Shown here: piece after piece, positions 1 through 64,000 of the stretch
Layout of the letters: every line of letters starts with the position of its first letter
Numbering within the stretch: the first letter of the stretch is position 1
Virus record (IMG/VR): IMGVR_UViG_3300017971_000001
Location: 124,001 to 188,000 of that record
DNA length: 64,000 bases
Direction: 5' to 3' (one strand)
Position numbers and translations under genes: made by a program
The notes under the pieces: generated by a model
Databases searched by the model: none
Told to the model about the DNA's origin: nothing
What the model saw: only the letters and a program-made list of their open reading frames with translations

Positions 1-162
1 GCTTCAAGAGCCTCTCTGCCCAGGCCTCCCACGCCTCTTCGACCGTGGGGTAGAACTTCGTCGACGGGCTCGCGTTGGGAAACGTTTCCTTTTCCGACTC
101 CTCAAAAGGAACGAAACCCCCGGAGGCGGAATAGGTAATTGCCCAGCGACGGACCTTGCCGC

Positions 163-753
163 TCATGCTCCACCCACTCCACGCTCGATCCGAACGCAGT
201 TCCACTTGATCGAGGTGCGGTCGGAAAACGGGTTCGAGACGAGCTCGCTTCGATACACCCCGTTGTTGTCGAGCACGAGGCACGAGGCACCCGATCGAAC
301 GTTGAGGGCGTCTCGCTCGGCCAGGGTCTTGACGACCATGAAGGGATAGCCGGGGGGAGACGAGGACAGGCGGGCAACCGCATGCCAGCGGTGATCTTCG
401 CCGTAGCGGAACACGCGGCGTTGCTGCTGGGCGTAGATCGTCAGACCCGGCTCGCGGATCTCGCGCGGGACCGTGTGCAAACTGTCCGCGTCCGCGACCT
501 CCCGAAAGAGCGCGCGGAGCGAGGTCAGCTGCTCCTCGCTCAACGACCTTCCCTCCTGGCGCAGCCAGTTGATCTTGTCCCAGACCCCAGGAATGCGCCC
601 GTCCTGCTGAATCGTCAAGACGGCCTCGAGCAAGCGGTCGATCACCTCGCCGCCGTCATTGAGGCGCAGCAGCGACCAGTAGAGCTCTTCGGTGGCCTCG
701 TAGTCGCCCTCCTTGGCGGCGCGCTCGAGTCGCCGAATTCGCTCGTCGCTCAC
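163..753 (-). CDS. Hypothetical protein with N-terminal DERxRxLER module
   Basis: GTG at 753 overlaps the upstream stop; begins MSDERIRRLERAAKEGDYEATEELYWSLLRL. Confidence 0.7.
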   Translation of the reverse strand: MSDERIRRLERAAKEGDYEATEELYWSLLRLNDGGEVIDRLLEAVLTIQQDGRIPGVWDKINWLRQEGRSLSEEQLTSLRALFREVADADSLHTVPREIREPGLTIYAQQQRRVFRYGEDHRWHAVARLSSSPPGYPFMVVKTLAERDALNVRSGASCLVLDNNGVYRSELVSNPFSDRTSIKWNCVRIERGVGGA

Positions 754-1304
754 AGCAAGAGGAACCGCTTGACCGCTTCCGCGGCCTTCGCCCCTAACTC
801 CTGAGGCGTTCCGTCGTTGACGAGGACTTCGTGCCAGGGGTAGTCCTCGGGGATCATGTGATCGAGGGCCTGGGTCGAAGGTGCGTCGGGGCGGACGATC
901 TTCAACAAGAGGCCGCCACGCTCGCGAATGGCCTCGGCTTCGTTCACTCCACGGACGTCGGTGAAGATACAGAGCCCCTTGTCGGGCAGATCGTCGAGGG
1001 CCTGATCGCGCCATACGTGCTCGTGAATCTCGCGCCCCTTGCCGCCAACTTCGATCATGAGCTCGAGCGGCGTCTTACCGATCCCGGGGAGCGGCTTGGA
1101 TCGCTCTTCTCTGTGCTGCTCGTAGTAGTCCGGCGGCTGCATGCCGTAGCACTTGAACATGAGGTAGGTGATGTACTTCAGGTCGTAGGCGAACTTGCGC
1201 ACCTCGACGCTGATCCAGGGGAGGTAGGCGCGGATCCCGCGCGCGGCGGTGTCCTTGCCTACCCCCGTCTGGTGCCCCATTCCGATCAGGACGAGCTTGG
1301 ACAC
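750..1304 (-). CDS. Deoxynucleoside monophosphate kinase (phage T4 gp1-like)
   Basis: N-terminal P-loop GHQTGVGKDT, FAYDLK, TDVRGVNEAEAI and C-terminal NDGT motifs. Confidence 0.85.
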   Translation of the reverse strand: MSKLVLIGMGHQTGVGKDTAARGIRAYLPWISVEVRKFAYDLKYITYLMFKCYGMQPPDYYEQHREERSKPLPGIGKTPLELMIEVGGKGREIHEHVWRDQALDDLPDKGLCIFTDVRGVNEAEAIRERGGLLLKIVRPDAPSTQALDHMIPEDYPWHEVLVNDGTPQELGAKAAEAVKRFLLL

Positions 1305-1305
1305 G

Positions 1306-1743
1306 CTACCGCCGGGGCGTCTTGGGGAGGACGTCCTTCTCGCAGCCAGCGACCCGCTTCTTGGCGGGGTTCGCGACCTCGCACATGTAGTGGTAGCTGT
1401 CGGGGTCGTAGTTGGAGTGCTTCTTGAGCGCCGTCGAGAAGACCCCGTCGTAGTTCTCCTCGCCGTCCTGGAAGTTGTCGTAGACCGCGATCACGTTGGC
1501 GAGCGTCTTGCCGCCCTGACCAGGAATCCAGATCTGGTCGCCGACCTTGTAGAGGGGCTTGGGCTTCACCGGGCGGATCGGCTTGGGGGGCTTCGGAGGG
1601 CTGACCGGCTTCGGCAGATCGGCGACGGTGGGCGTCTCGGCCGCAGGAGCAGGGGCGTCCGCCGGAGCAGGAGGGGAAGCGTCGATCACCTCGCCCTCGA
1701 TCTCCTCGGGGTCAATGGGGGTCGGATCGTTTTCGTTCGTCAT
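1306..1743 (-). CDS. Hypothetical protein, Pro-rich linker plus SH3/KOW-like domain
   Basis: Probable start MTNEND; YKVGDQIWI motif. Confidence 0.55.
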   Translation of the reverse strand: MTNENDPTPIDPEEIEGEVIDASPPAPADAPAPAAETPTVADLPKPVSPPKPPKPIRPVKPKPLYKVGDQIWIPGQGGKTLANVIAVYDNFQDGEENYDGVFSTALKKHSNYDPDSYHYMCEVANPAKKRVAGCEKDVLPKTPRR

Positions 1744-1751
1744 GACGGGTC

Positions 1752-2099
1752 CTAGCAGTTGAATGTGCAGCTGGCACGGTTGGCGTTCCAGAGCATGCAC
1801 TTCTCGCGCACGCAGGGAACCTTGATCGTATCCGCTACGAGCGGCGGATTTGGGTTTTCCTTGGTCGGCTGGGTCTTGGCGTTGTAGCCGAGACCACCCT
1901 GAACCTCGTAGACCGGGACCTCGCGCCCGCCCGCCTGGGGTAGCTGGAGCGCCGACTTGAGATCCGCTGTGTTCAGCTGGGGCCCCATTTGTGCCATGCC
2001 GACGGGAGTAACCCGCACGGCCAGGGTTCTGGGGATCAGCTGCATTCCGGTCATGAAGGGACAGACCTTGACGTCCTCGGACTGATTTTCCTGGGTCAC
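1752..2099 (-). CDS. Hypothetical protein with paired Cys motifs
   Basis: CPFM ... CVREKCMLW; GAGGA RBS upstream. Confidence 0.55.
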   Translation of the reverse strand: MTQENQSEDVKVCPFMTGMQLIPRTLAVRVTPVGMAQMGPQLNTADLKSALQLPQAGGREVPVYEVQGGLGYNAKTQPTKENPNPPLVADTIKVPCVREKCMLWNANRASCTFNC

Positions 2100-2429
2100 G
2101 CGGATTCCTCTCGCACGACCCCTCCTGCTAGAGAACGACGGGGCCGTATCCGTTCATGACTTGGCAGAGCGCGAAGAGGTCTTGCTGGAGTCCGCCGCAG
2201 CGAGCTCGAGCTTGATCCGGCCCCGCATTGAGCTCGCGCTGGAGCTCAGCAAGCCACTTTCGATTGTCCGTCACTTGGTAGAACGGCCCGCCGCGGAAGA
2301 AACCGCTGCCGATCTGCTGTGACTTAGACACTTTGAGAGGCCAGGGCGCTTCTGGCAAGTCCTCGGGACGAAGTGAAAGTGCGTAGGACGCTGCGAGGGC
2401 GACTTGAGGGTCGCCCCAAGCATTGAGGC

Positions 2430-2801
2430 TCATTCCTCGTCCTCGTCGTCGAGGTCTTCGTCGTCGTCGAGATCCTCGTCGTCGTCGAGGTCTTCGTCGT
2501 CGTCGAGGTCTTCGTCGTCGTCGAGGTCTTCGTCGTCGAGGCCTTCGTCGTCGAGGCCCTCGTCCGGCTCGAGTTCCTCGTCCGGCTCGAGTTCCTCGGG
2601 GAAGAGGTCGATCGTGTTCCTGACGAGATCGAAGTCCTCGTCCTCGTCTTCGTCGAGCTCGTCCAGGTCGAGGAGCTCGTCCACGGCCGTCATGACTCGG
2701 TCGAGCAGCATGCGCCCCTTGCGGTCCAAGGACGAGTCCTCGAGAAACGTCTTCACGTCACTCAGGAGCTCAAGGGTCTGGTGCTCTTCAGGGCTCAACA
2801 T
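2430..2801 (-). CDS. Highly acidic protein with DDDEDL tandem repeats
   Basis: C-terminal half almost entirely D/E/L, encoded by 15-18 bp tandem repeats. Confidence 0.75.
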   Translation of the reverse strand: MLSPEEHQTLELLSDVKTFLEDSSLDRKGRMLLDRVMTAVDELLDLDELDEDEDEDFDLVRNTIDLFPEELEPDEELEPDEGLDDEGLDDEDLDDDEDLDDDEDLDDDEDLDDDEDLDDEDEE

Positions 2802-3442
2802 GAGCTCTCCACTCGGCTGTAGCCGCGCTTGGTGCCGTTGAATCGGCTCAGCTTGGCGTAGAAATATTCGCGCTGGTTGGGGTGCGGGTCTTTGATCTTG
2901 CAGCGAGCTCGACCATGGGGGCCGTAGTCTTCTTCGACCTCAATGACTTCGAATGTGCGCTTGCCAAAGGTCTGGCGCGGATCGTTGTCGATCCATACTT
3001 GACCCTTGCTCACTTGGTGCGGATTCTTGCTCACAGCGACCCCGATCGATCTACCCAGTATATGCCTGCCGTCTTGGCTTTGGAGGTCAGCCGATCGCCT
3101 TCAGCAAGATCAAGTGAAAGCGGGCGTCGCCCTTGTGAGCCTTGTCGTGATCTTGGAACGTCTGCAGGAGCCGCTCCGAAGCGTCGCGGAAATCCTTCTC
3201 GCGATCCCTGGCAGCCCAGACGCGGAGGGCGTGCTTGTTGAAGGTCTCGGTCGCGATCTCGAAGGCGCCAGTGGGCACCGAGCGCTTCTTGCAGTTATCG
3301 AGGTAGCGGATAATCTTCCGCGCCTCGCCCAACTGATCGCGCATGTCCCTGCGCCCGCACGTGTCGGCGAGCAGGCGCAGGGACTTGATCGCTGCCTCAA
3401 CGAGATAGCGAGGGACCGCAACCTCGTTCGGCTCCTGACCCA

Positions 3443-3841
3443 CTAGAAGCCAGCGGCAGCGGCGGCGGCCTCCTGCTGAGCCGGAACCGAGGGCTCAGTC
3501 GAGACAGGATCCGACGGAGCGGTCGGAGCGGTCGGGGACTTCGTCGCCTGGGGATCCGAATCGCCGGGAGGAGTCGCGAGCGCCTCCTCGTCCGAGAAGA
3601 CCGCGGCCATGTTGATCTTGTTGCGCCCGCTCGCGATCACGCGACCGACCACGTCGTTGACCGTGGGAGGGTTGACGGTGTCGATCGCCTTGGGGAGTCC
3701 GGTCTCGATCAGATCGATCACGCCAGTGAAGAACTGGACCGAAGCGGTCTTGATCTCAGGGGGCTGGCTGCCCTCCTCGAGAATCTTGATCTGCTTCTGG
3801 AGGTTCTTGATCGCGAGCTTGAAAGGGGGAGTCTTGGCCAT
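3443..3841 (-). CDS. Hypothetical protein
   Basis: AAGGAG RBS; stop abuts the next start. Confidence 0.6.
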   Translation of the reverse strand: MAKTPPFKLAIKNLQKQIKILEEGSQPPEIKTASVQFFTGVIDLIETGLPKAIDTVNPPTVNDVVGRVIASGRNKINMAAVFSDEEALATPPGDSDPQATKSPTAPTAPSDPVSTEPSVPAQQEAAAAAAGF

Positions 3842-3996
3842 GTGTTTGTTCTCCTTGCGCGGCGGAACTGCCGTCGCGAAGAGAAACTAACAAGCCGATC
3901 CGACAACAACCAAAAAGAATCGGCGCGGAGGTCGTGTCCCCGCGCCGATTCAATTCACCCAGATAGCCCAACCCACCGCACCAAGCGGAGAGTCCA

Positions 3997-4068
3997 AGCG
4001 GGCGGCGGGGATCGAACCCGCGACGAACGGGTTGGAAACCCGACGCTCTACCGCTGAGCTACGCCCGC
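3997..4068 (-). tRNA. tRNA-Gly (TCC)
   Basis: GCGGGCG/CGCCCGC acceptor, GCTC/GAGC D arm, loop TT-TCC-AA, TTCGATC T loop, U discriminator; CCA not encoded. Confidence 0.93.
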
Positions 4069-4148
4069 GTTTTCAGCTGCGACACCCCACCCTCCGTGCC
4101 GCCTCACCCCGTGTCGACGAGGTCCCTGTATCTACCACTCCTGGTCAA

Positions 4149-4557
4149 TGGAGGTGCCGGGAGTCGAACCCGGGTCCGCGATAGCCTCCGACCGCGCGCT
4201 CTACGTGTGTATCCGTCTGTTTGATTTCGCTGCCCGAGCTCGAAACGGCACGATCTCGGTCAGCTATCCGTCGATTTTGCTTCGGATCGAGCTAGGCGGA
4301 CTCGCTCGAATTCCTAGTCCGTCTTTTGGCCCCGGACCCCTTCCTCACGGACGGGATGTCAGGCCGGGGTGGTCGAGCTAAGCGACCAGGGCGGGCTTGG
4401 CGGCGCCGTCGATCCACGCGTGGATCTGGGCGTCGGTCAGGCCCTGCTCGTTGCTGTTGGCAAATGAGCTTTTTGATCGGCTTTTAACGCAGCCAACCGA
4501 TCAACTGCGACACGCACGCACGACTTCGTCTAGCACGTCGAAACCAAGGTCACCCCC
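4149..4557 (-). ncRNA. ssrA: tmRNA
   Basis: 5' GGGGGTGACCTTGGTTTCGAC and 3' CCGGGTTCGACTCCCGGCACCTCCA with G3:U pair; tag frame 4461-4378 reads ANSNEQGLTDAQIHAWIDGAAKPALVA*. Confidence 0.95.
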
Positions 4558-4570
4558 TTGTTGTGGAGGA

Positions 4571-4599
4571 AGACTACCAAGGCGGGCCTGCGTGGTCAA
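4571..4599 (-). promoter_or_regulatory. Sigma70-type promoter for tmRNA
   Basis: TTGACC-N17-TAGTCT ending 13 nt before the tmRNA 5' end. Confidence 0.7.
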
Positions 4600-4604
4600 G
4601 AAAA

Positions 4605-5834
4605 TCACAACCCTAGATTTGCCAGGATCATGTTCAGCGCCGACTCGTTTTCGGCGGTCCCGACGAACACGTCCGGCTCGTCCGGGTTGAATGTCGTTCC
4701 CAAGTGGACCGAGTACGGCTCGGCGCCCTGGACCCACTCCTCGGAATCAGCCTGGTTCAACGCCATGCACCGGACGATCACAGCTACCTCCTCGTCCGGC
4801 CAGAGCGGGTTCCCCGCTTCGTCGAGCTCGAAGTTGATCCCGCTCGGATCCCACTCGATCCTCAGGTTCGGAGGCCTCCCGACGGGAAGCACAGCCGTCG
4901 CCCAAGGATCAAGGTTGCTGCTTTCGTCTTCGAACCCGAACTCTCGCAGGAGGTGGGGGAACGGAACCAAGGGCTGGTAGTCGAACCCATGAAGCGGGAG
5001 CACGCTGTGGTCGCGGCCGGGATCGGCCGTTCTCATGCTCGAGTCGACGTAGTCGACCGCTCGACGCTGATCGCGCTCGATAGGGATCCAGGCCCGATAG
5101 AACAGCGGCTGCATGATCTCCTGATAGGCGTAATCCGGATCCTCGTCGACCGCGAACCCCTCCTCGGTTGCGAGGTAGTCAACGAACCAGTTCACCGGAA
5201 ACAGAGCGCGTGGGTAGTGCCCCAGGTCCATGTGCCAGGCCATGACGCCCAGTAGGCGAGGTCCAGGCTCGACGAGCGCTCGGGCCGCGGCGAGCAGGTA
5301 TTCGACCTGATCTTCACCCCGGATCATGCGATTGACCGCGGGTGGCATGCGAAACTCGCCCTCACCGTATAGGTAAACCTTTCCACCGCGGCCGCCGAAG
5401 TTCCACGGCCTCCTTTCCGCAGGAAGATCGAGCCAGGAAGCGTCGAGGGTAGCGAAGCAGGCGACCTGGTCCTCCCCTTCGACGTCCGACCAATCCACCG
5501 GTCGATCGCTCAGCAAATCAGGCCAGCCGATCAGCAGCAGCGCGTCACCAGGCAACAACCTGCCGAGAATGAAGTTCGGGGCCTTGGGGTAGGGAACCAG
5601 GAACCAGTCCGAACCGAGCTCCTGAGCGGCGAGCACGAAAGGTTCGAAGGCCTCGTCGACCTGGCCCGCGCGCAGGAGCGCGGTGGCGTAGGCGAGCACG
5701 TCTTCGCTCGAGCCGGTCTCCTCGGCGCGGCGCTCAAGGTCTCGGAGGCGTCCTGCTGGGTTTCGCTTCACCGAATCGTGTCCGCTGCGCTCACGCCAGC
5801 GCCGGCCCTCGTCGCTGTTGCGTCGGTATCTCAT
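4605..5834 (-). CDS. NP/DER-module protein
   Basis: ATG 5834 overlaps the upstream TGA; KRNPAGRLRDLERRAEETGSSEDVLAYATALLRAG near the N-terminus. Confidence 0.7.
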   Translation of the reverse strand: MRYRRNSDEGRRWRERSGHDSVKRNPAGRLRDLERRAEETGSSEDVLAYATALLRAGQVDEAFEPFVLAAQELGSDWFLVPYPKAPNFILGRLLPGDALLLIGWPDLLSDRPVDWSDVEGEDQVACFATLDASWLDLPAERRPWNFGGRGGKVYLYGEGEFRMPPAVNRMIRGEDQVEYLLAAARALVEPGPRLLGVMAWHMDLGHYPRALFPVNWFVDYLATEEGFAVDEDPDYAYQEIMQPLFYRAWIPIERDQRRAVDYVDSSMRTADPGRDHSVLPLHGFDYQPLVPFPHLLREFGFEDESSNLDPWATAVLPVGRPPNLRIEWDPSGINFELDEAGNPLWPDEEVAVIVRCMALNQADSEEWVQGAEPYSVHLGTTFNPDEPDVFVGTAENESALNMILANLGL

Positions 5835-6325
5835 TCGAACTCCACGTCCCCCTGGAGTCGCCAGGTAGCACCGCAGTCCGAACACGAAAGGAGGTTTGTC
5901 CAACCTCCCGTAATGTCGTGGTCCTCGTAACCGATCGTCGCGCGGTCCTCGTAGATCGTAGGAGAGGAAACGATTCCGTAGTTGTTCTCGAGCGTAAAGT
6001 ATGTATCTCCGCTGGAGTGGTAGTAATCGGGGTCGTCTTCGTCTCGCCAAAACTGAAACGCGGCGTGACCCCTCGGGCAGACGAGGTTGTTCTCCCAGTC
6101 AGGGAACCAGTTTCCGTTGCGGCGCTCCCACCGAATGAGGTGCTCTTCGTCGCTGACGTAATTGGGCAGCGCGTCCATGACCGCCCGGTAAAGCGCGACC
6201 TGGTCTTCGAGCGAGAGCGCTTCGATCATGCCCTGCCGAAGCCGCAGCGCGATCAACGACGTCCGGGCGTCCAGGTCACCCTGGCCGGCGCGGCGCTCGA
6301 GCTCGCGGGCGCGCGGGTCAGTCAC
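5831..6325 (-). CDS. DER-module protein with C-terminal Cys motifs
   Basis: MTDPRARELERRAGQGDLDARTSLIALRLRQG; CPRGH and CSDC. Confidence 0.7.
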   Translation of the reverse strand: MTDPRARELERRAGQGDLDARTSLIALRLRQGMIEALSLEDQVALYRAVMDALPNYVSDEEHLIRWERRNGNWFPDWENNLVCPRGHAAFQFWRDEDDPDYYHSSGDTYFTLENNYGIVSSPTIYEDRATIGYEDHDITGGWTNLLSCSDCGATWRLQGDVEFE

Positions 6326-6711
6326 TCAGACCCTTCGATCCATACACCAGATCGAAGATCCTCCGGCATGAGCTCGCCGCGATCGACCAATTCCTTGGCA
6401 GCTTCAAAGACGTAGCTCGGAGAGGCGTGCCCGCCAGTCAACCGCTTCTCCAAAAGAATCTCGTAGTGGAAGTCATAGAGCTCGTCGTCTGCGTGTTCAA
6501 CCGAAGTGATAAACCCAGCGTCTTCTAGATTATTCAACTCCTCTCTCCACCTCTCGATTGAACCCTCGAACGTGCGAAGGTCGCCGTCATGGTCGTAAAA
6601 CTCAACCCGGACCACAGCTTCGACCCCCAGGCTCGCAAGGAACTCGCGCTGCAGGCCGGGTGTGTTGCGCAGGATAGCTGACGCGCGAGCGAGGATTTCG
6701 TCCGGGCTCAC
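6322..6711 (-). CDS. Hypothetical protein
   Basis: GTGA-coupled on both sides. Confidence 0.6.
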   Translation of the reverse strand: MSPDEILARASAILRNTPGLQREFLASLGVEAVVRVEFYDHDGDLRTFEGSIERWREELNNLEDAGFITSVEHADDELYDFHYEILLEKRLTGGHASPSYVFEAAKELVDRGELMPEDLRSGVWIEGSE

Positions 6712-7046
6712 TCGAGGAACTCCTCGATCTTGTAGCCCACGTAGGTCGAGACCATGTCGGTCAGCACGTTCGCCGCAGACTCAGGGCTCCCCCAGAGCAG
6801 GTCCGGCCGCGTTACCCGCACGCCGAACTCAACCGCCTCGTTGAGCGTGGTCAAGACCAAAACCTCATGCTCCGTGACGCCCATGCGCCGGCCGATCATG
6901 CCCCAGATCACATGCGTCGCCGTCCAGCCGTCCACGGCCTTACCGGGACGCTCTTCCTTCCAGCGCCTCCAGGGGCCGTCGATTGCGTGCAACGCCGCCA
7001 CGTAAGCTGCGTAGAGGGCGCAGTAAGCAATAAGGTTCTTGGACAC
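6708..7046 (-). CDS. Small membrane protein
   Basis: Hydrophobic N-terminus; DGWTATH and E...E-S..N...D pattern. Confidence 0.55.
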   Translation of the reverse strand: MSKNLIAYCALYAAYVAALHAIDGPWRRWKEERPGKAVDGWTATHVIWGMIGRRMGVTEHEVLVLTTLNEAVEFGVRVTRPDLLWGSPESAANVLTDMVSTYVGYKIEEFLE

Positions 7047-7050
7047 AGGA

Positions 7051-7383
7051 CTAGGCGATCTTCTTGATCTTGCGGTAGATGTACGTGCCCGTCAGCCCGA
7101 GCGCCATGCCCGCCACGCCGATCGCAAGGATCCGCGAAAGAGGGCCAGGCTCGCCGTAGGGCGCGACCGTCACCGTGCCCGCGATCGTGTTCACGTCGAA
7201 GGTCGGCTTGAGCGCAGCCAGGAAGAACTCACCGATTCCGGGAGTGCGACTGCTCTGGCCGGTCAGATCGGCTCCGGTGTAGGTGACCGAAGGACTCAAC
7301 GTTGAGCGGAAGGTGACGGAACGGATCGGGTTCGCCGCGGCACCGCTGATCGCGCTCGAGACAACGCGGGTAAGGTCAGACAT
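7051..7383 (-). CDS. C-terminally membrane-anchored protein
   Basis: AGGAG RBS; ILAIGVAGMALGLTGTYIY followed by basic tail. Confidence 0.6.
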   Translation of the reverse strand: MSDLTRVVSSAISGAAANPIRSVTFRSTLSPSVTYTGADLTGQSSRTPGIGEFFLAALKPTFDVNTIAGTVTVAPYGEPGPLSRILAIGVAGMALGLTGTYIYRKIKKIA

Positions 7384-7442
7384 AGCTTGACTCCTCTTTC
7401 CTTCAGTTTAGCGGAGTTACAGGGGCCTGCCGTACAGCAGAC

Positions 7443-7465
7443 GACCCCCGGACGAACCGGGGGTC
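7443..7465. terminator. GC-rich hairpin after 7488-7967, possible terminator
   Basis: GACCCCCGG-ACGAA-CCGGGGGTC; no clear U tract. Confidence 0.4.
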
Positions 7466-7487
7466 TACTGTCGATCCGGGGGCTGCG

Positions 7488-7967
7488 TTACGACGTCGGG
7501 GGGCGGAACTTCTTCTTCTCGCCCTTGGGCTTGGTCCCGCGGACCTGCTCCTTGAAGTTCTCGGCCTGAATGGCGGAGACCTCCTCCTCGAACAGCTGGG
7601 CCTGCGCGGCCTGAAGTTGCTGCTGAGCGGCGAAGAGGTTCTCGGACGCGTCGAGCAAGGCGTCCATGCGCTCCACGATTCCGTCGAAGGCCTCGATCTC
7701 GGGGACGTTGAGGTTTTCGCCCCAGCCGAAGCTACGGACCTCCTTCGAGTCCACCACGACCTTGTTCAGCACGAAGGCCGCGCCGGTCTCCTTGGCCTGG
7801 CAGAACTTCGTGAAGACCTCGTCATGAGTCGGGCCGTCGTCGGGGTGCTCGATCGTCTGAAAGCGACCGTCCTTGAACATGATCGCCCAGAAGTTGTCGT
7901 CCCCGTCGGAGTCGGAGTCGTCTTCGTCAATGTCCGGCAGAGCCGGGTCCAGCACTTCGGTCGTCAT
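7488..7967 (-). CDS. Acidic hypothetical protein with coiled coil
   Basis: GAGGAG RBS; plausible composition. Confidence 0.6.
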   Translation of the reverse strand: MTTEVLDPALPDIDEDDSDSDGDDNFWAIMFKDGRFQTIEHPDDGPTHDEVFTKFCQAKETGAAFVLNKVVVDSKEVRSFGWGENLNVPEIEAFDGIVERMDALLDASENLFAAQQQLQAAQAQLFEEEVSAIQAENFKEQVRGTKPKGEKKKFRPPTS

Positions 7968-7977
7968 TCTCTTCTCC

Positions 7978-9003
7978 TCAGAGATCGGGGGTTTGGGTCG
8001 GACTGCTCAGGTCCGGGGTTTGAGAGGCGCCCAGATCCGAATTGATCGAGACCTGCGGCCGCGCCTTGAATTCCTTCTGGGCCCAGTCAGGCGCCTCGCG
8101 GCGCAGTTCCTCGCCGGCATACTGCAGGACGTGAAGCTTCTGCTGGAGCTCAGGGACCTGGTCGCAGTACTCGAGCATGCGCTGCAGGCCCTCGTAGGTC
8201 AGCTTGAAGCCGATCGTGAATCCTGCCTCGTCTTCCCAGACCAGGTCAGACATTTCCCGGTCGTTGGGGTTGATCGGGCGCTTGTCGAAATACCCCCGCT
8301 CGGCGAGTTCGTGGATCTTGCGCTTGATCTGGAACGCGTTGGCCTCGACGGCCTCGAACTCTTCGGGCTTCCAGTTGGGCTTGCTGCCCTTCCCTCCACA
8401 GACGCCGCAGGTCACCAGAATCGGATTCCCCTTAAACAGAGTCTGGACCTTGCCGCGCCCCTGGCAGTCGGGGCAGGGGATCTCCTTCGGCTTGTAGGCG
8501 AGGGCCTGCCAGTGCTCGAGCTCGTTCCCCCAAGTCTCGCTGTTCTCGTCCATGGGGCACGGCGGCAACCAGGTCGTCGTGGCCGCAGCCAGATCCTCGG
8601 GGGGAATGATCGCGCCCAGGCACAGCTGGGCGCCGCTGACGATCCCACGGCCCGAGGCGAGGTCGTTCGCCGTCTGGGGGAGTCCAGTCCCGGCGTGCAG
8701 GACGCCGGAGAGGTCCGCGTCGGCGGCCACCTGTCCGCGGAGATCGTCCGTGATCCCCTTGTAGTGGTCCTCCTGCTTGCTCGTCGTGAACCAGCGGCTG
8801 ACCTGCTTCTGGACCTTGGACCAGAGTCCGATCTGCTGCTCCTCGCGTTGCCGGAGCTCGTGGCGCTCCTCTTCGCTCAGCGTGTCGCCGGGCTCGGATC
8901 GAATCGGCGCCGTGCGGCGGTCGCGGCTGTGATACAGCTGCCAGTAGAAGGCCCAGACCGCGCGCTCGGCGTCGTCGGGGCTCATATAGCCTTCGCGGCT
9001 CAT
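7978..9003 (-). CDS. Hypothetical protein with DnaJ-type Zn finger
   Basis: CPDCQGRG and CGVCGGKG. Confidence 0.65.
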   Translation of the reverse strand: MSREGYMSPDDAERAVWAFYWQLYHSRDRRTAPIRSEPGDTLSEEERHELRQREEQQIGLWSKVQKQVSRWFTTSKQEDHYKGITDDLRGQVAADADLSGVLHAGTGLPQTANDLASGRGIVSGAQLCLGAIIPPEDLAAATTTWLPPCPMDENSETWGNELEHWQALAYKPKEIPCPDCQGRGKVQTLFKGNPILVTCGVCGGKGSKPNWKPEEFEAVEANAFQIKRKIHELAERGYFDKRPINPNDREMSDLVWEDEAGFTIGFKLTYEGLQRMLEYCDQVPELQQKLHVLQYAGEELRREAPDWAQKEFKARPQVSINSDLGASQTPDLSSPTQTPDL

Positions 9004-9057
9004 AGTGGAACTCCTCGCACTAACAAGTAGTGAAGCACGAGAAGCAAGTCTGTCCAG

Positions 9058-11136
9058 CTATCGGGACTTGCGCTTTTTCAGCGCGCCTCCTGCCAGCGCC
9101 GCGGCTCCCGCCGCCCCGGCCGCGGTTGCGACCGCCGTCGTGACGCAGACTGGGCAGGGGTTGCTGCGAACCCGCCGCTGAGCAAACGCGTGATCGCTCA
9201 AGGTCAGTTGATCGCTGGCAATCTCGCCGTCGGCCCACAGCGTGCTCAGCCACTCCCAGGCGAGATCGGCTTCGATCACTCGCTCGTAGTTGGGTTCGAG
9301 TCCGTTCTCGCCCCCGATCGCCGTTACGGTCGCCAGGTGATTGGCCGTTTGGATCGGCTCGCCCTCGTAGAGGCTCACGACGTAGTAGAAATCTTCGTAG
9401 TTCTCCATGTGCGACAGCGACCAGTCGTATTCAACCCCGAAGACCCAGCCCCTTTCTTCCGCCTCGCGCTCCGCCCAGGCCAGGTCGACCGCGTTGCGCA
9501 CACGGTGCTCGATCTGCTCAATCGCGTCCGCGCCAGCAGGGTGCGACCAGCCTGCCCACTCATACATGTATCGCTCGGCTTCGTTGAGGTTGAAGCGAGC
9601 GAGGACCGTCTCCTCAAGCTTGCCGTGAAGTTCAAGCAGGCGAATGTATTCCTCCTGCTCCTCGGGCGTGCGCTGCTTGCGCTCGAGCTCTCGGATCCGC
9701 TGGTCGCCGCGGGGTGGATTGAAGCCGATCCTCCTCCTGAGAATGGCCTGGCGAATCGACTCGATTCCGATCTTGTCCCAAGGCGACCCGCACCTGCCCT
9801 GCATGACGAACGCATGAAGTTCGTGAGGGGCGTAGTACCTCAGCAGCATGTCGGCTCGGAGCAATCGAGGCTCCTGGGCCTGTGAAGTCGGGGCGTCCCG
9901 CTCAAGGACGATCTGGCCGTCGCGGGTCAGAGCGCAATCAACAAGATCCTCGCTCATGACCTCAACGACTTCGAACTTTATTCCGTGAGCGTCCCCCAGG
10001 GCCTCAGCACATGCCAGCATTTTCGCGTTCTGGATCCGAGCTTCGATTCGAGCCATTTCACCGCGGCGGCGTTCGTCAAAAGCGGACCACCCGTAGCCAG
10101 ATCGCTCGTAGAAGTAACGCTCGGCAGGAGTGAGCGTCTGCGGGATCACGTGCTCCTCCAAGCGCCCGAGCTCGCCATGAAGTTCAAGCAGGCGAATGTA
10201 CTCTTCCTGCTCTTCCGGCGAGCGCTCGATCCGCTCGAGCTCGCGAATCCGCTCGTCCCCGCGAGGCGGGTTGAGCATGACGACGTCGTGCCCCTCGGCC
10301 GCCAACTCCCGCAGGAGTCGCTTCAGACTCGTGAGCGCGTTCTTCCAGGATCGCGGGTCACTGGCCGTCTTGGGAAAACCGATCGTCTTGCCCTTGATCT
10401 TGTAGATCAAGTGCTTCTTGCTGCGAACTAGCTTGGCGTCGTTCTGCTCGAGCAGCCACTTGACCTGGGAGAGCGCGTCACTGGAGCGCCCCTTCTTCTT
10501 GCCCTTCTTCCTCTTCTTCTTGGGATTCCTGCGCACGATCACGCTCCATTGCCGTTCGTTCAATCGCCCCAGGAACTGGTCCAGCGCGAGCTCGAGATCG
10601 TCGGTCGGGGCCGTGCTCCCGTAGCTCATGAGGCCCGGCGTCGCGTCCCGGACCGCCCAGCGCAGCGCAGACGGATCGCCCTGCTCGAGCCAGGCACGCA
10701 GCAACTCCTTGCGCCAGGGCTCGGCGCGCCGCTCGGCGAGCGTCCCCCAGAACGGGGTCAGCGAAATCGTATCAACGCGAAGGAAGTCCCCCGCCGCGGC
10801 CCGCGCCTGAGGCGTCGAGCGGGACAGGCGCCTTATGCGGGCCTCTACGTGATCCAGGAGCTCGTCGTCCAGAACGCGTTCGCCGGACGTAAAGGGCGAG
10901 GCGATCGGGTTGCTCATGACGCCCTCAAACAGAGGTCCTGGGCCCTCGTCTTCACGCGGGTCGTAGATCGGCGGAGGTTCAATTCCGACGCGATCTCGCT
11001 TCTGCTTGGCGTCGAGCCAACTCTGGTAGCTCTTCTCGAGCTCTTCGCGCCGGGCTCGCCGATCTTTGATCGCGCGAATGCGGGCGCGCTCTCGCTCGCT
11101 CGAGATCCACCAGGCCCAGTCTTCCCATTCGCTCAT
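9058..11136 (-). CDS. NP-delimited multi-module protein with HicA-like domain and two DER modules
   Basis: Start MSEWED; five NP motifs; duplicated NPPRGD(E/Q)RIRELER..PEEQEEYIRLLELHG; HicA-like segment ~10290-10490. Confidence 0.7.
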   Translation of the reverse strand: MSEWEDWAWWISSERERARIRAIKDRRARREELEKSYQSWLDAKQKRDRVGIEPPPIYDPREDEGPGPLFEGVMSNPIASPFTSGERVLDDELLDHVEARIRRLSRSTPQARAAAGDFLRVDTISLTPFWGTLAERRAEPWRKELLRAWLEQGDPSALRWAVRDATPGLMSYGSTAPTDDLELALDQFLGRLNERQWSVIVRRNPKKKRKKGKKKGRSSDALSQVKWLLEQNDAKLVRSKKHLIYKIKGKTIGFPKTASDPRSWKNALTSLKRLLRELAAEGHDVVMLNPPRGDERIRELERIERSPEEQEEYIRLLELHGELGRLEEHVIPQTLTPAERYFYERSGYGWSAFDERRRGEMARIEARIQNAKMLACAEALGDAHGIKFEVVEVMSEDLVDCALTRDGQIVLERDAPTSQAQEPRLLRADMLLRYYAPHELHAFVMQGRCGSPWDKIGIESIRQAILRRRIGFNPPRGDQRIRELERKQRTPEEQEEYIRLLELHGKLEETVLARFNLNEAERYMYEWAGWSHPAGADAIEQIEHRVRNAVDLAWAEREAEERGWVFGVEYDWSLSHMENYEDFYYVVSLYEGEPIQTANHLATVTAIGGENGLEPNYERVIEADLAWEWLSTLWADGEIASDQLTLSDHAFAQRRVRSNPCPVCVTTAVATAAGAAGAAALAGGALKKRKSR

Positions 11137-11143
11137 GCTGCCC

Positions 11144-13975
11144 TCAGAACAAGTAGGCCTGGCGGGGATCGTCGAGCAGCCGGCCGCAGCGAACGATAAT
11201 GTTCGCCCCGAGTTTGCTGAGGTAGATCTCACCCCCCTCGTAGAGAGTGCGCAACGCCTCGGCCGCCTCAGCGCCCAGCCTACCCAGCACGAAGTGCTCG
11301 TGACCGAAAGCGTGAACCATGCGGCACCAGGTCCGCAGCAACGCTCGCAGTTCGTTCAGGTCCGAAAAGATCACGTCGTAGAGCACGAGCGACTTACCGA
11401 GCCGGGCGACCAGGCCCCCTCCGCGCTCGCTCGCGCCGCGCCCCCCAAAGCGACCGGCGACGATCGCGCCCGAGAACGGGTCCATGGGCAGGTAGCCGAT
11501 CTCGACAACCGACTCTTGCCCCCAGCCCGACCGCATGCTGATCTCGAGCCCGCTCTCTGCGTCGCGCCAGCTGTACTCCTTCGGATTCTCGACCGGCCGG
11601 AGCACATACTTCCGCCCTTCCTTGCCGAGCTCGGCACGCAAGGCGTCGAAGGAGCGATCGAAGACACGATCAGAGAACAGGACTGGAGGTGCCCCGGCGC
11701 TCAAGGACGCGTCGATCTGCTCCGGGGTCAGATCCGTCGATCGGTCGTTCGCCCGTCCCAAGGCGTCGACAAGGACCTCGCGCGACAAGGCGACGTTGCC
11801 CTCCAAGAGCTCGCGACGGACACCGGGAGCCATGCGGCGGAACGCCGTGACGAGCTCGGCGCGCAGGGCGTTGCTTCGGTCCTGCTTGGTCTCGCGCCGC
11901 TTCTTGGCACGCTTCTTGGTCTTGGCGCGCTTCTCCTCCAGGCGCTCGACGGCTCCGCCGCCCTCGTAGCGCTGCCGAGCGGCAGCGAGGAGTTCCTCGC
12001 CCCGCTTCTTCATGGACCCGCCGCTCGCCTTGTGCCAGTTGCCGGGCTTGCCCTTGAGCAACTCGTAGCTGCGCTTCTTGAACTTGATCCGCCGGTTGCC
12101 GTCGGGGTGGCGCAACCCGCCCCACTGATCGCGCGTCCAGCCTCGGCCCAGGTAGTAGGCAGAGATCAGATCGGCGCCCAGGTCCGTCGTGACCTTCTTC
12201 TTGCGGCCGGCAACCTTGAGCACTTCAGCGTCGCCGGGCTCGAGTCCGAGCGCTAGTCGAGCAACCTCGTCCTTGTTCGCAGCCTGAGTGAGCACGCGAC
12301 CCTTGTCGGCCTCACCGATCCGCAACCGCTCGCGCAGCAAGTTCGCCTCAGCCTCAGGCGTCGGCGATTCCTGGAACTCCCGTTCGGCGCGGGCAAAGCG
12401 ATCGTCGGGGTTCATTTGCCGGGGCGGCCCGGAACGCTGGTAAGGGCGAGGTGGCCAGTTGTCCGCAAACTCTTCGATCGAAGCCATGGCGTAATCGACG
12501 CTGGCCTTCGCTTCTTCGATATGGCCGTTTTCGATTTGGTGGACCGCGGAAACGACCGCGGACAGAGGCCCGCGCAGTTCTTCTTGGTGACCGCTTTGGA
12601 CGTAGAGGTCGTCCGTTCGACTCAAGAGCCTGCGGAGATCGGCGCCTGCGTACTGCGCGTACCGATCCGGATCGGTGTGCAGTCCCTCCCAAACGTCCAG
12701 GAGTCGATCAGAGAGGTTCTTAGCGATCCAGGCCTGGTAATCACTTCGGGCAGGATTTCCGCGCGCAGGCCAAACCGGGCGCCCGTCGCGCGGCGGCGGC
12801 TCGTGCAGGTAGGCCCACATGATCAATCCGAGGTGCTGGCGCGTCGGGATCCAAGCGCCTCGCTTCGCGCTCCACTCCCAAAACGGACGGCCGCTCTCTT
12901 CCATTTGGGTGACGTGCCGGGCAATGAACTCGCCGCGGCGATCCCACCAGGACGTCTTCGCTGTCGCCTTGCGCTTCTTGAGCGCTGACTTCTTTCCTTT
13001 GACCGCCTTGTAGGCCTGAAGGAATCCTTCGCCTGTGACCTTGCTGCTTCCCTTGCGAGCCACCTCGCTGACACCACGCTCCTCAGCCAACGGCTCCCAC
13101 TTCCTGACCTCGGCCAGGGAGAGGTAGGGACGAGCGGCGCCCCACCTCTTCGTACGGCTTGGGTTTGCCTTGACGAGCTTCCGAGCCGCTCCAGCCGCGT
13201 CCCTGGCAGCGCCAACGGCTCCCTCGCCTGCTTTGGTGATCGCGCCCTCGGCGAGGTCGGTCACAGGCTGGGTAATCCACTTGTCGATCCGGTTGGTCAC
13301 GAGCTCGGCAGCAGCACCCGAAGCCGTCCAGCCGATCAATTTGCCCACGAGCTCGGTCCCCGAAAGGCCGAACGGATTGTCTCGATAACGGCGCTGGAGC
13401 GTGCGCTCGTGCTCCGCCTCGTCGAAGTATGCGTCGATCGCGTCCTGGATCTCGCCCAGCGAGACCTCCGAGGGCTCCATGTCGGCACGCAGGTAGCCCA
13501 CGCGCTGCAACTCACGGGCGAGCTCGGTCAGCAGGCGCGCATATCGCTCTCCGCTCGAGGCGTGCAGCTGCCGGTAGAGCAAGCGCATGCGCTCGTCCCG
13601 GCTCGGGTTCCTCTTCGCCTTGGAGGGCTTGTCCTTGGGGGTCATTTCGTTTGCCTCGCGAACGAGCTCGGCGATCTCAGGGGGGTAGGGGACGCGTTGA
13701 CCCTTTTTGGCCTTGACCTTCTTCTTGACCTGCTTGAGCAAGATCGAGCGACCCTGCTTGGTCTTGTTGAGCTCTCTGATTGCGTGAATCGGCAGGCAGA
13801 GCGGCGGGCGATCGCCTGAGAGACGGGTGCCCTTCGCGCCGCACTTGTGCGACCAGTCCAGGTCCTTGTTGTATTGTCCCTTCTTCAGCGGCGTGCTGTC
13901 GCGATTCTTGCGCAGCAAGATCGAGCGCCAGTCTTGCTGGGTCCACTGCCACGACTGGTATCCAGGCGCTCCCAC
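11144..13975 (-). CDS. 943-aa NP-delimited multi-module protein
   Basis: KRNPSRDERMR, RDNPFG, KANPSR, RGNPAR and QMNPDDRF at composition boundaries. Confidence 0.7.
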   Translation of the reverse strand: MGAPGYQSWQWTQQDWRSILLRKNRDSTPLKKGQYNKDLDWSHKCGAKGTRLSGDRPPLCLPIHAIRELNKTKQGRSILLKQVKKKVKAKKGQRVPYPPEIAELVREANEMTPKDKPSKAKRNPSRDERMRLLYRQLHASSGERYARLLTELARELQRVGYLRADMEPSEVSLGEIQDAIDAYFDEAEHERTLQRRYRDNPFGLSGTELVGKLIGWTASGAAAELVTNRIDKWITQPVTDLAEGAITKAGEGAVGAARDAAGAARKLVKANPSRTKRWGAARPYLSLAEVRKWEPLAEERGVSEVARKGSSKVTGEGFLQAYKAVKGKKSALKKRKATAKTSWWDRRGEFIARHVTQMEESGRPFWEWSAKRGAWIPTRQHLGLIMWAYLHEPPPRDGRPVWPARGNPARSDYQAWIAKNLSDRLLDVWEGLHTDPDRYAQYAGADLRRLLSRTDDLYVQSGHQEELRGPLSAVVSAVHQIENGHIEEAKASVDYAMASIEEFADNWPPRPYQRSGPPRQMNPDDRFARAEREFQESPTPEAEANLLRERLRIGEADKGRVLTQAANKDEVARLALGLEPGDAEVLKVAGRKKKVTTDLGADLISAYYLGRGWTRDQWGGLRHPDGNRRIKFKKRSYELLKGKPGNWHKASGGSMKKRGEELLAAARQRYEGGGAVERLEEKRAKTKKRAKKRRETKQDRSNALRAELVTAFRRMAPGVRRELLEGNVALSREVLVDALGRANDRSTDLTPEQIDASLSAGAPPVLFSDRVFDRSFDALRAELGKEGRKYVLRPVENPKEYSWRDAESGLEISMRSGWGQESVVEIGYLPMDPFSGAIVAGRFGGRGASERGGGLVARLGKSLVLYDVIFSDLNELRALLRTWCRMVHAFGHEHFVLGRLGAEAAEALRTLYEGGEIYLSKLGANIIVRCGRLLDDPRQAYLF

Positions 13976-14397
13976 TAGGACGGCTCCTTCGCAAGCACGA
14001 CCGCGCGCTCTCCGAATCCGTCGTAGACCTTGAGGAGGACAACCTCGGCGGCCCCCTCGAACGTCTCCTCGGTGTCACGATAGAAGAAGTGCGGACCGTG
14101 GGTCATGCAGTTGTAGCGAAGCTCGCGCCAGGGGCCCGGCGGGACCTCCTTGACCTCGCCGTCGATCTCTCCGTCCAGGTAAGCGTGAACGTTGCGCTGA
14201 CCCTTCTCGCGAGCCCGCTCCCAGCCCGAGCAAACGACATGAGGCTTGCAGCCCCTCAAGCGCAGCCCGCGGGCGTACCCTTCGACCTTTCCGTCACGCG
14301 TAACCGCAAAGCAGAGGTTGTGCAGGTTGTAGTGGACGCGCGCCTTGCCCGAAAAGTTGGTCAGCGGGCGGTCGATCGGATCGCAGCAGCGGATCAT
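13975..14397 (-). CDS. Phage-type hypothetical protein
   Basis: RVHYNLH, RNVHAY and LRYN motifs; coupled to neighbours. Confidence 0.6.
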   Translation of the reverse strand: MIRCCDPIDRPLTNFSGKARVHYNLHNLCFAVTRDGKVEGYARGLRLRGCKPHVVCSGWERAREKGQRNVHAYLDGEIDGEVKEVPPGPWRELRYNCMTHGPHFFYRDTEETFEGAAEVVLLKVYDGFGERAVVLAKEPS

Positions 14398-16637
14398 GAT
14401 CCCTCCACGGGGTCCGGAAGGCCGTCGAACGGATCCTCCTCCAGGCCGAAGAATCGCTGCATGAACGAACGGTGCTCGAGGGGAACGTGGTTCACGTTAT
14501 AGGGGTCATACTCTTCGACTCGAACCTGAAAGCTCCCAAGGCGGTATACCCAGCCAGGAACGAAGTCAGGGTCGACGCCGTATCCTCCAGAGTTCAGAGG
14601 CCACAGCCGGATTCCCCCCGCCCCGCCCCCTGGGAAGCGAAAGTCGACGTGCGGAATCAAAAAGACCGGAGGGCCCTCGTCTTCACCAGTGAAAGCGAAC
14701 TCGAAATAGACGCGGTCGACGACGACAACAGACCGGTCATTGTCAAGCCACTCTTCGGTCGTGTATCCATGACCGCTCGGAAAATTCCCCGCACGAAAAG
14801 CTCGGCGCGCCTGAACAGGCGACCAACGAAGCGTGATCTTCTCTCCGGGACTGGGCAGAAATCCGAGCTCCTGAAGGATCGCGAGGTCCTCCGCGAGCTC
14901 CCTGCTCGTCGGGATATCAAGTTCCCCCAAAGGACTGGCTCCCTCTGGAACGAAATGGTAGAGCGGGGGGCGTGGCTCGACCCCGCGACGGATACGCTCG
15001 ATCCGAGCGGCGATCGGATCGCGACCGCGCTCGAGCCGCCGCATGCGCTCGTCGGGGTTGTTGCGGACGCGCCCCGGCCAGTCAATTTCAATTTCTTCGC
15101 CAATACGTGGCGCCTTCCAGGCGCCGCCGGCCAGCCTAGCGTCTATGTAAAACCTCGAGCCGCTTACCTCAAAATAGATCGTAGGCCGAAGCCAGTCTCC
15201 AGGGACAACCTCGCAAGGGTCTGGAAATTCATACCTCAGGTCAGCGCACTTCGTGACCACTTCTCCGTTCAAACCGCGGGACCAACGAGGCCTAAACGAC
15301 GGATAGCCCAACGAGGGATCCCAGCTAATCCTGATCTCTGAATCGAACTGAGGAAGCAGGCCGAGCTCCTGCTGAATCGAAATGATCTCTTGGATCTCTT
15401 CCCGAGAGGGGATTCCGCCTCGGCCGAAAGCGTCTATGCCTGGGTAGCAGCGGCGGAGATCAACGTAACTCTCTTCCGCCGGGACGTTGTCGAACTTGAA
15501 CTCGAGCGGAGGCACCGGCTCGACCCCGCGGCGAATTCGCTCGATTCGGGCAGCGATCGGATCGTCGCTGCGCCCGAGTCGGCGCATGCGCTCGTCGGGG
15601 TTGCTGCGGACGCGTCGCTTGAGGTAAGACCGGTAGCTCTTGGTGGTCGGGCGGACGTGCCCGGTCGGGCAAGACCCGTCTTCGAGACAGGCTCCCAGGC
15701 CGACGTCGGTGATCTTGGTCGGCACGGGATCAAAGCGTGCCAGCGCGTCGTTCACCAGGCGGAGGTGGTGGCCCGGCAGCGCCAGGTAGACCTCCTGATA
15801 CTTGGGCGCGACCAGGCAGAACCAGTCCCCAATTCGATCGACGAGCTCAGCACGAGCCGCGCCGCGGAGGTGCTTGGGCGGGAAGTCGTAACCCGTCTGG
15901 GGGTATTCGCGCGACCATGCGTAGGGAACGATTCCGAGCGGCTCGCTGACCACGAACAGGTCGAGCTTCTTGCCCTTGAGCCCCTTGAGGTAGCCGTGCT
16001 TGTGGCTCGGCGCCTCAGGGAAGGGTTTGGTCCCAGCACAGGGGACGAGGACAGCCTTCTTGTGCTTCGGCTTGAAGCGGTGCGCCTTCTTACGGTTCTT
16101 GACGATCAGCGGGTGCTTGATCGCGCGCAGGCCCTGACGCGGCGAGCGGACGCGGAAGTAAGGCGGGTTCTTCCGGAACGACTGACGCGACTTGTAGACC
16201 ACGATCGGGATCATGTATCCGAACGCGCGCTCGAGGTCCACGTAGAGGTCGCCCTGTCGACTCCGGCGCCCCAGGTGTCGCAAACGGAGCTCCCCGGATT
16301 CACCTCCGAAGTCGAACAGGACGTCGATTACCTTGTAGCGCTCGCCGCGGCGATCGACCACGAACACGTCAGCCGTCCCGGCTCCGGCCGCGGCCAGAAG
16401 ATCCTCCCAGGTGTTGGGGTTGGTGATCCCCATGACCGGTCCGACGGTCAGCATGCTCTGCAGCGCCTGGGTGATCGCCGGCTTCTCGTAGGTCCCCTCA
16501 GGCTGATAGATCAGCGGCGCCTCGCCCGAAGCGAGGTCGGCAAAGACGAGGCCGCGAGGCGGAGTCGTCATGGTCTTGGGTGCCGGCATGGGCAGGAACG
16601 CCTCGGCGGACGCCGGCAGGAGCGGCTCTTCGCTCAC
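14394..16637 (-). CDS. NP-delimited multi-module protein with DUF5591/ArcS-TGT-associated-like domain and two DER modules
   Basis: LVPCAGTKPF..APSH, VVSEPLGIVP, YP..GYDFP; duplicated NPDERMRRL...DPIAARIERIRRGVEP. Confidence 0.7.
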   Translation of the reverse strand: MSEEPLLPASAEAFLPMPAPKTMTTPPRGLVFADLASGEAPLIYQPEGTYEKPAITQALQSMLTVGPVMGITNPNTWEDLLAAAGAGTADVFVVDRRGERYKVIDVLFDFGGESGELRLRHLGRRSRQGDLYVDLERAFGYMIPIVVYKSRQSFRKNPPYFRVRSPRQGLRAIKHPLIVKNRKKAHRFKPKHKKAVLVPCAGTKPFPEAPSHKHGYLKGLKGKKLDLFVVSEPLGIVPYAWSREYPQTGYDFPPKHLRGAARAELVDRIGDWFCLVAPKYQEVYLALPGHHLRLVNDALARFDPVPTKITDVGLGACLEDGSCPTGHVRPTTKSYRSYLKRRVRSNPDERMRRLGRSDDPIAARIERIRRGVEPVPPLEFKFDNVPAEESYVDLRRCYPGIDAFGRGGIPSREEIQEIISIQQELGLLPQFDSEIRISWDPSLGYPSFRPRWSRGLNGEVVTKCADLRYEFPDPCEVVPGDWLRPTIYFEVSGSRFYIDARLAGGAWKAPRIGEEIEIDWPGRVRNNPDERMRRLERGRDPIAARIERIRRGVEPRPPLYHFVPEGASPLGELDIPTSRELAEDLAILQELGFLPSPGEKITLRWSPVQARRAFRAGNFPSGHGYTTEEWLDNDRSVVVVDRVYFEFAFTGEDEGPPVFLIPHVDFRFPGGGAGGIRLWPLNSGGYGVDPDFVPGWVYRLGSFQVRVEEYDPYNVNHVPLEHRSFMQRFFGLEEDPFDGLPDPVEGS

Positions 16638-18046
16638 CCTTCACCTCGCAGGTAGCGCGTCAGGAGACCGTCGTCTCCGTAGAGGAGGTCCATACAGAAA
16701 GAGTCAAAGGCCTCCGAGTCCAATTCAAGGCGAACCAGAAAGTCGGCTTCATACGCGTCGCCGGCCGGGTGAACCTCCAAGAAGCCAACGACGCCATGCG
16801 CGCGATCGGCCAAGAGGTCCCAGTAGCCCTCGCGGCTCAGGTGCCCTTCGAGGAACTCGAGCCATATGTCCCACGGCCCAAGCGGCTCCTCGAGCGGAAG
16901 ATCCCACTCAGAACGGAAGGCCGCGGCCGCGGCCGCAATGTCCCCCTGCTTGACCTCCACGAAAGGACTCAAAACGTCCAACAAGAGATTACGAAGCGAA
17001 GCAAGAGGGCTCAGCATTCCGGAGATCTCTTCGTAGTAAAGAGACTCCCCTTCGCTCCGAGACTCCCTTGAATAGACGGCAAGATAGGGCGCGACGCCGT
17101 AGCCGCTCACGCTTGGCCCGAGGGACGGCCAGTCTACGAAGAGACGAGCGTCCTCTCGCTGCGCTTCGTCCCGCGCGTTCTCGACCAACCACTCGGACAG
17201 CGCGCCGACGACCCCCAATCTCGCCGCCTGCAGCCGGCGCTCCAGGCGCTCAGCAGGAATCTCGCGGCCAGCTTGCGACTCGCGCGAAATGTCGTAGCAG
17301 AACAAAGCGACGAACGCCCAGAGCGGCGGGCCAGACAAGTTGTCGACATAGGTCTGCTCGGCCAGCGTGCCGTCGAAGAGCAGTCGGAACGCGTCGTCGT
17401 CCAAGTCCTCGAGCAAAACGAATTCCGCTCGCTGACGGGGCGTCGCGTGGCACCCGCGGTCGACCAGGACCTTTGGGGCCGCCAACAGCCCGAGCAGGTA
17501 GGCGTCCGCCGGGTGGATCACGCCCCGACGTGTTGCCTCACGCGTGTACCGCTCCCAGGCCTCTTGGGTGTTGTCTTCTTGAGCGCGCCTCAGAACTTCG
17601 CGCAGGCGCTCGCGACGGGGGTTCAGCGCCACCTGGAGTCCCTTTGCACGCTTGGTGCTGGGCCAGCGCAGGTCGTAACCGATCTTGACGCCCGTGACTG
17701 CCGACCCCGCTCGATCCGCCCCCGGCTCGTCCGCCTCAGGGTCGGCGACGTGACCGATCTCGTGCGCGAACAGCGCCTTGCGGTTCTTCCTGGGCAGCCA
17801 GCGCGTCTGCTCGGCGAGTTCGAAGATCGGTGGCTCTTCTCCGACGCGAACCTGGGCGTAACGGCGCGCGTTCTCCTCATGCGTCTGCGTGAGCTCTCGC
17901 GGCCAACGGAGCACGAAGGGCCCCTTGAAGCCCGCCTTGCGGTAGAGGGCCTCATACTCCCTGCGGATCTGATCGCGCGATACAGGCCGCTTGAGCTTTG
18001 GGTGCTTATGTCTCCGGCAGAACTCTCGGCCGCTGGACCTGCTCAT
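16634..18046 (-). CDS. HExxH zincin-like domain, NP junction, DER-module domain
   Basis: LFAHEIGHV..E..AD; then ALNPRRERLREVLRRAQEDNTQEAWERYTREATRRG. Confidence 0.65.
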   Translation of the reverse strand: MSRSSGREFCRRHKHPKLKRPVSRDQIRREYEALYRKAGFKGPFVLRWPRELTQTHEENARRYAQVRVGEEPPIFELAEQTRWLPRKNRKALFAHEIGHVADPEADEPGADRAGSAVTGVKIGYDLRWPSTKRAKGLQVALNPRRERLREVLRRAQEDNTQEAWERYTREATRRGVIHPADAYLLGLLAAPKVLVDRGCHATPRQRAEFVLLEDLDDDAFRLLFDGTLAEQTYVDNLSGPPLWAFVALFCYDISRESQAGREIPAERLERRLQAARLGVVGALSEWLVENARDEAQREDARLFVDWPSLGPSVSGYGVAPYLAVYSRESRSEGESLYYEEISGMLSPLASLRNLLLDVLSPFVEVKQGDIAAAAAAFRSEWDLPLEEPLGPWDIWLEFLEGHLSREGYWDLLADRAHGVVGFLEVHPAGDAYEADFLVRLELDSEAFDSFCMDLLYGDDGLLTRYLRGEG

Positions 18047-18555
18047 TCTTCGATCCTAGCGGATTATCCGGCCCCTTCCGCCGCAGCACGAGCCTGCCCA
18101 TGGGGAAGCGGCGCATGTCGTCCTGCTCGAATAGAAAGACCTCGGGGCAGGAGAAGCTCAGCCATTCGACGTACTTGCTGTTGCAGCGCGGACAGGCTCC
18201 GTAGGGACAGCTGGGGTCCTTGGCGAGACAGAGCTCGCAGAACGGATCTCGGCAAGGGTGCTGGGGCGGCTGAACGCCTTCCTTGCGATTCGTCCGCTCG
18301 TGCCACTCGGACCCGCACTTCATGCACTCGTAGGACTCGCGCTTCCCTGGCTTCTTGCAGCGGCTCGAAGCGTCCGAGAAGTCCAGGCGCGCTACCTTCT
18401 TGCAGCGATCGCAGCCGTTGTACCAGCCAAGGTCAAGGCAGCGATCGCACGTCATGGGAAAAGGCCCCTCAAGAACGGGAAGGTGGCGGCGCAGAAGGCG
18501 GCCAGGAAGAGCGCGACGGTAACAAAATCCACCCAGTGATAGGGATCCTTTTCGC

Positions 18556-19194
18556 TCACCGGGTGTGCCGCCTCAGCGCCTGCTGGTAGCTCCGCTGAAT
18601 GCCGGCGCGCACGAGCGCCTTGGCCTGATCGTCACTTAGCTGCCTTGTTGCCTGCTGCAGCTGGCGATTCCCTGCCGTGGCCCGATAGAGCATGGCGCGG
18701 GCCGCACGGGGATTCTTGGCTCGCTCCCGCGCCTGCATAGCCCGATAGCGAATGTAACTCCGCTTCCAGTCGTTGACCTTCTTCTCGGCCTGAGCCGCAG
18801 CGACAGACCCAACAGCCCGAGCAGCCGACACGCCCATACGAAGACGCTGGAGGAGGCTGAGGTCGCGATTCGGCTGCGACGCTGGGGCCGAGCGAGCCCG
18901 CTGATACCGAGCCGGAATCCTCAGCGTCGGTGGCTGACGAGGCTGGGTTCGGAACTGGACTGGGGCCGAGCCCGCAGGCTTTGCGGCGCGAGCCGGCGCA
19001 AACTTGGACGTCGTTCCGACCCTGGAGGGAGCGGTTCGACCGGCAGTCGGGCGATACTGGATCGGGTCCGGCCGAATCGGCATGCGGACCTGGGTCGCCT
19101 GGCGTGCGTACCCTCCAGCTGGGAAGCCCTGGGGGAGCGCTGCCCCGGCGGGCGTAAAGATCGAGGGCGGATTGCCCAGCTGCAGCATGCTCAC
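18556..19194 (-). CDS. Basic Ala/Arg/Pro-rich protein
   Basis: Almost no acidic residues; LGNPP near the N-terminus. Confidence 0.55.
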   Translation of the reverse strand: MSMLQLGNPPSIFTPAGAALPQGFPAGGYARQATQVRMPIRPDPIQYRPTAGRTAPSRVGTTSKFAPARAAKPAGSAPVQFRTQPRQPPTLRIPARYQRARSAPASQPNRDLSLLQRLRMGVSAARAVGSVAAAQAEKKVNDWKRSYIRYRAMQARERAKNPRAARAMLYRATAGNRQLQQATRQLSDDQAKALVRAGIQRSYQQALRRHTR

Positions 19195-19400
19195 GTTTCC
19201 CGCTCCATTGCGTCCTTCATGATCTCCTCGAACTCAACGAGGGCTCTCTCCTTCCATTCTATCTCCTTTCGCAGGCGCTCCTCTTCCATTCGGAGGTCAA
19301 GGAGTCTCCGCTGAGCACGGCCCGCCCCCCCTCCAGGAGATCCAGACGAAGATCGGTAGCAAGATCAGTGAGATCGGACCGAAGACTTCAATGAACACGG

Positions 19401-22400
19401 CTAGATCCGCTCCTCTTCGTCCCACTCGAGCGAATCAAGCAGGCTCTCTTTCTCGCGCAACGTGTCGAGAACCAGCTTGTCGACAACGTGCTTCGCGACG
19501 AAGCGCACAATCAAGATCGAGTCGTGCCCCTCGGCGCCAATGCGGATCAGGCGACTCTCGGCCTGCTGGTTCTTGGCGGGGTTCCAGCTGAGATCGATAA
19601 AGCCGGCGACCTTGGCGCGGGTGAGCGTGATCCCCTCACCGCCGGCACCGATCGAGACCGCGAGCCCGCGCTCGATCTCGCCGGACTGGAAGGCCTCAAC
19701 GATCTTCTGCCGCTTCTTGGCGGCGACGCCGCCGTGGAACACGTCCCAACCCGGCCGCCCGTCGAGGTAGCTCTCGCCTGCGAGCTTCTTGAGGATCGAG
19801 ACGTGCTGGGAGAAGAGGACGACCGGCTCGTTCTCCTCCTCGCACTCTTCGATCCAGGCCTTGACCGCGGCGAACTTCGCCTGACTCAGCATGGACCGAA
19901 TTCGGCTGAGCTCGTCGATTGTCGGCATTTGCGTGCGGCTGAGCAGGGCCTCCTGCACGGCCTCGAGGATCTCTTCGTCCTTGTTCCAGGGCCGCTCCTG
20001 GAAGTAGTACTCGACCCGCTCGTCGTAGATCAGACGGCGGCGATCGCGCTCGTCCGGGCTGAGGTGGGGCTCGAAGGGGCTGAGGATCTTATGGGGGCCA
20101 CTGTCTGCGGTGACGTCCTGCCACGACCGCTTGACCGCGAGCATGTGGTGGACAGCCTCTTCGACCTCCCGGCGCGTCTTGTCATTGATCTCGACCTCAA
20201 TGATCTTCTCGACACGCGGAGGCAGCTGCGAGAGGACGTCCTTGCGGCGACGGTTGATCTGCACTCGGCGCAGACGAGCGTGAAGCTCGTCACGAAGTTC
20301 GGCCGTCGGAGGCCGGCGACTCCCCTTCGGGTTCTCATACCAGTGCCGGAAGATTCGGAAGTAGTTGTCCCAGCTGCCGAATGCCGCCCGCTCGAGCCCG
20401 AGCGACTTCAGCACCTCCCAGAACTCGCTCGGCTTGCCCTCGCACGGCGTGCCCGAGAGCCCGTAGACGAAGCCGTTCATGGCCCAGACGCGATCGCGCA
20501 TGGCGCGCCAGCGCTGCGTGCGGAAACTGCTCGGGTTCTTGAACGCGTGGCATTCGTCAGCCAGCAGAACCATGGGCCCGGTGATCTCGGGGTAAGGGTT
20601 GGCCTGGTGGCAGGTGCGATCGATCGGCTCGCCGTGCTTGTCGTGCCCGCAGATCTTGACGGGGTCCGGATCGTCCACCCACTCTTCGTACTTTCCGCCG
20701 TAGTGATACGGGATCACGCGACGGCGCCCGTCGACGACGAGCTCGAACGTGCGCGGGTGCTGAAAGTCTATGTGCGTGTGCTCGCAGCGCGGCAGGATCA
20801 GATTCCCAATCCGGCGCTCTTTGCGCAGATACCTCAGCAGACCGCGGAGGCGCTTGCAGCCCTTGCAGGGCTCGCCCGGCAAGACGCCGAACGAAGCAAG
20901 CAGGACGTCGCCCGGGGAAAGCGCCTTGAACTTCAAGGCGTAGTTCTTCATGGACGTCGCCATTTTCGGGCGAAGGTCCGGGCGCCACTTCTTGATTTCC
21001 TTCTGCCAGTTGTAGCGGACCGAGCTCGGGCTGAAGACGAGGTTCGGCATGTCGCTGCGCAGGGCGCCGAAACTCGAGATCACGGTGTTGTGGCAGAGGA
21101 TCCCCTCGGCCACATAGTTGTGATCCCTCTCGATCTCGAGATCGTAGACCCAGTCGTCGTAGTCGACCTCTTCGACCGAGACGACGGTGGCGTAGTGGAC
21201 CTCCTGCTCGATCAACCGCCAGGCCCGGTCGCGCGTGACCCGAAGGTCGTCATAGTCAAGTCGACGGAGTGCCTCGTCGATCCTCTCGCGGCGATACTTC
21301 CCGGCGAGATACTCCTCGGCAGCCTGGCCACTCAGCATGTTGTCCATGGCTTCAACGACAACCGCAAGCGACTCGCGCGAAAACTCCTGCTTGCCCTTGA
21401 GGTAAACCGTCGAGAGCTTGTATTTCGGATCCAAGTGCCACCATGAGGCAGGGAGTCCCGCGCGATCGAAGGCGGCCCTTATCAGATCAGAGGCCGGGAG
21501 GCCTTCGGTGTTGCTGTTGACCTTCTTCGCGCAGGCCCTCTCCAACTGCTCAGTCTTGTAGCCAACGGAGAACCCAACCTCGTCTCGATATCGACGAAGA
21601 CTCGCTCCGCTGATCGTTCCTACCCAGTAGTCACGGTAGGGGCAGTTGGGGCTATTCGTTGCGCGGGCTCGCTTGCTGCGAACTCGCACCCAGATACCAA
21701 AGCGACGGAAGAGGTGGACGAGCTCCTTGACGAGCAGCTGACTCGCGCTCGAGAACTCAACAATGCTCCCCCTCTTGGGGCAGGATCCCTCCGCGTCCAT
21801 GTAGGCGCGCAGGAAGGTTCGAACGACCTCTGCATTTCCCTGCATGACCGGGAGCGGAACGCGGCGATCACGGGAGCGTGTGCCCCAGGGGTAGTCGAAG
21901 CGCAGCATGAATTCACGTAGGCCTGGATCAGAAACCAGGTCAAAAGCCAAGTGAGTGGCACGCGGCTCGTTAATAGACGGCTCGAATCCAAGGCGGGCAA
22001 GAATGCCGGCCAGTCGTTCGCAAACCATTCGATCTTTCTGGGTAAAGACCGAGCGACCGGACTCCTCGCGCCCGTCGCCAATCAACCACCCCATGAGCTC
22101 TGCGAGCTCAAGGTCTAGATCGCCGCTCTCATGCAAGAGTCGGGCGGGAACGCAAATCCGGTCGCCAGGCCTGATCTCGTTCGTCCACACCTCAGGCCCG
22201 CGTAGCTTATGGGCCTTAGTGATCGTCGTCTCGCTGCCGTCATTCAGACGGACGCGGACGAGCTTCTCCCTGACCCTCTGGCGGTAGAGGCGCTTGACCG
22301 GGCGGCGAACGATCCTGCCCGTCGCGTCGTCGATCGAGTTGACGAAGAGAGGCTCGGTCGGTTCAGACCAATAACCCTCTCCGTCGAATTCAATGTTAGG

Positions 22401-22778
22401 ACTCGCGTATTCATTCCAGGTGAATTCTGCAGTCTGAAGCTCGCCGTTGATTTGAGCTAAGTCCTTATATGATCGACACTTGCCGCAGCCCATTTGATGC
22501 CCGACCAGTAATGCACGCGTATTGCTAATCCTGCGCGCGTCGGTCTCCTGGAACCCCATGAGCGAGAGGCCGAGGTCAGGCAACTCCCTGAGCCGGCGAT
22601 CAAAGCCGTTGTCGGTGATCCCGTCGACCATGACGCACAAGGCGCAGCACAGCCGTAGCGGCGCCTGGACGAACTCGCCCTCGCCGGGATTAAGCGCCAC
22701 GCCGCAGCGATAGCAGGTGCCCAGGTGCCGGTTGGGAAAGGGCTTGATTCGCTGGTGCAGTCGCTTCTTCTTGGCCAT
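19401..22778 (-). CDS. SNF2-family helicase, intein-containing
   Basis: MGCGK|T Walker A, DECH, SGTP, GEGITLT, WNP...QAESRLIRIG. Confidence 0.92.
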   Translation of the reverse strand: MAKKKRLHQRIKPFPNRHLGTCYRCGVALNPGEGEFVQAPLRLCCALCVMVDGITDNGFDRRLRELPDLGLSLMGFQETDARRISNTRALLVGHQMGCGKCRSYKDLAQINGELQTAEFTWNEYASPNIEFDGEGYWSEPTEPLFVNSIDDATGRIVRRPVKRLYRQRVREKLVRVRLNDGSETTITKAHKLRGPEVWTNEIRPGDRICVPARLLHESGDLDLELAELMGWLIGDGREESGRSVFTQKDRMVCERLAGILARLGFEPSINEPRATHLAFDLVSDPGLREFMLRFDYPWGTRSRDRRVPLPVMQGNAEVVRTFLRAYMDAEGSCPKRGSIVEFSSASQLLVKELVHLFRRFGIWVRVRSKRARATNSPNCPYRDYWVGTISGASLRRYRDEVGFSVGYKTEQLERACAKKVNSNTEGLPASDLIRAAFDRAGLPASWWHLDPKYKLSTVYLKGKQEFSRESLAVVVEAMDNMLSGQAAEEYLAGKYRRERIDEALRRLDYDDLRVTRDRAWRLIEQEVHYATVVSVEEVDYDDWVYDLEIERDHNYVAEGILCHNTVISSFGALRSDMPNLVFSPSSVRYNWQKEIKKWRPDLRPKMATSMKNYALKFKALSPGDVLLASFGVLPGEPCKGCKRLRGLLRYLRKERRIGNLILPRCEHTHIDFQHPRTFELVVDGRRRVIPYHYGGKYEEWVDDPDPVKICGHDKHGEPIDRTCHQANPYPEITGPMVLLADECHAFKNPSSFRTQRWRAMRDRVWAMNGFVYGLSGTPCEGKPSEFWEVLKSLGLERAAFGSWDNYFRIFRHWYENPKGSRRPPTAELRDELHARLRRVQINRRRKDVLSQLPPRVEKIIEVEINDKTRREVEEAVHHMLAVKRSWQDVTADSGPHKILSPFEPHLSPDERDRRRLIYDERVEYYFQERPWNKDEEILEAVQEALLSRTQMPTIDELSRIRSMLSQAKFAAVKAWIEECEEENEPVVLFSQHVSILKKLAGESYLDGRPGWDVFHGGVAAKKRQKIVEAFQSGEIERGLAVSIGAGGEGITLTRAKVAGFIDLSWNPAKNQQAESRLIRIGAEGHDSILIVRFVAKHVVDKLVLDTLREKESLLDSLEWDEEERI
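21087..22478 (-). mobile_element. Intein with LAGLIDADG homing endonuclease (464 aa) in the SNF2 Walker A
   Basis: K|CRSY...ILCHN|T junctions; TITKAHKL block B; LMGWLIGDG and FLRAYMDAEG. Confidence 0.93.
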
Positions 22779-22831
22779 TTGGGCCAAGATACGAACGCCC
22801 TACGACGTCTAGCGGGCCAGAAGGCGCTCGA

Positions 22832-23014
22832 TCACAAGCGGTTGGGAAGGCGGTTGCGCCGGGCCGTGCAACCCACGTAGCTAAGGCTCAAACCTCGAGC
22901 CCTGGACGTCCAGCGCAGGCCGAGTCCCCATAGACCGAGCTCGGAGAACCCGGCTTCCACCAGCAATCCGTAGCCGCACTCATACGACAAACGAAGGCGT
23001 CGGCGCCGCCTCAA
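22832..23014 (-). CDS. Arg/Gly-rich small peptide
   Basis: TTG start overlapping the upstream TGA; MRRRRRLRLSYECGYG. Confidence 0.45.
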   Translation of the reverse strand: MRRRRRLRLSYECGYGLLVEAGFSELGLWGLGLRWTSRARGLSLSYVGCTARRNRLPNRL

Positions 23015-23250
23015 CGAAACAGCCCTTTCCCGAAGCTGCGAGAAGGACCCTCTCCCATGCCCCGGCCGGTGGCCCGGCGGTCGAGGGGCTGCGACCCGGA
23101 TCGAGAGAACCCATACCCCCTGCCGCCGCAGCCAATGCCCATGCTCCCGCAGCCAATGCCCATGCTCCCGTAGAGAGCAGGGCCGCCTAAGCCGATCGCC
23201 CGAAAGCCGCCGCGGTTGTAAGCGGCCCTCCTTTTCCGCTTGCGCCTCAT
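23011..23250 (-). CDS. Arg/Gly-rich small peptide
   Basis: ATGA overlap; MRRKRKRR...GSMGIGCGSMGIGCG. Confidence 0.5.
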   Translation of the reverse strand: MRRKRKRRAAYNRGGFRAIGLGGPALYGSMGIGCGSMGIGCGGRGYGFSRSGSQPLDRRATGRGMGEGPSRSFGKGLFR

Positions 23251-24099
23251 TTCTTCCAGGCGTGGCACGGACAGCGACACGGCCCTTGGAGGAACCGGTT
23301 CTCGCCCCACTGAGAGTTCGAGCACTCGTGGGCCCTTCCGGACGTCGTCGTGCAGCGGAGCAGCGATCCGTCCTGAACTTCGCAGCGAGTGTAGTCGTCG
23401 TCCAGCACCTGAGGCTGATCGTCCTGAAGCTCTTCACCGGACACGCAGCGCCTCCTTGATCTCCGCGAGCTCGCGGCGATAGATCTCGTTCAATAACTGC
23501 TGGCCCTGCCAGCCAGGCCATGCCGCCTTGCAGCCCTGGCAGCGCACATGAAACACGGTCGGCGTCGTCGACTCGATCTTCAGCCAGGCGAGGTAGTGCG
23601 TGCATTCCCCCGCTATCCTCTGCGCGGGCCTCTTGGCTGGCGGCGGGACCGATCTCCCGCCAAGGGACTTCCAGATCGACTCGATCTCGTTACGGAGGCC
23701 TTCATTGACCTGGGCTTGGGCAGACCACGACCCAGACTGCTTCCCGCAAGCCCGGCAGCGAAACGCGAAGGTCGAAGGCGTGCTGCGGAACTCGAGCTCG
23801 AGCAAAGGGCAGCCGTCAGCTTCGCAGTCCTGGGTCAAGACCTTCTCCGATCGATCACACTCTGCAGGCGAGATCGCTTGGCCCTCAAGTCTTCGTAGAC
23901 CTTCCAAGCCGCTTGGTTCGCCTCGGGAATCCCAAGGTCGCCGACGAGCTCCATGCGTTCAATCCCTGAAGCGACGACCTGAACCAATCCGGCGACCTCG
24001 TACGTGCTCATTCCCTCCGTGTACTCATTGATATCGAGAACGAACCAAGCGTCCTCAAGGCGCTCGAGGTCTTCGCCTACAGCGATCGCGCGCAGGTCG

Positions 24100-24900
24100 T
24101 CACGCGTCAGCAACGGACGCCTCCTCCCAGCGGGCTCGAGCCGTGGCCGCGGTATCCGGGTCCACCTCGATTCCGTAAGCGCTCGCGCCCATGCGCTTAG
24201 CGACGCAGGCGACCGTTCCCCCTCCCAAGAAGGGGTCGCAGACCACGCTCCCGGCCATGACCCCGCTGACCTTGAGGCAGCGCTCGGCGAGCTCCTCAGG
24301 AAACTCGTAGGCCTTCTTGTGCCCTGACGTGTACTTCTTGGTCTTGGCGCCAGTGGTCTTGTAAGGAATGAACCACACGTCTCCGGCGCAATGAAGGTCA
24401 CCGTTCTTCCCTCGAGTCCCTCGCTTGAGGTTGCTCTTGTCGGCGAACGGAACGCCGACAGCGAGTCGATCGAGTGACTCGGGCGGCTTGAACCAGGTCC
24501 AGACGAACTCCCAGCCGTAGTTCAGCGTCGGGGAGCGGGGGTGGATCGGCGTGTAGTGGCCGCGGGTCTTGCCGTCGATTGCGAGCGACTTGACCCATAT
24601 GATCGTCTGGCCCGTCTTCAGCCGAGGGGCCTCGCGCTCGATTTCCTCGCGAGCGTCGTAGGGCTTGGAGAATCCCTCGGTTCGCAGCTGGGCAAAGTTG
24701 ACGAACAGGCGACCGCCAGGGCGAAGGACGCGACTCGAGAACCTGCCCAACGCGGCGCAGAGCTCGAGGGTTAGTCCGTCGCGCCTCTTGTAAGGGGGCG
24801 AGGTGACGATCGCGTCAACCGATTCGTCGGGAACGTAATCGCTGTCGTCGTAGATCCCGCGCAGATCGGCCCCACCGATCTTGAGCCAAGGCTTTTCCAT
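24100..24900 (-). CDS. N4-cytosine/N6-adenine DNA methyltransferase (beta class)
   Basis: TSPPY precedes FPEELA and DPFLGGGT. Confidence 0.9.
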   Translation of the reverse strand: MEKPWLKIGGADLRGIYDDSDYVPDESVDAIVTSPPYKRRDGLTLELCAALGRFSSRVLRPGGRLFVNFAQLRTEGFSKPYDAREEIEREAPRLKTGQTIIWVKSLAIDGKTRGHYTPIHPRSPTLNYGWEFVWTWFKPPESLDRLAVGVPFADKSNLKRGTRGKNGDLHCAGDVWFIPYKTTGAKTKKYTSGHKKAYEFPEELAERCLKVSGVMAGSVVCDPFLGGGTVACVAKRMGASAYGIEVDPDTAATARARWEEASVADA

Positions 24901-24963
24901 GCGGGGAAATTATCAGGAAGCCCGGACCACTTTCCAAGATTTTCCAGAGGTTCCCTGGAGTAC

Positions 24964-25413
24964 CTAGGAGGGATCTTCTTCCTTTTCAGGCACTTGCGGA
25001 AAATCTCGTCCCTTGGTCCGCTCGCTATCGAAGGCTCGCTCGATTCCCAGGCGATCGCATTCGACCCGGAGCTCGAGCAGCATGGTCGTCCGATCGACTT
25101 GCTCCCCGTAGCTGGCCAGGTCAACCTTGCGGACCCCGCGCAGGCGGCGCCGGCGCGCCTCCTTCAGCATGGCGAGGTAGTGAGGAGAGGTGTGATCAGC
25201 CCACGTCTGCCTGTACACCTGCTGCGCAGCTTGATCGACGTCGTCATACCCTGAGGCCTGGGTCGCCCGAAGCATGTCGAGGGCCTCGGTTGCTCGTTTG
25301 AGGCTGGCGACCCGGATCAGAAGCCTGATCGTATGAACCAGGTGATCGTCGTCCATGTCCTTGATCGAATGCCGGCGGCCGTCCTTACTGGTCCACGTCT
25401 TGGGCAAGCTCAC
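24964..25413 (-). CDS. Phage-type hypothetical protein
   Basis: GTG overlap start; [23 protein letters not shown]. Confidence 0.55.
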
Positions 25414-25709
25414 TGGATCCCCCAGCAGCAACGCTTGTACTTCTGACCGCTCCCGCAGAGGCATGGATCGTTGCGGCCAATCTTCGGTCCGCGGCGGCGG
25501 AGCATGTAGACGGGAGCCGTCTTCTCTGGGCCGCGGACGCCGTTGACGCCGTCTTCGAGGTCTTCGTCCTCGTCCTCGTCCAACTCGTCAAGCTCGGCTT
25601 CGGTGTAGATCGGCTTCACGCCGACCTGGACGAGCTCAGCCTCCGTGCTCTTGATCTTGTGGCGGTTCGCCGCCTTGCGAAGAAGCGCTCGCCTTCGCTC
25701 TCTGCTCAT
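25410..25709 (-). CDS. SEC-C motif protein
   Basis: [20 protein letters not shown]. Confidence 0.85.
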
Positions 25710-26731
25710 GGTAATCCTCTTGAAACCGAATCTTCTCCACGTCGATCTTGAACGGGAGATCCAGGTCTGCAAGGCGAGTAAACAGAGAATCGGCGCAGCG
25801 TAGCTCCCGGCGAGAGAGCAGCGGCTTGATCCGACGCTGGTATCTCGCCCAGGCCGACGACCAGTCCGTAACCTCCGCGAGCCAGCCAACCACGAAGTGA
25901 TCGCTGATCCCCAGCAGGCTGAACACGATCGCGTCGAGCGTCGAGGTCACCGCCTCCTCTCGGTTGGAGTAAGCGTCCGTAACGACACGCTTGTTGCGCC
26001 ACCTCGGATCGAGCACCCCTTCCCACTTCTGAGCCTGAGCGAGCTCGAACATGTACGGAGCGGCGCCGAGGCCGAACTCGGGCAACTTCCTTCGACTCGG
26101 GGGAGTCACCCTCCAGTGGTTCACGTCATGCGCGAGGTGGAGGCTCCAGTCAAAATGACTGGCGCCGGGAGGCGCGTCCAGCGAGACCGACTTCCCGTCC
26201 CAGCGATACGGGATCGAGCGGAAGCGCCGGCGCGGGATCCCGGACCTGCGAACGTAGGCCAGCACCCGACGCCTGAGGAGGAGGTCCTGCCGCCTCCTCC
26301 TCAGCAGGCGGCAATGCGCGGCCCAGATCGCCTCCGCTCGAATCTCTTGGATCTTCTCTTCGCGAGACTTCACGCCTAGATCAACTCCTCCAGGAGATTG
26401 GGGTCGATCTCGACCTGGACGTCCAGATCCGCCTCCTCCCAGCACCCGACGAGATCGTCCACGACGACGCCGGACTCGGGGTGGAGGCGCCAGCCCTCGC
26501 CGTCGCTCAGGACGAGGTCCGTCTCAGCGGGTTCGGACTCGGTGTAGTCGAAGTCGTGGTACTCCCCCTCGTGGTAGCGGTGGATCGCGTGCTCAGGCGA
26601 GTAGGCCTCGACCTCGACCCGAATCACCCCTTCGAGCTCGAACTCCGCACAGTCAAAGAGAACGAAGTTTCGGGTCAGGCCGGGAATGAAATCCTGCGCA
26701 GGAAGGGCAGGCACACCCTCAGTCGAAACGG

Positions 26732-27649
26732 TCAATGGAGATCCACCAGTTCGCAGAGAATGGGGCTCTGGGACAAGCGACGCCTCTGCTCCGCCGAAAG
26801 TCCGTTTAAGAAACATTGGCCATGCTCGACCTCGAGCCTGGCGTCCGAGTTGCCGCGTGAGAGGTATCCGACCTCACGGGCATGACCGACGAACTCTTCG
26901 ATCTCGTCCGACCAGTCGTAGAGAACGGCGCGTGGATCTCCTTCGTGGTCCTGAATCAACTGCTCGAGCCGGCTGTGCAGATCCCACGAGCGAATGGCGA
27001 GCGAAGGCGACAGGAGCCCGTCCAAAAGCTCGTCCTCGTCTTCGCGCTCCTGCTCCTCGTCGCCCCGGCCTTCACCGCCGAGGTAATCAAGGACGACCTG
27101 AGGCACCTCGCCCTGCAAGAGCTCGGGCTCGTCGCAGGTCTCACGGCACCAGGCGCAGAAGCGAACGCGTCCGATCCACTCGCAGCCCTGATTGACGAGG
27201 ATCTGGCGCTGGCGACACGTCGGCTCCGCGTGATCGTTGTAGAGGTGAAAAGGCGTGTGAGCGATCCGGCAGAACCCGTCGCTGTGCGAGGGGATCTGGA
27301 AGACGTCCACGTTGTCGCTACCCGCCCAATTCTTCCAGTAGCGAAGGCGGGTTTGCTTCACGCGCTTCACGGCCTTGAAGGGATCGCAGTACTTGACGAC
27401 CGCCTCGCCCGAAGGGTCGGTCGAGATCGATTCGACATATCGAGAGGCAGACGCTCCCCAGGGGTAGGTGCAGAACAGGTCGCCCGGCTGAGGGTCCGTG
27501 CGCGGATTACGCCGGCCACTCTGGATCTTCTGCATGGCCGAGAGCGCCGCGTTCTGCAGGGCGTGCAGTTGGTCGAGACCCAGGCCGAAGTCGCCGAGGC
27601 CCTCGGTCAGGATCACATTGATTGCACGGCGGACGTTGAGATCAGCCAC
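26732..27649 (-). CDS. Hypothetical multi-domain protein
   Basis: 305-aa ORF in the leftward gene run; RRNPRTDPQPGD segment. Confidence 0.55.
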   Translation of the reverse strand: MADLNVRRAINVILTEGLGDFGLGLDQLHALQNAALSAMQKIQSGRRNPRTDPQPGDLFCTYPWGASASRYVESISTDPSGEAVVKYCDPFKAVKRVKQTRLRYWKNWAGSDNVDVFQIPSHSDGFCRIAHTPFHLYNDHAEPTCRQRQILVNQGCEWIGRVRFCAWCRETCDEPELLQGEVPQVVLDYLGGEGRGDEEQEREDEDELLDGLLSPSLAIRSWDLHSRLEQLIQDHEGDPRAVLYDWSDEIEEFVGHAREVGYLSRGNSDARLEVEHGQCFLNGLSAEQRRRLSQSPILCELVDLH

Positions 27650-27886
27650 GGCGCCCGACCTCCTCGCTGAGCTTGAGGTAGCGAGCCATGAGTTGATCGT
27701 GCTGCATGTTGACCCGCGCCTGATCCTCGGGGGTTCCGACGTAGTCGGTGCTCTGGATCGCGCGGATTCCGTCCGCGATCTCCTCCATGCGGCGGCGGAG
27801 ATCCTCGCCGCTCATGGAGGACGGGTCCAGGTTGGTCAAGCTCATGTAGGCAGTCGCTCCGTCGCGGAGCCGCCTCTTCTGCTGAC

Positions 27887-29488
27887 TCACTCCCACTCCT
27901 CCTTATCGAACTGGCCCAACTGGTACATCAGCAGGCGACGAAGTTCGCTCAGGTCACCCGCCGCTTCAGCAGGGACCGCCTTGAACTTCTCCGAGATTCG
28001 ATCTACAAGATCGAGGCAGTCCATGGCATTCGCCCGGGTGTGATTAATTCCAACAGAAATGCACTCTGCGCTAAACGCGTCGCTGAGGTGATCGCTGACC
28101 GTCTCGTGAGCGAACTCGTGGATCAGAAGCCGAAGTACTGGATCTGAGTGGGGGTGCTGCTCGAACCACTTCTTCCCCAACCTGGCGACGTTGAACGTGA
28201 CCCGGTGCGGGCCACTCGAGTAGCACGCCCGGTAGCTGCCCGTGAAGTCGTTGACCAGTTCGGCGTGGACGGGAACGTTGAGCAGCTTGGTGCCCAGGCG
28301 CCCAGTGAAGCGAACGATCCGCTTCATTCCGTCGGTCCACTTCTCCAGCGGGTAACTCACGTCCTCGCCGTCAGCACCGAACTGAACCCGGTGGCTCGGC
28401 GTGACCTTCGACGAGCTCTGGATCAGGCCTTCGTCGCGAGCTCGCGCCCAGACCTCCTTCGGGAGGTCTCGGCTGTAGATCAGCGTGTAGCCAGCGGCAA
28501 CGGCGCGCTTGTTCGCCTCCGGGTCCGCCGGGTTCGCGCTGACGTGCTTCGGTCCGTGCCGCACGCCGAGGAACGCCTTGACCGTCTCGGTCGGCGTGTC
28601 CTTGCGCTTCATGGCGTCGAGGATCCACTGCTCCTGCACCGTGTCTTCGGTCAGGTAGTCGTCGTGCTCGACGATCCAGTCGAGCAGCGCGGCGCGCAGC
28701 AGCTTGAGGATCGAGGGGCGGATCGAGCAGCGCTCGAGGTCCACCGGGAGCCGGGCCTGAACGTCGAGGTGATAGGGCTCATTTCCAGGCAGCGGGACGA
28801 CCGGAAGTCCGAGGCAGTAGAGCGTCGGGTCCTCGCTCTCCTCCAGGTCGTGGACGTTGACCTTCACCTTTCGAGGACGCTCGACGAGCGCCTGGCGCTC
28901 CTCGTCCCAGGCCATGATCTTCAGCCGACGCACCTCGAGTTCCGCCCGAGGCTCACGCGAAGAAATCAGCCTCCCGTTGTGGAACGTGCTGACGCCGGGG
29001 GGAGGGATCAAGGACATGAGCCCGAGCTCGACCTCCGCCTGCTCTTCGCGCGTCATGCGCAGGTTGCCGCGGAAGTAGCTGCCGCGGGGCGTCGTGATCG
29101 TGCGGCGCCGACGCGTGTTGCGCTCCAGGTCGAACTCGATCGTTCCGGTCGTGGAGCCGATCACGGCCCGGCCGGACATGCTGGCGAGCACGAGCTTCTC
29201 GCCCAGGTTGAACATGCCGCGCTTCGCCTCGTCCTCGACCTTGGTCGAGCGGGCGAAGAGCGTGTAAGCGTGGCTGAGGTCCATAAAGCCGCCAGGACTG
29301 TCGTCGCTGACGAAGACCTCGACCAACGGGCTGTTGCTCCGCCGGATCAGGTCAACATGGACTTCGCGGACCCCGTCCGCGTCCCACGCGTTCTGCACGA
29401 GCTCGAGCAGGATCCAGAGTCGACTGGGCCGACGGGCTTGAAGCTCGCGCAGGCCCTTCAGGTCCACTTCGAGGGCAGGCTTGCTCAT
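27887..29488 (-). CDS. GHKL (HATPase_c) ATPase with C-terminal HExxH domain
   Basis: ELVQNAWDA, DDSPGG, GMFNLGEK; LIHEFAH near the C-terminus. Confidence 0.8.
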   Translation of the reverse strand: MSKPALEVDLKGLRELQARRPSRLWILLELVQNAWDADGVREVHVDLIRRSNSPLVEVFVSDDSPGGFMDLSHAYTLFARSTKVEDEAKRGMFNLGEKLVLASMSGRAVIGSTTGTIEFDLERNTRRRRTITTPRGSYFRGNLRMTREEQAEVELGLMSLIPPPGVSTFHNGRLISSREPRAELEVRRLKIMAWDEERQALVERPRKVKVNVHDLEESEDPTLYCLGLPVVPLPGNEPYHLDVQARLPVDLERCSIRPSILKLLRAALLDWIVEHDDYLTEDTVQEQWILDAMKRKDTPTETVKAFLGVRHGPKHVSANPADPEANKRAVAAGYTLIYSRDLPKEVWARARDEGLIQSSSKVTPSHRVQFGADGEDVSYPLEKWTDGMKRIVRFTGRLGTKLLNVPVHAELVNDFTGSYRACYSSGPHRVTFNVARLGKKWFEQHPHSDPVLRLLIHEFAHETVSDHLSDAFSAECISVGINHTRANAMDCLDLVDRISEKFKAVPAEAAGDLSELRRLLMYQLGQFDKEEWE

Positions 29489-29829
29489 TGACCGAGCGCC
29501 CGCTTCAGCCAGCCGTCGATCGCGAGTCCGAACTGCTCGACGCTGGAGAGCATGATCGCGGCAGGCTTGCCGTTCCCCATGGTCATGCAGGACCCGGGCT
29601 CAGGTCCCTGACGGCCCCAGTCGCCCACGCGCACGAGCGGGTCGAACCAGAGGGCAGTTCCGTTGCCCGAAGACTGGACGCTGACCAGCTTGCCGACGTA
29701 GTTCATGCGAGCCCCTTCGATATAGATCTCCTCGCCCATGAAAACGTTGCGCAGCGTGCTCTCGAACGCGTCCGGGGCAGTCGGCTCCCTGCTGGGATCA
29801 AACGAATTACTCTTCGCCATTGGTGTCAC
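29485..29829 (-). CDS. Small protein, possible Sm-like fold
   Basis: GEEIYIEGARMNYVGKLVSV. Confidence 0.45.
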   Translation of the reverse strand: MTPMAKSNSFDPSREPTAPDAFESTLRNVFMGEEIYIEGARMNYVGKLVSVQSSGNGTALWFDPLVRVGDWGRQGPEPGSCMTMGNGKPAAIMLSSVEQFGLAIDGWLKRALGQ

Positions 29830-31969
29830 CTTGCTTCCTGGCAGTTCGAGTGAGTCGCAGCGACGAGGCCAGGTCCTCGGCGAGCGACGCCGCCAGCATG
29901 GGCGGCAGGGTGTCGGGAACCTGAGCGTGAACGGTCAGGCTGACCGAGAGGTAGTGCTCTCGGTCGTGTTTGTCGTAGACCTCGATCGCGAAGTCTCCCT
30001 CGGGGCGCTGCCGGAGCACGATCTGCACGGCGCCGTCGCCGGCTGCGACGTCCAGTTCAGACATGCGCTGCCTGTCAAGGCCCTCGCGGAAGTGGGCGTA
30101 GTCGATCCCCATTACGACCCCTCCCTCAGAGGGCGCGTGCGGACCTCGAGTCCCTCGTGCATGGCCCACCACGCCGTCTTGGCGAGGTTCTGGCGCCCGC
30201 TCCGGGTCAAGAAGTCCAAGCGCTTGCGCTGAACCTCGTTCCCCTCACGGTCATGGACCGTGAGATCGATCCACAGGCTCTTGTGCTCGTCGCTCACTCG
30301 CCCTCCCGGTCGTCCCTGGAACGGAGCCCGAGTTCGGCGCCGGCCAGGACGGCTCGCACCATGTTCGAGCTCGACTCCTCCGACTGCCGGAAGCGCTCGG
30401 CGATGTACTGACCCTCGCACTCGGAAAAGGCCCTGTTCAGCGCCTCGCGAACGTTGTGGTCCAGGAAGAGCTCGAGCTCCGGGCCGACCAGCCTCATACC
30501 GGCCGGCCCGAACACGTAGAACGCCTCCTCCCGAAGCTTCTTCAGGATCTCGGTCGGATCGAACGTATCCCGCAGAAGCTTTCCCTCGATCTCGCTCATG
30601 CTGACCTCCTAGATCCGGGCCCCGGGGAACATGGACGAGAGGACGATCTTGCTCGCCTCCTCCTTCGTGAGCCCGAGGCGCTTGTTGAGCGCGGCAGCGA
30701 TCTCCTGCGCCTGCTCGTAGCTCTCGTAGGTGCCGCCGAGGTCGGCCTCGTCCTTGATCGGGCTGTAGCCGGGCCTGTTGCGCTCGGCGACCCCCATGCG
30801 CACGTCGCCGCTCGTATCGATCACAGCCGTGTATGCCATGTCGATCTTCTTCGGCTCGATCTCTTCGGTGATTCCCTCCATGTTCAACTCCGACTCTTTC
30901 AGGCAGGTCGTGCAGACCTGGTGGTGGATCTTGTGCGACGAGCCCGTCCGTCGGGATCGCGCGCGAATGATTACGTCGGCCTCTACAGGGCGACCGTCGC
31001 GCCACTCGCATTGGCTTCTCAGGTGGATCACTCTTCCTTCAGGTGGACCTCGGTGATCGCCTCGAACCTGCGCCCGTCCGGCGTGTCGATCCAGACCTGA
31101 ACCTGAGCCCGCAGGTAGAGCTCGCCCTTCTTGGCGTAGATCGTCGGGGACCCGCACTTCCACTCCAGGCCGGAGACGACGCAGCCCTCGTCCTGGATCT
31201 CAGGAGGCTCCGGCTTGTCGACACGGCGCAGCAGGTGGCAGGCCACCGATCGCTCGTTGCCGTCCTCCTCCAGGTCGAACTCGACTCGAGCGCGCACTCG
31301 GCCCAGTCCGACCACCGTCCCCTCCGACCCGGGGCCTGCGAGCCAGAGCGGCACGCCGACCCCTGAGGCAACCGCGGTCACCCGGTCGCCGACGCGCAGA
31401 GGGAACCCGTCACGGTCCTTGAGCTCGCTCACTTCTTCGCTCCTGCGTTCGTCATGACAATGGGTGAGGCGTAGGGGCACGCCGGGCAGCCCATGTAGAT
31501 CCCGTGCCCCTCGCCACCCTCGAGCAGCTTGTGCCCGACCAGCACCCGGACCTCCATGAGGTCGCAGCCGCAGTTCGGGCAGTCAGTTGGCGTGTCGGAC
31601 TGCCTGGCCTTCGGGCTGCCGATCACCTCGGGGCGGACTCCCTGAGGGCCGCTGAAGTAGCTGCGCAGGTTGCTCACCGAAGCACCGCCTTCTGCCCGTT
31701 GCAGGACTGGCAGGTGACCGCGCTCGGGCAGCGCTGCTGGTGATCGTGCGTCTCGCAGCGCTTGCTGCGCCCGCTGCACTCCCACCCCTCGCCGTCGCAG
31801 TCCCCGCACCGGACGAGCGGGGAAGCGCGGTCGTACTTGATCACGAGGTCGAGCAGCTGCTGCTCGAAGGTCGAGCGGTGGATCGGATCGATCTCGTGGA
31901 GGCGGTAGACGTGGTCCAGGATCACGTCGATCGAGAAGTCGGAGAGGCGGGGCTTGGTCGCGGAATTGC

Positions 31970-32437
31970 TCACTGGGTCTCCTCCAAGCTCACCTCGAAG
32001 GTGAGGCAGTCGGCTGCGTCCAGGGCGACTGGCCTACCGTTCACGTCGCTCACGGCGACGTTGGCACCCTCGTTGTGCTCGATCCCCAAGAGGGTCAGCA
32101 GCGCTGAGACGGGAACGACCGCCTTGCTCGTGCGCTGCACGATCAGCTTCTCCGAAACGTCCAGGTGGACGCCGAGGGACTCGATATCTGGCATGGGACC
32201 TTCCTCTTCTTGGGTCGGTGTCGGCTCCTCCGCCGACTTGAAAGCGCGGACCGCACGGCGCGTGTCTGCGAGTGTGTTTTTCCAGGCACGGGGCTCGCGG
32301 CTGCCGTCCCCCTCTCGGTAGACGACAACGCGCTGGTCCCCGATCGCCCAGAGGTCTCCGTGACGAACCTGACGGACGAACCTCCCGTGCTCCTTGAGCA
32401 GCCGACGCGTCTCGCGCTCTTCCTGGGTCTGGCCCAC
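31970..32437 (-). CDS. HicA-like domain protein
   Basis: LLKEHGRFVRQVRHG...SREPRAWKNTLADTRR, similar to the domain in 9058-11136. Confidence 0.5.
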   Translation of the reverse strand: MGQTQEERETRRLLKEHGRFVRQVRHGDLWAIGDQRVVVYREGDGSREPRAWKNTLADTRRAVRAFKSAEEPTPTQEEEGPMPDIESLGVHLDVSEKLIVQRTSKAVVPVSALLTLLGIEHNEGANVAVSDVNGRPVALDAADCLTFEVSLEETQ

Positions 32438-33041
32438 GTCAATGACCCAGCATGCGGAAGAGTTCACGGATCTCGGCCGCGTCGAGCTCGCCGTCCGCAC
32501 CGAACTTGTTCTCGAGTTCGCAGATCCGATCGTCGTCGTCGCGGATCGACTGGATCAGGCGACCGACCTCTTCGTAGAGCGACTCTGCCGACTTGAGTGA
32601 ACTCTGTGCTCGCTGCGCCGCTTCTACGGCAGCGCGCCGGACCTCGAGCGCGGTCGTGTCGATCTCCATGAGCCGCCGGCGCTGGTGCCTGTTCACGCTT
32701 CCTCCCTCGCGAGTCGATAGCCCTTGCGGGCGCAGGCTGCGCCAAGACGAGCAGCGCAGCGCAACGTGCAGAACGGATACTCGTCGTCGCCGACGCCGCG
32801 GTAGCGCTCGTAGCGACCGAACCAGACCTGGTGCGTCGGGTTAAGCCAGCCGCTGCCCCGCTTGTCGCGCACGAGCCTGACGACCCCCTCACCGCCAAAG
32901 TAGAGCGAGACCCGCTGTCCTACGCGCGGCTCGAAAGTCTCGTGGCGTTCGTAGTGAGCCTGGCCGTCGGTCGCGTCCGCCTTGAGGCGGATCGCGTCCA
33001 ACCACTCTCGGTTGAGCTTCTTGCCACAGCTGCAGCAGATG

Positions 33042-33473
33042 TCACGCCGAATCATTCGGTGCCTTCTCGGGCCAGTCCCAAGGCTGGCTGTGGCAGACGA
33101 AGTGAACGCCGTAGATCACGCGCGTCGAGAGCGCGTCGGGCTCGTGCTCGATCCAACCGGTGTCCATGACCTCGACCGGGCGCGGTAGCGTATCCAGGTC
33201 GCGAGGGCTCGAGATCGCTCCGATCACGGCGCTCTCCCAAGGGACGCCGAAGCGATCGAAGACGGCGATCGCCTGCTCCATGGGCGTCGGGTGAACCGTA
33301 TCTCCGGTCCAGTCGTCCTGACGCGGGTGCAGAACGACCAGGTCGATATCGCTCACGAACCCAGGACGCGCGTCCTCGCCGTGGAGCGCGAAGCTGCCGC
33401 CGAGCCGGGCGCCGGCCTCGTCGCGCAGAGCGCGCAGGAAGGCCTCGAAGGTAGCCTCGTCCATATCGCTCAT
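33042..33473 (-). CDS. Minimal nucleotidyltransferase-like protein
   Basis: GGSFALHG...SDIDLVV (GS...DxD). Confidence 0.55.
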   Translation of the reverse strand: MSDMDEATFEAFLRALRDEAGARLGGSFALHGEDARPGFVSDIDLVVLHPRQDDWTGDTVHPTPMEQAIAVFDRFGVPWESAVIGAISSPRDLDTLPRPVEVMDTGWIEHEPDALSTRVIYGVHFVCHSQPWDWPEKAPNDSA

Positions 33474-34426
33474 ACACGGCTCACGATCTGCTCGCCCAGC
33501 CAGCGCGCGACCGCCGGGACGACCGCGTTGCCCAGCAGCTTGACGCTGGTCGTCACGCTCGGCTCGAGCTCGGAGACGTATCCCTCGGGGAAGCCCATGG
33601 CACGCTCGTATTCCGCCACCGTCCAGGGCCGATACTCGCGCCGGTCCCAGCGCCCGCGACCACGGACCCAGCCCATTTGGTGCTTGGTCGTCACGGTCGG
33701 CGCTGGCCGATCGAGCCCGCGCCCCTTGTGCCCGCTGACGCTCTGGGTGAAGAACGCGCCGGAGTAGCCGCGGGCCTCAATCGACTGGCGCACGCGCCTC
33801 TGCACGCCCGAGCGGCAGCGGCTGACGCGCGACCAGCGCCCGCCCCGATCGTCCATGACGTCAGCGAGGGTCTTGCGGCCCTCGGTCTGAGGGAGCGGGA
33901 GGTCCAGCGGCGTCTCACCCTGGACCGCGACCACGAACAGGCGCTCGCGGTCCTGCGGGACGCCCAGGCCGGCGCTGTTGACGACGTGCTCGCTGAGCGC
34001 GTAGCCGAGCGCCTCCCAGGCTGAGCGCCAGGCCGCGTAGAGCGGCCAGCGACGAAACGAGGTCACGTTCTCGATCACCGCCACCTCGGGCTGGTTCACC
34101 TCGGCCGCGGTCACCGCAGCCCAGGCCGTCGAGCGGAGATAGTCGTGAACCGGCGCCCGGCCACGGCGCTCGTGGCGCCCTCCGCCCGAGGCGGCCTGGC
34201 TGTGGCCCTGGCAGGCCGGCGAGGCCCAGAGCACGTCGTGCAGCGGCAGCGTGCTGAAGTCGGCCTGCTGGAGATCCTGCTGCTCGTGCTCGACGCCCGG
34301 GTGCCGAGCGCTGTGGAGCTTGACGGCCGAGCCCCAGTGGTTCGCCGCCCAGACGACGTCGAGGCCGGCGCGGGTCAGGCCAAGGGTAGCGCCCCCGGCC
34401 CCCGCGAAGAGGTCGACCGCCTTCAC
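33470..34426 (-). CDS. dcm: C5-cytosine DNA methyltransferase
   Basis: DLFAGAGG, SPACQGHS (atypical AC for PC), ENV, PQDRERLF, GNAV. Confidence 0.92.
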   Translation of the reverse strand: MKAVDLFAGAGGATLGLTRAGLDVVWAANHWGSAVKLHSARHPGVEHEQQDLQQADFSTLPLHDVLWASPACQGHSQAASGGGRHERRGRAPVHDYLRSTAWAAVTAAEVNQPEVAVIENVTSFRRWPLYAAWRSAWEALGYALSEHVVNSAGLGVPQDRERLFVVAVQGETPLDLPLPQTEGRKTLADVMDDRGGRWSRVSRCRSGVQRRVRQSIEARGYSGAFFTQSVSGHKGRGLDRPAPTVTTKHQMGWVRGRGRWDRREYRPWTVAEYERAMGFPEGYVSELEPSVTTSVKLLGNAVVPAVARWLGEQIVSRV

Positions 34427-34637
34427 GACGACGCCTCCTGCTCGGGCGGACGCGCGACGGGATCGCGCTGGAACGCCACGATCAGCGCGCGGGTCACGTC
34501 GGCCGCAGCCTCCTGGTGAGTCGGGTAGTAGACAGGGGCCTGCCCGCCGCCCGGCTTGACCAGGTATCCGTTGCTGATCGGGGTCACGCGCACCTGCACG
34601 GACCCGTCCTCGTAGTGCTTGAGGTAGAGCTTGTTGG

Positions 34638-35003
34638 TCACTGGATCACCTCCGGCTCCCGGCCTCCGCCGAGGTCGCGGGCGAGGTCGATCGCGTCCGC
34701 CAGGGCGCGGTGGTAGGCCGAGCGTCGGGTCTTGCCGACGTTGAGTCCGTCCCAGGTCTCGACGACCTCGACGCAGCCGCGAGCGCGGTCCGAGATCATG
34801 GCCGGGACCGGGGCGTCCGGCTCCATGCACATGACGGCCACGCGGTTCCGCCGGCGCCCGTACTTGACGGGCTTGTCGGCGCTGACGCGCACGACGTAGC
34901 GGAAGAGGTCCGCGCGCTGCGCGGCGCGCTCGAGCCGGGACTCAGCCTCGGCGTCTCCCAGCGCCGCGTCGCGGCGCAGGGTCCGGAGATCGCGGTCACT
35001 CAC
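34638..35003 (-). CDS. DER-module protein
   Basis: MSDRDLRTLRRDAALGDAEAESRLERAAQRA. Confidence 0.65.
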   Translation of the reverse strand: MSDRDLRTLRRDAALGDAEAESRLERAAQRADLFRYVVRVSADKPVKYGRRRNRVAVMCMEPDAPVPAMISDRARGCVEVVETWDGLNVGKTRRSAYHRALADAIDLARDLGGGREPEVIQ

Positions 35004-35858
35004 AGACCCACCTCCGTCTCGCTCAACGGGAGCGGCCGGCCCTTCGGGTCGAAGTGCTCGGGCCAGCAGAGGATCGGCCGGACCTCGAAGGTCCCGATCG
35101 CCTGCGCGCCGAACACGGACGCGAGGTCGTTGGACGGGTTGTGGAGCATGGCGAGCATGAACCGCCGAGCCTCAGCCGGGGTCGCGTAGGTGTAGCGACC
35201 CTGGCGCGCCGGAGCGGACATGCGCCGCTCGCCGTGCTGGTTGAGGTGGGTGACCACGTAGCGCGTGACGCTGCTCACTGGATCCACCCCTTCCACTCGA
35301 CCCCCGGGGCCGGGTGATCGCGGATCAACTTCTCGGCCAGCTGCTCGGCGTCGTAGGCCGACCGGCAGGATCCCTGCAGGACGATCCCGCCCTGCCCCCA
35401 GGACCAGCAGCCGTCGCCGCCTTCGAGGGTGTCGCCGAGGCGCGGCCGCGCCCAGCCGCTGAGCCAGCGACCGCTCTCAGGGACGCCGTCCCTGACGACG
35501 AGGAAGCGGTAGACGACACCGCCGGGAGCGTCGCCGCGGTGCGGGCCCTCGTCGGCCCGCTGGCTCTGGAGGTAGACGTGGACCGACTCGCGCTGCTGGA
35601 CAGCGAGCTCCTCGGCGCGCTTCTCCTGCGCTCGGCGCAGGAGGCCGAGCGGGCTGTGGGGGTTGCCGGCGTCGCCGGCCTCGGGGTGGTCCGCGACCAG
35701 CGTCTCCGCGACGCTGAGCGCGGTGTACACGAGCTCGGTCTTGATTCGGTTGCCGGCGCTCTGCACGCCGCCTGGGGTCGTCATGGTTCCTCCGGCGCGT
35801 CCGCGCCAGTTTCGGGACTCTCTACACCTAGGCGGGAACTCCCCCGCAAGGTCCCCAA

Positions 35859-35887
35859 ACGATACAGGTGACCGCCCTGACTGTCAA
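35859..35887 (-). promoter_or_regulatory. Sigma70-type promoter for the leftward small-gene operon
   Basis: TTGACA-N17-TATCGT. Confidence 0.7.
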
Positions 35888-35893
35888 GCACTT

Positions 35894-35922
35894 CGTAAGT
35901 CCTTTGGCTGCAACGACTTACG
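35894..35922. promoter_or_regulatory. Palindromic operator-like site
   Basis: CGTAAGTC-N13-GACTTACG; related copy at 36669-36696. Confidence 0.55.
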
Positions 35923-36592
35923 TCAGCCTCGCTCGAGAGGCTTGCTGGCTCCGTGCCGCAGCAAACGCAGCGCGCCCCCTGCGGCTCTGGGCGGCAGGGG
36001 GCGCGTAGAGGGCGTCGCGCGCCTTAGGACGCGGGCTGGAGCTCGGGGTGGGCCTCGACGTGGCAGCGGTCGCAGCGCCGCGCCTTCGCCTCCCAGACGT
36101 GCCCGCTCGGGACGCGGTGGCGGTGCCCGCACTCGAGCACCTGGATCCTGGTCGACTCGTCGACCGAGACGACCGCCTTCGGCGCGATCGACCGGCGATC
36201 GGCCTCGAGGTTGACGATCGGGCTGTCAGCCCCGTCTTGCCCGATCCAGCGCGCCTGGAGCGTCTTGGCGGCCGGGGAGAGCTCGGGGACGGAGTCGGTG
36301 TGCGTCACGACCTGGCCCTCCTCTTCGTCGAAGCGGTCACGACGCGCGCGGGCCGCCTCCACCTGAGCCACGACCTCGGGGTCTCCGGCCGCGGCCATGG
36401 CCTGCCACTTCTCCTCGACCTCGTGCCCGACCTCGCGGATCAGGACGTAGCTGAGGCGGGAAAGGGTGGCTGCGAGTTCGGCCCGGTTCATGTCGGCGGG
36501 GCACTCGATCACGAGGCCCTCGGCGCGCAGGTAGCGCTTCATTTCGGTCTGGATCTCCACGGCAGTTACTCCTTGCTGGGTGTGGACTGGGG

Positions 36593-36621
36593 ACTCTACG
36601 CACCTCTCTTGCAAGTGTCAA
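36593..36621 (-). promoter_or_regulatory. Sigma70-type promoter at the divergence point
   Basis: TTGACA-N17-TAGAGT. Confidence 0.65.
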
Positions 36622-36746
36622 CGGCCCCTCGGGAAGTCTTCGTGAACCTCCCTGCTAGGTATACCAACGTAAACGCCTTTCGCTGAAAGGACTTACAGCA
36701 CCTGTCGGAGGGCCCTCATACGGTCTGGCCAGCAACGGAGACGCAG

Positions 36747-36950
36747 GTGCCGCGACCGAAGAAGAGCAAGAAACTGAAGCGGGTCCAGAAGCAGGTCTAC
36801 GTCCTGCCGGCCGACCTGGAGCGCGCCGAGAAGAGCCGTCAGCGGCGGTTCGAAGAGCTCAAGACCCTACACGGAATCAACAACTGGACGATCGCCCAAG
36901 AGCTCAACGCCTTGATCGTCGAGTCCCTGAACGCACAGGAGGTGGAGTGA
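36747..36950 (+). CDS. Small basic putative DNA-binding regulator (RHH-like)
   Basis: MPRPKK..KQVYVLP then helices; first gene after the divergence. Confidence 0.5.
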   Translation: MPRPKKSKKLKRVQKQVYVLPADLERAEKSRQRRFEELKTLHGINNWTIAQELNALIVESLNAQEVE

Positions 36951-38584
36951 CGTTCCCGACCCAAGCAAGCAAGCCGACCGCGGGGCCGCCCCCTGCGCCG
37001 GTCTTCCCGACCCCTACGACGCCGCTGGGCATGAAGGACCCCAGCGTCAAGTTCTGGACCGCTCTCCTGAACGCGCAGCAAGCTGCGCAGAAGCTGGCGA
37101 AGAAGCACCCCGGGCCGCCGAACAAGCGCGCCCCCAAGATCGAGGTCACGGACCCGATCACGGGGCAGCGGTCCATGGCTCACCCTCCCATGTGGACCTT
37201 CGTCAGCGCTGAGGACTTCATTGAGGAGGCGCGTCGCGTCCTCCACCCTGAGGGTCTCGTGCTCGTTCCTACTGGGATCATGGGCGAGCTCGACGCGCAG
37301 TTCGGGCGTCGCAACCGAATCGCCCTCTGGTTCCTGCTCGTCCACGCCCCCTCGGGTGAGGGCGCCTTCCTCCCCATGGAGTTCCCCTACCAGACCAACG
37401 ATCGCTCGACGCACGTCCAGGCCGCTGCGAACAGCTACACGCAGGGCCTGGCGTACTTCCTCCGCGGCCTGCTCATGATCCCGCGCGTGTCGCCTCGGGA
37501 CGAGGACTACCACGAGGTCCTCAACAGCGACGCCCCGCCCCCTCGACAGCAGCCGCAGCAAGGTTTCCAGCAGCCTGCGCCGGCCCAGCAGCAGATCTTC
37601 CAGCAGCCTCCGGCTCAGAACTTCCAGCCGCGGCCGGTCACGCCGCTGTATCAAGGGCCCCAGGGAACCATGATCGGGCACTACGCCGGACCTCCTCCCG
37701 GGCCCCAGGGGACGACCGGAGGCCCCGCGAACTTCGCGCCTCAGCCGACGACGGGCCAGCCGCCCATGCAGCGCCCCTCCCAGACGGCGCAGCGCCCTCA
37801 GCCGCAGCAACCGCAGCAGTTCCCGGGCCAGCAGCCCCTCCCTCGGCAGGGAGGTGGCGCGCAGCCCACCTTTCGCCAGGGCGCGCCGGTCCAGTCGAAC
37901 GGAAACGGAAGCTTTCCTGGTGGCGCTCCGCACGCTCACGGACAGGTTCCGCAAGGGAACGGCTTCGGCGGCGGAGGCGGCCCTGGCGGAGGAGCTCAGC
38001 GCATGGTGGGAGCACCGGGAGCGACTGCGGTCGCGCCGCTTCCGCCGCTCATGAACAGCACCCTGGTTCAGGGCATGGTTCAGCAGACGGGCGCCGTGCC
38101 CGCGTCGCCTGCTCAGGACCAGGCCCAGGCTCAGCAGACCTTCCAGGTCGGACCGCCTCCGCCTCAGGCGATCAAGCCCGAAGACCTGACCGAAATGCCC
38201 TCGGCGGTGCCCCCGCCCAAGGAGCAGAAGATCGAAGGTGTGCGCGAGGACGAGCCTCAGACCAGCGACGACTGGTTCGAGGCCCTGCTCGAGAAGGGCT
38301 GGGATCCGATCGTCGCGACCGAGGTCGCCAACCACCCGCCGAACCTCGTGATCAACGACGCCGTCCGCAACGAGATCTCCTCGAGGGCCATGAGCAAGTT
38401 CGCCACGGACGAGATCCTCAAGGCCTGGAAAGACACGGGCTTCGTCCCCGACCCCAAGGCCGGCGCCAACCGGCCCAAGCCGACCGGGCTCCAGTTGCTC
38501 CGGTTCTGCAACAACCTCAACTTCAACGACCCCTCCCCGAAGCCGGAAGGCGAGAAGCCGGCCGCTCAAACCACTAGCTCGTGA
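36947..38584 (+). CDS. ERF-like single-strand annealing protein with long Q/P/G-rich linker
   Basis: FVSAEDFIEEARRVLHPEGL, LVHAPSGE, AANSYTQGLAYFLRGLLMIP. Confidence 0.7.
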   Translation: MTFPTQASKPTAGPPPAPVFPTPTTPLGMKDPSVKFWTALLNAQQAAQKLAKKHPGPPNKRAPKIEVTDPITGQRSMAHPPMWTFVSAEDFIEEARRVLHPEGLVLVPTGIMGELDAQFGRRNRIALWFLLVHAPSGEGAFLPMEFPYQTNDRSTHVQAAANSYTQGLAYFLRGLLMIPRVSPRDEDYHEVLNSDAPPPRQQPQQGFQQPAPAQQQIFQQPPAQNFQPRPVTPLYQGPQGTMIGHYAGPPPGPQGTTGGPANFAPQPTTGQPPMQRPSQTAQRPQPQQPQQFPGQQPLPRQGGGAQPTFRQGAPVQSNGNGSFPGGAPHAHGQVPQGNGFGGGGGPGGGAQRMVGAPGATAVAPLPPLMNSTLVQGMVQQTGAVPASPAQDQAQAQQTFQVGPPPPQAIKPEDLTEMPSAVPPPKEQKIEGVREDEPQTSDDWFEALLEKGWDPIVATEVANHPPNLVINDAVRNEISSRAMSKFATDEILKAWKDTGFVPDPKAGANRPKPTGLQLLRFCNNLNFNDPSPKPEGEKPAAQTTSS

Positions 38585-38601
38585 AAGAAGGACTCTGAAC
38601 C

Positions 38602-39585
38602 ATGAACATGCCTTACCAGCAGCCCGGATACGGCGGGCAGCCCATGCAACCCGCTTACGGACAGCCCATGCAGCAGGGCTACGGACAGCCGCAGCCGGGC
38701 TACGGACAGCCGCAGCCGGGCTACGGACAGCCGCAGCCGGGCTACGGACAACCCATGCAGCCGGGTTACGCGCCCAACCCCTACGGACAGCCCTACCAGG
38801 CCGCTCCCCAGCAGCCCGAGCCGGACGTGAGCAACGCCACGTTCAACATTCCGGTGCCGGGTGAGAACCAGGACGACGTCGATCGCGCCTATTGGGAGAA
38901 CGTGCAGACGACCAACGAGGTCCCCTTCACGCCCGACATGGCCGGCCAGTTCTACAACGCCCAGATCCTGTTCGCCAAGGGCATGGTCGACACGGACAAG
39001 AACGGAGCTCAGCGGGGAACCAAGCTCTTCTTCATTATCGGGCTCAACACGCCCACCGGCCCCCGCAAGGTCCTCGACTCCCTGAACCCCGAGGTCTCCC
39101 ACCAGGCCAAGGTCTTCGCGGCCTTCTGCAAGGCCGCCGTGCCCGAGAAGACCGGCAAGGCGAGCGCCCTCGACTTCCGCGGCCGAAAGATCGTGGTCAA
39201 GGTCGACTACGGCAAGGGCAAGTACGCCGCGGACGGCGAGTCCCCCGACATTCGGATTCGGGGCTACTACCCCGCCGACTACAACCCGCAGGGCGCGCGC
39301 CCGCAGCAGCAGCACCAGCAGGCACGTCCGCAGCAGCCCCAGCAGCCTCAGCAGGGCTACGGCCAGCCGCCCCAGCAGCAGGGCTACCAGCAGCCGCAGC
39401 AGGGCTACCAGCAGCCGCAACAGGTCCAGCAGCAGCCGCAGCAGGGCTTCCAGGGCGGCATGCAGGGCCAGCCTCCCGTCCAGGCGCAGCAGGGCTACGG
39501 CCAGACCTACGGCCAGCCGCCCCAGCAGCAGCCTCAGGGCATGGCCGCGGCCATGGGCGTTCCTGATCAGGACGTTCCCTTCTAG
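38602..39585 (+). CDS. Phage SSB-like protein with Q/G/Y/P low-complexity arms
   Basis: Central beta-rich core; acidic-aromatic tail DQDVPF; lies between ERF and nuclease genes. Confidence 0.65.
   Translation: MNMPYQQPGYGGQPMQPAYGQPMQQGYGQPQPGYGQPQPGYGQPQPGYGQPMQPGYAPNPYGQPYQAAPQQPEPDVSNATFNIPVPGENQDDVDRAYWENVQTTNEVPFTPDMAGQFYNAQILFAKGMVDTDKNGAQRGTKLFFIIGLNTPTGPRKVLDSLNPEVSHQAKVFAAFCKAAVPEKTGKASALDFRGRKIVVKVDYGKGKYAADGESPDIRIRGYYPADYNPQGARPQQQHQQARPQQPQQPQQGYGQPPQQQGYQQPQQGYQQPQQVQQQPQQGFQGGMQGQPPVQAQQGYGQTYGQPPQQQPQGMAAAMGVPDQDVPF
38620..38800 (+). repeat. 21-bp coding tandem repeat (PGYGQPQ)
   Basis: GGCTACGGACAGCCGCAGCCG repeated. Confidence 0.85.
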
Positions 39586-39612
39586 CCCTCCGGCTCGAGG
39601 CCTCTCAACCAC

Positions 39613-39652
39613 GCCCGCACGGCTTGCGAATTTCCTGGCCGTGCGGGCTTCT
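39613..39652 (+). terminator. Hairpin after the SSB-like gene
   Basis: GCCCGCACGGC-N14-GCCGTGCGGGC-TTCT. Confidence 0.5.
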
Positions 39653-39665
39653 ATAAGGCATTTTC

Positions 39666-41021
39666 ATGGACGACGACAACCAGATCGACCCGGCCGTCAT
39701 GGATCAACCCACCGAGGCGGAGGAGTTCCCCTTGGGCGTTGGCACTGCGACCGAGCCGTATCCGACGAACGCTCCATGGCTCAGCCTCCCTCCGCCCAAG
39801 AAGATCAATCGTCTCTCGCGCTGGCCCCGTGGCGCCAAGTCCCCCTCGTGGTTCAAGAAGCTCGCGACCTGTCCCAAGCAGCACGCCGAGCGCTACCGAC
39901 ACCGCAAGAAGGATCCCAGCGGCCTCGACGCGCTGATCGGAAACGCGATCCACGGCGCGTACGAAGACGCCGGTATGATCCGCATGAAGCCGGGTCGACG
40001 AGGCGCCGTCAATCCCGTGGTGACGCCTGAGGAGTTGATCCACCTCCTCGAGTTCCAGGAAGAGATACGCGAGGGCGTCGAGGTCTACAACCGCTCGCGC
40101 GACATTCTCCAGAACACCAAGCCGTTCTCGCTCGACAACATTTACGACGTCGAGCACCTGTGGAACTTCTACGTCACCCCGTCCCTGCAGGTCGCCGGGT
40201 TCGCCGACCTGATCCAAGCGGTCCCCCACCCCACTAACCCCAGCCTCCCGCCGGTCATGATCGTGGTCAGCGACTACAAAACCGGCCTCGGGCAACTCCC
40301 TTCCCCCGAAGAGCTCGAGACGGACCCCCAGTGCCAACTCGAGCTCGCCTGGGCGCGCCGTAAATTCCCCCAGACCCCCAGGATTCGCTTCCGGATCGTC
40401 AACGTTCAGCTGAACAAAGAGGTCTGGTGCGACTGGACGCCGCACCACCACGAGCGCGCGCTTGGCTTTGCTCGCGCCCTCAGCAACCGCTGGCATTCGC
40501 GGGACGAAACCGCGGTCGTCGGCAATCACTGCAAGTGGTGCCCTTACCGAGCCGGCTGCAGCGCGTTCGAGAAATCGCTCAAGAAGATCACCTTCACGCC
40601 GCTGTCCGAGCTCGACGACCTGTCGCTCGAGGACATGATCCGCGAGTGGAAGACCATGAAGCTCGCTCAAGACCTGACCGAGCGGCGCAGGATCGATCTC
40701 GGCAACAAGATCATGGAGCAGATCCCCTCCGACCAGCGCAGCTACCGCGTCAATCACCTGCTCGCCATGAAGAAGAGCCGCAAGGTCACCAACTACGCGA
40801 GCACGGCCGAGCTCGTCAACGACCTCACCAGCCTTACGGGCACCGTCCCTGACGCGCTGATCGACAGCGTGACCAAGATCCGCAAAAAGCAACTCGAGAA
40901 TTGGATCAAGACCCTTCCGGACCACCTCCAGAAGCCCGCCATGATCATTCTTGAGAAGCACGCAATCGAGAGCGAGACCTCGCCCTGGCTCGAGGTTCAC
41001 GATCGGAAGCCGTTATGGTAG
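39666..41021 (+). CDS. PD-(D/E)XK nuclease (RecB/Cas4-like, Fe-S type)
   Basis: CPK, GNAIH, GFADLI, DYKTG, QLELAW, CKWCPYRAGC. Confidence 0.85.
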   Translation: MDDDNQIDPAVMDQPTEAEEFPLGVGTATEPYPTNAPWLSLPPPKKINRLSRWPRGAKSPSWFKKLATCPKQHAERYRHRKKDPSGLDALIGNAIHGAYEDAGMIRMKPGRRGAVNPVVTPEELIHLLEFQEEIREGVEVYNRSRDILQNTKPFSLDNIYDVEHLWNFYVTPSLQVAGFADLIQAVPHPTNPSLPPVMIVVSDYKTGLGQLPSPEELETDPQCQLELAWARRKFPQTPRIRFRIVNVQLNKEVWCDWTPHHHERALGFARALSNRWHSRDETAVVGNHCKWCPYRAGCSAFEKSLKKITFTPLSELDDLSLEDMIREWKTMKLAQDLTERRRIDLGNKIMEQIPSDQRSYRVNHLLAMKKSRKVTNYASTAELVNDLTSLTGTVPDALIDSVTKIRKKQLENWIKTLPDHLQKPAMIILEKHAIESETSPWLEVHDRKPLW

Positions 41022-41668
41022 CCGAGACCCCGCCCCTGGTCGCCGACCTCGTCCCGCTGACCGTCCTGGACTTCGGCTGGAAGCTCGGCGTCACGCAGCA
41101 CGACGAAGAACTCGAGCGCGAGCTATCGGTCTGCGAGCTCAGCGAACGCGAGGCGCGAGAGCTCCGCGACGGGCTCACGCTCTGGCTGCAGCAGAAGGTC
41201 GCTGATCGAGTTGGCCTGCAGCCGGTCGAGTTCACGATCCCCGGCAAGCCCAAGCCCAAGGGAAACGCGAAGCGGATCGCGAAGCTCTTCGGCAGCAAGA
41301 CGCCGACGATCATTAACGACCGAGACGTGCAGCGAAAGCAGCGCGACTTCTCGGTCGCGGCCATGAAGTTTCGGCCCGAGGTGAACGGGATCTGGGAGTG
41401 CCCGATCCGGCTCGAGGTCACCTTCGTGTTCAAGGCGCCGCAGAAGCCCAAGTGGAAATGGGCCGCTGCGCTCAAGGGGATCTTGCTTCACGTCGTGCGG
41501 CCCGACACCGACAATCTGACGAAGTTCGTCAAGGACGCCCTCGAAGAGATCTTCTACGTGGACGACAAGCAGGTCTGCGAAGAATACGTGCGCAAGATCT
41601 ATGGACCTCAGGCGGAGACGAGGATCAAGCTGATCCCGCTCGAGCAGGCTACGAAGGACATGGTTTGA
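41015..41668 (+). CDS. rusA: RusA Holliday junction resolvase
   Basis: IPGKPKPK, RPDTDNLTKFVKDAL, DDKQV. Confidence 0.9.
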   Translation: MVAETPPLVADLVPLTVLDFGWKLGVTQHDEELERELSVCELSEREARELRDGLTLWLQQKVADRVGLQPVEFTIPGKPKPKGNAKRIAKLFGSKTPTIINDRDVQRKQRDFSVAAMKFRPEVNGIWECPIRLEVTFVFKAPQKPKWKWAAALKGILLHVVRPDTDNLTKFVKDALEEIFYVDDKQVCEEYVRKIYGPQAETRIKLIPLEQATKDMV

Positions 41669-42252
41669 CCCGGAAGAAAGCGATCCCGAAGACGCTCGTC
41701 CAAGACCCCCTCCCCTACGACAGCCCGAACGAACTCCTTGACGTCATGTCGTTCGACCAACTGCTCGCTCACTACGAAGGCAATCACGCCGACTACGTTC
41801 GACGCGGCAACGAACTACTCAAGAAGAAGGCCAAGCGCCGGCTCGGCAACTACGACAACGCGCGCCTGACCTTTGAGATCAACGGCGCCCAGCTGCACAA
41901 CCTGTGGTGGGAAAACCTCAAGAGCCCCTACGATCAAAGCAATCCGCCCGCTGCGGTGACGGATCTGTTTGGGGGGTCCGCCGCGGCCCTCCGCAAGGAA
42001 ATCCTCAGCGAGGGCTCCAAGCTCATGGGGAGCGGCTGGGTCGCGCTCAGCCAACTGAAGCGCAAGCCGAAGCAAGCTGACGTTCACGTCGTCACGAACC
42101 ACGACTACAACTGGTCGCTCTACCGACCGCTCCTGCTGATCGACCTGTGGGAACACGCCTTCTACCTCGACTACGAACACGAGCGCGACGAATACGCCCA
42201 GAGGATCTACGAATGCGTCAACTGGGACGTGGTCGGGGAGCGCATTCAATGA
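41665..42252 (+). CDS. sod: Fe/Mn superoxide dismutase
   Basis: TTG overlap start; LPY, HYEGNHADYV, LHNLWW, GSGW, DLWEHAFYLDY, VNWD. Confidence 0.9.
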   Translation: MTRKKAIPKTLVQDPLPYDSPNELLDVMSFDQLLAHYEGNHADYVRRGNELLKKKAKRRLGNYDNARLTFEINGAQLHNLWWENLKSPYDQSNPPAAVTDLFGGSAAALRKEILSEGSKLMGSGWVALSQLKRKPKQADVHVVTNHDYNWSLYRPLLLIDLWEHAFYLDYEHERDEYAQRIYECVNWDVVGERIQ

Positions 42253-43222
42253 GCAAGCTCAGGTGTCCGCTCTGTAACCGAGTCCGCGGGAAGCCGGTGC
42301 TCGAGGTGAAGCGCGAATGTGGCGAGCAGGTTTTCGTCGGGTGCGCGGACTGCTTGATCCACCTGATCGACCAATACAACCGCCGGGTCCTCGATTCAAC
42401 GTGCTACCTGTGCGGGTCCAAGAAAGAGCAAACGATCTTCGCGGGAGGGAGCCAGCGCCTCGAGTGCTCGCTTCACTATCAGGCGCGCTTCCTCCTCGGG
42501 CAGGCGCTCCAGCACATGAGTAAAGCCCTGGGTGAACAGGAGCTCGATCGGCGCCAGGTCGAAAACTGGTGCCTCAACGCCGCCGCCGCGCTCGGCGCAA
42601 CGGAGATCTAATGAACGAGATCGAACGCAAGCAGAAGTTGTGGATCGAGTCCAAGCCTCAAACCCCGAACCTCTATGAAGCCTTCGAGGCGGGCTGGAAA
42701 GCTGCCCAGGAAGCTACGAGCGCGGAAAACCGCAAGGGCTCGTCCCTGCGTGGCCGGGTGATCGTTCAGTTCCGCACGCTCTTCTCCAACGAGCTCGCGA
42801 ACGAGAATCCGAAGTTCTCGTCTCAAGTCGCCTGGCCCTGCCTCGAGCTCGACGACGGAACGCTCGTCTACGCGGGCAAGAAGCTGCCCGACGGGCTGCA
42901 CGGACCGGCGAGACTGCTCGGCGTCCAGGGCGATCAGAAGGTCATGTTCACGGCGAGTCATGCCACGATCGCCAAGAAGGTGTAGTGGACTTCCACCGCT
43001 CAGAGAGTTTACGCGAAGTCGTCGGACTCAAGGTGTATCGTCACCGCGTCGAGTGCGAGGAGTTCGGGCAACGCGAATTCACGTTCATGGTCAAGGACGG
43101 ACTCGTTCGCGTGATCGAGTCCTACGGGAACACGTCCCGGGAACTCGGCAGCAACATTCCCCTGGACGGCCTGATCGCCTGCGCGGTCAGCTGGCTCAGC
43201 GAACCCACGGCAAGCAGCAAGC

Positions 43223-46200
43223 ATGAAGCCAACCGTCGAGCAGCAAGCGGTCATTGAGCACGGCACGGGTCCGGCGCTCGTCCTCGCTGACGCCGGCAGC
43301 GGCAAGACGACCACGATCCTGCTGCGGATCAAGAACCTGATCCGGCGCGGCGTTCCTGCCAACCAGATCCTTATGATCACGTTCAGCCGCGCCGGCACCG
43401 AGGACATGATCCGCCGCGCCCGCGAATTGGGCGTCCCTCGAGGCGTGCAGTACCGAACGCTGCACAGCGTCGGTAAGGAAATGATCAAACGAGGATTCCC
43501 GCTGCAGGAGGAACGGACCTTCCGCTGGCCGCGCGAGGACTCGTCGGAAGACGAAGGCGGGAGCATGACTTTCTCGATCCCGACCGAGGGCGAGGAGGCG
43601 AAGAAGGAACCGGCCTTCGGTCAGCGGGTCGGGCGGAAGCAGTCGCTCGATATCGATATCGAAAAGCTCATGAAGGCCACGCTGCTCAACTACAAGGACG
43701 AGCTCGAAGCGAAAGGCCCCGTCAGCCGCGCGCACCTCGCCCCCAAGGTCAGTGAGGTCATGAAGCTGATCGACTTCAGCAAGTCCAATCTGATCTTTCC
43801 GGACCTGATCGACGAAACGACCGGCGAGCTCTTCTGCGAAGGGGCCTGGAGCAGCAGCGACGGAACGAAGTTCCCCTGTTTCATGGACTGGGCCTGGGAG
43901 AACCTGAGGATCTCTGAGGACGAGAACGAGCCCGGCCGGATCCCGGTCGTGATCGAGGCCGTGCAGCGCTGCTACATGAAGCTGCAAATGGCCTCGGCCT
44001 GCCCAGAGTATCACTCGTCGAACGAGTACTACGCTCTGCACGCCCACCGCTGGATCACGTTTTCCGACATGATCGCGCTGCCGGCGCAGGCGATCCTCAT
44101 GGGCCTTCCCTGGGTCTCGCCGTGGTGGGGCAGGTTCTCGTTCGTGATCGTGGACGAGGTCCAGGACAACAACCTTGGCCAATGGGCCATGGTCCGTCAC
44201 CTCGCCCGAGACAACAACCTCATGGCGGTCGGCGACGACTCGCAATCCATTTTCAGCTTCCGCGGCGCCCGGCCTGAACTCATGGGCTTCTTCAGGCAGG
44301 AGCTCATGAACTCGCAGGTCTACGGGCTCTCGGTGAACTTCAGGTGTCCGCACGAGGTCGTCAATCAGGCGAACAACCTGCTCAGCCACGCGCCGAACAA
44401 GCTAAAGGAAAAGCCCGCCCAGGCGCTCGAGTCTGCCTTGCCGGGACGGATCACGGTCACGTCTTACGCCGAACCCCTGAGGGAGGCGCGCGGCGTCGTC
44501 AAGAAGATCCAGGGCTATCAGGCGGCTGGGTTCCCCTCGCATGAGATCGCTGTGATCTACCGCACGCATGCCAGCGCTGGCGCGGTCGAGATCGAACTGA
44601 TCCGCAACCGAATCCCCTACCGCGTTCAGGGCTCTCCGTTCTTCAGCAAACCGATCGTCGCGGCCACGATCGGTTACCTCGGTCTCGCACTCGAACCCGG
44701 AGATCGGGAGTGGCTCAAGGCCTGCTACTGCAAGCCGCTGAGGAGTCTCAACCGAGCCTTCTTGAACACGTACGACAACTACGCTGCAGCGGTCAACGCC
44801 TTCGAGAACGACGAGGTCAAGCAGTGGCGCTGGAAGCGAGGTATTCCCAACCTTCGCAAGGCGGTCACCGAAACCCGGAAGGCGCTCAAGGAAAAGGGGG
44901 TGGGGGACGCGATCCGCCATGTGCTGTGGAAGCTTGAACTCGTCAAGTTCTTCGTCAATCGAGCCTCGGGCGACGGGAAGATCGAGATCGAGGACTACGC
45001 AAGAAACCTGGAGGACCTAGGGGATTGCTACGACAGCGCAGAGGATCTCCTGCGATACGTCCGGCTCATGCGCGACGACGATATCGCCGAGGCCGACCAC
45101 GACAACACCTACCTGAACAAGAAGTCCGCTCCGGGTCGCGTGGTGTTGAGCACCATTCACCGCTGCGTCCACCCGGACACTCTTATCGAAACAGGCGAGG
45201 GCCTGATTCCGATCAAGCTAGCCTCGAAATCCGGTCTTATCGGAACCCCGAAAGGGCCCCTCCGCTACAAAAACCTTGTTCGCAATCCGAGCAGAATTGG
45301 GATAAAGGTCACGACCGAAAGAGGGTACGAGCTCACCATGACGCCGGACCACGGAATCCAGGCATGGGGAGGAAATGGATACCGACGGCACCGCGCAGAC
45401 GAATTAAAGGAAGGCCAATTCGTTCGCTTGAAGCTGGGCGTGAATTGCCCTGCTGGAGAGGTTCCTAGCCTTCCAAGTCCAGGAGTCGGTGATATCCGTG
45501 AGCACGTCTGCAAAATTCCGCAGCGAATGAGCAGCGAGCTAGCTGAATTCCTGGGTTTGATAGTTGGCGACGGAACTTGCTACAAGCGAGGCGTCAGGCT
45601 GAAGAAGCGCCACGAAGAGGTTGTAAACCGCTTCTGCGCGCTAGGGAAATCGCTTTTTGGGCTAAACGCTATCCGAAAGAAAGAACAGGCGAAGAAGCCC
45701 GGCTACAACCTGACTGGAGAATTCGTCCACTACGCAGAAATCAACAGCACCAAGCTTTGCAGGTGGCTTGAAATCCTCGGAGGCACCTCCCCTCAGGAGA
45801 AGTCGATCCCCGAGTGCGTCCTGAGGAGCCCGGCAATCATTCAGGCCTCATTTCTCAGAGGACTGTTTGAAGACGGAACTGTAAATGTGAAAAAGGGGAA
45901 ACTCGATCATATCGACTGGTCCAACAAAAGCGAAGAAATGGCCAAGCAGGTTCAGGTCATGCTTCTGAGATTTGGGGTCGCCTGCAAGCGCAGGAGGGTC
46001 GAACACCAAGGAAGGAATAATACGCACATTTACATTTACGGAGAATTTGCCTCCAAGTTCGGAAGGTCGATCGGAATGATCAGCAAGGTCAAACAAGACC
46101 GCCTTTCGTGCGCCCCTGGCCGCCAAATGTATCCGGTCCCTATAGCCAAAAACGAACTTCGCTTCCTGAGGAACCAGGACAGAGCAAACGCCAGCCACAG

Positions 46201-46627
46201 AGGGAGGGTAAGCCGTTGGAAAGCAGCCCTCGTCCCCGATTTGATCGGGAAGCTGGGTTTCTTTCACGACCCGATTAAGAGTATTGAAATCGTAGAGTGC
46301 GAGTCCATGTGCGTCGAGGTTCCTGAAATGGGGAGGTTCCTTCAGAACGGATTCGACGGGCATAATTGCAAAGGCCTAGAGTACGGAACCGTTTTTTTGA
46401 TTCGGGCGAACGAGGGGGTCGTTCCGCACCGCCTGGCGGACCTGTCCGAAGAGCGCCGCCTGTTCTACGTCGCGGTCACCCGGACCAAATCGACCTGCGA
46501 GATCAGCTACGTGCAGGAGACCACCTTAGGCCCGGCGTTCCAGAGCCAGTTCATTCAGGAGCTCAAGCAGCGAAAGGAGGTGCGGATTGGACGAAAAGCT
46601 GACGAAAGCTTGGCGAGCTTGGCGTAG
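43223..46627 (+). CDS. uvrD: UvrD/PcrA-like SF1 helicase, intein-containing
   Basis: AGSGKTT, DEVQD, VGDDSQSIFSFRGA, NFRC, TIHR|CKGLE, EERRLFYVAVTR. Confidence 0.93.
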   Translation: MKPTVEQQAVIEHGTGPALVLADAGSGKTTTILLRIKNLIRRGVPANQILMITFSRAGTEDMIRRARELGVPRGVQYRTLHSVGKEMIKRGFPLQEERTFRWPREDSSEDEGGSMTFSIPTEGEEAKKEPAFGQRVGRKQSLDIDIEKLMKATLLNYKDELEAKGPVSRAHLAPKVSEVMKLIDFSKSNLIFPDLIDETTGELFCEGAWSSSDGTKFPCFMDWAWENLRISEDENEPGRIPVVIEAVQRCYMKLQMASACPEYHSSNEYYALHAHRWITFSDMIALPAQAILMGLPWVSPWWGRFSFVIVDEVQDNNLGQWAMVRHLARDNNLMAVGDDSQSIFSFRGARPELMGFFRQELMNSQVYGLSVNFRCPHEVVNQANNLLSHAPNKLKEKPAQALESALPGRITVTSYAEPLREARGVVKKIQGYQAAGFPSHEIAVIYRTHASAGAVEIELIRNRIPYRVQGSPFFSKPIVAATIGYLGLALEPGDREWLKACYCKPLRSLNRAFLNTYDNYAAAVNAFENDEVKQWRWKRGIPNLRKAVTETRKALKEKGVGDAIRHVLWKLELVKFFVNRASGDGKIEIEDYARNLEDLGDCYDSAEDLLRYVRLMRDDDIAEADHDNTYLNKKSAPGRVVLSTIHRCVHPDTLIETGEGLIPIKLASKSGLIGTPKGPLRYKNLVRNPSRIGIKVTTERGYELTMTPDHGIQAWGGNGYRRHRADELKEGQFVRLKLGVNCPAGEVPSLPSPGVGDIREHVCKIPQRMSSELAEFLGLIVGDGTCYKRGVRLKKRHEEVVNRFCALGKSLFGLNAIRKKEQAKKPGYNLTGEFVHYAEINSTKLCRWLEILGGTSPQEKSIPECVLRSPAIIQASFLRGLFEDGTVNVKKGKLDHIDWSNKSEEMAKQVQVMLLRFGVACKRRRVEHQGRNNTHIYIYGEFASKFGRSIGMISKVKQDRLSCAPGRQMYPVPIAKNELRFLRNQDRANASHRGRVSRWKAALVPDLIGKLGFFHDPIKSIEIVECESMCVEVPEMGRFLQNGFDGHNCKGLEYGTVFLIRANEGVVPHRLADLSEERRLFYVAVTRTKSTCEISYVQETTLGPAFQSQFIQELKQRKEVRIGRKADESLASLA
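45164..46366 (+). mobile_element. Intein with LAGLIDADG endonuclease (401 aa) in UvrD motif V
   Basis: R|CVHPDT...DGHN|C; TPDH; LGLIVGDG and FLRGLFEDG; visibly more AT-rich than flanks. Confidence 0.93.
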
Positions 46628-47312
46628 TGACCCTACGCCCGAGAACGCCATGGAGTGGGCCGTGCTCCAGGCCCGCACGCAGAGCGTAGGACCGTCGGAG
46701 ACGCCGCTCCATGAAGTTCAATGGGTCAAATACAGACCCACTAGCGGAAGTCACATACTGCGGGATCACGTCGAAGCCGCGGTCAACGTCTACTTCGGTC
46801 GGGACATGGAGGACGTTGTCGTCGGAGAGCTCAGCTGGTTGACCCAGTGCCACTACTGGCTGCTCGGAACTCGGCCTGGGCCCGCTGCGATCTCACTGCT
46901 CGGAAAGTTCTATCAAGACCACGACATGGAACTCGTGGTCGGCGACGAGGACCGAGCCAACAAGGACTACGAGCAGGCGACCGAGGAGGGATCCGTCGCT
47001 CAGCTGAGGCGGGAGATCGCTCGCCTTCGCCAGGACCTCAATAAAGCTCGGGCCGAAAGCGCTCAGGGCGCCCGCGCTCAGCTGAAGAAGTCTCAAGCAG
47101 AAGTCGCCAAGCTGAAAACGGAACTCGAAAACAAGAAGTCGTTTCTCGACCTGAGGAATTCTGAACTCAAGCGCCTGCGGAAAGAGGTTCAGGAGAGCAA
47201 GGAGCTCAAGGCCGACCTGTGCAAGCTCGCCAACCTGGAAAAGAGCAACAGCATTCTGCGGGAAGAGAACAACCGCCTGGCGAAACTGCTGCAGGCGAAG
47301 GCGAAGCCGTGA
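46587..47312 (+). CDS. Protein with DER-like N-terminus and long coiled coil
   Basis: MDEKLTKAWRAWRSDPTPENAMEWAVLQAR; heptad-rich C-terminus. Confidence 0.6.
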   Translation: MDEKLTKAWRAWRSDPTPENAMEWAVLQARTQSVGPSETPLHEVQWVKYRPTSGSHILRDHVEAAVNVYFGRDMEDVVVGELSWLTQCHYWLLGTRPGPAAISLLGKFYQDHDMELVVGDEDRANKDYEQATEEGSVAQLRREIARLRQDLNKARAESAQGARAQLKKSQAEVAKLKTELENKKSFLDLRNSELKRLRKEVQESKELKADLCKLANLEKSNSILREENNRLAKLLQAKAKP

Positions 47313-47640
47313 AGCGCTGGGAGTTCCTCGAAAAGGGCGATATGGTCGTCGACCCCACGGGGCGAGTCGGGACCGTGGTCTACGGGCCGGTCAAGGAGAA
47401 CTGGTTGTTCACCAAGATCCCGACGGGTCGAGCGACCTACTACGTCGAGTTCAGCCGAGAGGCGACTGACCTACGCGGGATCCGCCGCGCCAAGAAGGCG
47501 CGCGAAAAGGGGAAGTGGGTCACGGGCGAGGTCTGGAAGAGTCAGGAGCTTAGGCGATTGAGTCGCGAGCTCCAGCAAATGGCCGATAAGCTCCAGCGAA
47601 TGGCGGGGGAGAGCGACGACTACCCCTACGGGAGAGGCGC

Positions 47641-48078
47641 ATGAAGAAGACCGAAGAACATGACCCGCGCACTCACCCCCGCCTCCTCGACAAGGTCTCC
47701 AAGAGCGGGCGCGAGCGCTGCGTCGAGTTCGTGAGCGCCATGGGCACGATCGTCTACTCGACCGGGACGAGCGAAAAGAAGTGCTCGCTCGAGTCCTGGC
47801 GACGCTGGGCCAAGGGGGCCGAAATCGTCCGCCGCGGCCGCGCGGACGGGAAGAGGGCGCTTGAAAACCAACTGTCCCGGGAGATCAACTTGATCCGAAA
47901 CCGACTGGGAGAGATCGGCCAAGGCACCGAGCCCAAGTTTGCGAACGAGGACGAGATCGAGCTCGCGCTGATCGATCTTTCGCTGGCGCTGTACGAACAC
48001 CACTCGACGCATTACCTGCCGACCTCGATCGGAATCGAGTCGATTCGCCAGGCCATTCTCAGGAGGAGGCTGGCGTGA
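47641..48078 (+). CDS. Hypothetical protein
   Basis: Coupled ORF; C-terminus IGIESIRQAILRRR shared with 9058-11136. Confidence 0.6.
   Translation: MKKTEEHDPRTHPRLLDKVSKSGRERCVEFVSAMGTIVYSTGTSEKKCSLESWRRWAKGAEIVRRGRADGKRALENQLSREINLIRNRLGEIGQGTEPKFANEDEIELALIDLSLALYEHHSTHYLPTSIGIESIRQAILRRRLA
48027..48069. repeat. Perfect 43-bp repeat, inverted copy of 9730-9772
   Basis: GATCGGAATCGAGTCGATTCGCCAGGCCATTCTCAGGAGGAGG. Confidence 0.9.
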
Positions 48079-48254
48079 ACTGGCTCCTCGCGTTTGGGGT
48101 CTACTACCTCACCTTCCTCCTCCTGATCTTCTCTGCGCGCTGGGCTGCTGAAGAGGACGCGAAGAAGCGGCGGGAGACGTGGCTCCTCTGCACCGGCGGC
48201 GCGGTCGTGGCCTTCTACCTGGTCGTCAAAGCCCTAACGAAAAGACAAGCATGA
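48075..48254 (+). CDS. Small two-TM membrane protein (absent from the ORF track)
   Basis: AGGAGG RBS, GTGA overlap; MNWLLAFGVYYLTFLLLIFSA...GGAVVAFYLVVKALTKRQA*. Confidence 0.6.
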   Translation: MNWLLAFGVYYLTFLLLIFSARWAAEEDAKKRRETWLLCTGGAVVAFYLVVKALTKRQA

Positions 48255-49006
48255 AGACCCACGCTCGCCTCAACGAAGACGCCAAGATCACCTTCTGCGG
48301 ACGAGAAATCGGAAGGAAGTTCCAAGGCGCCGCCGAGTCCACGCACGATCTCTGCGGATACCTCAAACTCCCGGTCGAAGAAGTGTGCGGAAACTGCCGG
48401 CCGAAGGTCGTCGTCTGGAACGACAGGGGGTACGTGCCCATGCCGGACGGAAAGCAGCAGCCGACGATCACGACGGTCTCCGGGATCCGGTTCACGCCCT
48501 TCGACCCCCAGTTGGACCAGATCAACATTCGCGATATCGCGACGGCGCTGAGTCACCTCTGTCGCTGGTCGGGCCACGTTGAGCGCTTTATATCGGTTGG
48601 AGAGCACTCGATCTGGGTCTGCAAGCTGATCGAAGAGCAAGGCCACGGTACCCGGGCCGCGCTCACGGGGCTGCTCCACGACGCCAGCGAGGCCTACCTG
48701 GCCGACCTGCCACGTCCGATCAAGTACCACAAGGGCCTCAAGGCCTACCGGACCACGGAAGACCGGATCCACGCGGCGATCGCGCGCAAGTACGACCTCG
48801 AGTGGCCCCACCCGCCCGAGGTCAAGGCGGCTGACAACAGCCTGTTGATCACGGAGGCCGTGACCCTCAAGGGGTTGGATCTTTCGATCGAGGGTTCCTC
48901 TTGTATCCCCTGGATTCAAGCTCACCTCAACGCACCGGCCCCTTCGTTCAGCGCCGTTCAAGAGGATTTCATTCAGCACTTCCGCAGGCTGAGGAACATG
49001 CTGTGA
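48251..49006 (+). CDS. HD-domain 5'-deoxynucleotidase (YfbR/YfdR-like)
   Basis: DIATALSHLCRWSGH, SVGEHS, LLHDASEAYLADLPRPIK, VKAAD. Confidence 0.88.
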   Translation: MKTHARLNEDAKITFCGREIGRKFQGAAESTHDLCGYLKLPVEEVCGNCRPKVVVWNDRGYVPMPDGKQQPTITTVSGIRFTPFDPQLDQINIRDIATALSHLCRWSGHVERFISVGEHSIWVCKLIEEQGHGTRAALTGLLHDASEAYLADLPRPIKYHKGLKAYRTTEDRIHAAIARKYDLEWPHPPEVKAADNSLLITEAVTLKGLDLSIEGSSCIPWIQAHLNAPAPSFSAVQEDFIQHFRRLRNML

Positions 49007-49704
49007 GCGACGAGCGACTTCGAAAGCTGAAGGTCGCGGCGCGGTTCGATCCCGAAGCCGATATCGACTACCTTCGCGAGCGGATCCGCGCAGGAGAGCT
49101 CAGCCCCGACCGAGTCGAGGCCGCGGCGTTGCTGGGCAGCGAGCGAGCCCAAAAGGCCCTCGGTTGGAACTTGATCGCCGAGGGTGAGGACGTACTCACC
49201 TTCGAGCGGGGAGTTCAGGAGATCTTTGTTCCGCTCGGCCCGCGCGCGCGAATCATGGGCATGAAGAAGTTCGGCTTAGAGTATGTCTTCCTCGCTTCGC
49301 GTGCCGCCTCTCGCTTCCTGCACGGAATCTGGTCGCGGGACGCCGTGAGCGCTGGGCTGTCCGCTGAACTCGTCACGCTGGGCGACGAGGTCCTCATTGC
49401 CTGCGGACCTGAAACGGTCGGCAGGTTTCCTGATTTCGACTACGACGCCTGCTCTTGGGCGAGTAGCGACGCGATTGAGCGATTCAAGGCCAGGATTGAC
49501 CACTCCTTGCTCCGGTCGGTCAATATGTGGCCCGGCCACCTGATCAGCATTTCCCGAGGAGCGTGGCTCATGAGCCGGGGTCGCGAGAGCGTTGCCTACT
49601 CGACGCTTTCTGAAGCAAACTTCCGCAACCACGGCGAAGAAAGCGCTTGCCGTGAGGCCATGAAAAGAGATACCGTCCCTGTCCTGCTAGGAGAAGACTC
49701 ATGA
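49003..49704 (+). CDS. DER-module protein
   Basis: GTGA overlap; MSDERLRKLKVAARFDPEADIDYLRERIRAGELSPDRVEAAALLG. Confidence 0.7.
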   Translation: MSDERLRKLKVAARFDPEADIDYLRERIRAGELSPDRVEAAALLGSERAQKALGWNLIAEGEDVLTFERGVQEIFVPLGPRARIMGMKKFGLEYVFLASRAASRFLHGIWSRDAVSAGLSAELVTLGDEVLIACGPETVGRFPDFDYDACSWASSDAIERFKARIDHSLLRSVNMWPGHLISISRGAWLMSRGRESVAYSTLSEANFRNHGEESACREAMKRDTVPVLLGEDS

Positions 49705-50447
49705 TCGGTGAGTTCGTCCGCGCCGTACTTTCGACGAAGAACGACAAGATCGTCTTCCGGGATCTGTGTTCGACCTGCGACGACTTTCGCGCCCACCGAC
49801 TCGGAGGCAAGCCTGGATCGGCGCTGGGTATCTGCCTGCGCTGCAAGGGCGAGACTCCGTGCAGCACTCGCAGGATCGACGAGTCGAACGTAGGCAAGGC
49901 GAAAGCGTTCATGAAGCGTTGGAGCGACGCGACCGAAACGGCGAAGCGCAAGAAGGCCGCGATCGATTCGGCTCGCCCTTCCCCGCCTAGCGCCCGCGGC
50001 TCTTGGCCGCCCGCAAAGAAGAAGGCGAATTACGGAACGGAGGCGCGCAGAAGGGCCGCTGCGTCAGCCTACGACGCGCACCCTCCGAGGACCGTCGACT
50101 GCTCGTTCTGCGGCAAGGCCTTCGAAACCCGGCACCCCAAGAAGATCAACTGCTCGCGCAGTTGCACCGTGAAGCGGGCCAGCAAGAACCGAAAGGAGCG
50201 CAGAGGAAAGAAGGAGGCCGGCAACGAGGAGCGAATCGGCGTCACGGTCACCTTGAGCAAGCTCCCCTTTGCCAAGGGGGCAAACTACGGCACCCACAAA
50301 CTCGAGGAAGACTGCTCGAAAAAGAACGCCGAACTCCCCTGGCTTCTCTCGTGCCTCCAATGCGGGACCCTGAGCTACGCCAAGGGCCGAAACGTGATCG
50401 CCCGCCAAATTCCTGCCTGCACCTGCAACGAGAAGAGCGAAGCATGA
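49701..50447 (+). CDS. Multi-Zn-finger protein
   Basis: CSTC, CLRC, CSFCGKAF..CSRSC, CLQC. Confidence 0.65.
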   Translation: MIGEFVRAVLSTKNDKIVFRDLCSTCDDFRAHRLGGKPGSALGICLRCKGETPCSTRRIDESNVGKAKAFMKRWSDATETAKRKKAAIDSARPSPPSARGSWPPAKKKANYGTEARRRAAASAYDAHPPRTVDCSFCGKAFETRHPKKINCSRSCTVKRASKNRKERRGKKEAGNEERIGVTVTLSKLPFAKGANYGTHKLEEDCSKKNAELPWLLSCLQCGTLSYAKGRNVIARQIPACTCNEKSEA

Positions 50448-51190
50448 ACCGGACCCTGGACGCGCGCCCGGACGAAGCGGACTTCCGCGACTTCAAGTAT
50501 GAGCCCGGCTTGATCAACGTCTACCCGGAGATCCCGATCCGCTCATGGGAGCGACGCGGGATTGAAGTCCTGGATCAGGGCAGTGAAGGCGCCTGCACGG
50601 GCTTTGCGCTGGCGACGGTGGCGCACTACCTGTTGCGCACCCGAGCCGGGACGCTGCCGGACGACACGCCGATCAGCGCGCGGGCGTTCTACGAGAACGC
50701 TAAGGATTTCGACGCCTGGCCGGGCGACGAATACGACTGGAGTTCGTGCCGAGGCGCGGTCAAGGGCTGGTATCACCGCGGCGCTTGTTCGCGGCGCGTG
50801 TGGCCCAACAACGCCAAAGGAGAAAGCATGACGCCGGCTCGTGCGGCCGACGCCGCCAGGCGACCCCTGGGCAGCTACTACCGAGTCAACAGCAAGAACC
50901 TGAACCACATGTTCGCGGCGCTGAGCGAGGTCGGCGTGCTCTACGCCTCGGCGTGGCTGCACCCCGGCTGGAACGATCCGGGCGCCATAATCGAGGACGA
51001 CTCCATGCACGAGCGCAGCGGAGGGCACGCCTTCGCGATCGTGGGCTACGACGCGGACGGCCTCTGGATCCAGAACAGCTGGGGCAAGGACTGGGGCCGC
51101 GGCGGCTGTGCGCAGATCGGATACAGCGACTGGCTCGCCAACGGGAAAGACGTCTGGGCCCTGCGGCTCGGCGTTACGGTGAACGTGTGA
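50444..51190 (+). CDS. Papain-like C1 cysteine peptidase
   Basis: DQGSEGACTGFA, GGHAFAIVGY, QNSWG. Confidence 0.92.
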   Translation: MNRTLDARPDEADFRDFKYEPGLINVYPEIPIRSWERRGIEVLDQGSEGACTGFALATVAHYLLRTRAGTLPDDTPISARAFYENAKDFDAWPGDEYDWSSCRGAVKGWYHRGACSRRVWPNNAKGESMTPARAADAARRPLGSYYRVNSKNLNHMFAALSEVGVLYASAWLHPGWNDPGAIIEDDSMHERSGGHAFAIVGYDADGLWIQNSWGKDWGRGGCAQIGYSDWLANGKDVWALRLGVTVNV

Positions 51191-51329
51191 GCACGATCCC
51201 GGACACTTGGATCCTGAGCGGAATGACGAACCTCGTCTGCAGCCACCCTGAGAACACGGCGAACTGCCCTGGCTGCGACCCGGAGTGCGCCGATCCGATC
51301 GAGCCTGTCGAGGGGGAGTGGTGGCAGGA

Positions 51330-51758
51330 ATGAATCAAACGAACCGGCAGGTCAACTGGACCACGATCGGACTCCTTGGCGTCCTGGTGGCCTCCCTGCT
51401 GCTCTGCTCCTGCGCGCCCGTGCAGACCGAGCCGGCGGCCAAGGATCCGTTGCCTGCGAAGACCGAGGCGAGTGAGCTCGAGTACACGACCACCTACACG
51501 GCCCGCGGCGTCGAGGTCGAGGTGCCCCTTCTCCTCGCGGAGGATCAGGCGCTGCTGATCGTCGCGCTCCAGGAGATCGACAACAACGGCGTCCACGTCC
51601 ACCTACCGGGCTGGCGGGTTCGGATCCTTCCCTCCGACAGCGACAAGGAGGGGCTGCGCGAGAAGCACAAGCTGATCAAGGTCCGCTGGCGCTATGACGA
51701 CGACCCGCTCAAAAGCCTCCTGCCGGGTCTGTGGGATCTGGTCCAGGGAGTTCGGTGA
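51330..51758 (+). CDS. Putative lipoprotein
   Basis: Hydrophobic signal ending LLCSC. Confidence 0.55.
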   Translation: MNQTNRQVNWTTIGLLGVLVASLLLCSCAPVQTEPAAKDPLPAKTEASELEYTTTYTARGVEVEVPLLLAEDQALLIVALQEIDNNGVHVHLPGWRVRILPSDSDKEGLREKHKLIKVRWRYDDDPLKSLLPGLWDLVQGVR

Positions 51759-52397
51759 AGAAGCCCCGTCGAAAGGGAGGCTGGCGACCGGACTGGATCA
51801 TGCACGGGCGCGCGTGGGCGATCGGAACGCCTGGCTCGAATCACATGAGACGGTCGTGCATGGGACACGGCACGGGAGAACTTCGAGCCTGGGGTGGAAT
51901 GAAGATCCCGTTCTTGGGGTCCCGCGTCCGATACGCGTGGGACTGCGCCGGCATGGGACTCAGGAAATCGACCGGAGCAGGAGCGTGAGGCGGCGTCGAG
52001 GAGGGCCTGGTTTTTGGATCCGAGGAATCGCAGGAAGAGGGCTATTCAAGGCTGCCCGCGGCTCCGGGAAGGGGCTTGGGCGCGCTATCGGTTGCGTTTG
52101 GGTAGTCCGCGACGTCAGGTCATTCATGGGCTGGAGCGGAAGGGGGATCTCCTGGTCGCACGGCATGGGCTGTCCGAATCGGTGGAGAGGAAGGGGCGTG
52201 TGAGGCGCCGGCGTCGCCACAGCTTTTGCCACTGGATCCAGGGATACATAGGGCTCGGATCAATCCCTGGTCCCCGAGTCGGAGAAAGAAAGCACTTCTC
52301 GAGGGGTATGGGGCACTCTCACGGCATGTCGACCATGATCTGGTTTTCACGGTCCGCAGGGTCCGGACAGCGCCTCGCCTGCTCGATCGGAATCTAA
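51755..52397 (+). CDS. Three GTGA-coupled Arg/Gly-rich small peptides (51755-51988, 51985-52203, 52200-52397)
   Basis: Start MKKPRRK, MRRRRGG and MRRRRRH; each start overlaps the previous stop. Confidence 0.55.
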
Positions 52398-52674
52398 TGG
52401 CCAAGCTCCAGCAATACCTCTCCGACAAGCTCAAGCTCGCCAAGACGCAGCCCGTCTGGCTAACCTATCGCAAATACCGCTACAAGGTCGAATTGCCGGA
52501 AGATATCGACGCCCTGATCCCGGACGAGGGAGCCGAGGCGTTCGCGAAGTCGAAGTTCGGGATCACGCTACTGCGCGGCCTGCACCGACACAACAACCGC
52601 CTGCGGGCCGGCTGCCGCTACCTCAACGATCAGGAGATCCTTGGGATCGTGACCGAGAAGCACGACGCATGAGC

Positions 52675-53496
52675 CTACCAAGGCCCCGATCGCTTCTTCC
52701 CGTGGACCCAAAGGCCGCCCCCGCCAATTCGGGCGAGCTCCTTGAGCTTCTCCCGGTGGTAGTCGCCAGCCCCCCAGACCATGAAGTTCACGGGCGGGAG
52801 CTTCTTCTCCTTGCGCCAGGCCAAGCCCTTCTTGTAGGCCTCTTCGGCCTCCTTGACGTTGACGTCGCCGTCCGTCACCAGGGCGACGGTCAAGCGATCA
52901 CACGGATCGCGCATGGCGACCCGGATCGCTCGAGCGAGATCCGTGCTCCCGTCGGCCGAGCAGGTCAGCAGGTATCGCATGAGCGAAGGGTAGTGGCTCG
53001 GCATGGACGCCCAGCCCTGGCGGACGCAATGGTCGCCGCACTTCTCCTTGGGATCGTGCTTGTGCTCGGGCTTGCCCTTCCAGCGGATCGCGTACGCGCT
53101 GTAGGTGATCAGACCCGCCTGGAATCCGTCCACGGGAGACATGAGGATCAACTGCACCGAGGCGACAGCCTGCTGGAGCAAGCCCTCCATGCTGCCGGAA
53201 GTGTCGACCACGAAGATCACGCGATCGGTCAGGCGGAAGCTCTTCTTCGCGCGCACGAGCTCGAGCGGCATGACGCTCGGCGGGGGAGGGATCTCGATCT
53301 TCTTCCTCGGTTTGGGGAGAGCCTCCTCGAACCATTCCTCCTCGAAGACATGCGGGACCGGCATGGGCGGCGGCGTGATCTTCGGCTTCGGCTGAACGAC
53401 CGGGGGCTGGGTCGGCTTGACGTTGCCCTGGGGCTTCTGCTGCGCGAGCGCAGGCGCGGCAACGAGGAGGAGAAGGGGCAGGATCAAACGCCTCAT
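52675..53496 (-). CDS. Secreted von Willebrand factor A domain protein
   Basis: Signal peptide; VVDTSGSM MIDAS, GSTD, VTDG, LARIGGG. Confidence 0.85.
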   Translation of the reverse strand: MRRLILPLLLLVAAPALAQQKPQGNVKPTQPPVVQPKPKITPPPMPVPHVFEEEWFEEALPKPRKKIEIPPPPSVMPLELVRAKKSFRLTDRVIFVVDTSGSMEGLLQQAVASVQLILMSPVDGFQAGLITYSAYAIRWKGKPEHKHDPKEKCGDHCVRQGWASMPSHYPSLMRYLLTCSADGSTDLARAIRVAMRDPCDRLTVALVTDGDVNVKEAEEAYKKGLAWRKEKKLPPVNFMVWGAGDYHREKLKELARIGGGGLWVHGKKRSGPW

Positions 53497-53554
53497 AAGC
53501 TAGAGCTCCATACCTCCAGCCTAGCAGCGTGCCGCGGTTCCGTCTGGAAACACG

Positions 53555-53932
53555 AAGAGCCAGGGGGTGACCCTGGCTCCTCGCGTCGCTTATACAGCCT
53601 CTGCGCAAGTAGGGACTCGGCGCAGAAGACGCACTTGAAAGTGCGACTCCGGACATTGGCTGTTGCTTCTACGCTACCTCAGGACTTGGGGCCTGCAACT
53701 CGCCCAGTCGGTGGACAGGCCGGCTGGCTGTGGTGTAGAACGGAAGGTCCGTGCAGTCGCACTTCGAACTGCACTCGAACGAGGAGATCGATCACCCGTA
53801 CATGCCAACGCCTCGCAGAGCCAACTGCGAGGCGTCGTGAGTCAGAGCAACAGCTAAGACTAAGGGTCACCAACGCCCTGAATGTAGCTCGTTGCTCTGA
53901 CTCCTGGCAAGTCCAACTTGTCTGGGAGAGTC
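53555..53932. ncRNA. Candidate structured non-coding RNA
   Basis: At least eight hairpins in an interval lacking a credible ORF. Confidence 0.5.
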
Positions 53933-54528
53933 ATGGAAGCCGAGTACGGCAGTAGTAAACACTTGGGACGCAATAACTTGCCTGTTCCCGAGTTTTCCGA
54001 AAAAAAGTTTCAAGAACCTCCAGGGAAGGTCGGAAAACCTCCCGAAAGGCCGCGCATGGACTCCGAATGGTACGAATTTCAACGACCCGGCTTCAGCAAT
54101 AAGAACGCGAAGCGAAGGAAGAAGGCCTGGAGAAAGCGCGCTGAGAGGCTCATGGAACACTTCGGACGGGGCGTGGAACCGGGCTGGACGATCTGCTCCA
54201 AGTGCAAAGGTGTGGGAGTCCTTCCTGACGATCTCAACTTCGACAAGCACGGCCTGAGTCTGAAGGAATCTCGATCGATTGCGGATTCAATCTTCGAGCG
54301 AGAGAAAGAGGAAATGGACAAGAGTCTGAGTAAGGAGGAGCAGAAAAGGCTCGAGCTTTCGTTCGGACCGACTTCAGGTGATTTCGTCGTCTGCCCGGAG
54401 TGCAAAAAGCTTCTCGTTTGCATTTTCGAAGAGCTCCGCGACGGCGCCTGGGCCGGCGAGAGCATTGAATTCAACTTTGCTGACGGAAAGACCTACCAAC
54501 AATCCACGTTCACTCGAGAGACGACCTC

Positions 54529-57500
54529 ATGAGCAACACCGAAGAGAAAAGCGATAGCTGGTCGTACTGGCACCTCCCCTTCCCCCAGCAGGTCCCGCTG
54601 CTCACGCGGCAGGGGCTGTTCCACTACGGGCCGCGCAACGAGCCGGCGCCGCTGCGTCAGCTGTTCAAGCGGGCGCAGGCCCAGGCAATCCGCCTGTTCG
54701 ACAACGGGGTCTACGCGGTCCCGCGGGTGCTCGTCACCCGCAAGAAGGGGCAGCTGGACAAGCACGTGCTTAAGCAGAAGGTGCCGTACAAGAAGCGCGC
54801 GCGCTCCTGCGGGCACCCGCACTGCCGCGCTGGTGTCGACGGCGAAGGTAAGCACGTCCCGGCTCCGGAGCAGCACGCTGCCTTTGTCCGGAAGGACACC
54901 TTCCTGCGCTCCGTGCGGGTCGGCATGCCCCGCAAGGAAGCCTTGCTCGAGGCCTCGCTCGCGGCGACCGACTGCCTCCGGCGTCACCAGGACCAGCAGG
55001 GAACGCGACAGTCCTGGTACGACCACGTCCGCGGCTTCGCCAAGGGCTGGGGCTGGGAGGAGGGCCAGAGCCCCAAGCGGGGCGAAGGGCGGAGTGGGTG
55101 GTGGGAATACCACCGCGGTGCTTACTCGTACTCGCTCTACGGCGAGCGGCGGTTCGAAGTCAACTTCTTCGGAATCGACCACGACGGTGGCGTCTGGAAG
55201 AAAGGCAAGGTTAACACCGAGATCGTCAAGACCCCCGAGGAAGACCGGCGCGCGCTGGCTCAGTTCTTTCAGAGCCACGGACTGCGTGGCTACTTCGCCA
55301 ACACTTCGCACAGCGGCGGGCTCCTGCGCGACAAGGGGATCGGCGTCCACGATCGCTGCTTGATCGACGGCGGACTCCCGTCATGGTTTGCGCACAAGCT
55401 CGGCAAGGAGATCACTCGCCACGTTCTGCGCGATCGCCCCTACGTCGACGACATTGAGGTGTTCCCCAAGAGCCACGAGTTCAGCGACAACTGGGCGATC
55501 GACAGGAAGACGGCCAAGGTCAAGGCCCCTTCCGGCGACAGTCACCTCCTCAACGCGCCGCTCGCCGCTCACCTGCACCACCTCGGCAAGGCGAGCCTGA
55601 TTGACCCCTCGACCGGGCGCCCCTTCGTCTACTACGACGACTCGGTCGCCTACGCCGAATCCATTCAGGGCGACTCGGTCGAGAAGCTGTGCATGATCGC
55701 GAACATGCTCGGCTTCGATATCAACGACCCCTGGAACGCGCTCAAGGACGAGCCGAACGTCGATCTCGAGCGACTGTGGGAGACGCGACCCGTTCACGAG
55801 ATCCAGGGCAAGGAGAACCCTTACCTGGGATCGCGGCTGAAGCAGAAGACGCTGACCGTGCCCCTCAAGGGGGAGAAGCGCAGCGGTCAGAAGCGCGTGA
55901 TCGACATGGGGCAGGAGGACCCGCTCGCCCAGGCGCTCCACGAAGCCGGCGTCGACGCCCTCGAGGTCTGCAAGGCGGCGGGAACCGAGCTCAAGAAGGT
56001 CGGCGAGCGCTGGACGGGCTGCTGCCCGGTCCACAAGGGCACCAACCCGACCCAGTTCAACGTGTTTCCGGCGCGAGACGGCGTGCTCGCCGCCAAGTGC
56101 CTGAGTCCGGACTGCGCGGACGAGCACCCCCACGGCTGGAAGAACCCGATCGCGTTGCACCAGGCGGTCCACGGCTGCTCGTGGGGCGAGTCGCGCGACG
56201 CGGTCGCGGCCATGGCGGGAATCGAGAACCCCCGCGACGAGAAGTGGCAGCGGAAGAGTCGCTTCCAGGAGAAGTACGCCAGCCAGTGGAAGAACGTCTA
56301 CGAGTGGGTCGGCAAGCGGGTCGGTGAACTGCCGCGCGGCAAGTACCACAAGTTCCTGCAGGCCATGGTCAACGCGCTCGACCGACTCAACCAAGAGGAG
56401 CAGGTAATCGACCCCGAGGAGATCGCGGTTTCGATCTTTCACCACGACACCCAGCTGCTCGACGTCAAGGCCTTCTTCGACGAGACGGTCCTTCCGACGC
56501 TCAAGAAGCTGGACAAGCAGCGAGAGGACCGCAAGAAGGGCCTCAGCAAGAGCAGCGGCGTATCGGGGATCGGTTACCTGCGCCGGGAGTTCGGCGCCGT
56601 CTGCATGAACGAACTGGTGAGCGCGATCATGGCCGACACCCAGTTCAAGCTCGAGTGGGGCCGCGTCGGCCGGGCGATCACCGGCTGCGCGCCGCTCAAG
56701 TACGACCGAAAGGGCCAAGACCTCGTCTGGGACATGCACAACGACGCCAGGCACCGCGAAGAGGACCTGCTGAACTTCACGACGGTCCCGACCTCGGACC
56801 AGGCGAAACCGCTGGACGACGTCCAGATCGAGGAGCTCCAGGAGATCGTCAAGATCGATCGATATATCAGCAGGCAGGCAGGGCGCCTCGTCGGCTGCTC
56901 GATCACCAAGGAAGAGGCCTGGAACGATCTCACGGGCAAGAAGCTCTGGAGCACCTGGAAGCGCTGCGGGTCGCGCCATTGCACCAAGTGCGGCCTGCTG
57001 CACTACTCGACCATGTACAAGGCCTTGATCCGCAAGTGGCAATACCACAAGGGCCCGATCTGGGTCGCGGAGACCCGGGGCCTGACTCGAGCCCAGGTCG
57101 ACGAGGCCCGCGCCGGGCTCAGCGACATGGGCAGCATTGCCCAGCGCGTCATGTTCACGGGCTACAGGGAGGACGGGCACGTCGTCACGACCTACTCGGC
57201 CACCCAGGATCAGGCGGGATTCTGCGCCTCGGGCAAGGTGGTCGGCGGCGTAGACCGCGACCAGGAGTTCGAGTTCAAGTTCGACACGATCGAGGAAGCT
57301 GCAGCCCACGCGGTCTCTTCCATGTTCGGCCTGACGGCTTACGTCTCTGATCTGATCAAGGGCCAGGACGTCCAGGAGCTCGAGGCCGAGCTCGGGTTCC
57401 TCAAGCACCGGCGTCTGGTCGGCAAGACCCGCGAGTCCCTTGGAGGCGCGACGGTCGAGGACGTCAAGGCGATCCGCAAGGAAGAGGTCGAGGCGCTGCA

Positions 57501-57831
57501 CGAAGGCGACGGGGTCGACGAGAACGTCCTCGTCGGGGCGGGCAGCAAGGACAGCGACATGGCCGCGGCCGACGAGGAAGCCGCTGGGCTCCGACTCGAC
57601 CACGACGGCGACGTGTTCGAGATCGGCGCGCAGATCAGCTACCGGCTGATCACGCCGTTGGGCAACACGATCGCGGTCTCCGAACGGCCCTTTTCGATCG
57701 ATCGAGTCGTCAGTTTCATGCGCTTCAACCACGTCTTGAAGAACGACCTGGCGCTGCTCCGCGAGCAGGAAAACCAGGTCAGGAGCGCGGTCAACCAGAC
57801 CTTTAGCTGGTCTACGAAGGCGGCTGCCTAG
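54529..57831 (+). CDS. Putative primase/replication protein: AEP-like domain, CHC2 Zn finger, Cys-rich C-terminal domain
   Basis: GIDHD, SHSGG..GVH, IEVFPK; GCCPVH...KCLSPDC; CGSRHCTKC. Confidence 0.65.
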   Translation: MSNTEEKSDSWSYWHLPFPQQVPLLTRQGLFHYGPRNEPAPLRQLFKRAQAQAIRLFDNGVYAVPRVLVTRKKGQLDKHVLKQKVPYKKRARSCGHPHCRAGVDGEGKHVPAPEQHAAFVRKDTFLRSVRVGMPRKEALLEASLAATDCLRRHQDQQGTRQSWYDHVRGFAKGWGWEEGQSPKRGEGRSGWWEYHRGAYSYSLYGERRFEVNFFGIDHDGGVWKKGKVNTEIVKTPEEDRRALAQFFQSHGLRGYFANTSHSGGLLRDKGIGVHDRCLIDGGLPSWFAHKLGKEITRHVLRDRPYVDDIEVFPKSHEFSDNWAIDRKTAKVKAPSGDSHLLNAPLAAHLHHLGKASLIDPSTGRPFVYYDDSVAYAESIQGDSVEKLCMIANMLGFDINDPWNALKDEPNVDLERLWETRPVHEIQGKENPYLGSRLKQKTLTVPLKGEKRSGQKRVIDMGQEDPLAQALHEAGVDALEVCKAAGTELKKVGERWTGCCPVHKGTNPTQFNVFPARDGVLAAKCLSPDCADEHPHGWKNPIALHQAVHGCSWGESRDAVAAMAGIENPRDEKWQRKSRFQEKYASQWKNVYEWVGKRVGELPRGKYHKFLQAMVNALDRLNQEEQVIDPEEIAVSIFHHDTQLLDVKAFFDETVLPTLKKLDKQREDRKKGLSKSSGVSGIGYLRREFGAVCMNELVSAIMADTQFKLEWGRVGRAITGCAPLKYDRKGQDLVWDMHNDARHREEDLLNFTTVPTSDQAKPLDDVQIEELQEIVKIDRYISRQAGRLVGCSITKEEAWNDLTGKKLWSTWKRCGSRHCTKCGLLHYSTMYKALIRKWQYHKGPIWVAETRGLTRAQVDEARAGLSDMGSIAQRVMFTGYREDGHVVTTYSATQDQAGFCASGKVVGGVDRDQEFEFKFDTIEEAAAHAVSSMFGLTAYVSDLIKGQDVQELEAELGFLKHRRLVGKTRESLGGATVEDVKAIRKEEVEALHEGDGVDENVLVGAGSKDSDMAAADEEAAGLRLDHDGDVFEIGAQISYRLITPLGNTIAVSERPFSIDRVVSFMRFNHVLKNDLALLREQENQVRSAVNQTFSWSTKAAA

Positions 57832-58180
57832 CGGCGGGAAGCGGCCAGCGCGGACGATCGACGCGCTTGTCTGAGCTACGGAAAACGGTGCTCACCCGCC
57901 CAAGATTGCCACGGCCGAGAGCGAGATCGGCCACCTGAGAGGCCCAAAAATTCGTCCGAAAATTTGATCCCGCGAGCAAGCTCGGCGCAAAACGCGTTGA
58001 GCTCAAGGTATGTACTTTCACCTATGGAATAAATTACATAAGCCCATACCCGGACTCCATTTGACTCCGAGACTTTTCGTATATAGACAAACAAAAACCA
58101 CGGAGCCTGCCCGCCAGTTGTCCTACCCCCTTGATATCAATGCTTTTCGAACCAAAGAGCCCTCAACGGGGCCCGGAAGA

Positions 58181-58861
58181 ATGAGCGGAAAGCACGCCAT
58201 GACCTACGCCGCGCAGCGGATTGCCTGGATCGATTTCGAGACAACTGGACTGGTCGACGTGCCCGATCAGCCGGCCTGGCCGCTCGTTTTGGAGGTCGCT
58301 CTCGTCGTCACCTGCTCGCGCTTGAAGGTCCTCGACGCGCGCGAATTTGTGATCAAGACGCCTCCCGAAAAGCTGTTTGGGGAGTGCGACGGCAAGTCCT
58401 ACCTGAACGATTTCACGCGGGAAATGCACACCAAGAACGGGCTGATCAGGGAACTCGAGGCGGGCGCCGGGAAAGGGATCGCGGAGGTCGACGTGATCCT
58501 CTACTCGATCCTGGCTGAGCACGAGGTCGAGATCGAAGTTGAGCGTGACGGGAAAACCGAGCTCAAGCCCTACAAGCCCGTCCTCGGCGGCGCCTCCCCG
58601 GGCGCGCTGGATCGGCCGATCCTCCGCAAGTATTTTCCGCTCACGAACAGCGCTCTCAGCCACCGAAGCCTGGACGTCAGCACGCTCAAGCTTGCCTTTC
58701 GCAACTGGTTCGACGGCCCTCTGGGCGAAGTCGATAGCAAGGACGAAGCTGAGCACCGGGCCATGGCGGACACGCTCGCGGCGATCCGGTTCGCCTCGAT
58801 CTACCGGGACGCGATCGGCCGGATTCCGCTGCCGGAAAGCAGCAAAGTCGCTCCGGTGTGA
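58181..58861 (+). CDS. orn: Oligoribonuclease (DEDDh)
   Basis: WIDFETTGL, MHTKNGL, HRSLDVSTLK, HRAMAD. Confidence 0.88.
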   Translation: MSGKHAMTYAAQRIAWIDFETTGLVDVPDQPAWPLVLEVALVVTCSRLKVLDAREFVIKTPPEKLFGECDGKSYLNDFTREMHTKNGLIRELEAGAGKGIAEVDVILYSILAEHEVEIEVERDGKTELKPYKPVLGGASPGALDRPILRKYFPLTNSALSHRSLDVSTLKLAFRNWFDGPLGEVDSKDEAEHRAMADTLAAIRFASIYRDAIGRIPLPESSKVAPV

Positions 58862-59721
58862 AGGACCCAGAGGTCTACGAGGTCTGCCAGAAGCGAGCCT
58901 ACCGGAGCGCTTCTTCTGCCCGAGCGGCCACGCGAAAGATCAAGAACCGCGTGGCCGTTTACCTCTGCAGCGAGTGCCATTACTACCACGTCACCAACCG
59001 AGACACCTCTCGCCGCAAGCGCTTTCGCAAGCGGCCGAAGAGTCGGAGGACGGAGCGGCAGCGCGCCGATCGTCAGCGCCGGCGCGACGGCTGAAACGAA
59101 TTTGCTCCTCAACGCTGGGATTATTTGCAGCAGCTGATCAGAATAGAATCCAGCATGGACGAACTGGCTTACCTGGGGTCGCAGCGCCGCGAAAAGCGTC
59201 GCTGCCAGCGCGCACCGCGCGAAGGGCACCACAGTGGGTCAGGACGGAAGGAGCAGCGCTGGGGCGCTGCTCGATCAGACCGAGTGGGAACGAAGTAACA
59301 CCTGCCGACGCATGTTCTTGGCGCTCATTGACGCCGGGGAGGACATGCAGAAAATCGTTGAGGAGCTCCTGTCTCTCGCCGATCTCTATCGGCCAGAGAG
59401 TCAGAACTCCCTCACAGCGCATTACTATTGGCGCAACGGCTTGCGAGACGGGAAGAACCCAGACAAGGAGGTCGCAGACCGAACCTACCTGGTGTTCCGC
59501 TACGTGAGCCAGGCCTTCAGTGAGCCAGTCCCCCCTGTCGTCATGGGCGGCGGCGAGCCGATCATTTGCACGGTGATCCGAAAGCACGTCCCTCAAGCGC
59601 CCCGGGGGTTCTCAAGTCTGGCCCGCCGAGTCGGCGATCCAAAGAACCCGCCTGCAGCCTCCGCGCTTAGCACCCCCTTCAAGAGCTTGGTCAGCGTCAG
59701 CGACCCAACAGAGGATTCCTG

Positions 59722-60189
59722 GTGAGCGAGCCAACCCTCCTCATGACCCATGCCTCCGGTGGCGAGCTCCACCAGGGCGGCCGGCTCGAGGCGACGCGGG
59801 CTGCGGACGGGCGTCTGAAGTGCGATTTCTTGGTCCTGGCGGCCAAAGAGATTCGATTTTCAGGCGAAGGTCAGCTGAACGGAGTCGTTATTCCGCTCAC
59901 GGACGGGACTCCGCTCTCAGCGCAGGACTGGTGCTCGATCTACAAGCACGCACTCGAGACTGCGAAGGAATGCGCCGACCAGGTCTTGAACGGAAAGATC
60001 GTCTACGTGACCTGTGCTCAGGGTTGGAACCGCAGCGGCCTGATCGCCGGCATGACGCTTTGCTTGCTGGGCTGGGACGACAAGGAGGCGATCGATCGGA
60101 TCCGTGAGGTTCGTAGCTGGGGCGCACTCAGCAACCGCGCGTTCACAAGTATGGTCAGCGGAAATCGGACTGGAGTCGGCTTCGTCTGA
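59722..60189 (+). CDS. Dual-specificity/tyrosine phosphatase-like protein
   Basis: VTCAQGWNRSG (CX5R); ALSNRAF. Confidence 0.85.
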   Translation: MSEPTLLMTHASGGELHQGGRLEATRAADGRLKCDFLVLAAKEIRFSGEGQLNGVVIPLTDGTPLSAQDWCSIYKHALETAKECADQVLNGKIVYVTCAQGWNRSGLIAGMTLCLLGWDDKEAIDRIREVRSWGALSNRAFTSMVSGNRTGVGFV

Positions 60190-60239
60190 GCTTCAGGTTC
60201 TTTTCGTTGCTTGACTTGTGGCAAATTTCGACTTTCTGA

Positions 60240-60268
60240 TTGACCCGGGCGATCCGGTCCTCTATCTT
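60240..60268 (+). promoter_or_regulatory. Sigma70-type promoter upstream of the Pth2/tRNA-like/array region
   Basis: TTGACC-N17-TATCTT, with ATG 7 nt downstream. Confidence 0.7.
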
Positions 60269-60384
60269 TCCGTCCATGCAGAACCGAGCTTGACAGTCAG
60301 GGACGCGCCCCAACCCAGAGGGGCAAGACGAGCGACCGCAAGGCACTCTCCACTTCGGATCGAGGGCCTCGTTTCACGCACTAC

Positions 60385-60804
60385 TTGATCGTTCGTCGCG
60401 ACCTGCCGCTCGGAGTCATTGCTGCCCAGCTTGCTCATGCCGCTCGTGAGAGTTCGCGCACGCGCTGGACGCTCCCCGAAAAGCACCTCCACTTCAAGCG
60501 CTGCAAGCGCGACCCGGACGAAGTCGTCTACGTGGTCGTGCTCTCCGTTGACTCGGGGCCCGAGCTCCGCGAGCTCGCGTCCAAGCTCGAGCGCCGGCGG
60601 ATCCCCACTTACTTGATCGAGGAGCCCGACCTGGACGGTCAGGCGACCGCGGTCGGCGTCGGCCCGGTCGATACCGGTCGAGCCTGGAAGGCTGTCCGTC
60701 GTGTGCTCGGCCAGCTTCCCCTATTCGGTCCGTCGGATCGATCAACGCTCAAGCGAGCCCATTTCAGCAAGGTGAATCGGTGGCCGAGTTCCGCAAGCTC
60801 ATGA
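60385..60804 (+). CDS. Peptidyl-tRNA hydrolase 2 (Pth2)-like protein, true start uncertain
   Basis: YLIVRRDL..GVIAAQLAHAA, VVVL, EPD, TAVGVGP. Confidence 0.8.
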   Translation: MIVRRDLPLGVIAAQLAHAARESSRTRWTLPEKHLHFKRCKRDPDEVVYVVVLSVDSGPELRELASKLERRRIPTYLIEEPDLDGQATAVGVGPVDTGRAWKAVRRVLGQLPLFGPSDRSTLKRAHFSKVNRWPSSASS

Positions 60805-61086
60805 CCCAGGACCGCCTACTCGCGTTCGAGCGCCTGCTCGAAGACGGGATCGACGAGACCCTCTTCGGCCACCCGCCGGACTCCAAAGACAAGGAGGCAT
60901 GGAACCGTTACGCCCAGGGCGTGGACTTGCTCGAGCCGGCCCTCGAAGCGTTCAAGAGTTCGGTCTGCGAGGCGCTCGGCTGCGCGCCTGTGATCAACGA
61001 CTACTGCATGAGGCCGAAGTGCGATCACTGTGCATTCTGCGGCAAGTCTATGCCCGGAGAGGCGCCTAGAGAACAAGATTAAACAA

Positions 61087-61161
61087 GCGCGGGTAGCTCA
61101 ACGAGGAGAGCGGCCAGTGAAATACCTGGAAGGGAGCGGCGTGCAAGTCCCGCCCCGCGCA
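61087..61161 (+). tRNA. Aberrant tRNA-like element
   Basis: GCGCGGG/CCCGCGC acceptor and GCTC/GAGC D arm; irregular anticodon loop; T loop GTGCAAG. Confidence 0.55.
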
Positions 61162-61165
61162 ACAC

Positions 61166-61232
61166 GGTCCGGTAGCTCAATGAAGAGCGTAGCCTTCGGG
61201 CTGAGGTGGTAGGTCACACCTGCCCCGGACCA
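61166..61232 (+). tRNA. tRNA-like element with anticodon loop replaced by a C(UUCG)G tetraloop
   Basis: GGTCCGG/CCGGACC acceptor; TAGCC-TTCG-GGCTG arm. Confidence 0.6.
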
Positions 61233-61240
61233 ACAACAAG

Positions 61241-61406
61241 AGCCTGTAGCTCAGAGGGCTCATGGGATACCCGCGACGGAGTGCGCACGAAGTCGTCGGT
61301 AGAGCATGGGGGCAAGGATCGTCGGTCGGGCTAGCTACCCAATCGTCTCTTTGCTGGAGCACCTGCCTAAAAAGCAGGAGGTCGCGAGGTTCGAATCCCG
61401 CCAAGC
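61241..61406 (+). tRNA. Interrupted or degenerate tRNA-like element
   Basis: TAGCTCAG 5' part ~100 nt from CCTGC-CTAAAAA-GCAGG-AGGTC..GTTCGAATC. Confidence 0.4.
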
Positions 61407-61480
61407 AGGAGTAGCTCAGCTACGAGAGAGCGTTCGGCCTCGAGTCGAAAGGTCGCGGCGTGCAATCCCCGCCTCCTGCA
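61405..61480 (+). tRNA. Aberrant tRNA-like element (nominal TCG, lacks U33)
   Basis: GCAGGAG/CTCCTGC acceptor; loop CCTCGAG; T loop GTGCAAT. Confidence 0.55.
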
Positions 61481-61613
61481 TTCTTCGGATCCAAGTTTCC
61501 ACGCCTCGGCGTGAGGAAAGACCGTAGCTCGTGCAAGGCGGGCTGGATCCATGTCGGTGGTCTTTGATAATCTTTCCCGCGAACTAGACCTCCGGTCTTT
61601 GAAATCTGATCAA

Positions 61614-61688
61614 CCGCCAGTAGCTCAGTTGGTAGAGCGTCGCGTCTAAGCAGCGCGAAGGTCAAGGGTTCGAGTCCCTTCCGGCGGA
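61614..61688 (+). tRNA. tRNA-like gene with enlarged anticodon loop, directly before the array
   Basis: Canonical D and T arms; TCGCG-TCTAAGCAG-CGCGA; one acceptor mismatch. Confidence 0.7.
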
Positions 61689-61692
61689 ACAC

Positions 61693-62690
61693 GAGCGAGT
61701 CCAGCAGACCGACCCGAACAGAGATCACGAGCGAGCCGACGAGCAAGACACGAACAGCGACTTCGAGCGAGCCGCTACCGACGACACGAGCATGGTATGC
61801 GAACGAGCAATGAGTTCGAATTCGATCGAAGGTGAAGAGCGAGTCGACTTTGCGGAATCGACCGTAGCAGATCAACGAGCCACCAGGTAAGAACCGACCC
61901 TAAGCAGCGAACGAGCCGCTAGAAGCGAATCGATCATGGCGAGCTAGCGAGCCATTGCCCCAGACACGAGCACCAAGGATAAGCGAGCTAAGGAACTCCG
62001 AGTCGAACATAGCCCATGAGCGAGCCCCTCATGCAGACACGATCAGAGATCGGGACCGAGCGCTCTGCGACGACACGATCAAAGCCCGCGACCGACCGAA
62101 TCTTGAGGTGAGAATCGATCCAGCATTGCGAGTGAGCCATGGACCGGGAAACGAGAAGCAAGCACAAGCGAGTCTCAGAACACGATCCGAACAACGACGA
62201 GGAACGAGCCTTAGCGCTCGACGCGAACGTCAAGAACAAGCGAGCCTCAGATCCACGACCTGACCGAAGAGGTAAAGCGAACCATGCGCCGGGAATCGAT
62301 CGCTACGAACAAGTGATCCGTAGCCTTCGAATCGAACGAAGAGAACGTGAGAGCCCCAGTTAGGGACCCGATCTAGACGAACGAGCGAGCCTTAATGTCC
62401 GACACGAGCAGCAGGAGCGGGAGCGAGTCCTGGTAGTCGAACCGACCAGACAGCCACGAACGAGCCTTTCACGTCGACGCGAGCATAGACGTGGATCGAG
62501 TCCTCAGCACAACGAATCGAGCATGGCGGAAGAGCGAGCCCTCGGCGTCGAAATGATTCATGAATCAAGAGCGAGTCGAACCCGATAACTCGAGCAGGGT
62601 TCCCGACCGAGCAGCCACTATCACCTAGACAAGATCGTGAAGAAGGAGCGAGCCTAAGCTCTGGACTTCAGCGTGACCGACAAGCGAGCC
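61693..62690 (+). repeat. Dual-repeat ~36-nt array, TIGR-like guide RNA array (27 units plus terminal repeat)
   Basis: Unit = GAGCGAGCC-N9-GA(C/A)NCGANC-N9 with nearly all spacers different. Confidence 0.85.
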
Positions 62691-62725
62691 CGCCCGCCGG
62701 ACCCCGGCAGGCGGGCTTCTTTTTT
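62687..62725 (+). terminator. Rho-independent terminator closing the array
   Basis: AGCCCGCCCGCCGG-ACC-CCGGCAGGCGGGCT-TCTTTTTT. Confidence 0.85.
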
Positions 62726-62739
62726 GCGAGAATGAAACC

Positions 62740-63813
62740 ATGACCTACCGAATCAATGCCCGCGGTGACCGCGGGCGGCGCGAGCTCGAGCGGGCAGGCG
62801 ACGTCGAGGCTCAGGCTTCCGCGCTGAACGAGCGCCGTAGGACCGGAGAGATCAGCGAGGGTGCCCTCTCTGCGCTCGTAGACCTTGGCTACGAACCTGC
62901 GTCCCTGCTCGTTGGTCGCGAAGGTGGAACGGCGCCGATCTACCGCTGGTCGAGCTTGCGCTACCCCGACCGTGAGATCTTCGACGTCGAGCGCCGGATC
63001 CATGACTACGGGAAGAAGGTGATCGCTCACTTCGCCTTCGAGTCGATCGCAACGTTGATCGGCCTGGCGAATCAGCGCGGAATGCTGGTCCACGACAGCA
63101 ACCGAGACACCGAGCTCTTCAAGTCTGGCATGCGCGCGGTCCCCTTCGGTGAGATCGGTGTCGACGAGATCGTGGTCGAATACGGACTCGCGCCGCTGGC
63201 CTATATCGACCTCTGCGCCGAGGTGCTCGAGGACCCGTCCACCATGCTTCCCAACGCAGCTGAGATTCGAGAGATCGAGACCCAACTGCGCGATATGCAG
63301 GCCCAAGAGGAAGAGGGTCGCCAGGTCGACGACGAGATCAACGAGCTCGAGGGCCGCCTCTACTACGCCCAGAACCCAGGTCAGTACGCCCGGGACATGA
63401 GGGACGCGGCTCACGTTGCCTCTGAGCACGCTCGCGACGAAGCCGAAGGGGCCGCTTTTCATTTCTCGGATCAGAGCTTGTCGCTTCCGCTGCTCTGGTA
63501 CGCGCTGGCGGAGGCGTGTGCCTCGCTGATCGATATCTTCTTCGGGTTTCGAATGCTGGAAGGAGAGAGTTTCTCGTTCACCCAGTCCGGCACGACCTAC
63601 CTGCCCAACGAGGACCTCAGCCCACGCAGTCTGCTCGAGGTCATGGCGAACTGCGCCTACGGCTACGGCTACACGAACGACCCTACGAACTTTCACCGTC
63701 CGTTCGGGGTTGCGATCGGCGGTTTCGACAGCATGTCCAAGCACTTCTGGCCGAGATTCGTCTCGGACTTTTCTCCGGACATGATCGAAACCATTCTTGA
63801 GGAGGGGTTGTGA
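62740..63813 (+). CDS. DER-module protein
   Basis: INARGDRGRRELERAGDVEAQASALNERRRTGEISEGALSALVDLGYEPA. Confidence 0.7.
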   Translation: MTYRINARGDRGRRELERAGDVEAQASALNERRRTGEISEGALSALVDLGYEPASLLVGREGGTAPIYRWSSLRYPDREIFDVERRIHDYGKKVIAHFAFESIATLIGLANQRGMLVHDSNRDTELFKSGMRAVPFGEIGVDEIVVEYGLAPLAYIDLCAEVLEDPSTMLPNAAEIREIETQLRDMQAQEEEGRQVDDEINELEGRLYYAQNPGQYARDMRDAAHVASEHARDEAEGAAFHFSDQSLSLPLLWYALAEACASLIDIFFGFRMLEGESFSFTQSGTTYLPNEDLSPRSLLEVMANCAYGYGYTNDPTNFHRPFGVAIGGFDSMSKHFWPRFVSDFSPDMIETILEEGL

Positions 63814-64000
63814 GCGACCGGAGGGAGAGGCAGGCAGAGCGGGTAGGGGACGAGGTCGGTCGACTCAAGGCCCTGCACCGCCGCGGCGTCCTGCCGTTCT
63901 GGAAGCTCGAACTCCTCGCCTGGCTCGACTATGAGCCTGCGAAGGAACTGGCAGAAGCGCCGGGCGAAGTGCGACTCCTCGACGCGGCGGACCTCGTCGC
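63810..64000 (+). CDS. DER-module protein, truncated by the window end
   Basis: GGAGG RBS, GTGA overlap; MSDRRERQAERVGDEVGRLKALHRRGVLPFWKLELLAWLDYEPA. Confidence 0.65.
   Translation, partial: MSDRRERQAERVGDEVGRLKALHRRGVLPFWKLELLAWLDYEPAKELAEAPGEVRLLDAADLV

What the first reader, a model, noticed from the sequence alone, without database searches (positions are those of the whole stretch)
163..64000. Shared ~35-50 aa helical 'DERxRxLER' module on about a dozen unrelated proteins
Seen: consensus roughly S-D-E-R-(I/L/M)-R-x-L-E-R...(G/S)D/P-E-A...L..R.R.G...L..LG. It is N-terminal in ORFs starting at 753, 6325, 35003, 46587 (divergent), 49003, 62740 and 63810. It follows NP in 4605-5834, 9058-11136 (x2), 11144-13975 (x2), 14394-16637 (x2) and 16634-18046. 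Downstream domains are unrelated. Inference: a portable addressing or docking tag, for capsid loading, an export or chaperone pathway, or host mimicry. I recall similar N-termini in hypothetical proteins of uncultured Planctomycetota, but that is unverified.
Basis: partly seen in the sequence, partly recalled or inferred. Interest (0 to 1): 0.8.

Follow-up and report, generated by a model that had tools for sequence, protein, structure and literature searches.

The report
New portable helical header domain
A short helical protein module with no name in current databases really is attached to about a dozen unrelated proteins of this huge phage, and to well over a thousand protein families of Planctomycetota bacteria and phage-like elements; it is most likely a docking handle, but its partner is unknown.

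Summary
Four more score 12-14 bits, about the maximum seen in a 20-fold shuffled control (14.3). The 'divergent' copy at 46587 is not supported.

The module is a two-helix core (D-E-R-h-R-x-L-E-R-x-A-x-x-G-D-x-E-A...R-x-G), often extended by two short helices (L..RLELAAyLGh..A). No Pfam, NCBIfam, PADLOC or PDB entry matches it. A full search of 1.84 billion representative proteins gives 1,645 hits.

In Planctomycetota MAGs it sits at the extreme N-terminus of many small paralogues. Some lie tail-to-tail with RHS toxin genes or carry Imm5-like domains. In phage-like contigs it recurs up to seven times within one protein, each copy preceded by a basic R-R-N-P motif, and the payloads between copies are unrelated.

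Codon third positions vary freely, so selection acts on the protein. The best reading is a non-catalytic docking or adaptor header shared by host and phage. That function is inferred, not shown. Capsid loading or export is not supported. It is a new domain family of a familiar kind, with an unexplained R-R-N-P boundary motif.

The parts
583..750 (-). Module copy at the N-terminus of gene 163-753 (VSDERIRRLERAAKEGDYEAT...)
   Evidence: 32.4 bits with the external-only HMM; 25.5 bits in leave-one-out
5592..5759 (-). Module copy in gene 4605-5834, after KRNP. It is preceded by a degenerate half-copy, MRYRRNSDEGRRWRER
   Evidence: 39.1 bits; sequence
6155..6322 (-). Module copy at the N-terminus of gene 5831-6325 (VTDPRARELERRAGQGDLDA...)
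   Evidence: 30.2 bits
9541..9708 (-). Module copy b in gene 9058-11136, after FNPPRG
   Evidence: 14.4 bits, borderline; NP context; 37% identical repeat of copy a's payload
10093..10260 (-). Module copy a in gene 9058-11136, after LNPPRG
   Evidence: 12.2 bits, borderline; exact DERIRELER core
12242..12409 (-). Module copy b in gene 11144-13975, after RQMNP; long four-helix form
   Evidence: 32.8 bits
13433..13600 (-). Module copy a in gene 11144-13975, after KRNPSR; divergent
   Evidence: 12.8 bits, borderline
14889..15056 (-). Module copy b in gene 14394-16637, after VRNNP
   Evidence: 22.3 bits
15432..15599 (-). Module copy a in gene 14394-16637, after VRSNP
   Evidence: 18.4 bits
17453..17620 (-). 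Module copy in gene 16634-18046, after QVALNP
   Evidence: 18.3 bits; 16.8 bits in leave-one-out
17621..18046 (-). HExxH (AHEIGH) domain directly upstream of the module. Two other module proteins (P0067, P0113) share this architecture, and in all three the domain ends ...GLQVxxN|P
   Evidence: only a weak Peptidase_M48 match, E 0.22. A candidate zincin peptidase, not shown to be one
34833..35000 (-). Module copy at the N-terminus of gene 34638-35003
   Evidence: 31.4 bits
49006..49173 (+). Module copy (long four-helix form) at the N-terminus of gene 49003-49704. The whole protein belongs to the roughly 220-residue Planctomycetota family
   Evidence: 41.5 bits; alignment A5; AF2 model with pLDDT above 93 over residues 1-52
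62764..62931 (+). Module copy near the N-terminus of gene 62740-63813, after the leader MTYRINARG
   Evidence: 41.4 bits
63813..63980 (+). Module copy at the N-terminus of the gene starting at 63810, which runs off the window
   Evidence: 14.3 bits, borderline
46587..46700 (+). Claimed 'divergent' copy; not a member
   Evidence: -2.1 bits at the claimed site; absent

Best explanation
The DERxRxLER element is a genuine autonomous protein domain that no current database names.

Structure. The core is a helix-loop-helix of about 35 residues. Helix 1 is D-E-R-h-R-x-L-E-R-x-A. The loop is G-D/S-x. Helix 2 is E-A-x-x-x-L-x-x-x-x-x-R-x-G. Two short extra helices (L..RLELAAyLGh..A) often bring it to about 57 residues.

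Distribution. It is greatly expanded in uncultured Planctomycetota. There it always heads small cytoplasmic proteins whose C-terminal parts vary. A subset look like immunity proteins of RHS toxins. It is also common in large phage-like contigs, including this 245-kb one. In those contigs it heads small proteins or is repeated inside multi-domain proteins in front of unrelated payload domains. Each internal copy is preceded by a basic R-R-N-P motif.

Most likely mechanism (inferred). It is a non-catalytic protein-protein docking header. It couples many different payload domains to one common partner, or to each other, in the way effector-associated or Death-like adaptor domains do. The phage copies let phage payloads plug into, or compete for, the same host partner.

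Shown here: the domain is real, portable, conserved at the protein level and spread across host and phage. Inferred: binding, the identity of the partner, and the direction of host-phage transfer.
For: - Independent external HMM recognises the window copies.
- 1,645 representative proteins match at E<=1e-3. Some carry up to 7 copies, and many proteins of 200-250 residues have the module at residues 2-57.
- 61 loci with the RRWKETG subtype lie almost only in Planctomycetota MAGs, with at least 18 copies in one MAG and some tandem arrays.
- More copies occur in this genome outside the window and in other viral contigs.
- Payloads are unrelated: only 4 of 168 same-protein payload pairs are similar, and in the window only the two internal repeats are.
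- Partner domains are diverse: Imm5_like, GNAT, GGACT, FHA, DUF5591, L5 gp82, GP88.
- Third codon positions are far less conserved than positions 1+2: 0.44-0.46 against 0.61-0.65 in the MAGs, and 0.43 against 0.58 in the window. Selection therefore acts on the protein.
- AF2 gives a confident helical module, pLDDT 91-97.
- Copies within one protein are more alike than copies in different proteins (49% against 42%; 0 of 500 permutations reach this), although their payloads differ.
- The arrangement matches the published 'EAD principle': terminal, non-catalytic, several copies per genome, diverse fusion partners (PMC8195603).
Against: - No partner or hub protein carrying the module was found.
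- No NTPase or other core component of a conflict system appears among the best 150 hits.
- PADLOC gives nothing.
- The within-genome excess of similarity in the MAGs is small, 0.65 against 0.61.
- The higher similarity within a protein could simply reflect local duplication.
- In the roughly 220-residue bacterial family the module may be an integral part of one helical fold rather than a separate tag; the o49003 model has pTM 0.77.
- Nothing here measures binding.
Confidence: 0.5

Rival explanations
1. Processing signal. The R-R-N-P motif plus the module marks unit boundaries in phage polyproteins. Cleavage at or next to Asn-Pro would release payloads that each begin P-D-E-R. That would mimic the free S-D-E-R N-terminus of the stand-alone proteins. 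The cut could be made by the HExxH domain of gene 16634-18046, by another peptidase, or by Asn-driven self-cleavage. The module would then work only as a free N-terminal header.
For: - 164 of 169 internal copies have an Asn within 8 residues upstream. The next residue is Pro in 137, position N-2 is Arg in 96 and N-1 is Arg in 62.
- NP is 3.4-fold enriched in multi-module proteins (297 against 87 expected). 132 NP sites are not followed by a detectable module, though several of those listed are degenerate copies below threshold.
- In the window's four large proteins there are 18 NP against about 5 expected, at apparent domain boundaries.
- Stand-alone copies start at residues 1-4 in 79 of 121 N-terminal cases. 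Another 34 have only a short basic leader ending in Asn.
- An HExxH domain ending ...QVxxN|P is conserved in three module proteins.
Against: - No cleavage data exist.
- The HExxH domain has no significant family match (Peptidase_M48 E 0.22; PDB search negative).
- N-P-D-E is also a textbook helix N-cap, so the motif may be purely structural.
- Pro at P1' is unfavourable for most peptidases.
- The spacing between NP and the Asp varies by 0-3 residues.
Confidence: 0.2
2. Structural cap only. The hairpin is a stable, generic helical-repeat element resembling TPR or Sel1 repeats. It nucleates or caps the fold of variable helical immunity-type proteins, and phage proteins reuse it as a rigid spacer between domains. 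There is no common binding partner.
For: - The weak structural neighbours include several TPR, Sel1-repeat and designed helical-repeat proteins.
- In o49003 the module is modelled as part of one compact protein.
- Many small relatives share downstream consensus features as well (W...R..A.A, and a C-terminal PWALG).
Against: - The charged residues D2, R4, R6, E9, R10 and the R-x-G are nearly invariant across thousands of otherwise unrelated proteins. A mere spacer would not need that.
- The module precedes unrelated payloads; the o49003 model has beta strands after it.
- No Sel1 or TPR model matches, even at E<=10.
Confidence: 0.2
3. Capsid-loading or export tag. The module directs proteins into the phage head or through a secretion route.
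For: It sits at the N-terminus of unrelated phage proteins, as T4-type capsid targeting sequences do. The multi-domain proteins resemble the polyvalent proteins thought to be delivered with phage DNA.
Against: - Many host chromosomal genes scattered among housekeeping genes carry the same module.
- There is no hydrophobic signal-peptide core: the module starts at residue 2 and is highly charged.
- The copies lie beside replication genes rather than structural genes.
Confidence: 0.07
4. Chance similarity of Arg/Glu-rich helices, or a conserved DNA or RNA element that is merely translated.
For: The composition is biased. In leave-one-out tests using window copies only, 6 of 11 proteins scored below the shuffled maximum.
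Against: - The external-only HMM gives 18-41 bits for 10 copies, against 14.3 at most in 20-fold shuffles.
- 1,645 database hits share the same register and the same position in the protein.
- Third codon positions diverge freely.
Confidence: 0.01

Closest known systems
Effector-associated domains (EADs) and bacterial Death-like domains of prokaryotic conflict systems (Kaur, Burroughs, Iyer, Aravind 2020/2021; PMC8195603)
   Same: Small, non-catalytic and helical. Strongly biased to protein termini. Fused to many unrelated enzymatic or signalling domains, including FHA, peptidase-like and acetyltransferase domains. Several copies per genome and per locus. Copies that sit together are somewhat more alike.
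   Different: No sequence match to any Pfam model. No copy was found on an NTPase, vWA-MoxR or other core component. It is reiterated within single phage proteins. It has 2-4 helices, not the six-helix Death fold.
Sel1-like and TPR helical-hairpin repeats
   Same: Antiparallel helix pairs joined by G-D-x-E-A-type loops. The weak structural neighbours include several Sel1 or TPR proteins such as 6deh, 6orc, 3rjv, 4bwr and 4r7s.
   Different: No Sel1 or TPR profile match, even at E<=10. The best Z is only 3.8, which is within noise. It usually occurs as a single copy at the extreme N-terminus rather than in a solenoid array. Its invariant charged motif, D-E-R-x-R-x-L-E-R, is distinct.
Imm5 / Imm5_like immunity proteins of polymorphic toxin systems (Zhang et al. 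2012, PMC3482391)
   Same: 8 of 66 small relatives carry Imm5_like or Imm5 downstream of the module. About 10 of 61 MAG loci place the gene end-to-end with an RHS toxin gene whose C-terminus varies. Tandem arrays recall polyimmunity loci.
   Different: The module itself is not covered by the Imm5 models. Most relatives, and all window proteins, have no Imm5 match. The genes converge tail-to-tail with the toxin gene rather than following it. Most loci have ordinary housekeeping neighbours.
Polyvalent proteins of phages and conjugative elements (Iyer et al. 2017; recalled from my own knowledge, not read here)
   Same: Very large phage-encoded polypeptides that string together unrelated accessory domains, some with a peptidase-like domain.
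   Different: Here every unit is introduced by the same R-R-N-P plus helical module, a regular punctuation I am not aware of in polyvalent proteins. Delivery with the DNA is untested.
Capsid targeting sequences of T4 internal proteins, and propeptides of phiKZ inner-body proteins (from my own knowledge)
   Same: A shared N-terminal element on otherwise unrelated phage proteins.
   Different: Those are short, phage-specific and removed by the prohead protease. This module is a folded domain of 35-57 residues that is also abundant in host chromosomes.

Membership tests
Effector-associated domains (EAD1-12, bDLD) | Small non-catalytic, mostly helical domain | tested here: met
   AF2 models show helices at 2-12, 16-28, 34-42 and 46-52, with pLDDT 91-97. 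No catalytic motif is conserved.
Effector-associated domains (EAD1-12, bDLD) | Terminal position, fused to diverse effector or signalling domains, several copies per genome or locus | tested here: met
   121 of 285 copies are N-terminal. Partners include Imm5_like, GNAT, GGACT, FHA and DUF5591. One MAG has at least 18 copies, and tandem arrays occur.
Effector-associated domains (EAD1-12, bDLD) | The same domain is also present on the core component (STAND NTPase, VMAP, iSTAND and the like) that recruits the effectors | tested here: inconclusive
   None was seen among the best 150 of 1,645 hits or in the fetched loci. The remaining hits were not inspected.
Effector-associated domains (EAD1-12, bDLD) | Sequence-profile membership in a described EAD or Death-like family | tested here: not met
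   No Pfam family of any kind matched the module in the window proteins, in 126 relatives, or in isolated modules at E<=10. That Pfam holds EAD models is my recollection. No HHpred-type comparison was possible.
Sel1-like / TPR repeats | Match to Sel1 or TPR sequence profiles | tested here: not met
   No hit at E<=10 on ten isolated modules.
Sel1-like / TPR repeats | Helix-turn-helix hairpins that stack as in TPR or SLR structures | tested here: inconclusive
   Best VIA-align Z is 3.8. Several SLR and TPR chains appear at Z 2.7-3.2, which is within noise for helical models. Foldseek gave nothing significant.
Imm5 / Imm5_like immunity proteins | Match to PF14423 or PF21805 | tested here: not met
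   No window protein matches. Only 8 of 66 small relatives match. Where in those proteins the match lies was not resolved; isolated modules give no Imm5 hit.
Imm5 / Imm5_like immunity proteins | Encoded next to a polymorphic toxin gene | tested here: inconclusive
   About 10 of 61 MAG loci abut an RHS-repeat gene tail-to-tail. Other neighbours are housekeeping genes. No toxin gene is seen beside the phage copies.
Phage polyvalent proteins | One large phage polypeptide combining several unrelated accessory domains | tested here: met
   Genes 9058-11136, 11144-13975 and 14394-16637 hold two modules each with distinct payloads. Relatives hold up to 7. Payload pairs are unrelated in 164 of 168 cases.
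Phage polyvalent proteins | Packaged in the virion and delivered with the DNA; processed by an embedded peptidase | not testable with these tools
   Only an HExxH motif domain is present, with no significant peptidase family match.
Capsid targeting sequence / prohead-protease propeptide | Phage-specific N-terminal peptide, removed on head maturation | tested here: not met
   The module is abundant in host chromosomal genes. Cleavage and virion location cannot be tested here.
2A-like skipping peptides / asparagine peptide lyases | D(V/I)ExNPGP motif for 2A peptides; a structurally activated Asn at P1 for the lyases | tested here: not met
   The motif here is [RK][RK]-N-P followed by D/G/S. NPGP occurs only now and then, and the upstream D-x-E is missing. 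Self-cleavage itself cannot be tested here.
Sec/Tat signal peptides | N-terminal hydrophobic core (Sec) or twin-arginine motif followed by a hydrophobic core (Tat) | tested here: not met
   The sequences are charged amphipathic helices from residue 2 onward.

The most novel reading that the evidence does not exclude
These dsDNA phages may encode true polyproteins. R-R-N|P would be a processing site, cut either by Asn-driven self-cleavage or by the conserved HExxH domain. Cleavage would release many different payloads, each with a free P-D-E-R helical header. That header would mimic the S-D-E-R N-terminus of many host proteins, so the payloads could occupy or jam a host hub to which the host's own module proteins dock. 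This would be a phage counterpart of viral polyprotein processing combined with Death-fold decoys such as vFLIPs.
Probability: 0.1. Interest if true: 0.85.

Novelty: new member of a known kind. Interest (0 to 1): 0.6.

Why it matters
- It defines a large protein-domain family with no annotation: 1,645 representative clusters, none covered by Pfam, NCBIfam, PADLOC or PDB. The family links a poorly known bacterial phylum to its huge phages. It therefore gives a sequence marker for assigning such phages to Planctomycetota hosts.
- If the module is an adaptor, the many host paralogues and the phage proteins that copy it outline an unexplored interaction network. That network may relate to toxin immunity or to phage-host conflict. 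The module could serve as bait to find its hub.
- The regular R-R-N-P punctuation of multi-payload phage proteins is unexplained. It may point to polyprotein processing, which would be unusual for a tailed phage.

Tried and rejected
- **Chance or low complexity.** Rejected by the external-only HMM against shuffles.
- **DNA-level repeat or recombination handle.** Rejected. Third codon positions and the 60 nt upstream are not conserved.
- **Pfam DUF3375 (JetA-like) hit on copy 16637b.** E 1.6e-5, 24.4 bits, below the 28.6-bit cut-off. It covers one 33-residue stretch in one copy only, so I treat it as a chance similarity between Arg/Glu helices.
- **Whole-protein fold searches of o49003.** PDB and AFDB clusters gave nothing significant. 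The one exception was a 62-residue match to a module-bearing FHA protein, A0A356KU01.
- **Module-only fold searches.** No match above noise.
- **Word-indexed searches.** With o49003 and with P0003 residues 885-950, they found only the query and one close relative.
- **Literature searches for sequence strings.** Nothing relevant.
- **Kinase genes near the MAG copies.** Seen in 10 loci, but kinases are probably abundant in these genomes, so I did not count this as an association.
- **Partial 16.8-bit hit at 36027-36617.** It lacks helix 1, so I did not count it.
- **Megablast of 10 kb of the window against INPHARED phages.** No match.

Full report
**What the window is.** The window is 63% G+C. 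It is part of IMGVR_UViG_3300017971_000001, a 245,276-bp viral contig. It carries phage-type replication and recombination genes:
- an SNF2 helicase and a UvrD helicase, each interrupted by a LAGLIDADG intein;
- an Erf-like annealing protein;
- a PD-(D/E)XK exonuclease;
- a primase-like protein.

A partial contig from another sample, L003, is a close relative (85% identity in the protein compared). Its annotation adds RusA, an Fe/Mn superoxide dismutase and AEP-TOTE. No match was found in the INPHARED phage collection.

**Checking the observation.** Window copies alone give a mixed result. In a leave-one-protein-out HMM test, 5 of 11 proteins scored above the best score from a 20-fold shuffled ORF set.

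The decisive test came from outside the genome. I built a profile from 225 copies found in other genomes, leaving out anything 60% or more identical to this genome. It scores ten window copies at 18-41 bits and four at 12-14 bits. The shuffled maximum is 14.3 bits. The 'divergent' copy at 46587 scores -2.1 bits and should be dropped.

Downstream segments show no BLASTP similarity to one another, apart from the two internal repeats within 9058-11136 and within 14394-16637.

**How widespread the module is.** A degenerate DNA pattern for DER-h-R-x-LER found six matches in this contig. No other viral contig had more than two. The translated context showed:
- further copies in this genome outside the window (L020, L023, L050);
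- several copies in an unrelated 81.8-kb viral contig (L038, L047), again after Asn-Pro;
- an N-terminal copy in a third viral contig (L049).

A 20-sequence profile was then searched against 1.84 billion representative proteins. It returned 1,645 proteins at E<=1e-3 and 38 at E<=1e-10. Two classes stand out among the hits:
- Proteins of about 200-250 residues with the module at residues 2-57. The consensus is MSDERLRELERRWKETGSxEDEAAYLxERVRxGDLxxERLELAAYCGHxxA.
- Proteins of 400-1,500 residues with two to seven copies.

A scan of one genome per species with the first subtype gave 61 confirmed loci. Nearly all are in Planctomycetota MAGs, with many paralogues per genome and some tandem arrays. 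The multi-copy proteins whose context I examined lie in dense, mostly one-directional, ORFan-rich, phage-like contigs, and adjacent genes also carry copies.

**Whether it matches anything characterised.** It does not.
- Pfam, NCBIfam and PADLOC give no family over the module. This holds for the window proteins, for 126 relatives, and for isolated modules at E<=10.
- A 96-sequence profile finds no solved structure. Its best 'hit', at E 0.36, is a de novo designed helical repeat.
- AlphaFold2 models are confident: pLDDT 91-97 over the module, with helices at 2-12, 16-28, 34-42 and 46-52.
- Fold searches give nothing above noise. The weak neighbours include several TPR and Sel1-type hairpins.

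**Anatomy.** The core is D-E-R-h-R-x-L-E-R-x-A-x-x-G-D-x-E-A-x-x-x-L-x-x-x-x-x-R-x-G. D2, R4, R6, E9, R10 and the R-x-G are nearly invariant. Third codon positions are much less conserved than positions 1+2, both among MAG paralogues and among window copies. The 60 nt upstream are not conserved. The constraint is therefore on the protein, not on a DNA or RNA element.

**The Asn-Pro motif.**
- Among 169 internal copies in the best hits, 164 have an Asn within eight residues upstream. It is followed by Pro in 137. Arg occupies position -2 in 96 and position -1 in 62.
- In multi-module proteins NP occurs 297 times against 87 expected. 132 of these are not followed by a detectable module, although several of those listed are degenerate copies below threshold.
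- In the window's four large proteins there are 18 NP against about 5 expected.
- Of 121 N-terminal copies, 79 start at residues 1-4 and 34 have only a short basic leader ending in Asn, such as MSYHRN-PDD or MRRN-PDE.
- None of the MAG copies listed has such a leader. They follow the start codon directly.

**Context in the host.**
- In about 10 of 61 MAG loci the module gene lies tail-to-tail with an RHS-repeat gene. The 3' ends fall within about -50 to +10 nt of each other, and the C-terminal 150 residues of the RHS proteins differ from locus to locus. One of them is DUF3990.
- Eight of 66 small relatives carry Imm5_like or Imm5. A subset therefore look like immunity proteins of polymorphic toxins.
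- Other convergent neighbours are ordinary genes: a radical SAM enzyme, a sigma-54 activator, an enoyl-CoA hydratase and kinases.
- Gene 49003-49704 aligns with the small bacterial family along its whole length, including a C-terminal VPVLLG that corresponds to the family's PWALG. This suggests exchange between host and phage.

**Portability.** Within multi-module proteins only 4 of 168 pairs of payload segments are detectably similar. The modules in one protein, however, are more alike (49%) than modules in different proteins (42%; 0 of 500 permutations reach this). Recognisable payload domains include GNAT, GGACT, FHA, DUF5591 (ArcS-like), mycobacteriophage L5 gp82 and GP88.

Gene 16634-18046 begins with a 142-residue HExxH (AHEIGH) domain. 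Two other module proteins share this domain, and in all three it ends ...GLQVxxN|P directly before the module. Its assignment as a peptidase rests on the motif alone.

**Interpretation.** The best-supported reading is a non-catalytic docking or adaptor header that couples variable payloads to a common partner or to each other. This is the arrangement described as the 'EAD principle' for prokaryotic conflict systems (PMC8195603). The phage copies would give access to, or compete for, the same host partner.

This is an analogy of function, not membership. No described EAD profile matches, and no hub protein bearing the module was found.

The main rivals are these:
- The R-R-N-P motif plus module marks processing sites in phage polyproteins. 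This is attractive because stand-alone copies need the module at the very N-terminus.
- The module is a purely structural helical cap.

None of these functions can be tested with sequence tools. The experiments that would decide between them are listed under next steps.

**Novelty.** The family appears to be undescribed, and it is large. As a kind, a small portable helical adaptor, it is familiar. The regular R-R-N-P punctuation of multi-payload phage proteins is the unusual and unexplained part.

Noticed in passing
window 4146-4557 (-): A complete tmRNA gene (Rfam RF00023, 149 bits). ARAGORN reads the tag peptide as ADQKAHLPTATSRA. It lies just downstream of the module-gene cluster and next to a tRNA-Gly. 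tmRNAs have been reported in huge phages (PMC7162821 came up in the search but I did not read it).
   Followed up: partly
window 3997-4068 (-) and 61614-61688 (+): tRNA-Gly(TCC) and tRNA-Leu(AAG) genes.
   Followed up: no
window 19401-22787 (-) and 43223-46627 (+): Both large helicases, SNF2-type and UvrD-type, are interrupted by inteins with LAGLIDADG homing-endonuclease domains. The UvrD orthologue in the related contig L003 is only 737 residues, so it appears to lack the intein.
   Followed up: partly
window 16634-18046 (-), residues 1-142: A conserved HExxH (AHEIGH) domain with no significant family match. It recurs in front of the module in P0067 and P0113 and may be a zincin peptidase.
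   Followed up: partly
window 14394-16637 (-), residues about 160-275: A DUF5591 / archaeosine-synthase (ArcS) alpha-like domain (Pfam E 2.9e-10, NCBIfam E 2e-9). It hints at a 7-deazaguanine-type nucleic-acid modification function fused to two module-payload units.
   Followed up: no
window 9058-11136 (-): After RRNP comes a lysine-rich run, KKKRKKGKKKG. After the last RSNP the protein ends in a Cys-rich stretch, then a hydrophobic Ala/Gly stretch, then KKRKSR. This looks like a tail-anchor or membrane segment.
   Followed up: no
window, many genes (e.g. starts at 753, 1304, 7046, 31973, 35003, 49003, 63810): Unusually many genes start with GTG followed by a Ser codon (V-S-...). The start often overlaps the stop of the upstream gene by 4 nt, which suggests tight translational coupling.
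   Followed up: no
window 41665-42252 (+): The orthologous gene in the related contig L003 (2252-2839) carries Fe/Mn superoxide dismutase domains. A phage-encoded SOD is therefore likely here. I did not scan the window gene itself.
   Followed up: no
window 52675-53496 (-): A lone minus-strand gene in a plus-strand block. It encodes a vWA-domain protein with a signal-peptide-like N-terminus, MRRLILPLLLLVAAPALA. A vWA gene also lies near the module cluster in the phage-like contig L066.
   Followed up: no
L119 (JAGVZE010000016.1, labelled Candidatus Woesearchaeota): One module-bearing gene of the Planctomycetota subtype sits on a 94-kb contig binned as an archaeon. This could be a mis-binned contig or a mobile element.
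   Followed up: no
L069, L071, L112 and other MAG loci: RHS-repeat toxin genes of Planctomycetota MAGs converge tail-to-tail on the module genes, sometimes with overlapping 3' ends. This is unusual for toxin-immunity pairs, which normally lie head-to-tail.
   Followed up: partly

What the first reader, a model, noticed from the sequence alone, without database searches (positions are those of the whole stretch)
4605..19194. Apparent polyproteins with cargo domains separated by basic-x-Asn-Pro motifs
Seen: in this block NP recurs where sequence character changes, usually after Arg/Lys: KRNP (twice), RRNP, RKNP, RDNP, KANP, RGNP, RVRSNP (twice, in different genes), RVRNNP, GFNPP, MLNPP, QMNP, ALNP, MSNP, LGNPP. 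The DER module that begins stand-alone genes elsewhere here starts right after NP, so NP sits where an initiator Met would be. Segments between NP motifs are unrelated (HicA-like, DUF5591-like, HExxH zincin, basic helical). Inference: polyproteins cut at or near NP, or NP as a packaging/sorting tag for virion-delivered effectors, loosely like T4 internal proteins processed by the prohead protease. Candidate proteases in the window are the C1 peptidase at 50444 and the HExxH domain at ~17750.
Basis: partly seen in the sequence, partly recalled or inferred. Interest (0 to 1): 0.85.

Follow-up and report, generated by a model that had tools for sequence, protein, structure and literature searches.

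The report
Phage polyproteins joined by Asn-Pro
An uncultured giant phage strings many unrelated small proteins into long polyproteins whose joints are almost always the dipeptide Asn-Pro; this looks like a cleavage code, probably read by a small zinc protease that is itself one of the modules, and no such code was found described for DNA phages.

Summary
In the minus-strand operon 4605-19194, NP is the most over-represented of all 400 dipeptides (19 seen, 5.2 expected) and mostly follows a basic, acid-poor stretch. Relatives show that NP marks module boundaries. The same modules (ArcS-like DUF5591, L5-gp82-like, HExxH zincin, HicA-like, HTH, GNAT, DER hairpin, C-terminal hydrophobic tail) occur in many orders and combinations. 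They are NP-bounded when internal and start with Met or end at a stop when stand-alone.

All synonymous codons are used at NP, so selection acts on the protein. The Pro is specific to junctions: DER modules at true N-termini keep the Asn but never the Pro (0/5, against 30/35 internal).

A previously undescribed small gluzincin family (HExxH...ExxAD; model pLDDT 90) is tied to the motif. Of 78 members with a downstream extension, 64 have NP just after the domain. Of 22 internal or C-terminal members, 20 have NP just before it. Stand-alone members lack it.

Best reading (about 0.55): true polyproteins cut at or beside NP, most likely by this zincin. Cleavage itself is not shown. The C1 peptidase is a poor candidate. 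2A-like skipping, NPTH-type autocleavage and a DNA-level motif fail their tests. No description was found in the searched literature.

The parts
4605..19194 (-). Tightly packed minus-strand operon that mixes NP-joined polyprotein genes with small stand-alone genes. Neighbouring genes are coupled by overlapping stop and start codons.
   Evidence: ORF map and GC3 periodicity. Start/stop overlaps were read from the coordinates: 16634-16637, 14394-14397, 13975 and 5831-5834.
16634..18046 (-). Polyprotein A (470 aa): zincin module, then NP, then DER hairpin plus an unknown 327-aa domain.
17624..18046 (-). Small gluzincin-type metallopeptidase module (aa 1-141). It has HEIGH at aa 95-99 and E107-x-x-A110-D111, and ends ...KGLQVAL just before NP.
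   Evidence: 98-sequence alignment: H95, E96, H99 and A110 invariant; E107 and D111 at least 90% conserved. AF2 pLDDT 90.1, pTM 0.85. Best PDB fold matches are the minigluzincins 4jiu, 4qhf and 4jix, then MATCAP and Wss1. No Pfam or PHROG family matched.
17618..17623 (-). NP junction between the zincin and the DER module (..LQVAL-NP-RRERLREV..).
   Evidence: The same junction occurs in 64 of 78 family members that have a downstream extension.
14394..16637 (-). Polyprotein B (747 aa): unknown module, NP, ArcS-like DUF5591, NP, DER plus domain, NP, DER plus domain (a paralogue of the previous one).
16164..16169 (-). NP junction (..SFRK-NP-PYFRVRSP..) at the N-terminal edge of the ArcS-like module.
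   Evidence: The junction is conserved at this edge of the module in the NP-bearing relatives (P0002-P0012 and P0025; P0010 and P0011 have a few extra residues; in P0021 the module begins the protein). In the model it lies in a low-pLDDT stretch just before the confident domain.
15603..16163 (-). ArcS-like (archaeosine synthase alpha / DUF5591) module, aa 159-345.
   Evidence: Pfam PF17884, E = 2.9e-10. NCBIfam ArcS, E = 2.2e-9. AF2 pLDDT above 95.
15597..15602 (-). NP junction (..KRRVRS-NP-DERMRRL..). In the model Asn is the N-cap and Pro the first residue of the DER helix.
15054..15059 (-). NP junction (..GRVRN-NP-DERMRRL..).
13975..14397 (-). Stand-alone L5-gp82-like gene (140 aa). In relatives the same module is internal and NP-bounded.
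   Evidence: Pfam PF25735, E = 3.5e-14. Module family F4 in P0005, P0007, P0008, L005 and L009 begins right after NP, where this gene has its Met.
11144..13975 (-). Polyprotein C (943 aa) with six NPs, at nt 13604-13609, 13373-13378, 13160-13165, 12752-12757, 12407-12412 and 11582-11587. It contains two DER modules, the FGLSG helical module (F10) and module F20.
   Evidence: F10 and F20 recur NP-bounded in P0006, P0008 and P0012.
9058..11136 (-). Polyprotein D (likely start at Met33 of the ORF) with five NPs, at nt 10906-10911, 10522-10527, 10267-10272, 9715-9720 and 9157-9162. It contains a HicA-like module (10273-10521), two paralogous DER-plus-domain units, and a C-terminal hydrophobic tail (9061-9156).
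   Evidence: The NP-CPVC..AGA tail recurs at the C-termini of P0004, P0007, P0008 and P0012.
4605..5834 (-). Protein E. It starts MRYRRNSD.. (ATGA overlap with the upstream stop), has an NP junction at 5757-5762 followed by a DER module, then a 317-aa segment that ends at the next NP (aa414).
   Evidence: the start was inferred from the coordinates.
5831..6325 (-). Stand-alone gene that begins directly with a DER module (MTDPRARELERR..).
18556..19194 (-). Basic protein rich in Pro, Ala and Arg, with a 7-residue leader before an NP (MSMLQLG-NP-PSIF..).
   Evidence: Short N-terminal leaders that end in NP are also seen in P0010, P0011, P0043 and L009.
50444..51190 (+). It is judged an unlikely partner.
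   Evidence: Pfam C1 E = 2.4e-4 and phrog_16701 E = 1.3e-15. Cys, His and Asn motifs are present. Its homologues are common bacterial C1 peptidases.

Best explanation
The operon encodes true polyproteins. Independent small phage proteins (enzyme-, regulator- and toxin-like modules, and helical adaptor modules) are translated as strings and then separated at a short linear signal: an invariant Asn-Pro, usually preceded by a basic, acid-free stretch.

The most likely agent is a phage-encoded endopeptidase. The best candidate is the 130-140-aa gluzincin module, which is usually the first module of a polyprotein and is itself bounded by NP. It would free itself in cis and cut the other junctions in trans.

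Shown: the motif, its enrichment, its coincidence with module boundaries, module shuffling, selection at the protein level, the junction-specificity of the Pro, and the family-wide link between zincin and NP.

Inferred: that the chain is cut at all, that the zincin does the cutting, and which bond is cut. N|P or X|NP seem more likely than NP|X. About a third of the residues after NP are R, K, L, F, Y or W, which would be destabilising N-termini under the bacterial N-end rule. That last point rests on general knowledge, not on a tool result.
For: 1. NP is the top over-represented dipeptide: z = 6.0 in the window's polyproteins and z = 27.6 (322 against 78 expected) in 80 fusion proteins of the zincin family.

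2. Homology breakpoints coincide with NP. 47% of internal HSP ends lie within 5 aa of an NP, against 6% at random. After de-duplication, 66 of 254 breakpoints lie within 8 aa, against 20.3 +/- 4.3 expected.

3. The same modules occur in many orders and combinations, and also as stand-alone genes whose Met or stop replaces NP. Examples are gp82-like 13975-14397 and the zincin at L007:20851-21234.

4. The Pfam domains found in four of eight relatives scanned (six hits) all lie between NPs, never across one.

5. All synonymous codons are used at the junction: AAC 71, AAT 12; CCG 32, CCC 26, CCA 16, CCT 9.

6. DER modules at true N-termini have NA, NM or a similar pair in 5 of 5 cases found by the profile; two more (MRYRRNSD, KTRKNAD) were read by eye. 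Internal DER modules have NP in 30 of 35. Stand-alone zincins end 2-29 aa (mostly 2-15) after GKGLQ, all but one without NP.

7. Tandem NPs 2-8 residues apart are common, as expected if each module carries its own site.

8. The zincin family has 284 cluster representatives. 64 of 78 with a downstream extension have NP within about 20 aa after the WPGKGLQ motif. 20 of 22 internal or C-terminal copies have NP just upstream. 64 copies are N-terminal in fusions.

9. The zincin has intact HExxH and ExxAD motifs and a confident minimal-gluzincin fold.

10. Structure model: NP157, NP346 and NP527 lie at domain edges.

11. Controls: DUF5591 homologues outside this lineage are fused without NP. Their loci show NP observed/expected of 1.1-1.7 and no zincin within 10 kb.
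Against: There is no direct evidence of cleavage.

NP is not avoided elsewhere. The rest of the window has observed/expected of 1.4, zincin interiors have 25 against 16 expected, and the SNF2 helicase keeps five NPs. A protease would therefore need more context than NP, or accessibility.

The zincin family also has stand-alone members in low-GC contigs where no NP polyprotein was seen.

In some relatives the zincin sits next to an HTH module, like ImmA/IrrE-type proteases that cut repressors. It could therefore have a different job.

The link between zincin and NP is confounded by shared ancestry and synteny. One NP-type locus (L010) shows no zincin in the 17 kb available.

A metalloprotease that needs Asn-Pro next to the scissile bond is unusual.

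N-terminal DER modules keep the basic stretch and the Asn (MRVRRNAD). Part of the motif may therefore belong to the module (a helix N-cap) rather than to a cleavage signal.
Confidence: 0.55

Rival explanations
1. The proteins are unprocessed multidomain 'polyvalent' proteins. In this reading NP is only a structural linker element (a turn, or a helix N-cap followed by Pro at the first helix position) that travels with the modules as they shuffle. The proteins act full-length, possibly tail-anchored by the C-terminal hydrophobic segment.
For: In the model, N346/P347 and N527/P528 are exactly the N-cap and first residue of the DER helices. N-terminal DER modules keep the Asn. NP is not depleted elsewhere in the proteome. 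Polyvalent phage proteins that stay uncut, such as the N4 virion RNA polymerase, are documented (PMC5512222). The hydrophobic tail is always the last module.
Against: Ordinary linkers do not keep one invariant dipeptide across more than 130 non-homologous junctions and across clusters below 50% identity. NP also precedes modules that do not start with a helix, such as NPPRFxVRSP, NPCPVC and NPGHDHP. The Pro is lost exactly when nothing lies upstream or downstream. Tandem NPxxxNP spacers make little sense as structure. Module order is essentially free, unlike functionally coupled fusions; outside this lineage DUF5591 is fused to QueC, NUDIX or ART without NP.
Confidence: 0.2
2. One reading: NP is a site or sorting tag for head-associated processing. 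The polyproteins would be packaged into the capsid, cut by the prohead protease and injected as effectors, as with T4 internal proteins or polyvalent proteins.
For: The module repertoire (GNAT, HTH, RelA/SpoT, HicA-like, zincin) resembles that of predicted injected polyvalent proteins (PMC5512222). Short N-terminal leaders that end in NP exist.
Against: The operon sits among replication, recombination and DNA-modification genes and is co-oriented with the SNF2 helicase. No structural genes, MuF-like domain or prohead protease were recognised among the window ORFs scanned. The ArcS-like module belongs to a DNA/RNA-modification enzyme family, and such an enzyme would be expected to act in the cell. 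No T4-type L/I-x-E or phiKZ-type S/A/G-x-E site pattern was seen.
Confidence: 0.1
3. No protease is involved. The chain is broken at Asn-Pro either on the ribosome (a bacterial counterpart of 2A 'StopGo', or an arrest-and-release site) or by Asn-cyclisation autocleavage of the kind seen at the NPTH motif of FlhB/SctU.
For: The Pro is needed only when a downstream module exists, and it would become the first residue of the next product, as in 2A. Basic residues upstream could slow the nascent chain. A phage tmRNA lies directly downstream of the operon. Autocleavage at the NPTH motif is known (PMC4620466; that the break lies between Asn and Pro is general knowledge).
Against: The 2A core NPGP is absent: Gly follows NP in only 46 of 480 sites, and no conserved upstream 2A-like peptide exists. 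The residues after NP and the surrounding folds vary, so there is no constant catalytic environment for autocleavage. There is no strong codon bias at the junction, apart from CCA at about twice its usual share. RA-NP, which would resemble the RAGP and RAPP arrest motifs (these motifs are recalled from memory), accounts for only 18 of 482 sites.
Confidence: 0.06
4. NP is the translated trace of a DNA-level signal, such as a recombination or cassette-insertion site (AAYCCN) used to shuffle modules.
For: Modules do shuffle at these points.
Against: Both Asn codons and all four Pro codons are used at frequencies close to genome-wide usage. The flanking nucleotides show no conservation beyond what the amino acids require. 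Five specified bases are also too few for a recombination target.
Confidence: 0.02

Closest known systems
Polyvalent proteins of phages and conjugative elements (Iyer, Burroughs, Anand, de Souza, Aravind 2017; PMC5512222)
   Same: Large phage proteins that combine 2-15 unrelated domains in highly variable architectures. A zincin-like metallopeptidase is the commonest hub domain and is proposed to release the other domains. GNAT domains are described there and HTH domains also occur here.
   Different: That paper's text has no occurrence of 'linker', and its cleavage passages describe no conserved junction motif. Here every joint carries Asn-Pro. The zincin matches no Pfam family above threshold. 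The modules also exist as ordinary stand-alone genes in the same operon. Delivery by the virion is not indicated by the gene context.
Polyproteins of RNA viruses with embedded proteases (picorna-, poty-, flavi-, alphaviruses)
   Same: One ORF encodes several independent mature proteins. A short conserved cleavage signal sits at each joint. The protease is itself part of the chain and is flanked by its own sites. The strategy analogy is drawn explicitly in PMC5512222.
   Different: This is a dsDNA jumbo-phage-like genome of about 245 kb in a bacterial host. The protease would be a minimal gluzincin, not a chymotrypsin-like or papain-like enzyme. The signal is Asn-Pro. Polyprotein genes alternate with normally separated genes.
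Pro-Pro endopeptidase PPEP-1 (Zmp1) of Clostridioides difficile, optimal site VNP|PVP (PMC8610288)
   Same: It is a zinc metallopeptidase whose site contains Asn-Pro, at P2-P1. NPP is the commonest junction variant in the non-redundant junction set (Pro 2.5-fold enriched after NP).
   Different: Only about 14-20% of junctions have Pro after NP. The fold search hit minigluzincins, not the PPEP/lethal-factor fold (4pkt only at E = 5). PPEP-1 is a secreted enzyme that cuts adhesins, not polyproteins.
Minigluzincins (proabylysin 4jiu, projannalysin 4jix, selecase 4qhf) and small phage M48/U49/M78/SprT-like zincins
   Same: They are metallopeptidase catalytic units of about 100-140 aa with HExxH plus a downstream Glu helix. 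They are the best structural matches.
   Different: The matches are weak (E = 5.5e-3, TM 0.43/0.60, 14% identity). The family here has its own conserved N-terminal HP.L.RP and C-terminal YD.RWPGKGLQ motifs. No sequence family matched.
Asn-Pro breaks made without a protease: NPTH autocleavage of FlhB/SctU (PMC4620466), reovirus mu1 N42-P43 (from memory), and 2A NPG|P ribosomal skipping
   Same: These examples show that a chain can break at or next to an Asn-Pro.
   Different: Each needs a fixed fold or a fixed longer motif (NPTH; D-x-E-x-NPGP). Neither is conserved at the junctions here.

Membership tests
Polyvalent proteins (Iyer et al. 2017) | Phage- or plasmid-encoded proteins with several unrelated domains in highly variable architectures | tested here: met
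   Module families F1-F31 recombine freely among the window's proteins and more than 30 relatives.
Polyvalent proteins (Iyer et al. 2017) | Embedded zincin-like metallopeptidase as a hub domain (MPTase-PolyVal type) | tested here: inconclusive
   A zincin is present and behaves as a hub. However, it matches no Pfam family above threshold; the only hits are sub-threshold to M48 and M78.
Polyvalent proteins (Iyer et al. 2017) | Packaged and transferred with the DNA into the host | not testable with these tools
   This needs virion proteomics. The gene context (replication and modification genes) does not suggest it.
Protease-processed viral polyprotein | The segments are independent proteins that also exist as separate genes | tested here: met
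   gp82-like, zincin and DER modules occur stand-alone, with Met or a stop exactly where NP lies in the fusions.
Protease-processed viral polyprotein | A conserved short signal at every junction | tested here: met
   NP with basic residues upstream. Homology breakpoints coincide with NP.
Protease-processed viral polyprotein | A protease domain lies within the chain and is flanked by its own sites | tested here: met
   NP lies downstream of the zincin in 64 of 78 cases and upstream in 20 of 22. The catalytic motifs are intact.
Protease-processed viral polyprotein | Demonstrated cleavage into mature products | not testable with these tools
   This needs expression, N-terminomics or metaproteomics.
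2A / StopGo ribosomal skipping | The motif D(V/I)ExNPG|P with a conserved upstream peptide | tested here: not met
   Gly follows NP in 46 of 480 sites. There is no upstream consensus beyond basic residues. A single incidental ENPGP occurs in P0004.
FlhB/SctU-type NPTH autocleavage | An NPTH loop inside a conserved fold | tested here: not met
   The residues after NP vary (R, P, G, S, A, D and others) and the flanking modules are unrelated.
Pro-Pro endopeptidases (PPEP, M34) | PPEP/lethal-factor-like fold and an obligatory Pro-Pro scissile bond | tested here: not met
   The fold search gives minigluzincins; lethal factor appears only at E = 5. NPP makes up only about 14-20% of junctions.
Minigluzincins / gluzincin clan | HExxH plus a downstream Glu ligand helix (ExxxD) in a minimal catalytic domain of about 100-140 aa | tested here: met
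   H95, E96 and H99 are invariant; E107 and D111 are at least 90% conserved; A110 is invariant. The top PDB hits are 4jiu, 4qhf and 4jix. This holds at fold and motif level only; family membership by sequence is not shown.
T4 internal-protein / prohead-protease processing | An N-terminal capsid-targeting sequence cut after L/I-x-E by the head protease, with genes in a head context | tested here: not met
   No such motif occurs at the junctions. No head genes were recognised near the operon.

The most novel reading that the evidence does not exclude
Asn-Pro, with its basic upstream stretch, could be a protease-independent chain-breaking signal that works on bacterial ribosomes. That would be a prokaryotic counterpart of 2A 'StopGo', possibly assisted by a phage factor. 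A DNA phage would then express many proteins from one ORF without stop codons, start codons or a protease.
Probability: 0.05. Interest if true: 0.97.

Novelty: new variant of a known kind. Interest (0 to 1): 0.85.

Why it matters
If the junctions are cut, this is a dsDNA phage lineage that expresses much of one large (about 15-kb) operon the way RNA viruses do. It would use polyproteins with a two-residue junction code and a protease of about 130 aa.

That would change how proteins of such metagenomic phages should be annotated. Splitting at basic-x-NP reveals the real functional units, many of which are now labelled only by one of their domains.

It would also supply a very small protease and site pair as a candidate tool for bacterial multi-protein expression.

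It gives a concrete, testable case for the long-standing proposal that polyvalent phage proteins are released by their embedded zincins.

Finally, it shows two interchangeable ways of separating adjacent products in one operon: stop/start overlap or NP. That makes gene fusion and fission directly observable.

Tried and rejected
- Megablast of the block, and tblastn of two polyproteins, against 50,697 phage records. Nothing related was found apart from a weak DUF5591 hit in Sulfolobus virus STSV2. The lineage has no sequenced isolate in that collection.
- IMG/VR scans returned only the source contig and one duplicate.
- The genome scan returned a single MAG contig, labelled Deltaproteobacteria. 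The host therefore remains uncertain. The 98-sequence alignment was too diverse for pattern generation.
- DNA-level motif: rejected on codon usage.
- Internal starts at the Val of RVR: rejected, because the codon is GTC in the window.
- 2A-like, NPTH-like, PPEP-like and RAGP/RAPP-like readings: their motifs are not conserved at the junctions.
- NP avoidance inside modules, as a signature of a protease: inconclusive. DUF5591 interiors have 0 against 3.2 expected, but zincin interiors have 25 against 16.
- C1 peptidase as partner: rejected as unlikely.
- Whole-polyprotein AF2 model: only the ArcS-like module and the DER hairpins are confident (mean pLDDT 58.6). The linker test therefore rests on three junctions.
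- DER module identity: no Pfam, NCBIfam or PHROG family matched. The DUF3375 hit is a short sub-threshold local match.
- Literature searches for NP-delimited or processed phage polyproteins found nothing relevant. The library is incomplete, so absence is not proof.

Full report
**Source and context**

The window is part of a 245-kb IMG/VR contig, IMGVR_UViG_3300017971_000001. It has about 63% GC.

The window carries phage-type replication, recombination and modification genes:
- an SNF2 helicase and a UvrD helicase, each interrupted by a LAGLIDADG intein;
- RusA, a PD-(D/E)XK nuclease and two DNA methyltransferases;
- a tmRNA and two tRNAs.

No recognisable head or tail gene turned up among the window ORFs scanned. 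No sequenced phage in the 50,697-record collection is related at DNA or protein level. The only related genome record found is a 190-kb contig binned in a 'Deltaproteobacteria' MAG. It is syntenic with the window: RusA, SNF2, then polyproteins.

**The observation**

The region 4605-19194 is one tightly packed minus-strand operon.

| Set | NP seen | NP expected |
|---|---|---|
| Block 4605-19194 | 23 | 7.1 |
| Rest of window | 27 | 18.9 |
| Five long proteins of the block | 19 | 5.2 (z = 6.0) |

- In the five long proteins NP is the most over-represented of all 400 dipeptides.
- Block NPs tend to follow a basic, acid-free stretch: 11 of 19, against a 28% background. NPs elsewhere in the window do not: 8 of 26.
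- Over 138 non-redundant junctions from the window and its relatives, the consensus is roughly [RK]-[RV]-[RK]-[ARKS]-N-P, with Pro enriched after it.

**NP marks module boundaries**

A search with the 747-aa protein found 26 relatives that share only its DUF5591 module.

In the 13 of these whose proteins carry NP junctions, that module ends ..AYRxFLxxRx-NP. Wherever something lies upstream it also begins, at or a few residues after a basic-x-NP, with PRFxVRSP (in P0021 the module starts the protein, and in P0008 the start is cut off). Around it sit quite different neighbours: HTH, GNAT, L5-gp82-like, SAP, ChaB and PAPS-reductase domains.

- All-against-all BLAST of 130-odd proteins puts 47% of internal alignment ends within 5 aa of an NP, against 6% at random.
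- After collapsing redundant ends, 66 of 254 breakpoints lie within 8 aa of an NP, against 20.3 +/- 4.3 expected.
- Cutting every protein at NP and clustering the pieces gives module families that recur in different orders and combinations.
- Several families also exist as ordinary genes. The window's stand-alone gp82-like gene (13975-14397) begins with Met exactly where the internal copies in P0005, P0007, P0008, L005 and L009 follow NP.
- The zincin is stand-alone in L007, where it ends ..GKGLQAAAW-stop. The fused copies read ..GKGLQVA[LR]-NP.
- The Pfam domains found in four of eight further relatives scanned (six hits) all lie between NPs.
- In the AF2 model of the 747-aa protein only the ArcS-like module and the DER hairpins are confident. 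The three junction NPs sit at their edges: NP157 in a low-confidence stretch just before the domain, and N346/P347 and N527/P528 at the N-cap and first residue of the DER helices.

**What kind of signal it is**

- Both Asn codons and all four Pro codons are used at junctions, at near-genomic frequencies, and the flanking nucleotides are not conserved. Selection therefore acts on the peptide, not the DNA.
- The Pro is junction-specific. DER modules at true N-termini read MRVRRNAD, MRLRRNAD, RRWRANAD, AKNMD or MTYRINA. These starts are fixed by GTGA/ATGA overlap with the upstream stop.
- By the DER profile, 0 of 5 N-terminal copies have NP, against 30 of 35 internal copies. A Fisher test computed by hand gives p of about 4e-4. 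Two more N-terminal copies read by eye (MRYRRNSD in the window, KTRKNAD in L005) also lack the Pro.
- Stand-alone zincins end shortly after GKGLQ, without NP in 65 of 66 cases.
- Tandem NPs 2-8 residues apart are frequent, as if each module brings its own site.
- Some proteins end exactly at NP or a few residues after one, and some start with a short leader that ends in NP.

An element that is invariant, short, independent of the flanking folds, and needed only when something is attached on both sides is best explained as a processing signal.

**The candidate protease**

The first 141 residues of the 470-aa protein form a zincin. It has HEIGH, then E107-x-x-A110-D111, and a conserved C-terminal YD.RWPGKGLQ.

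- A profile search of 1.84 billion representatives found 284 family members.
- Among the best 149: 62 are stand-alone, 64 are the first module of a longer protein, 10 are internal and 13 are C-terminal.
- 64 of 78 with a downstream extension have NP within about 20 residues after GKGLQ. 20 of 22 internal or C-terminal copies have NP immediately upstream.
- In the family members of at least 250 aa, NP occurs 327 times against 79 expected.
- The AF2 model is confident (pLDDT 90.1). Its best, though weak, structural matches are the minigluzincins proabylysin, selecase and projannalysin, followed by MATCAP, Wss1 and small phage SprT/IrrE/M48-like proteins.
- Language-model neighbours are small viral M48/U49/M78-like clusters.
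- No Pfam, PHROG or NCBIfam family covers it.
- Loci with close zincin relatives are again rich in NP polyproteins.
- Three control loci with DUF5591 homologues that lack NP junctions show NP at background level and no zincin within 10 kb.

It has intact papain-like motifs. Its homologues, however, are common bacterial C1 peptidases at 40-57% identity, and none was found on the related phage contig.

**Interpretation**

The best-supported reading is that these are real polyproteins cut at or beside Asn-Pro, most likely by the embedded gluzincin. It would act first in cis at its own C-terminus and then in trans.

Which bond is cut is open:
- NP can follow the zincin's structural end after a single residue (GKGLQ-S-NP).
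- NP directly precedes the first conserved residues of the next module.
- The cut must therefore be within or right next to x-N-P-x.
- About a third of the residues after NP are R, K, L, F, Y or W. These would be destabilising N-termini in bacteria, so a cut after NP seems less likely. This point rests on general knowledge of the N-end rule.

Caveats:
- Cleavage has not been observed.
- NP is tolerated elsewhere in the proteome.
- The zincin family extends to contigs without visible NP polyproteins.
- The zincin could instead be an ImmA/IrrE-like regulator protease, since it sometimes neighbours HTH modules.
- The statistical association is confounded by common descent.

**Comparison with known systems**

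- Polyvalent proteins of phages (PMC5512222) are the closest concept, and they include the idea of release by an embedded zincin. That paper's text never uses the word 'linker', and its cleavage passages describe no junction code. The zincin here belongs to no annotated family.
- RNA-virus polyproteins are the closest functional analogy.
- PPEP-1 shows that a zinc protease can read Asn-Pro, at VNP|PVP. Its fold and its Pro-Pro requirement do not match.
- 2A skipping and NPTH autocleavage fail their defining motifs.
- No paper describing NP-delimited phage polyproteins was found.

**Verdict**

The polyprotein interpretation is partly supported: the boundaries, the signal and a candidate protease are shown, but cleavage is not. 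I rate this a new variant of a known kind, of high interest.

Noticed in passing
window 4146-4557 (-) and 3997-4068 (-): A phage-encoded tmRNA (Rfam RF00023, 149 bits, full length) lies directly downstream of the polyprotein operon on the same strand, followed by tRNA-Gly(UCC). ARAGORN predicts the tag ADQKAHLPTATSRA, which does not end in the usual ..LAA (the usual ending is recalled from memory). Whether it relates to translation of the long ORFs is unknown.
   Followed up: partly
window 19401-22787 (-) and 43223-46627 (+): The SNF2-family helicase and the UvrD-family helicase are both interrupted by LAGLIDADG-type inserts; an intein splicing domain is detected only in SNF2. The SNF2 orthologues in L005 and L009 are about 380-480 aa shorter (747 and 646 aa), so they presumably lack the intein.
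   Followed up: partly
window 15603-16163 (-); also 24100-24900 (-) and 33470-34426 (-): The DUF5591 module matches archaeosine synthase ArcS (NCBIfam) and carries a PC...KP.....SH motif. A relative's locus has a faint QueC hit nearby (L009). Together with an N6/N4 and a C5 DNA methyltransferase, this suggests heavy DNA modification, possibly with 7-deazaguanine.
   Followed up: partly
window 62740-63813 (+): A stand-alone gene far from the block also starts with a DER module (MTYRINARGDRGRRELER..). It has Asn-Ala where internal copies have Asn-Pro.
   Followed up: partly
window 26732-27649 (-) aa48; 39666-41021 (+) aa116; 52226-52672 (+) aa13; 1752-2099 (-) aa82-85: Junction-like NPs occur in genes outside the block: SGRR-NP-RTDP, GRRGAV-NP, HRARI-NP and KE-NP-NP-P. 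The junction code may be used elsewhere in the genome.
   Followed up: no
window 34000-38600: A GC-rich island (0.68-0.72, against about 0.63 elsewhere). Long ORFs on both strands have similar codon-position GC, so the coding strand is ambiguous there.
   Followed up: no
window 10486-10521 (-) and relatives P0008, L009:11743-13248: Extremely Lys-rich stretches (for example KKKRKKGKKKGR) lie next to the NP junctions that flank the HicA-like module. KK is the second most enriched dipeptide in the window's polyproteins.
   Followed up: no
window 50444-51190 (+): A papain-like C1 peptidase with Cys, His and Asn motifs. Its nearest relatives are chromosomal bacterial genes (Planctomycetota, Pseudomonas, Methylobacterium). 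It is probably a host-derived gene of unknown role in the phage.
   Followed up: yes
window 61614-61688 (+): tRNA-Leu with anticodon AAG.
   Followed up: no
P0004 aa 880-890 (a relative, not in the window): One junction reads ..YVENPGPDERLRELA.., which by chance reproduces the eukaryotic-virus 2A core ExNPGP. No other junction does.
   Followed up: yes

What the first reader, a model, noticed from the sequence alone, without database searches (positions are those of the whole stretch)
53555..53932. Highly structured ~380-nt intergenic RNA candidate with alternative pairings
Seen: stems include GAGCCAGGG/CCCTGGCTC, TCTGCGC/GCGCAGA, CGCACT/AGTGCG, TTCTACGCTA/TGGTGTAGAA, CCAGTCGG/CCGGCTGG, GTGCAGT/ACTGCAC, an 11-bp stem at 53808-53835 and a 13-bp stem 53839-53851/53891-53903. 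AGCAACAGC (53846-53854) could instead pair with GCTGTTGCT (53659-53667). G:U pairs favour the plus strand. RNase P hallmark motifs are absent. Inference: a novel ncRNA or a cis switch upstream of the primase operon.
Basis: partly seen in the sequence, partly recalled or inferred. Interest (0 to 1): 0.6.

Follow-up and report, generated by a model that had tools for sequence, protein, structure and literature searches.

The report
Conserved structured non-coding element, huge phage

Summary
The stems are real at the stated coordinates. The region folds far better than shuffles (z about -5.8 as RNA on either strand, -7.7 as DNA) and is among the three most structured spots in the 245-kb phage genome. 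It fills the 436-nt gap 53497-53932 between a minus-strand VWA gene and a plus-strand zinc-ribbon gene followed by a primase-like gene.

One syntenic relative (L015) and three partial strain variants were found. Changes sit in loops and linkers. Stems stay intact or change on both sides. Divergence is 9% at paired and 20% at unpaired positions, against 33% at fourfold sites of the adjacent gene.

Rfam gives no match and no ORF is conserved.

The only transcription signals lie on the minus strand. They are a conserved sigma-70-like promoter (53910-53881) and a strong terminator hairpin (53587-53549).

The best reading is a new ~330-nt minus-strand RNA, either stand-alone or the leader of the VWA gene. 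A plus-strand leader and a DNA-level site remain possible. No RNA data exist.

The parts
53497..53932 (.). The whole 436-nt non-coding gap between divergent genes. The same gap (450 nt) with the same neighbours occurs in relative L015 (5033-5482).
53881..53910 (-). Sigma-70-like promoter: -35 TTGCCA (53910-53905), 18-nt spacer, -10 TACATT (53886-53881). Predicted start is about 53874-53878.
   Evidence: It is the only promoter-like site in 53300-54100 (shuffles 0.1). It is one of 11 top-scoring sites in the whole genome, 9 of which lie in intergenic DNA. It is conserved in L015 as TTGCCA-18-TACGAT.
53540..53874 (-). Predicted minus-strand RNA of about 330 nt, running from promoter to terminator. 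This is an inference; no RNA data exist.
   Evidence: z -5.75; no conserved ORF
53549..53587 (-). Terminator-like hairpin. The core is 53557-65/53571-79 (9 bp). On the minus strand it extends to 17 bp with 3 G:U, followed by a U-rich tail (UUCGUGUUU). It ends 53 nt upstream of the VWA start codon.
   Evidence: The closing pair G53565-C53571 becomes A-T in both L015 and strain X7.
53589..53598 (-). 3' strand of a long-range helix with 53796-53805. On the minus strand it forms 9 bp with 2 G:U; on plus it has mismatches. It joins two otherwise 'unpaired' conserved blocks.
   Evidence: columns 133-142/353-362. The one-sided changes 53804 G>A (L015) and 53797 C>T (X4, X5) keep the pairing on minus.
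53600..53626 (.). Hairpin of 7 bp plus 3 bp. Its only change is in the loop (53612).
53630..53645 (.). 6-bp hairpin; only the tetraloop changes (53637/38, in L015 and X7). It can alternatively pair with 53755-53764.
   Evidence: (I1)
53646..53666 (.). Invariant junction.
   Evidence: (I5)
53667..53740 (.). Central branched domain. The outer 11-bp helix 53667-77/53730-40 is invariant and has 2 G:U on plus. The inner hairpins change pairing register between lineages. G53691-C53720 becomes C-G in L015, and G53707-C53724 becomes A-T in X5.
53751..53774 (.). Hairpin in which T53752-A53773 becomes C-G in L015. Two inner pairs become G.A/A.G.
53775..53805 (.). The least conserved stretch; L015 carries a 12-nt insertion here.
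53808..53835 (.). 11-bp GC-rich hairpin. All 22 stem bases are invariant, while 3 of the 6 loop bases differ in L015.
   Evidence: (I3)
53837..53904 (.). Long hairpin of 13 + 5 + 5 bp (16 + 7 + 4 in L015). The indels and most changes fall in the internal and apical loops. The apical closing pair changes from A-T to C-G. Its 3' arm overlaps the minus-strand promoter.
53906..53922 (+). 7-bp hairpin with one G:U on plus, 3 nt before the ribosome-binding site of the plus gene. Two of its 3 loop bases change in L015.
53925..53935 (+). Ribosome-binding site (GGGAGAG) and ATG of the 199-aa gene.
53497..53532 (-). Region directly upstream of VWA. It holds a 31-nt invariant block with GGAG and a weak promoter-like site (-10 TAGGCT, 53523-53518).
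52675..53496 (-). VWA-domain protein with a signal-peptide-like N-terminus and a DxSxS motif; 96% identical in L015.
53933..54532 (+). 199-aa protein with two CxxC pairs; only 39% identical in L015.
54529..57831 (+). 1100-aa primase-like protein with a CHC2 zinc ribbon. The relative P0004 matches an AEP domain.

Best explanation
The gap holds a conserved, non-coding, multi-hairpin element selected for its secondary structure, and it most likely acts as RNA. The most coherent reading is a transcript of about 330 nt on the MINUS strand. It would start about 53874 at a sigma-70-type promoter (53910-53881), as used elsewhere in this phage. It would run through the 11-bp hairpin 53808-35, a core closed by the long-range helix 53796-53805/53589-98, and the hairpins at 53630-45 and 53600-26. 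It would end at the intrinsic-terminator-like hairpin 53587-53549, 53 nt before the VWA start codon. That makes it either a stand-alone non-coding RNA gene, built like the phage's own tmRNA gene, or a terminator-ended leader that gates read-through into VWA. Shown: the structure, its conservation, the stem-preserving substitutions, the absence of coding signal, and the consensus signals. Inferred: that the RNA exists, its ends and strand, and any function.
For: Structure: z about -5.8 on either strand and -5.75 for the predicted RNA; top three genome-wide.
Conservation: L015 has the same gene order and an ~88% identical gap. Fourfold sites of the adjacent VWA gene differ at 33% (46/138), against 8.8% (19/216) at paired and 20.4% (34/167) at unpaired positions, with helices taken from the window's fold alone (Fisher p 0.0016).
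Placing the same substitutions at random raises the consensus energy from -170 to -133 (sd 8) on plus and from -192 to -144 (sd 9) on minus; 0 of 120 permutations did as well.
Double changes that keep pairs: 53565/53571 in L015 and X7 (not shown to be independent lineages), 53752/53773, 53691/53720, 53707/53724 (X5), and the apical pair of the long hairpin. Loop-only changes occur in five hairpins.
Strand: the only promoter-like site is on minus. It belongs to the genome's 11 best sites, 9 of them intergenic, one just upstream of the tmRNA gene, and L015 keeps it. The 53587-53549 hairpin is one of 8 strong terminator-like hairpins, all intergenic; by my comparison with the strand blocks, the other seven point the way their neighbouring genes run. 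Minus-only helices: 53549-87 and 53796-53805/53589-98.
Against: No RNA data exist: none of the 10 public runs listed is RNA. Only two full lineages and three short variants are available, so covariation has little statistical power, and counts of compensatory pairs do not exceed the permutation null. A start at ~53874 would leave the 3' arm of the best-conserved long hairpin (53837-53904) outside the RNA, although that hairpin shows stem-preserving change. It would also exclude the minus-strand helix 53906-17/53499-53514, which has one double and two one-sided consistent changes. Two helices need G:U on the plus strand (53667-77/53730-40 and 53906-22). Folding energy does not discriminate the strands, and the element folds even better with DNA parameters. 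The U-tract of the terminator is interrupted.
Confidence: 0.42

Rival explanations
1. This is the first reader's model: a plus-strand structured leader or intercistronic RNA of the zinc-ribbon/primase operon. Plus-strand transcription from the upstream genes would read antisense through VWA and into the element. The hairpins at 53808-35, 53837-53904 and 53906-22 would then stabilise or process the mRNA (the long hairpin resembles an RNase III site) or control translation at the nearby ribosome-binding site.
For: The hairpin 53906-22 sits 3 nt before the ribosome-binding site. It has a conserved G:U on plus and loop-only changes, and folds at -6.6 on plus against -2.5 kcal/mol on minus. The 11-bp helix 53667-77/53730-40 has two invariant G:U on plus. 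The full long hairpin 53837-53904, with its covarying apical pair, is contained only in a transcript spanning both arms. The element lies within a long run of plus-strand genes. 53545 T>C turns U.G into C-G in the plus helix 53542-48/53648-54.
Against: No plus-strand promoter-like site scoring 16 or more lies in or near the gap, and no plus-strand terminator was found. The left third folds better on minus, and its extended helices are mismatched on plus. 53581 T>C and 53804 G>A break plus-strand pairs but keep minus-strand ones. The plus-strand pairing of 53657-66 with the ribosome-binding site is broken in L015.
Confidence: 0.25
2. A DNA-level element: a replication origin or primase-loading site made of hairpins that form in single-stranded DNA. 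This would resemble the ssi signals of RSF1010 oriV or the complementary-strand origin of phage G4, and it sits next to the primase-like gene.
For: The element is adjacent to the primase-like gene. Both strands are equally structured, and the z-score is strongest with DNA parameters (-7.69). A sharp drop in similarity to L015 begins just past the element at about 54000, as at a recombination boundary.
Against: There are no iterons or tandem repeats, and no AT-rich stretch: GC is 58% against 63% for the genome. The cumulative GC-skew minimum lies about 10 kb away. Several conserved helices depend on G:T wobble pairs. The element is about 88% conserved, while the DNA encoding the N-terminal half of the primase-like protein is only 40-50% identical. 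Co-evolution of an origin with its recognising domain would not predict that.
Confidence: 0.12
3. Two back-to-back structured 5' leaders. The left part (about 53497-53655) would serve the minus-strand VWA mRNA and the right part (about 53660-53932) the plus-strand operon, with promoters in between.
For: Strand preference by domain: 53540-53656 folds better on minus, while 53657-53745 and 53904-24 fold better on plus. Each preferred part is the one nearest the gene on that strand.
Against: No promoter-like sites lie in the middle of the gap. Long-range helices link the two halves in both consensus folds. The per-domain energy differences are within the noise set by composition.
Confidence: 0.13

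Closest known systems
Promoter-to-terminator RNA genes in phages, for example this phage's own tmRNA gene (window 4146-4557, minus)
   Same: A sigma-70-like promoter directly upstream, no ORF, strong structure, and a strong intrinsic terminator downstream.
   Different: No family match. Its expression is not shown, and its function is unknown.
Large structured RNAs of unknown function found in phages and prophages (GOLLD, ROOL, HEARO; from my own knowledge of Rfam)
   Same: A multi-helix non-coding element several hundred bases long, carried on a phage genome.
   Different: No covariance-model match at E up to 10. It is about 330-390 nt rather than roughly 600-800 nt. It is known from only two phage lineages.
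Terminator-based leaders (riboswitches, T-boxes, attenuators)
   Same: On the minus strand the order is promoter, long structured leader, terminator hairpin, 53 nt, ribosome-binding site, ATG of VWA.
   Different: No known aptamer or T-box match. The one candidate antiterminator pairing (53809-23 with 53574-88, 73% complementary) is weakened in L015.
Bacterial RNase P RNA
   Same: Similar size. L015 carries a GGAAAGTCCG 10-mer on the plus strand that resembles the conserved CR-I motif (the motif is recalled from memory).
   Different: No RNase P model matches on either strand. The window reads GGAAGGTCCG, and no downstream partner for a P4 helix exists.
Single-strand initiation hairpins of origins (RSF1010 ssiA/ssiB, phage G4; from my own knowledge)
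   Same: Stable hairpins on both strands beside a primase-like gene.
   Different: About a dozen hairpins over 400 nt, helices that depend on wobble pairs, and no iterons or AT-rich region.

Membership tests
Any Rfam 15 family (including RNase P, 6S, SRP, tmRNA, T-box, riboswitches, GOLLD, ROOL, HEARO) | Covariance-model score at or above the family's gathering threshold | tested here: not met
   A gathering-threshold scan of the window found only a tmRNA and two tRNAs elsewhere. A sensitive scan of 53300-54200 gave a best score of 17.5 bits (E 2.2), from a model with a gathering score of 32; every hit was under half its threshold.
RNase P RNA | P4 helix formed by the conserved CR-I and CR-V segments | tested here: not met
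   The only trace is a CR-I-like 10-mer in L015 on the plus strand. No complementary downstream segment exists and no model matches.
Conserved structured RNA (generic) | Substitutions between relatives preserve the helices (compensatory or loop-restricted change) more than chance | tested here: met
   Paired positions differ at 8.8% and unpaired at 20.4%, p 0.0016. Random placement of the same substitutions was always worse, 0 of 120. There are 4 (plus) or 5 (minus) double changes that keep pairs and two more in strain variants. With so few sequences, an R-scape-type test is not possible.
Intrinsic (factor-independent) terminator | GC-rich hairpin followed by a U-rich tract on the transcribed strand, in intergenic DNA | tested here: met
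   Minus strand 53587-53549 with tail UUCGUGUUU. It falls in the same class as the terminator after the tRNA/tmRNA genes. Activity was not tested.
Sigma-70-type promoter | -35 and -10 hexamers 16-18 nt apart, with A2 and T6 of the -10 conserved | tested here: met
   TTGCCA-18-TACATT on minus. It is conserved as TTGCCA-18-TACGAT in L015 and lies in the top 11 genome-wide. Activity is not testable here.
Riboswitch or attenuator leader | A conserved alternative (antiterminator) pairing that competes with the terminator | tested here: inconclusive
   The one candidate (I4) loses complementarity in L015. No known aptamer matches.
Replication origin | Repeated initiator-binding sites and an AT-rich unwinding element; a strand-skew switch | tested here: not met
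   No repeat family with more than 2 copies. GC is 58%. The skew minimum lies about 10 kb away.
Protein-coding gene | A conserved ORF with changes biased to third codon positions | tested here: not met
   The 428-aa plus frame and the short ORFs are not conserved in frame or in sequence in L015. By my tally from the substitution list, the changes show no third-position bias in that frame.

The most novel reading that the evidence does not exclude
This is the founding member of a new family of large (~330-390 nt) structured non-coding RNAs carried by huge phages that also encode a compact Cas12-type CRISPR system. It would be expressed from a host-type promoter and act in trans, for example as a decoy, a sponge or a scaffold. 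A bolder version is that it serves as a template or cofactor RNA for the adjacent AEP-type primase-polymerase, in the way defence reverse transcriptases use an upstream structured RNA.
Probability: 0.3. Interest if true: 0.65.

Novelty: new member of a known kind. Interest (0 to 1): 0.5.

Why it matters
Huge phages are known for carrying tRNAs, tmRNAs and CRISPR systems, but few other non-coding RNAs of theirs have been described. This element is large, single-copy, strongly structured and under clear purifying selection, and it has no described family. It sits at the boundary of a hypervariable replication module. If it is an RNA gene, it adds a new orphan RNA class to phage biology, and simple experiments can test it (end mapping, in vitro transcription, structure probing). 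If it is a DNA site, it would mark the replication start of a phage lineage that has no cultured member.

Tried and rejected
- **Rfam.** Scans at the gathering threshold across the whole 245-kb genome, and a sensitive scan of the gap, gave no match.
- **Coding reading.** The 428-aa plus frame 52669-53955 runs antisense to VWA and stays open across the gap in both phages. Its changes show no codon-position bias (my tally), its end differs in L015, and the short ORFs are not conserved.
- **Paralogues.** None were found in the genome.
- **Close relatives.** None appeared in IMG/VR, the GenBank phage set, JGI metagenome contigs or GTDB genomes, using peptide patterns, blastn/tblastn or exact DNA words. 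Word-based protein searches found only the query itself. The exhaustive HMMER search gave the one useful relative.
- **More distant VWA homologues.** L016-L019 have only ~100-nt upstream gaps in the gene tables, too short for the element; the gaps themselves were not searched.
- **A second contig of the L015 lineage (L022).** It is identical across the element.
- **Link to the phage's CRISPR repeat.** The two share only a 9-nt antisense match, about 0.1 expected by chance by my estimate.
- **Strand from folding energy.** The difference is fully explained by G+T content.
- **Antiterminator pairing and the plus-strand pairing with the ribosome-binding site.** Neither is conserved in L015.
- **Phage-specific promoter motif.** A 7-mer enrichment upstream of genes gave only ribosome-binding-site-like words and the CRISPR repeat.
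- **Literature.** One search found nothing relevant and a second failed on term syntax.
- **Covariance model of the element.** None was built, because the alignment exceeds the size the tool will calibrate.

Full report
**Setting.** The window is bases 124001-188000 of a 245,276-bp virus record with 123-bp terminal repeats and 63% GC. The finding lies in a 436-nt gap, 53497-53932. To its left is a minus-strand gene (52675-53496) for a secreted-looking VWA-domain protein with a DxSxS motif. To its right is a plus-strand gene (53933-54532) for a 199-aa protein with two CxxC pairs. Next comes a 1100-aa protein (54529-57831) with a weak DnaG-type CHC2 zinc ribbon. Its one relative also matches an archaeo-eukaryotic primase domain at threshold (27.1 bits against a cutoff of 27). 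Independent gene calls on two other assemblies of the same phage leave the same gap empty, and the gap is identical in them.

- All listed stems and the alternative pairing are present.
- The stretch folds at -178.5 kcal/mol on plus (z -5.77) and -175.0 kcal/mol on minus (z -5.82). No shuffle does as well. With DNA parameters z is -7.69.
- In a scan of the whole genome with 150-nt windows, the window at 53801 ranks third of about 4,900.
- The other top places (genome 228.8, 110.8 and 241.8 kb) are single ordinary terminator hairpins between co-directional genes. A cluster of about a dozen stems is therefore unusual here.
- The element has no second copy in the genome, no tandem or multi-copy direct repeats, and no Rfam match, even at E up to 10.

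**Relatives.** Pattern, BLAST and word-based searches found nothing. An exhaustive HMMER search with the primase-like protein found one relative at 54% identity (P0004). Its contig, L015, has the same order: a minus VWA gene, a 450-nt gap, a plus 172-aa gene, then the primase-like gene. The two gaps align at about 88% identity.

This is not exceptional conservation by itself. The VWA gene and the upstream genes are 85-93% identical in DNA. The 199-aa gene and the first half of the primase-like gene drop to 40-50%, starting near 54000.

The useful yardstick is neutral divergence. The VWA proteins are 96% identical, yet 33% of fourfold-degenerate sites differ (46/138). In the element only 8.8% of paired positions (19/216) and 20.4% of unpaired positions (34/167) differ (Fisher p 0.0016). 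The helices for this count came from the window's own fold, so L015 did not shape them. The left half (53542-53745) differs at only about 6% (my count), including its single-stranded junctions.

Contigs from three further metagenomes carry strain variants at 94-97% identity that cover parts of the gap. In the flanking coding DNA their differences fall on third codon positions.

**Pattern of change.**
- Loop-only changes occur in the hairpins 53600-26, 53630-45, 53680-95, 53808-35 (3 of 6 loop bases, 0 of 22 stem bases) and 53906-22 (2 of 3 loop bases).
- Double changes that keep a pair:
  - G53565-C53571 to A-T, in both L015 and X7.
  - T53752-A53773 to C-G.
  - G53691-C53720 to C-G.
  - G53707-C53724 to A-T, in X5.
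  - The apical pair of the long hairpin, A-T to C-G.
- All indels fall in loops or in the linker 53775-53805, where L015 has 12 extra bases.
- Folding L015 on its own recovers nearly every helix. One inner hairpin of the central domain has shifted register.
- When the same substitutions are placed at random positions, the two-sequence consensus energy rises from -170 to -133 (sd 8) on plus and from -192 to -144 (sd 9) on minus. None of 120 permutations does as well.
- A few changes do break pairs: 53720 C>A in X5, 53851 C>A in X4, and a tandem G.A/A.G in 53755-56/53769-70.
- With only two full sequences, the bare count of compensatory pairs is not above the permutation null.

The conclusion is that secondary structure is under selection. 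The detailed fold is not settled.

**Coding?** A plus-strand frame, 52669-53955 (428 aa), is open across the gap in both phages. It is the mirror frame of VWA. Its product is arginine/leucine-rich, and changes in the gap show no third-position bias in that frame (my tally). In L015 the frame ends elsewhere. The short ORFs on either strand are not conserved. I reject a coding reading.

- Plus-dependent helices: 53667-77/53730-40 (two invariant G:U), 53906-22 (one), and the change 53545 T>C (U.G to C-G).
- Minus-dependent helices:
  - The hairpin 53557-79 extends to 17 bp (53549-87) with three G:U. A fourth arises from 53581 T>C in L015 and X7.
  - The 53600-26 stem is extended on minus.
  - A long-range helix joins 53796-53805 to 53589-98. 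It links two blocks that otherwise look like conserved single strands. The one-sided changes 53804 G>A (L015) and 53797 C>T (X4, X5) both stay paired on minus.
- The minus strand folds somewhat better, alone and in consensus. In 160 random 436-nt windows of this genome, the strand difference tracks G+T content (r -0.84). The observed differences are what that composition predicts. Energy therefore says nothing about strand.

**Transcription signals are more telling.**
- The tool's only promoter-like site in 53300-54100 is on the minus strand: TTGCCA (53910-05), 18 nt, TACATT (53886-81). Shuffles give 0.1 expected.
- In my weighted scan of both strands of the whole genome, only 11 sites score this high. 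Nine lie in intergenic DNA (which is about 15% of the genome), mostly a short way upstream of a gene on the same strand. One ends 14 nt before the tmRNA gene. This phage evidently uses host-type promoters.
- L015 keeps the site as TTGCCA-18-TACGAT, preserving the critical first, second and sixth bases of the -10.
- A genome-wide search for strong hairpins with a T-rich tail gives eight sites with stems of 12 bp or more and 7 or more G-C pairs. All eight are intergenic. By my comparison with the strand blocks, the other seven point the way their neighbouring genes run. One closes the tRNA/tmRNA unit (also found by the tool). Another is the minus-strand hairpin 53587-53549.
- Promoter and terminator thus bracket about 330 nt of minus-strand sequence with no ORF. 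That stretch folds with z -5.75.
- The terminator ends 53 nt before the VWA start codon. After it come the most variable bases of the gap (53533-45), then a 31-nt invariant block holding a weak promoter-like site and the ribosome-binding site.

**What the minus-strand model does not explain.**
- A start near 53874 falls inside the apical part of the long hairpin 53837-53904. That hairpin, whose stems are conserved and whose apical pair covaries, would then not form in this RNA.
- The minus-strand consensus also contains a helix between 53906-17 and 53499-53514 that covers the VWA ribosome-binding site. It has one double and two one-sided consistent changes. That helix needs a start further upstream.
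- Either plus-strand RNA also matters here, or the minus start lies elsewhere, or these arms act as DNA.

The DNA-level rival (an origin or a primase-loading site) gains from the location and from the very strong DNA z-score. Against it:
- There are no iterons.
- There is no AT-rich region.
- The skew minimum lies about 10 kb away.
- The DNA encoding the N-terminal half of the neighbouring primase-like protein has diverged far more than the element.

**Verdict.** This is a real, conserved, structured, non-coding element without a known family. My ranking is:

| Reading | Weight |
|---|---|
| Minus-strand RNA of about 330 nt, stand-alone or VWA leader | 0.42 |
| Plus-strand leader or processing structure of the primase-like operon | 0.25 |
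| Two back-to-back leaders | 0.13 |
| DNA-level site | 0.12 |

The remainder is for something unforeseen. None of the 10 public runs listed is RNA, so the decisive data are transcript ends. The element is a new member of a known kind (an orphan structured phage RNA or leader), of moderate interest.

**Housekeeping.** Read laying was given 3,001 letters. No alternative genetic code was used.

Noticed in passing
Outside the window: genome 113,194-113,950 (locus L009 14194-14950, minus strand), with a gene at L009 14948-17071 (minus): A CRISPR array of about 11 copies of a 36-nt repeat (GCAACAAGTCCTGGCAGGGGCCTATTTACCTGCCAC, period 66-79 nt). A 707-aa protein with a Cas12f1-like TNB domain (PF07282, E 8.8e-13) lies directly upstream. 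This is a compact Cas12-type system of the kind reported in huge phages.
   Followed up: partly
Outside the window: genome ~118,694 (minus) and ~241,878 (plus; locus L013 ~14,478): Solitary near-copies of the CRISPR repeat, far from the array. Each lies in intergenic DNA a short way upstream of a gene on the same strand (210 and 39 nt). They could be mini-arrays or regulatory/decoy repeats.
   Followed up: no
window 3917-4571 (minus): The phage carries a tmRNA gene (4146-4557; tag ADQKAHLPTATSRA) and a tRNA-Gly (3997-4068). A sigma-70-like promoter ends at 4571 and a strong terminator sits at 3951-3917. A tRNA-Leu lies at 61614-61688, and two to three further tRNAs lie outside the window (one only at threshold, 29.7 bits).
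   Followed up: partly
window 43223-46627 (+): A UvrD-type helicase of 1134 aa, interrupted by an intein-like insert with a LAGLIDADG homing-endonuclease domain.
   Followed up: no
window 52669-53955 (+); L015 4202-5437 (+): A 428-aa frame antisense to the VWA gene stays open through the whole non-coding gap in both phages. It starts by overlapping the stop of the upstream gene. It was judged non-coding from its composition and substitution pattern, but its openness over about 150 non-coding codons is unusual.
   Followed up: partly
window ~54000-56200 compared with L015: DNA identity to the relative falls from ~90% to 40-50% just past the element and recovers to ~80% in the C-terminal part of the primase-like gene. 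This marks a replaced or hypervariable module covering the 199-aa gene and the N-terminal (AEP and zinc-ribbon) half.
   Followed up: partly
window 53906-53917 with 53499-53514 (minus-strand pairing): A long-range helix over the VWA ribosome-binding site in which L015 changes both sides (GTTGGA/TCTAGC becomes GTCAGA/TCTGAC). It cannot form in an RNA that starts at the predicted promoter.
   Followed up: partly
L015 5278-5292 (plus strand; aligns to window ~53742-53756): L015 carries GGAAAGTCCG, which resembles the RNase P CR-I motif; the window reads GGAAGGTCCG. No RNase P model matches, so this is probably chance.
   Followed up: yes
window ~60,385-60,804 (L002 8857-9276): A gene with a PTH2 (peptidyl-tRNA hydrolase) domain. 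Together with the tmRNA and tRNAs, it adds to the phage's set of translation-related genes.
   Followed up: no
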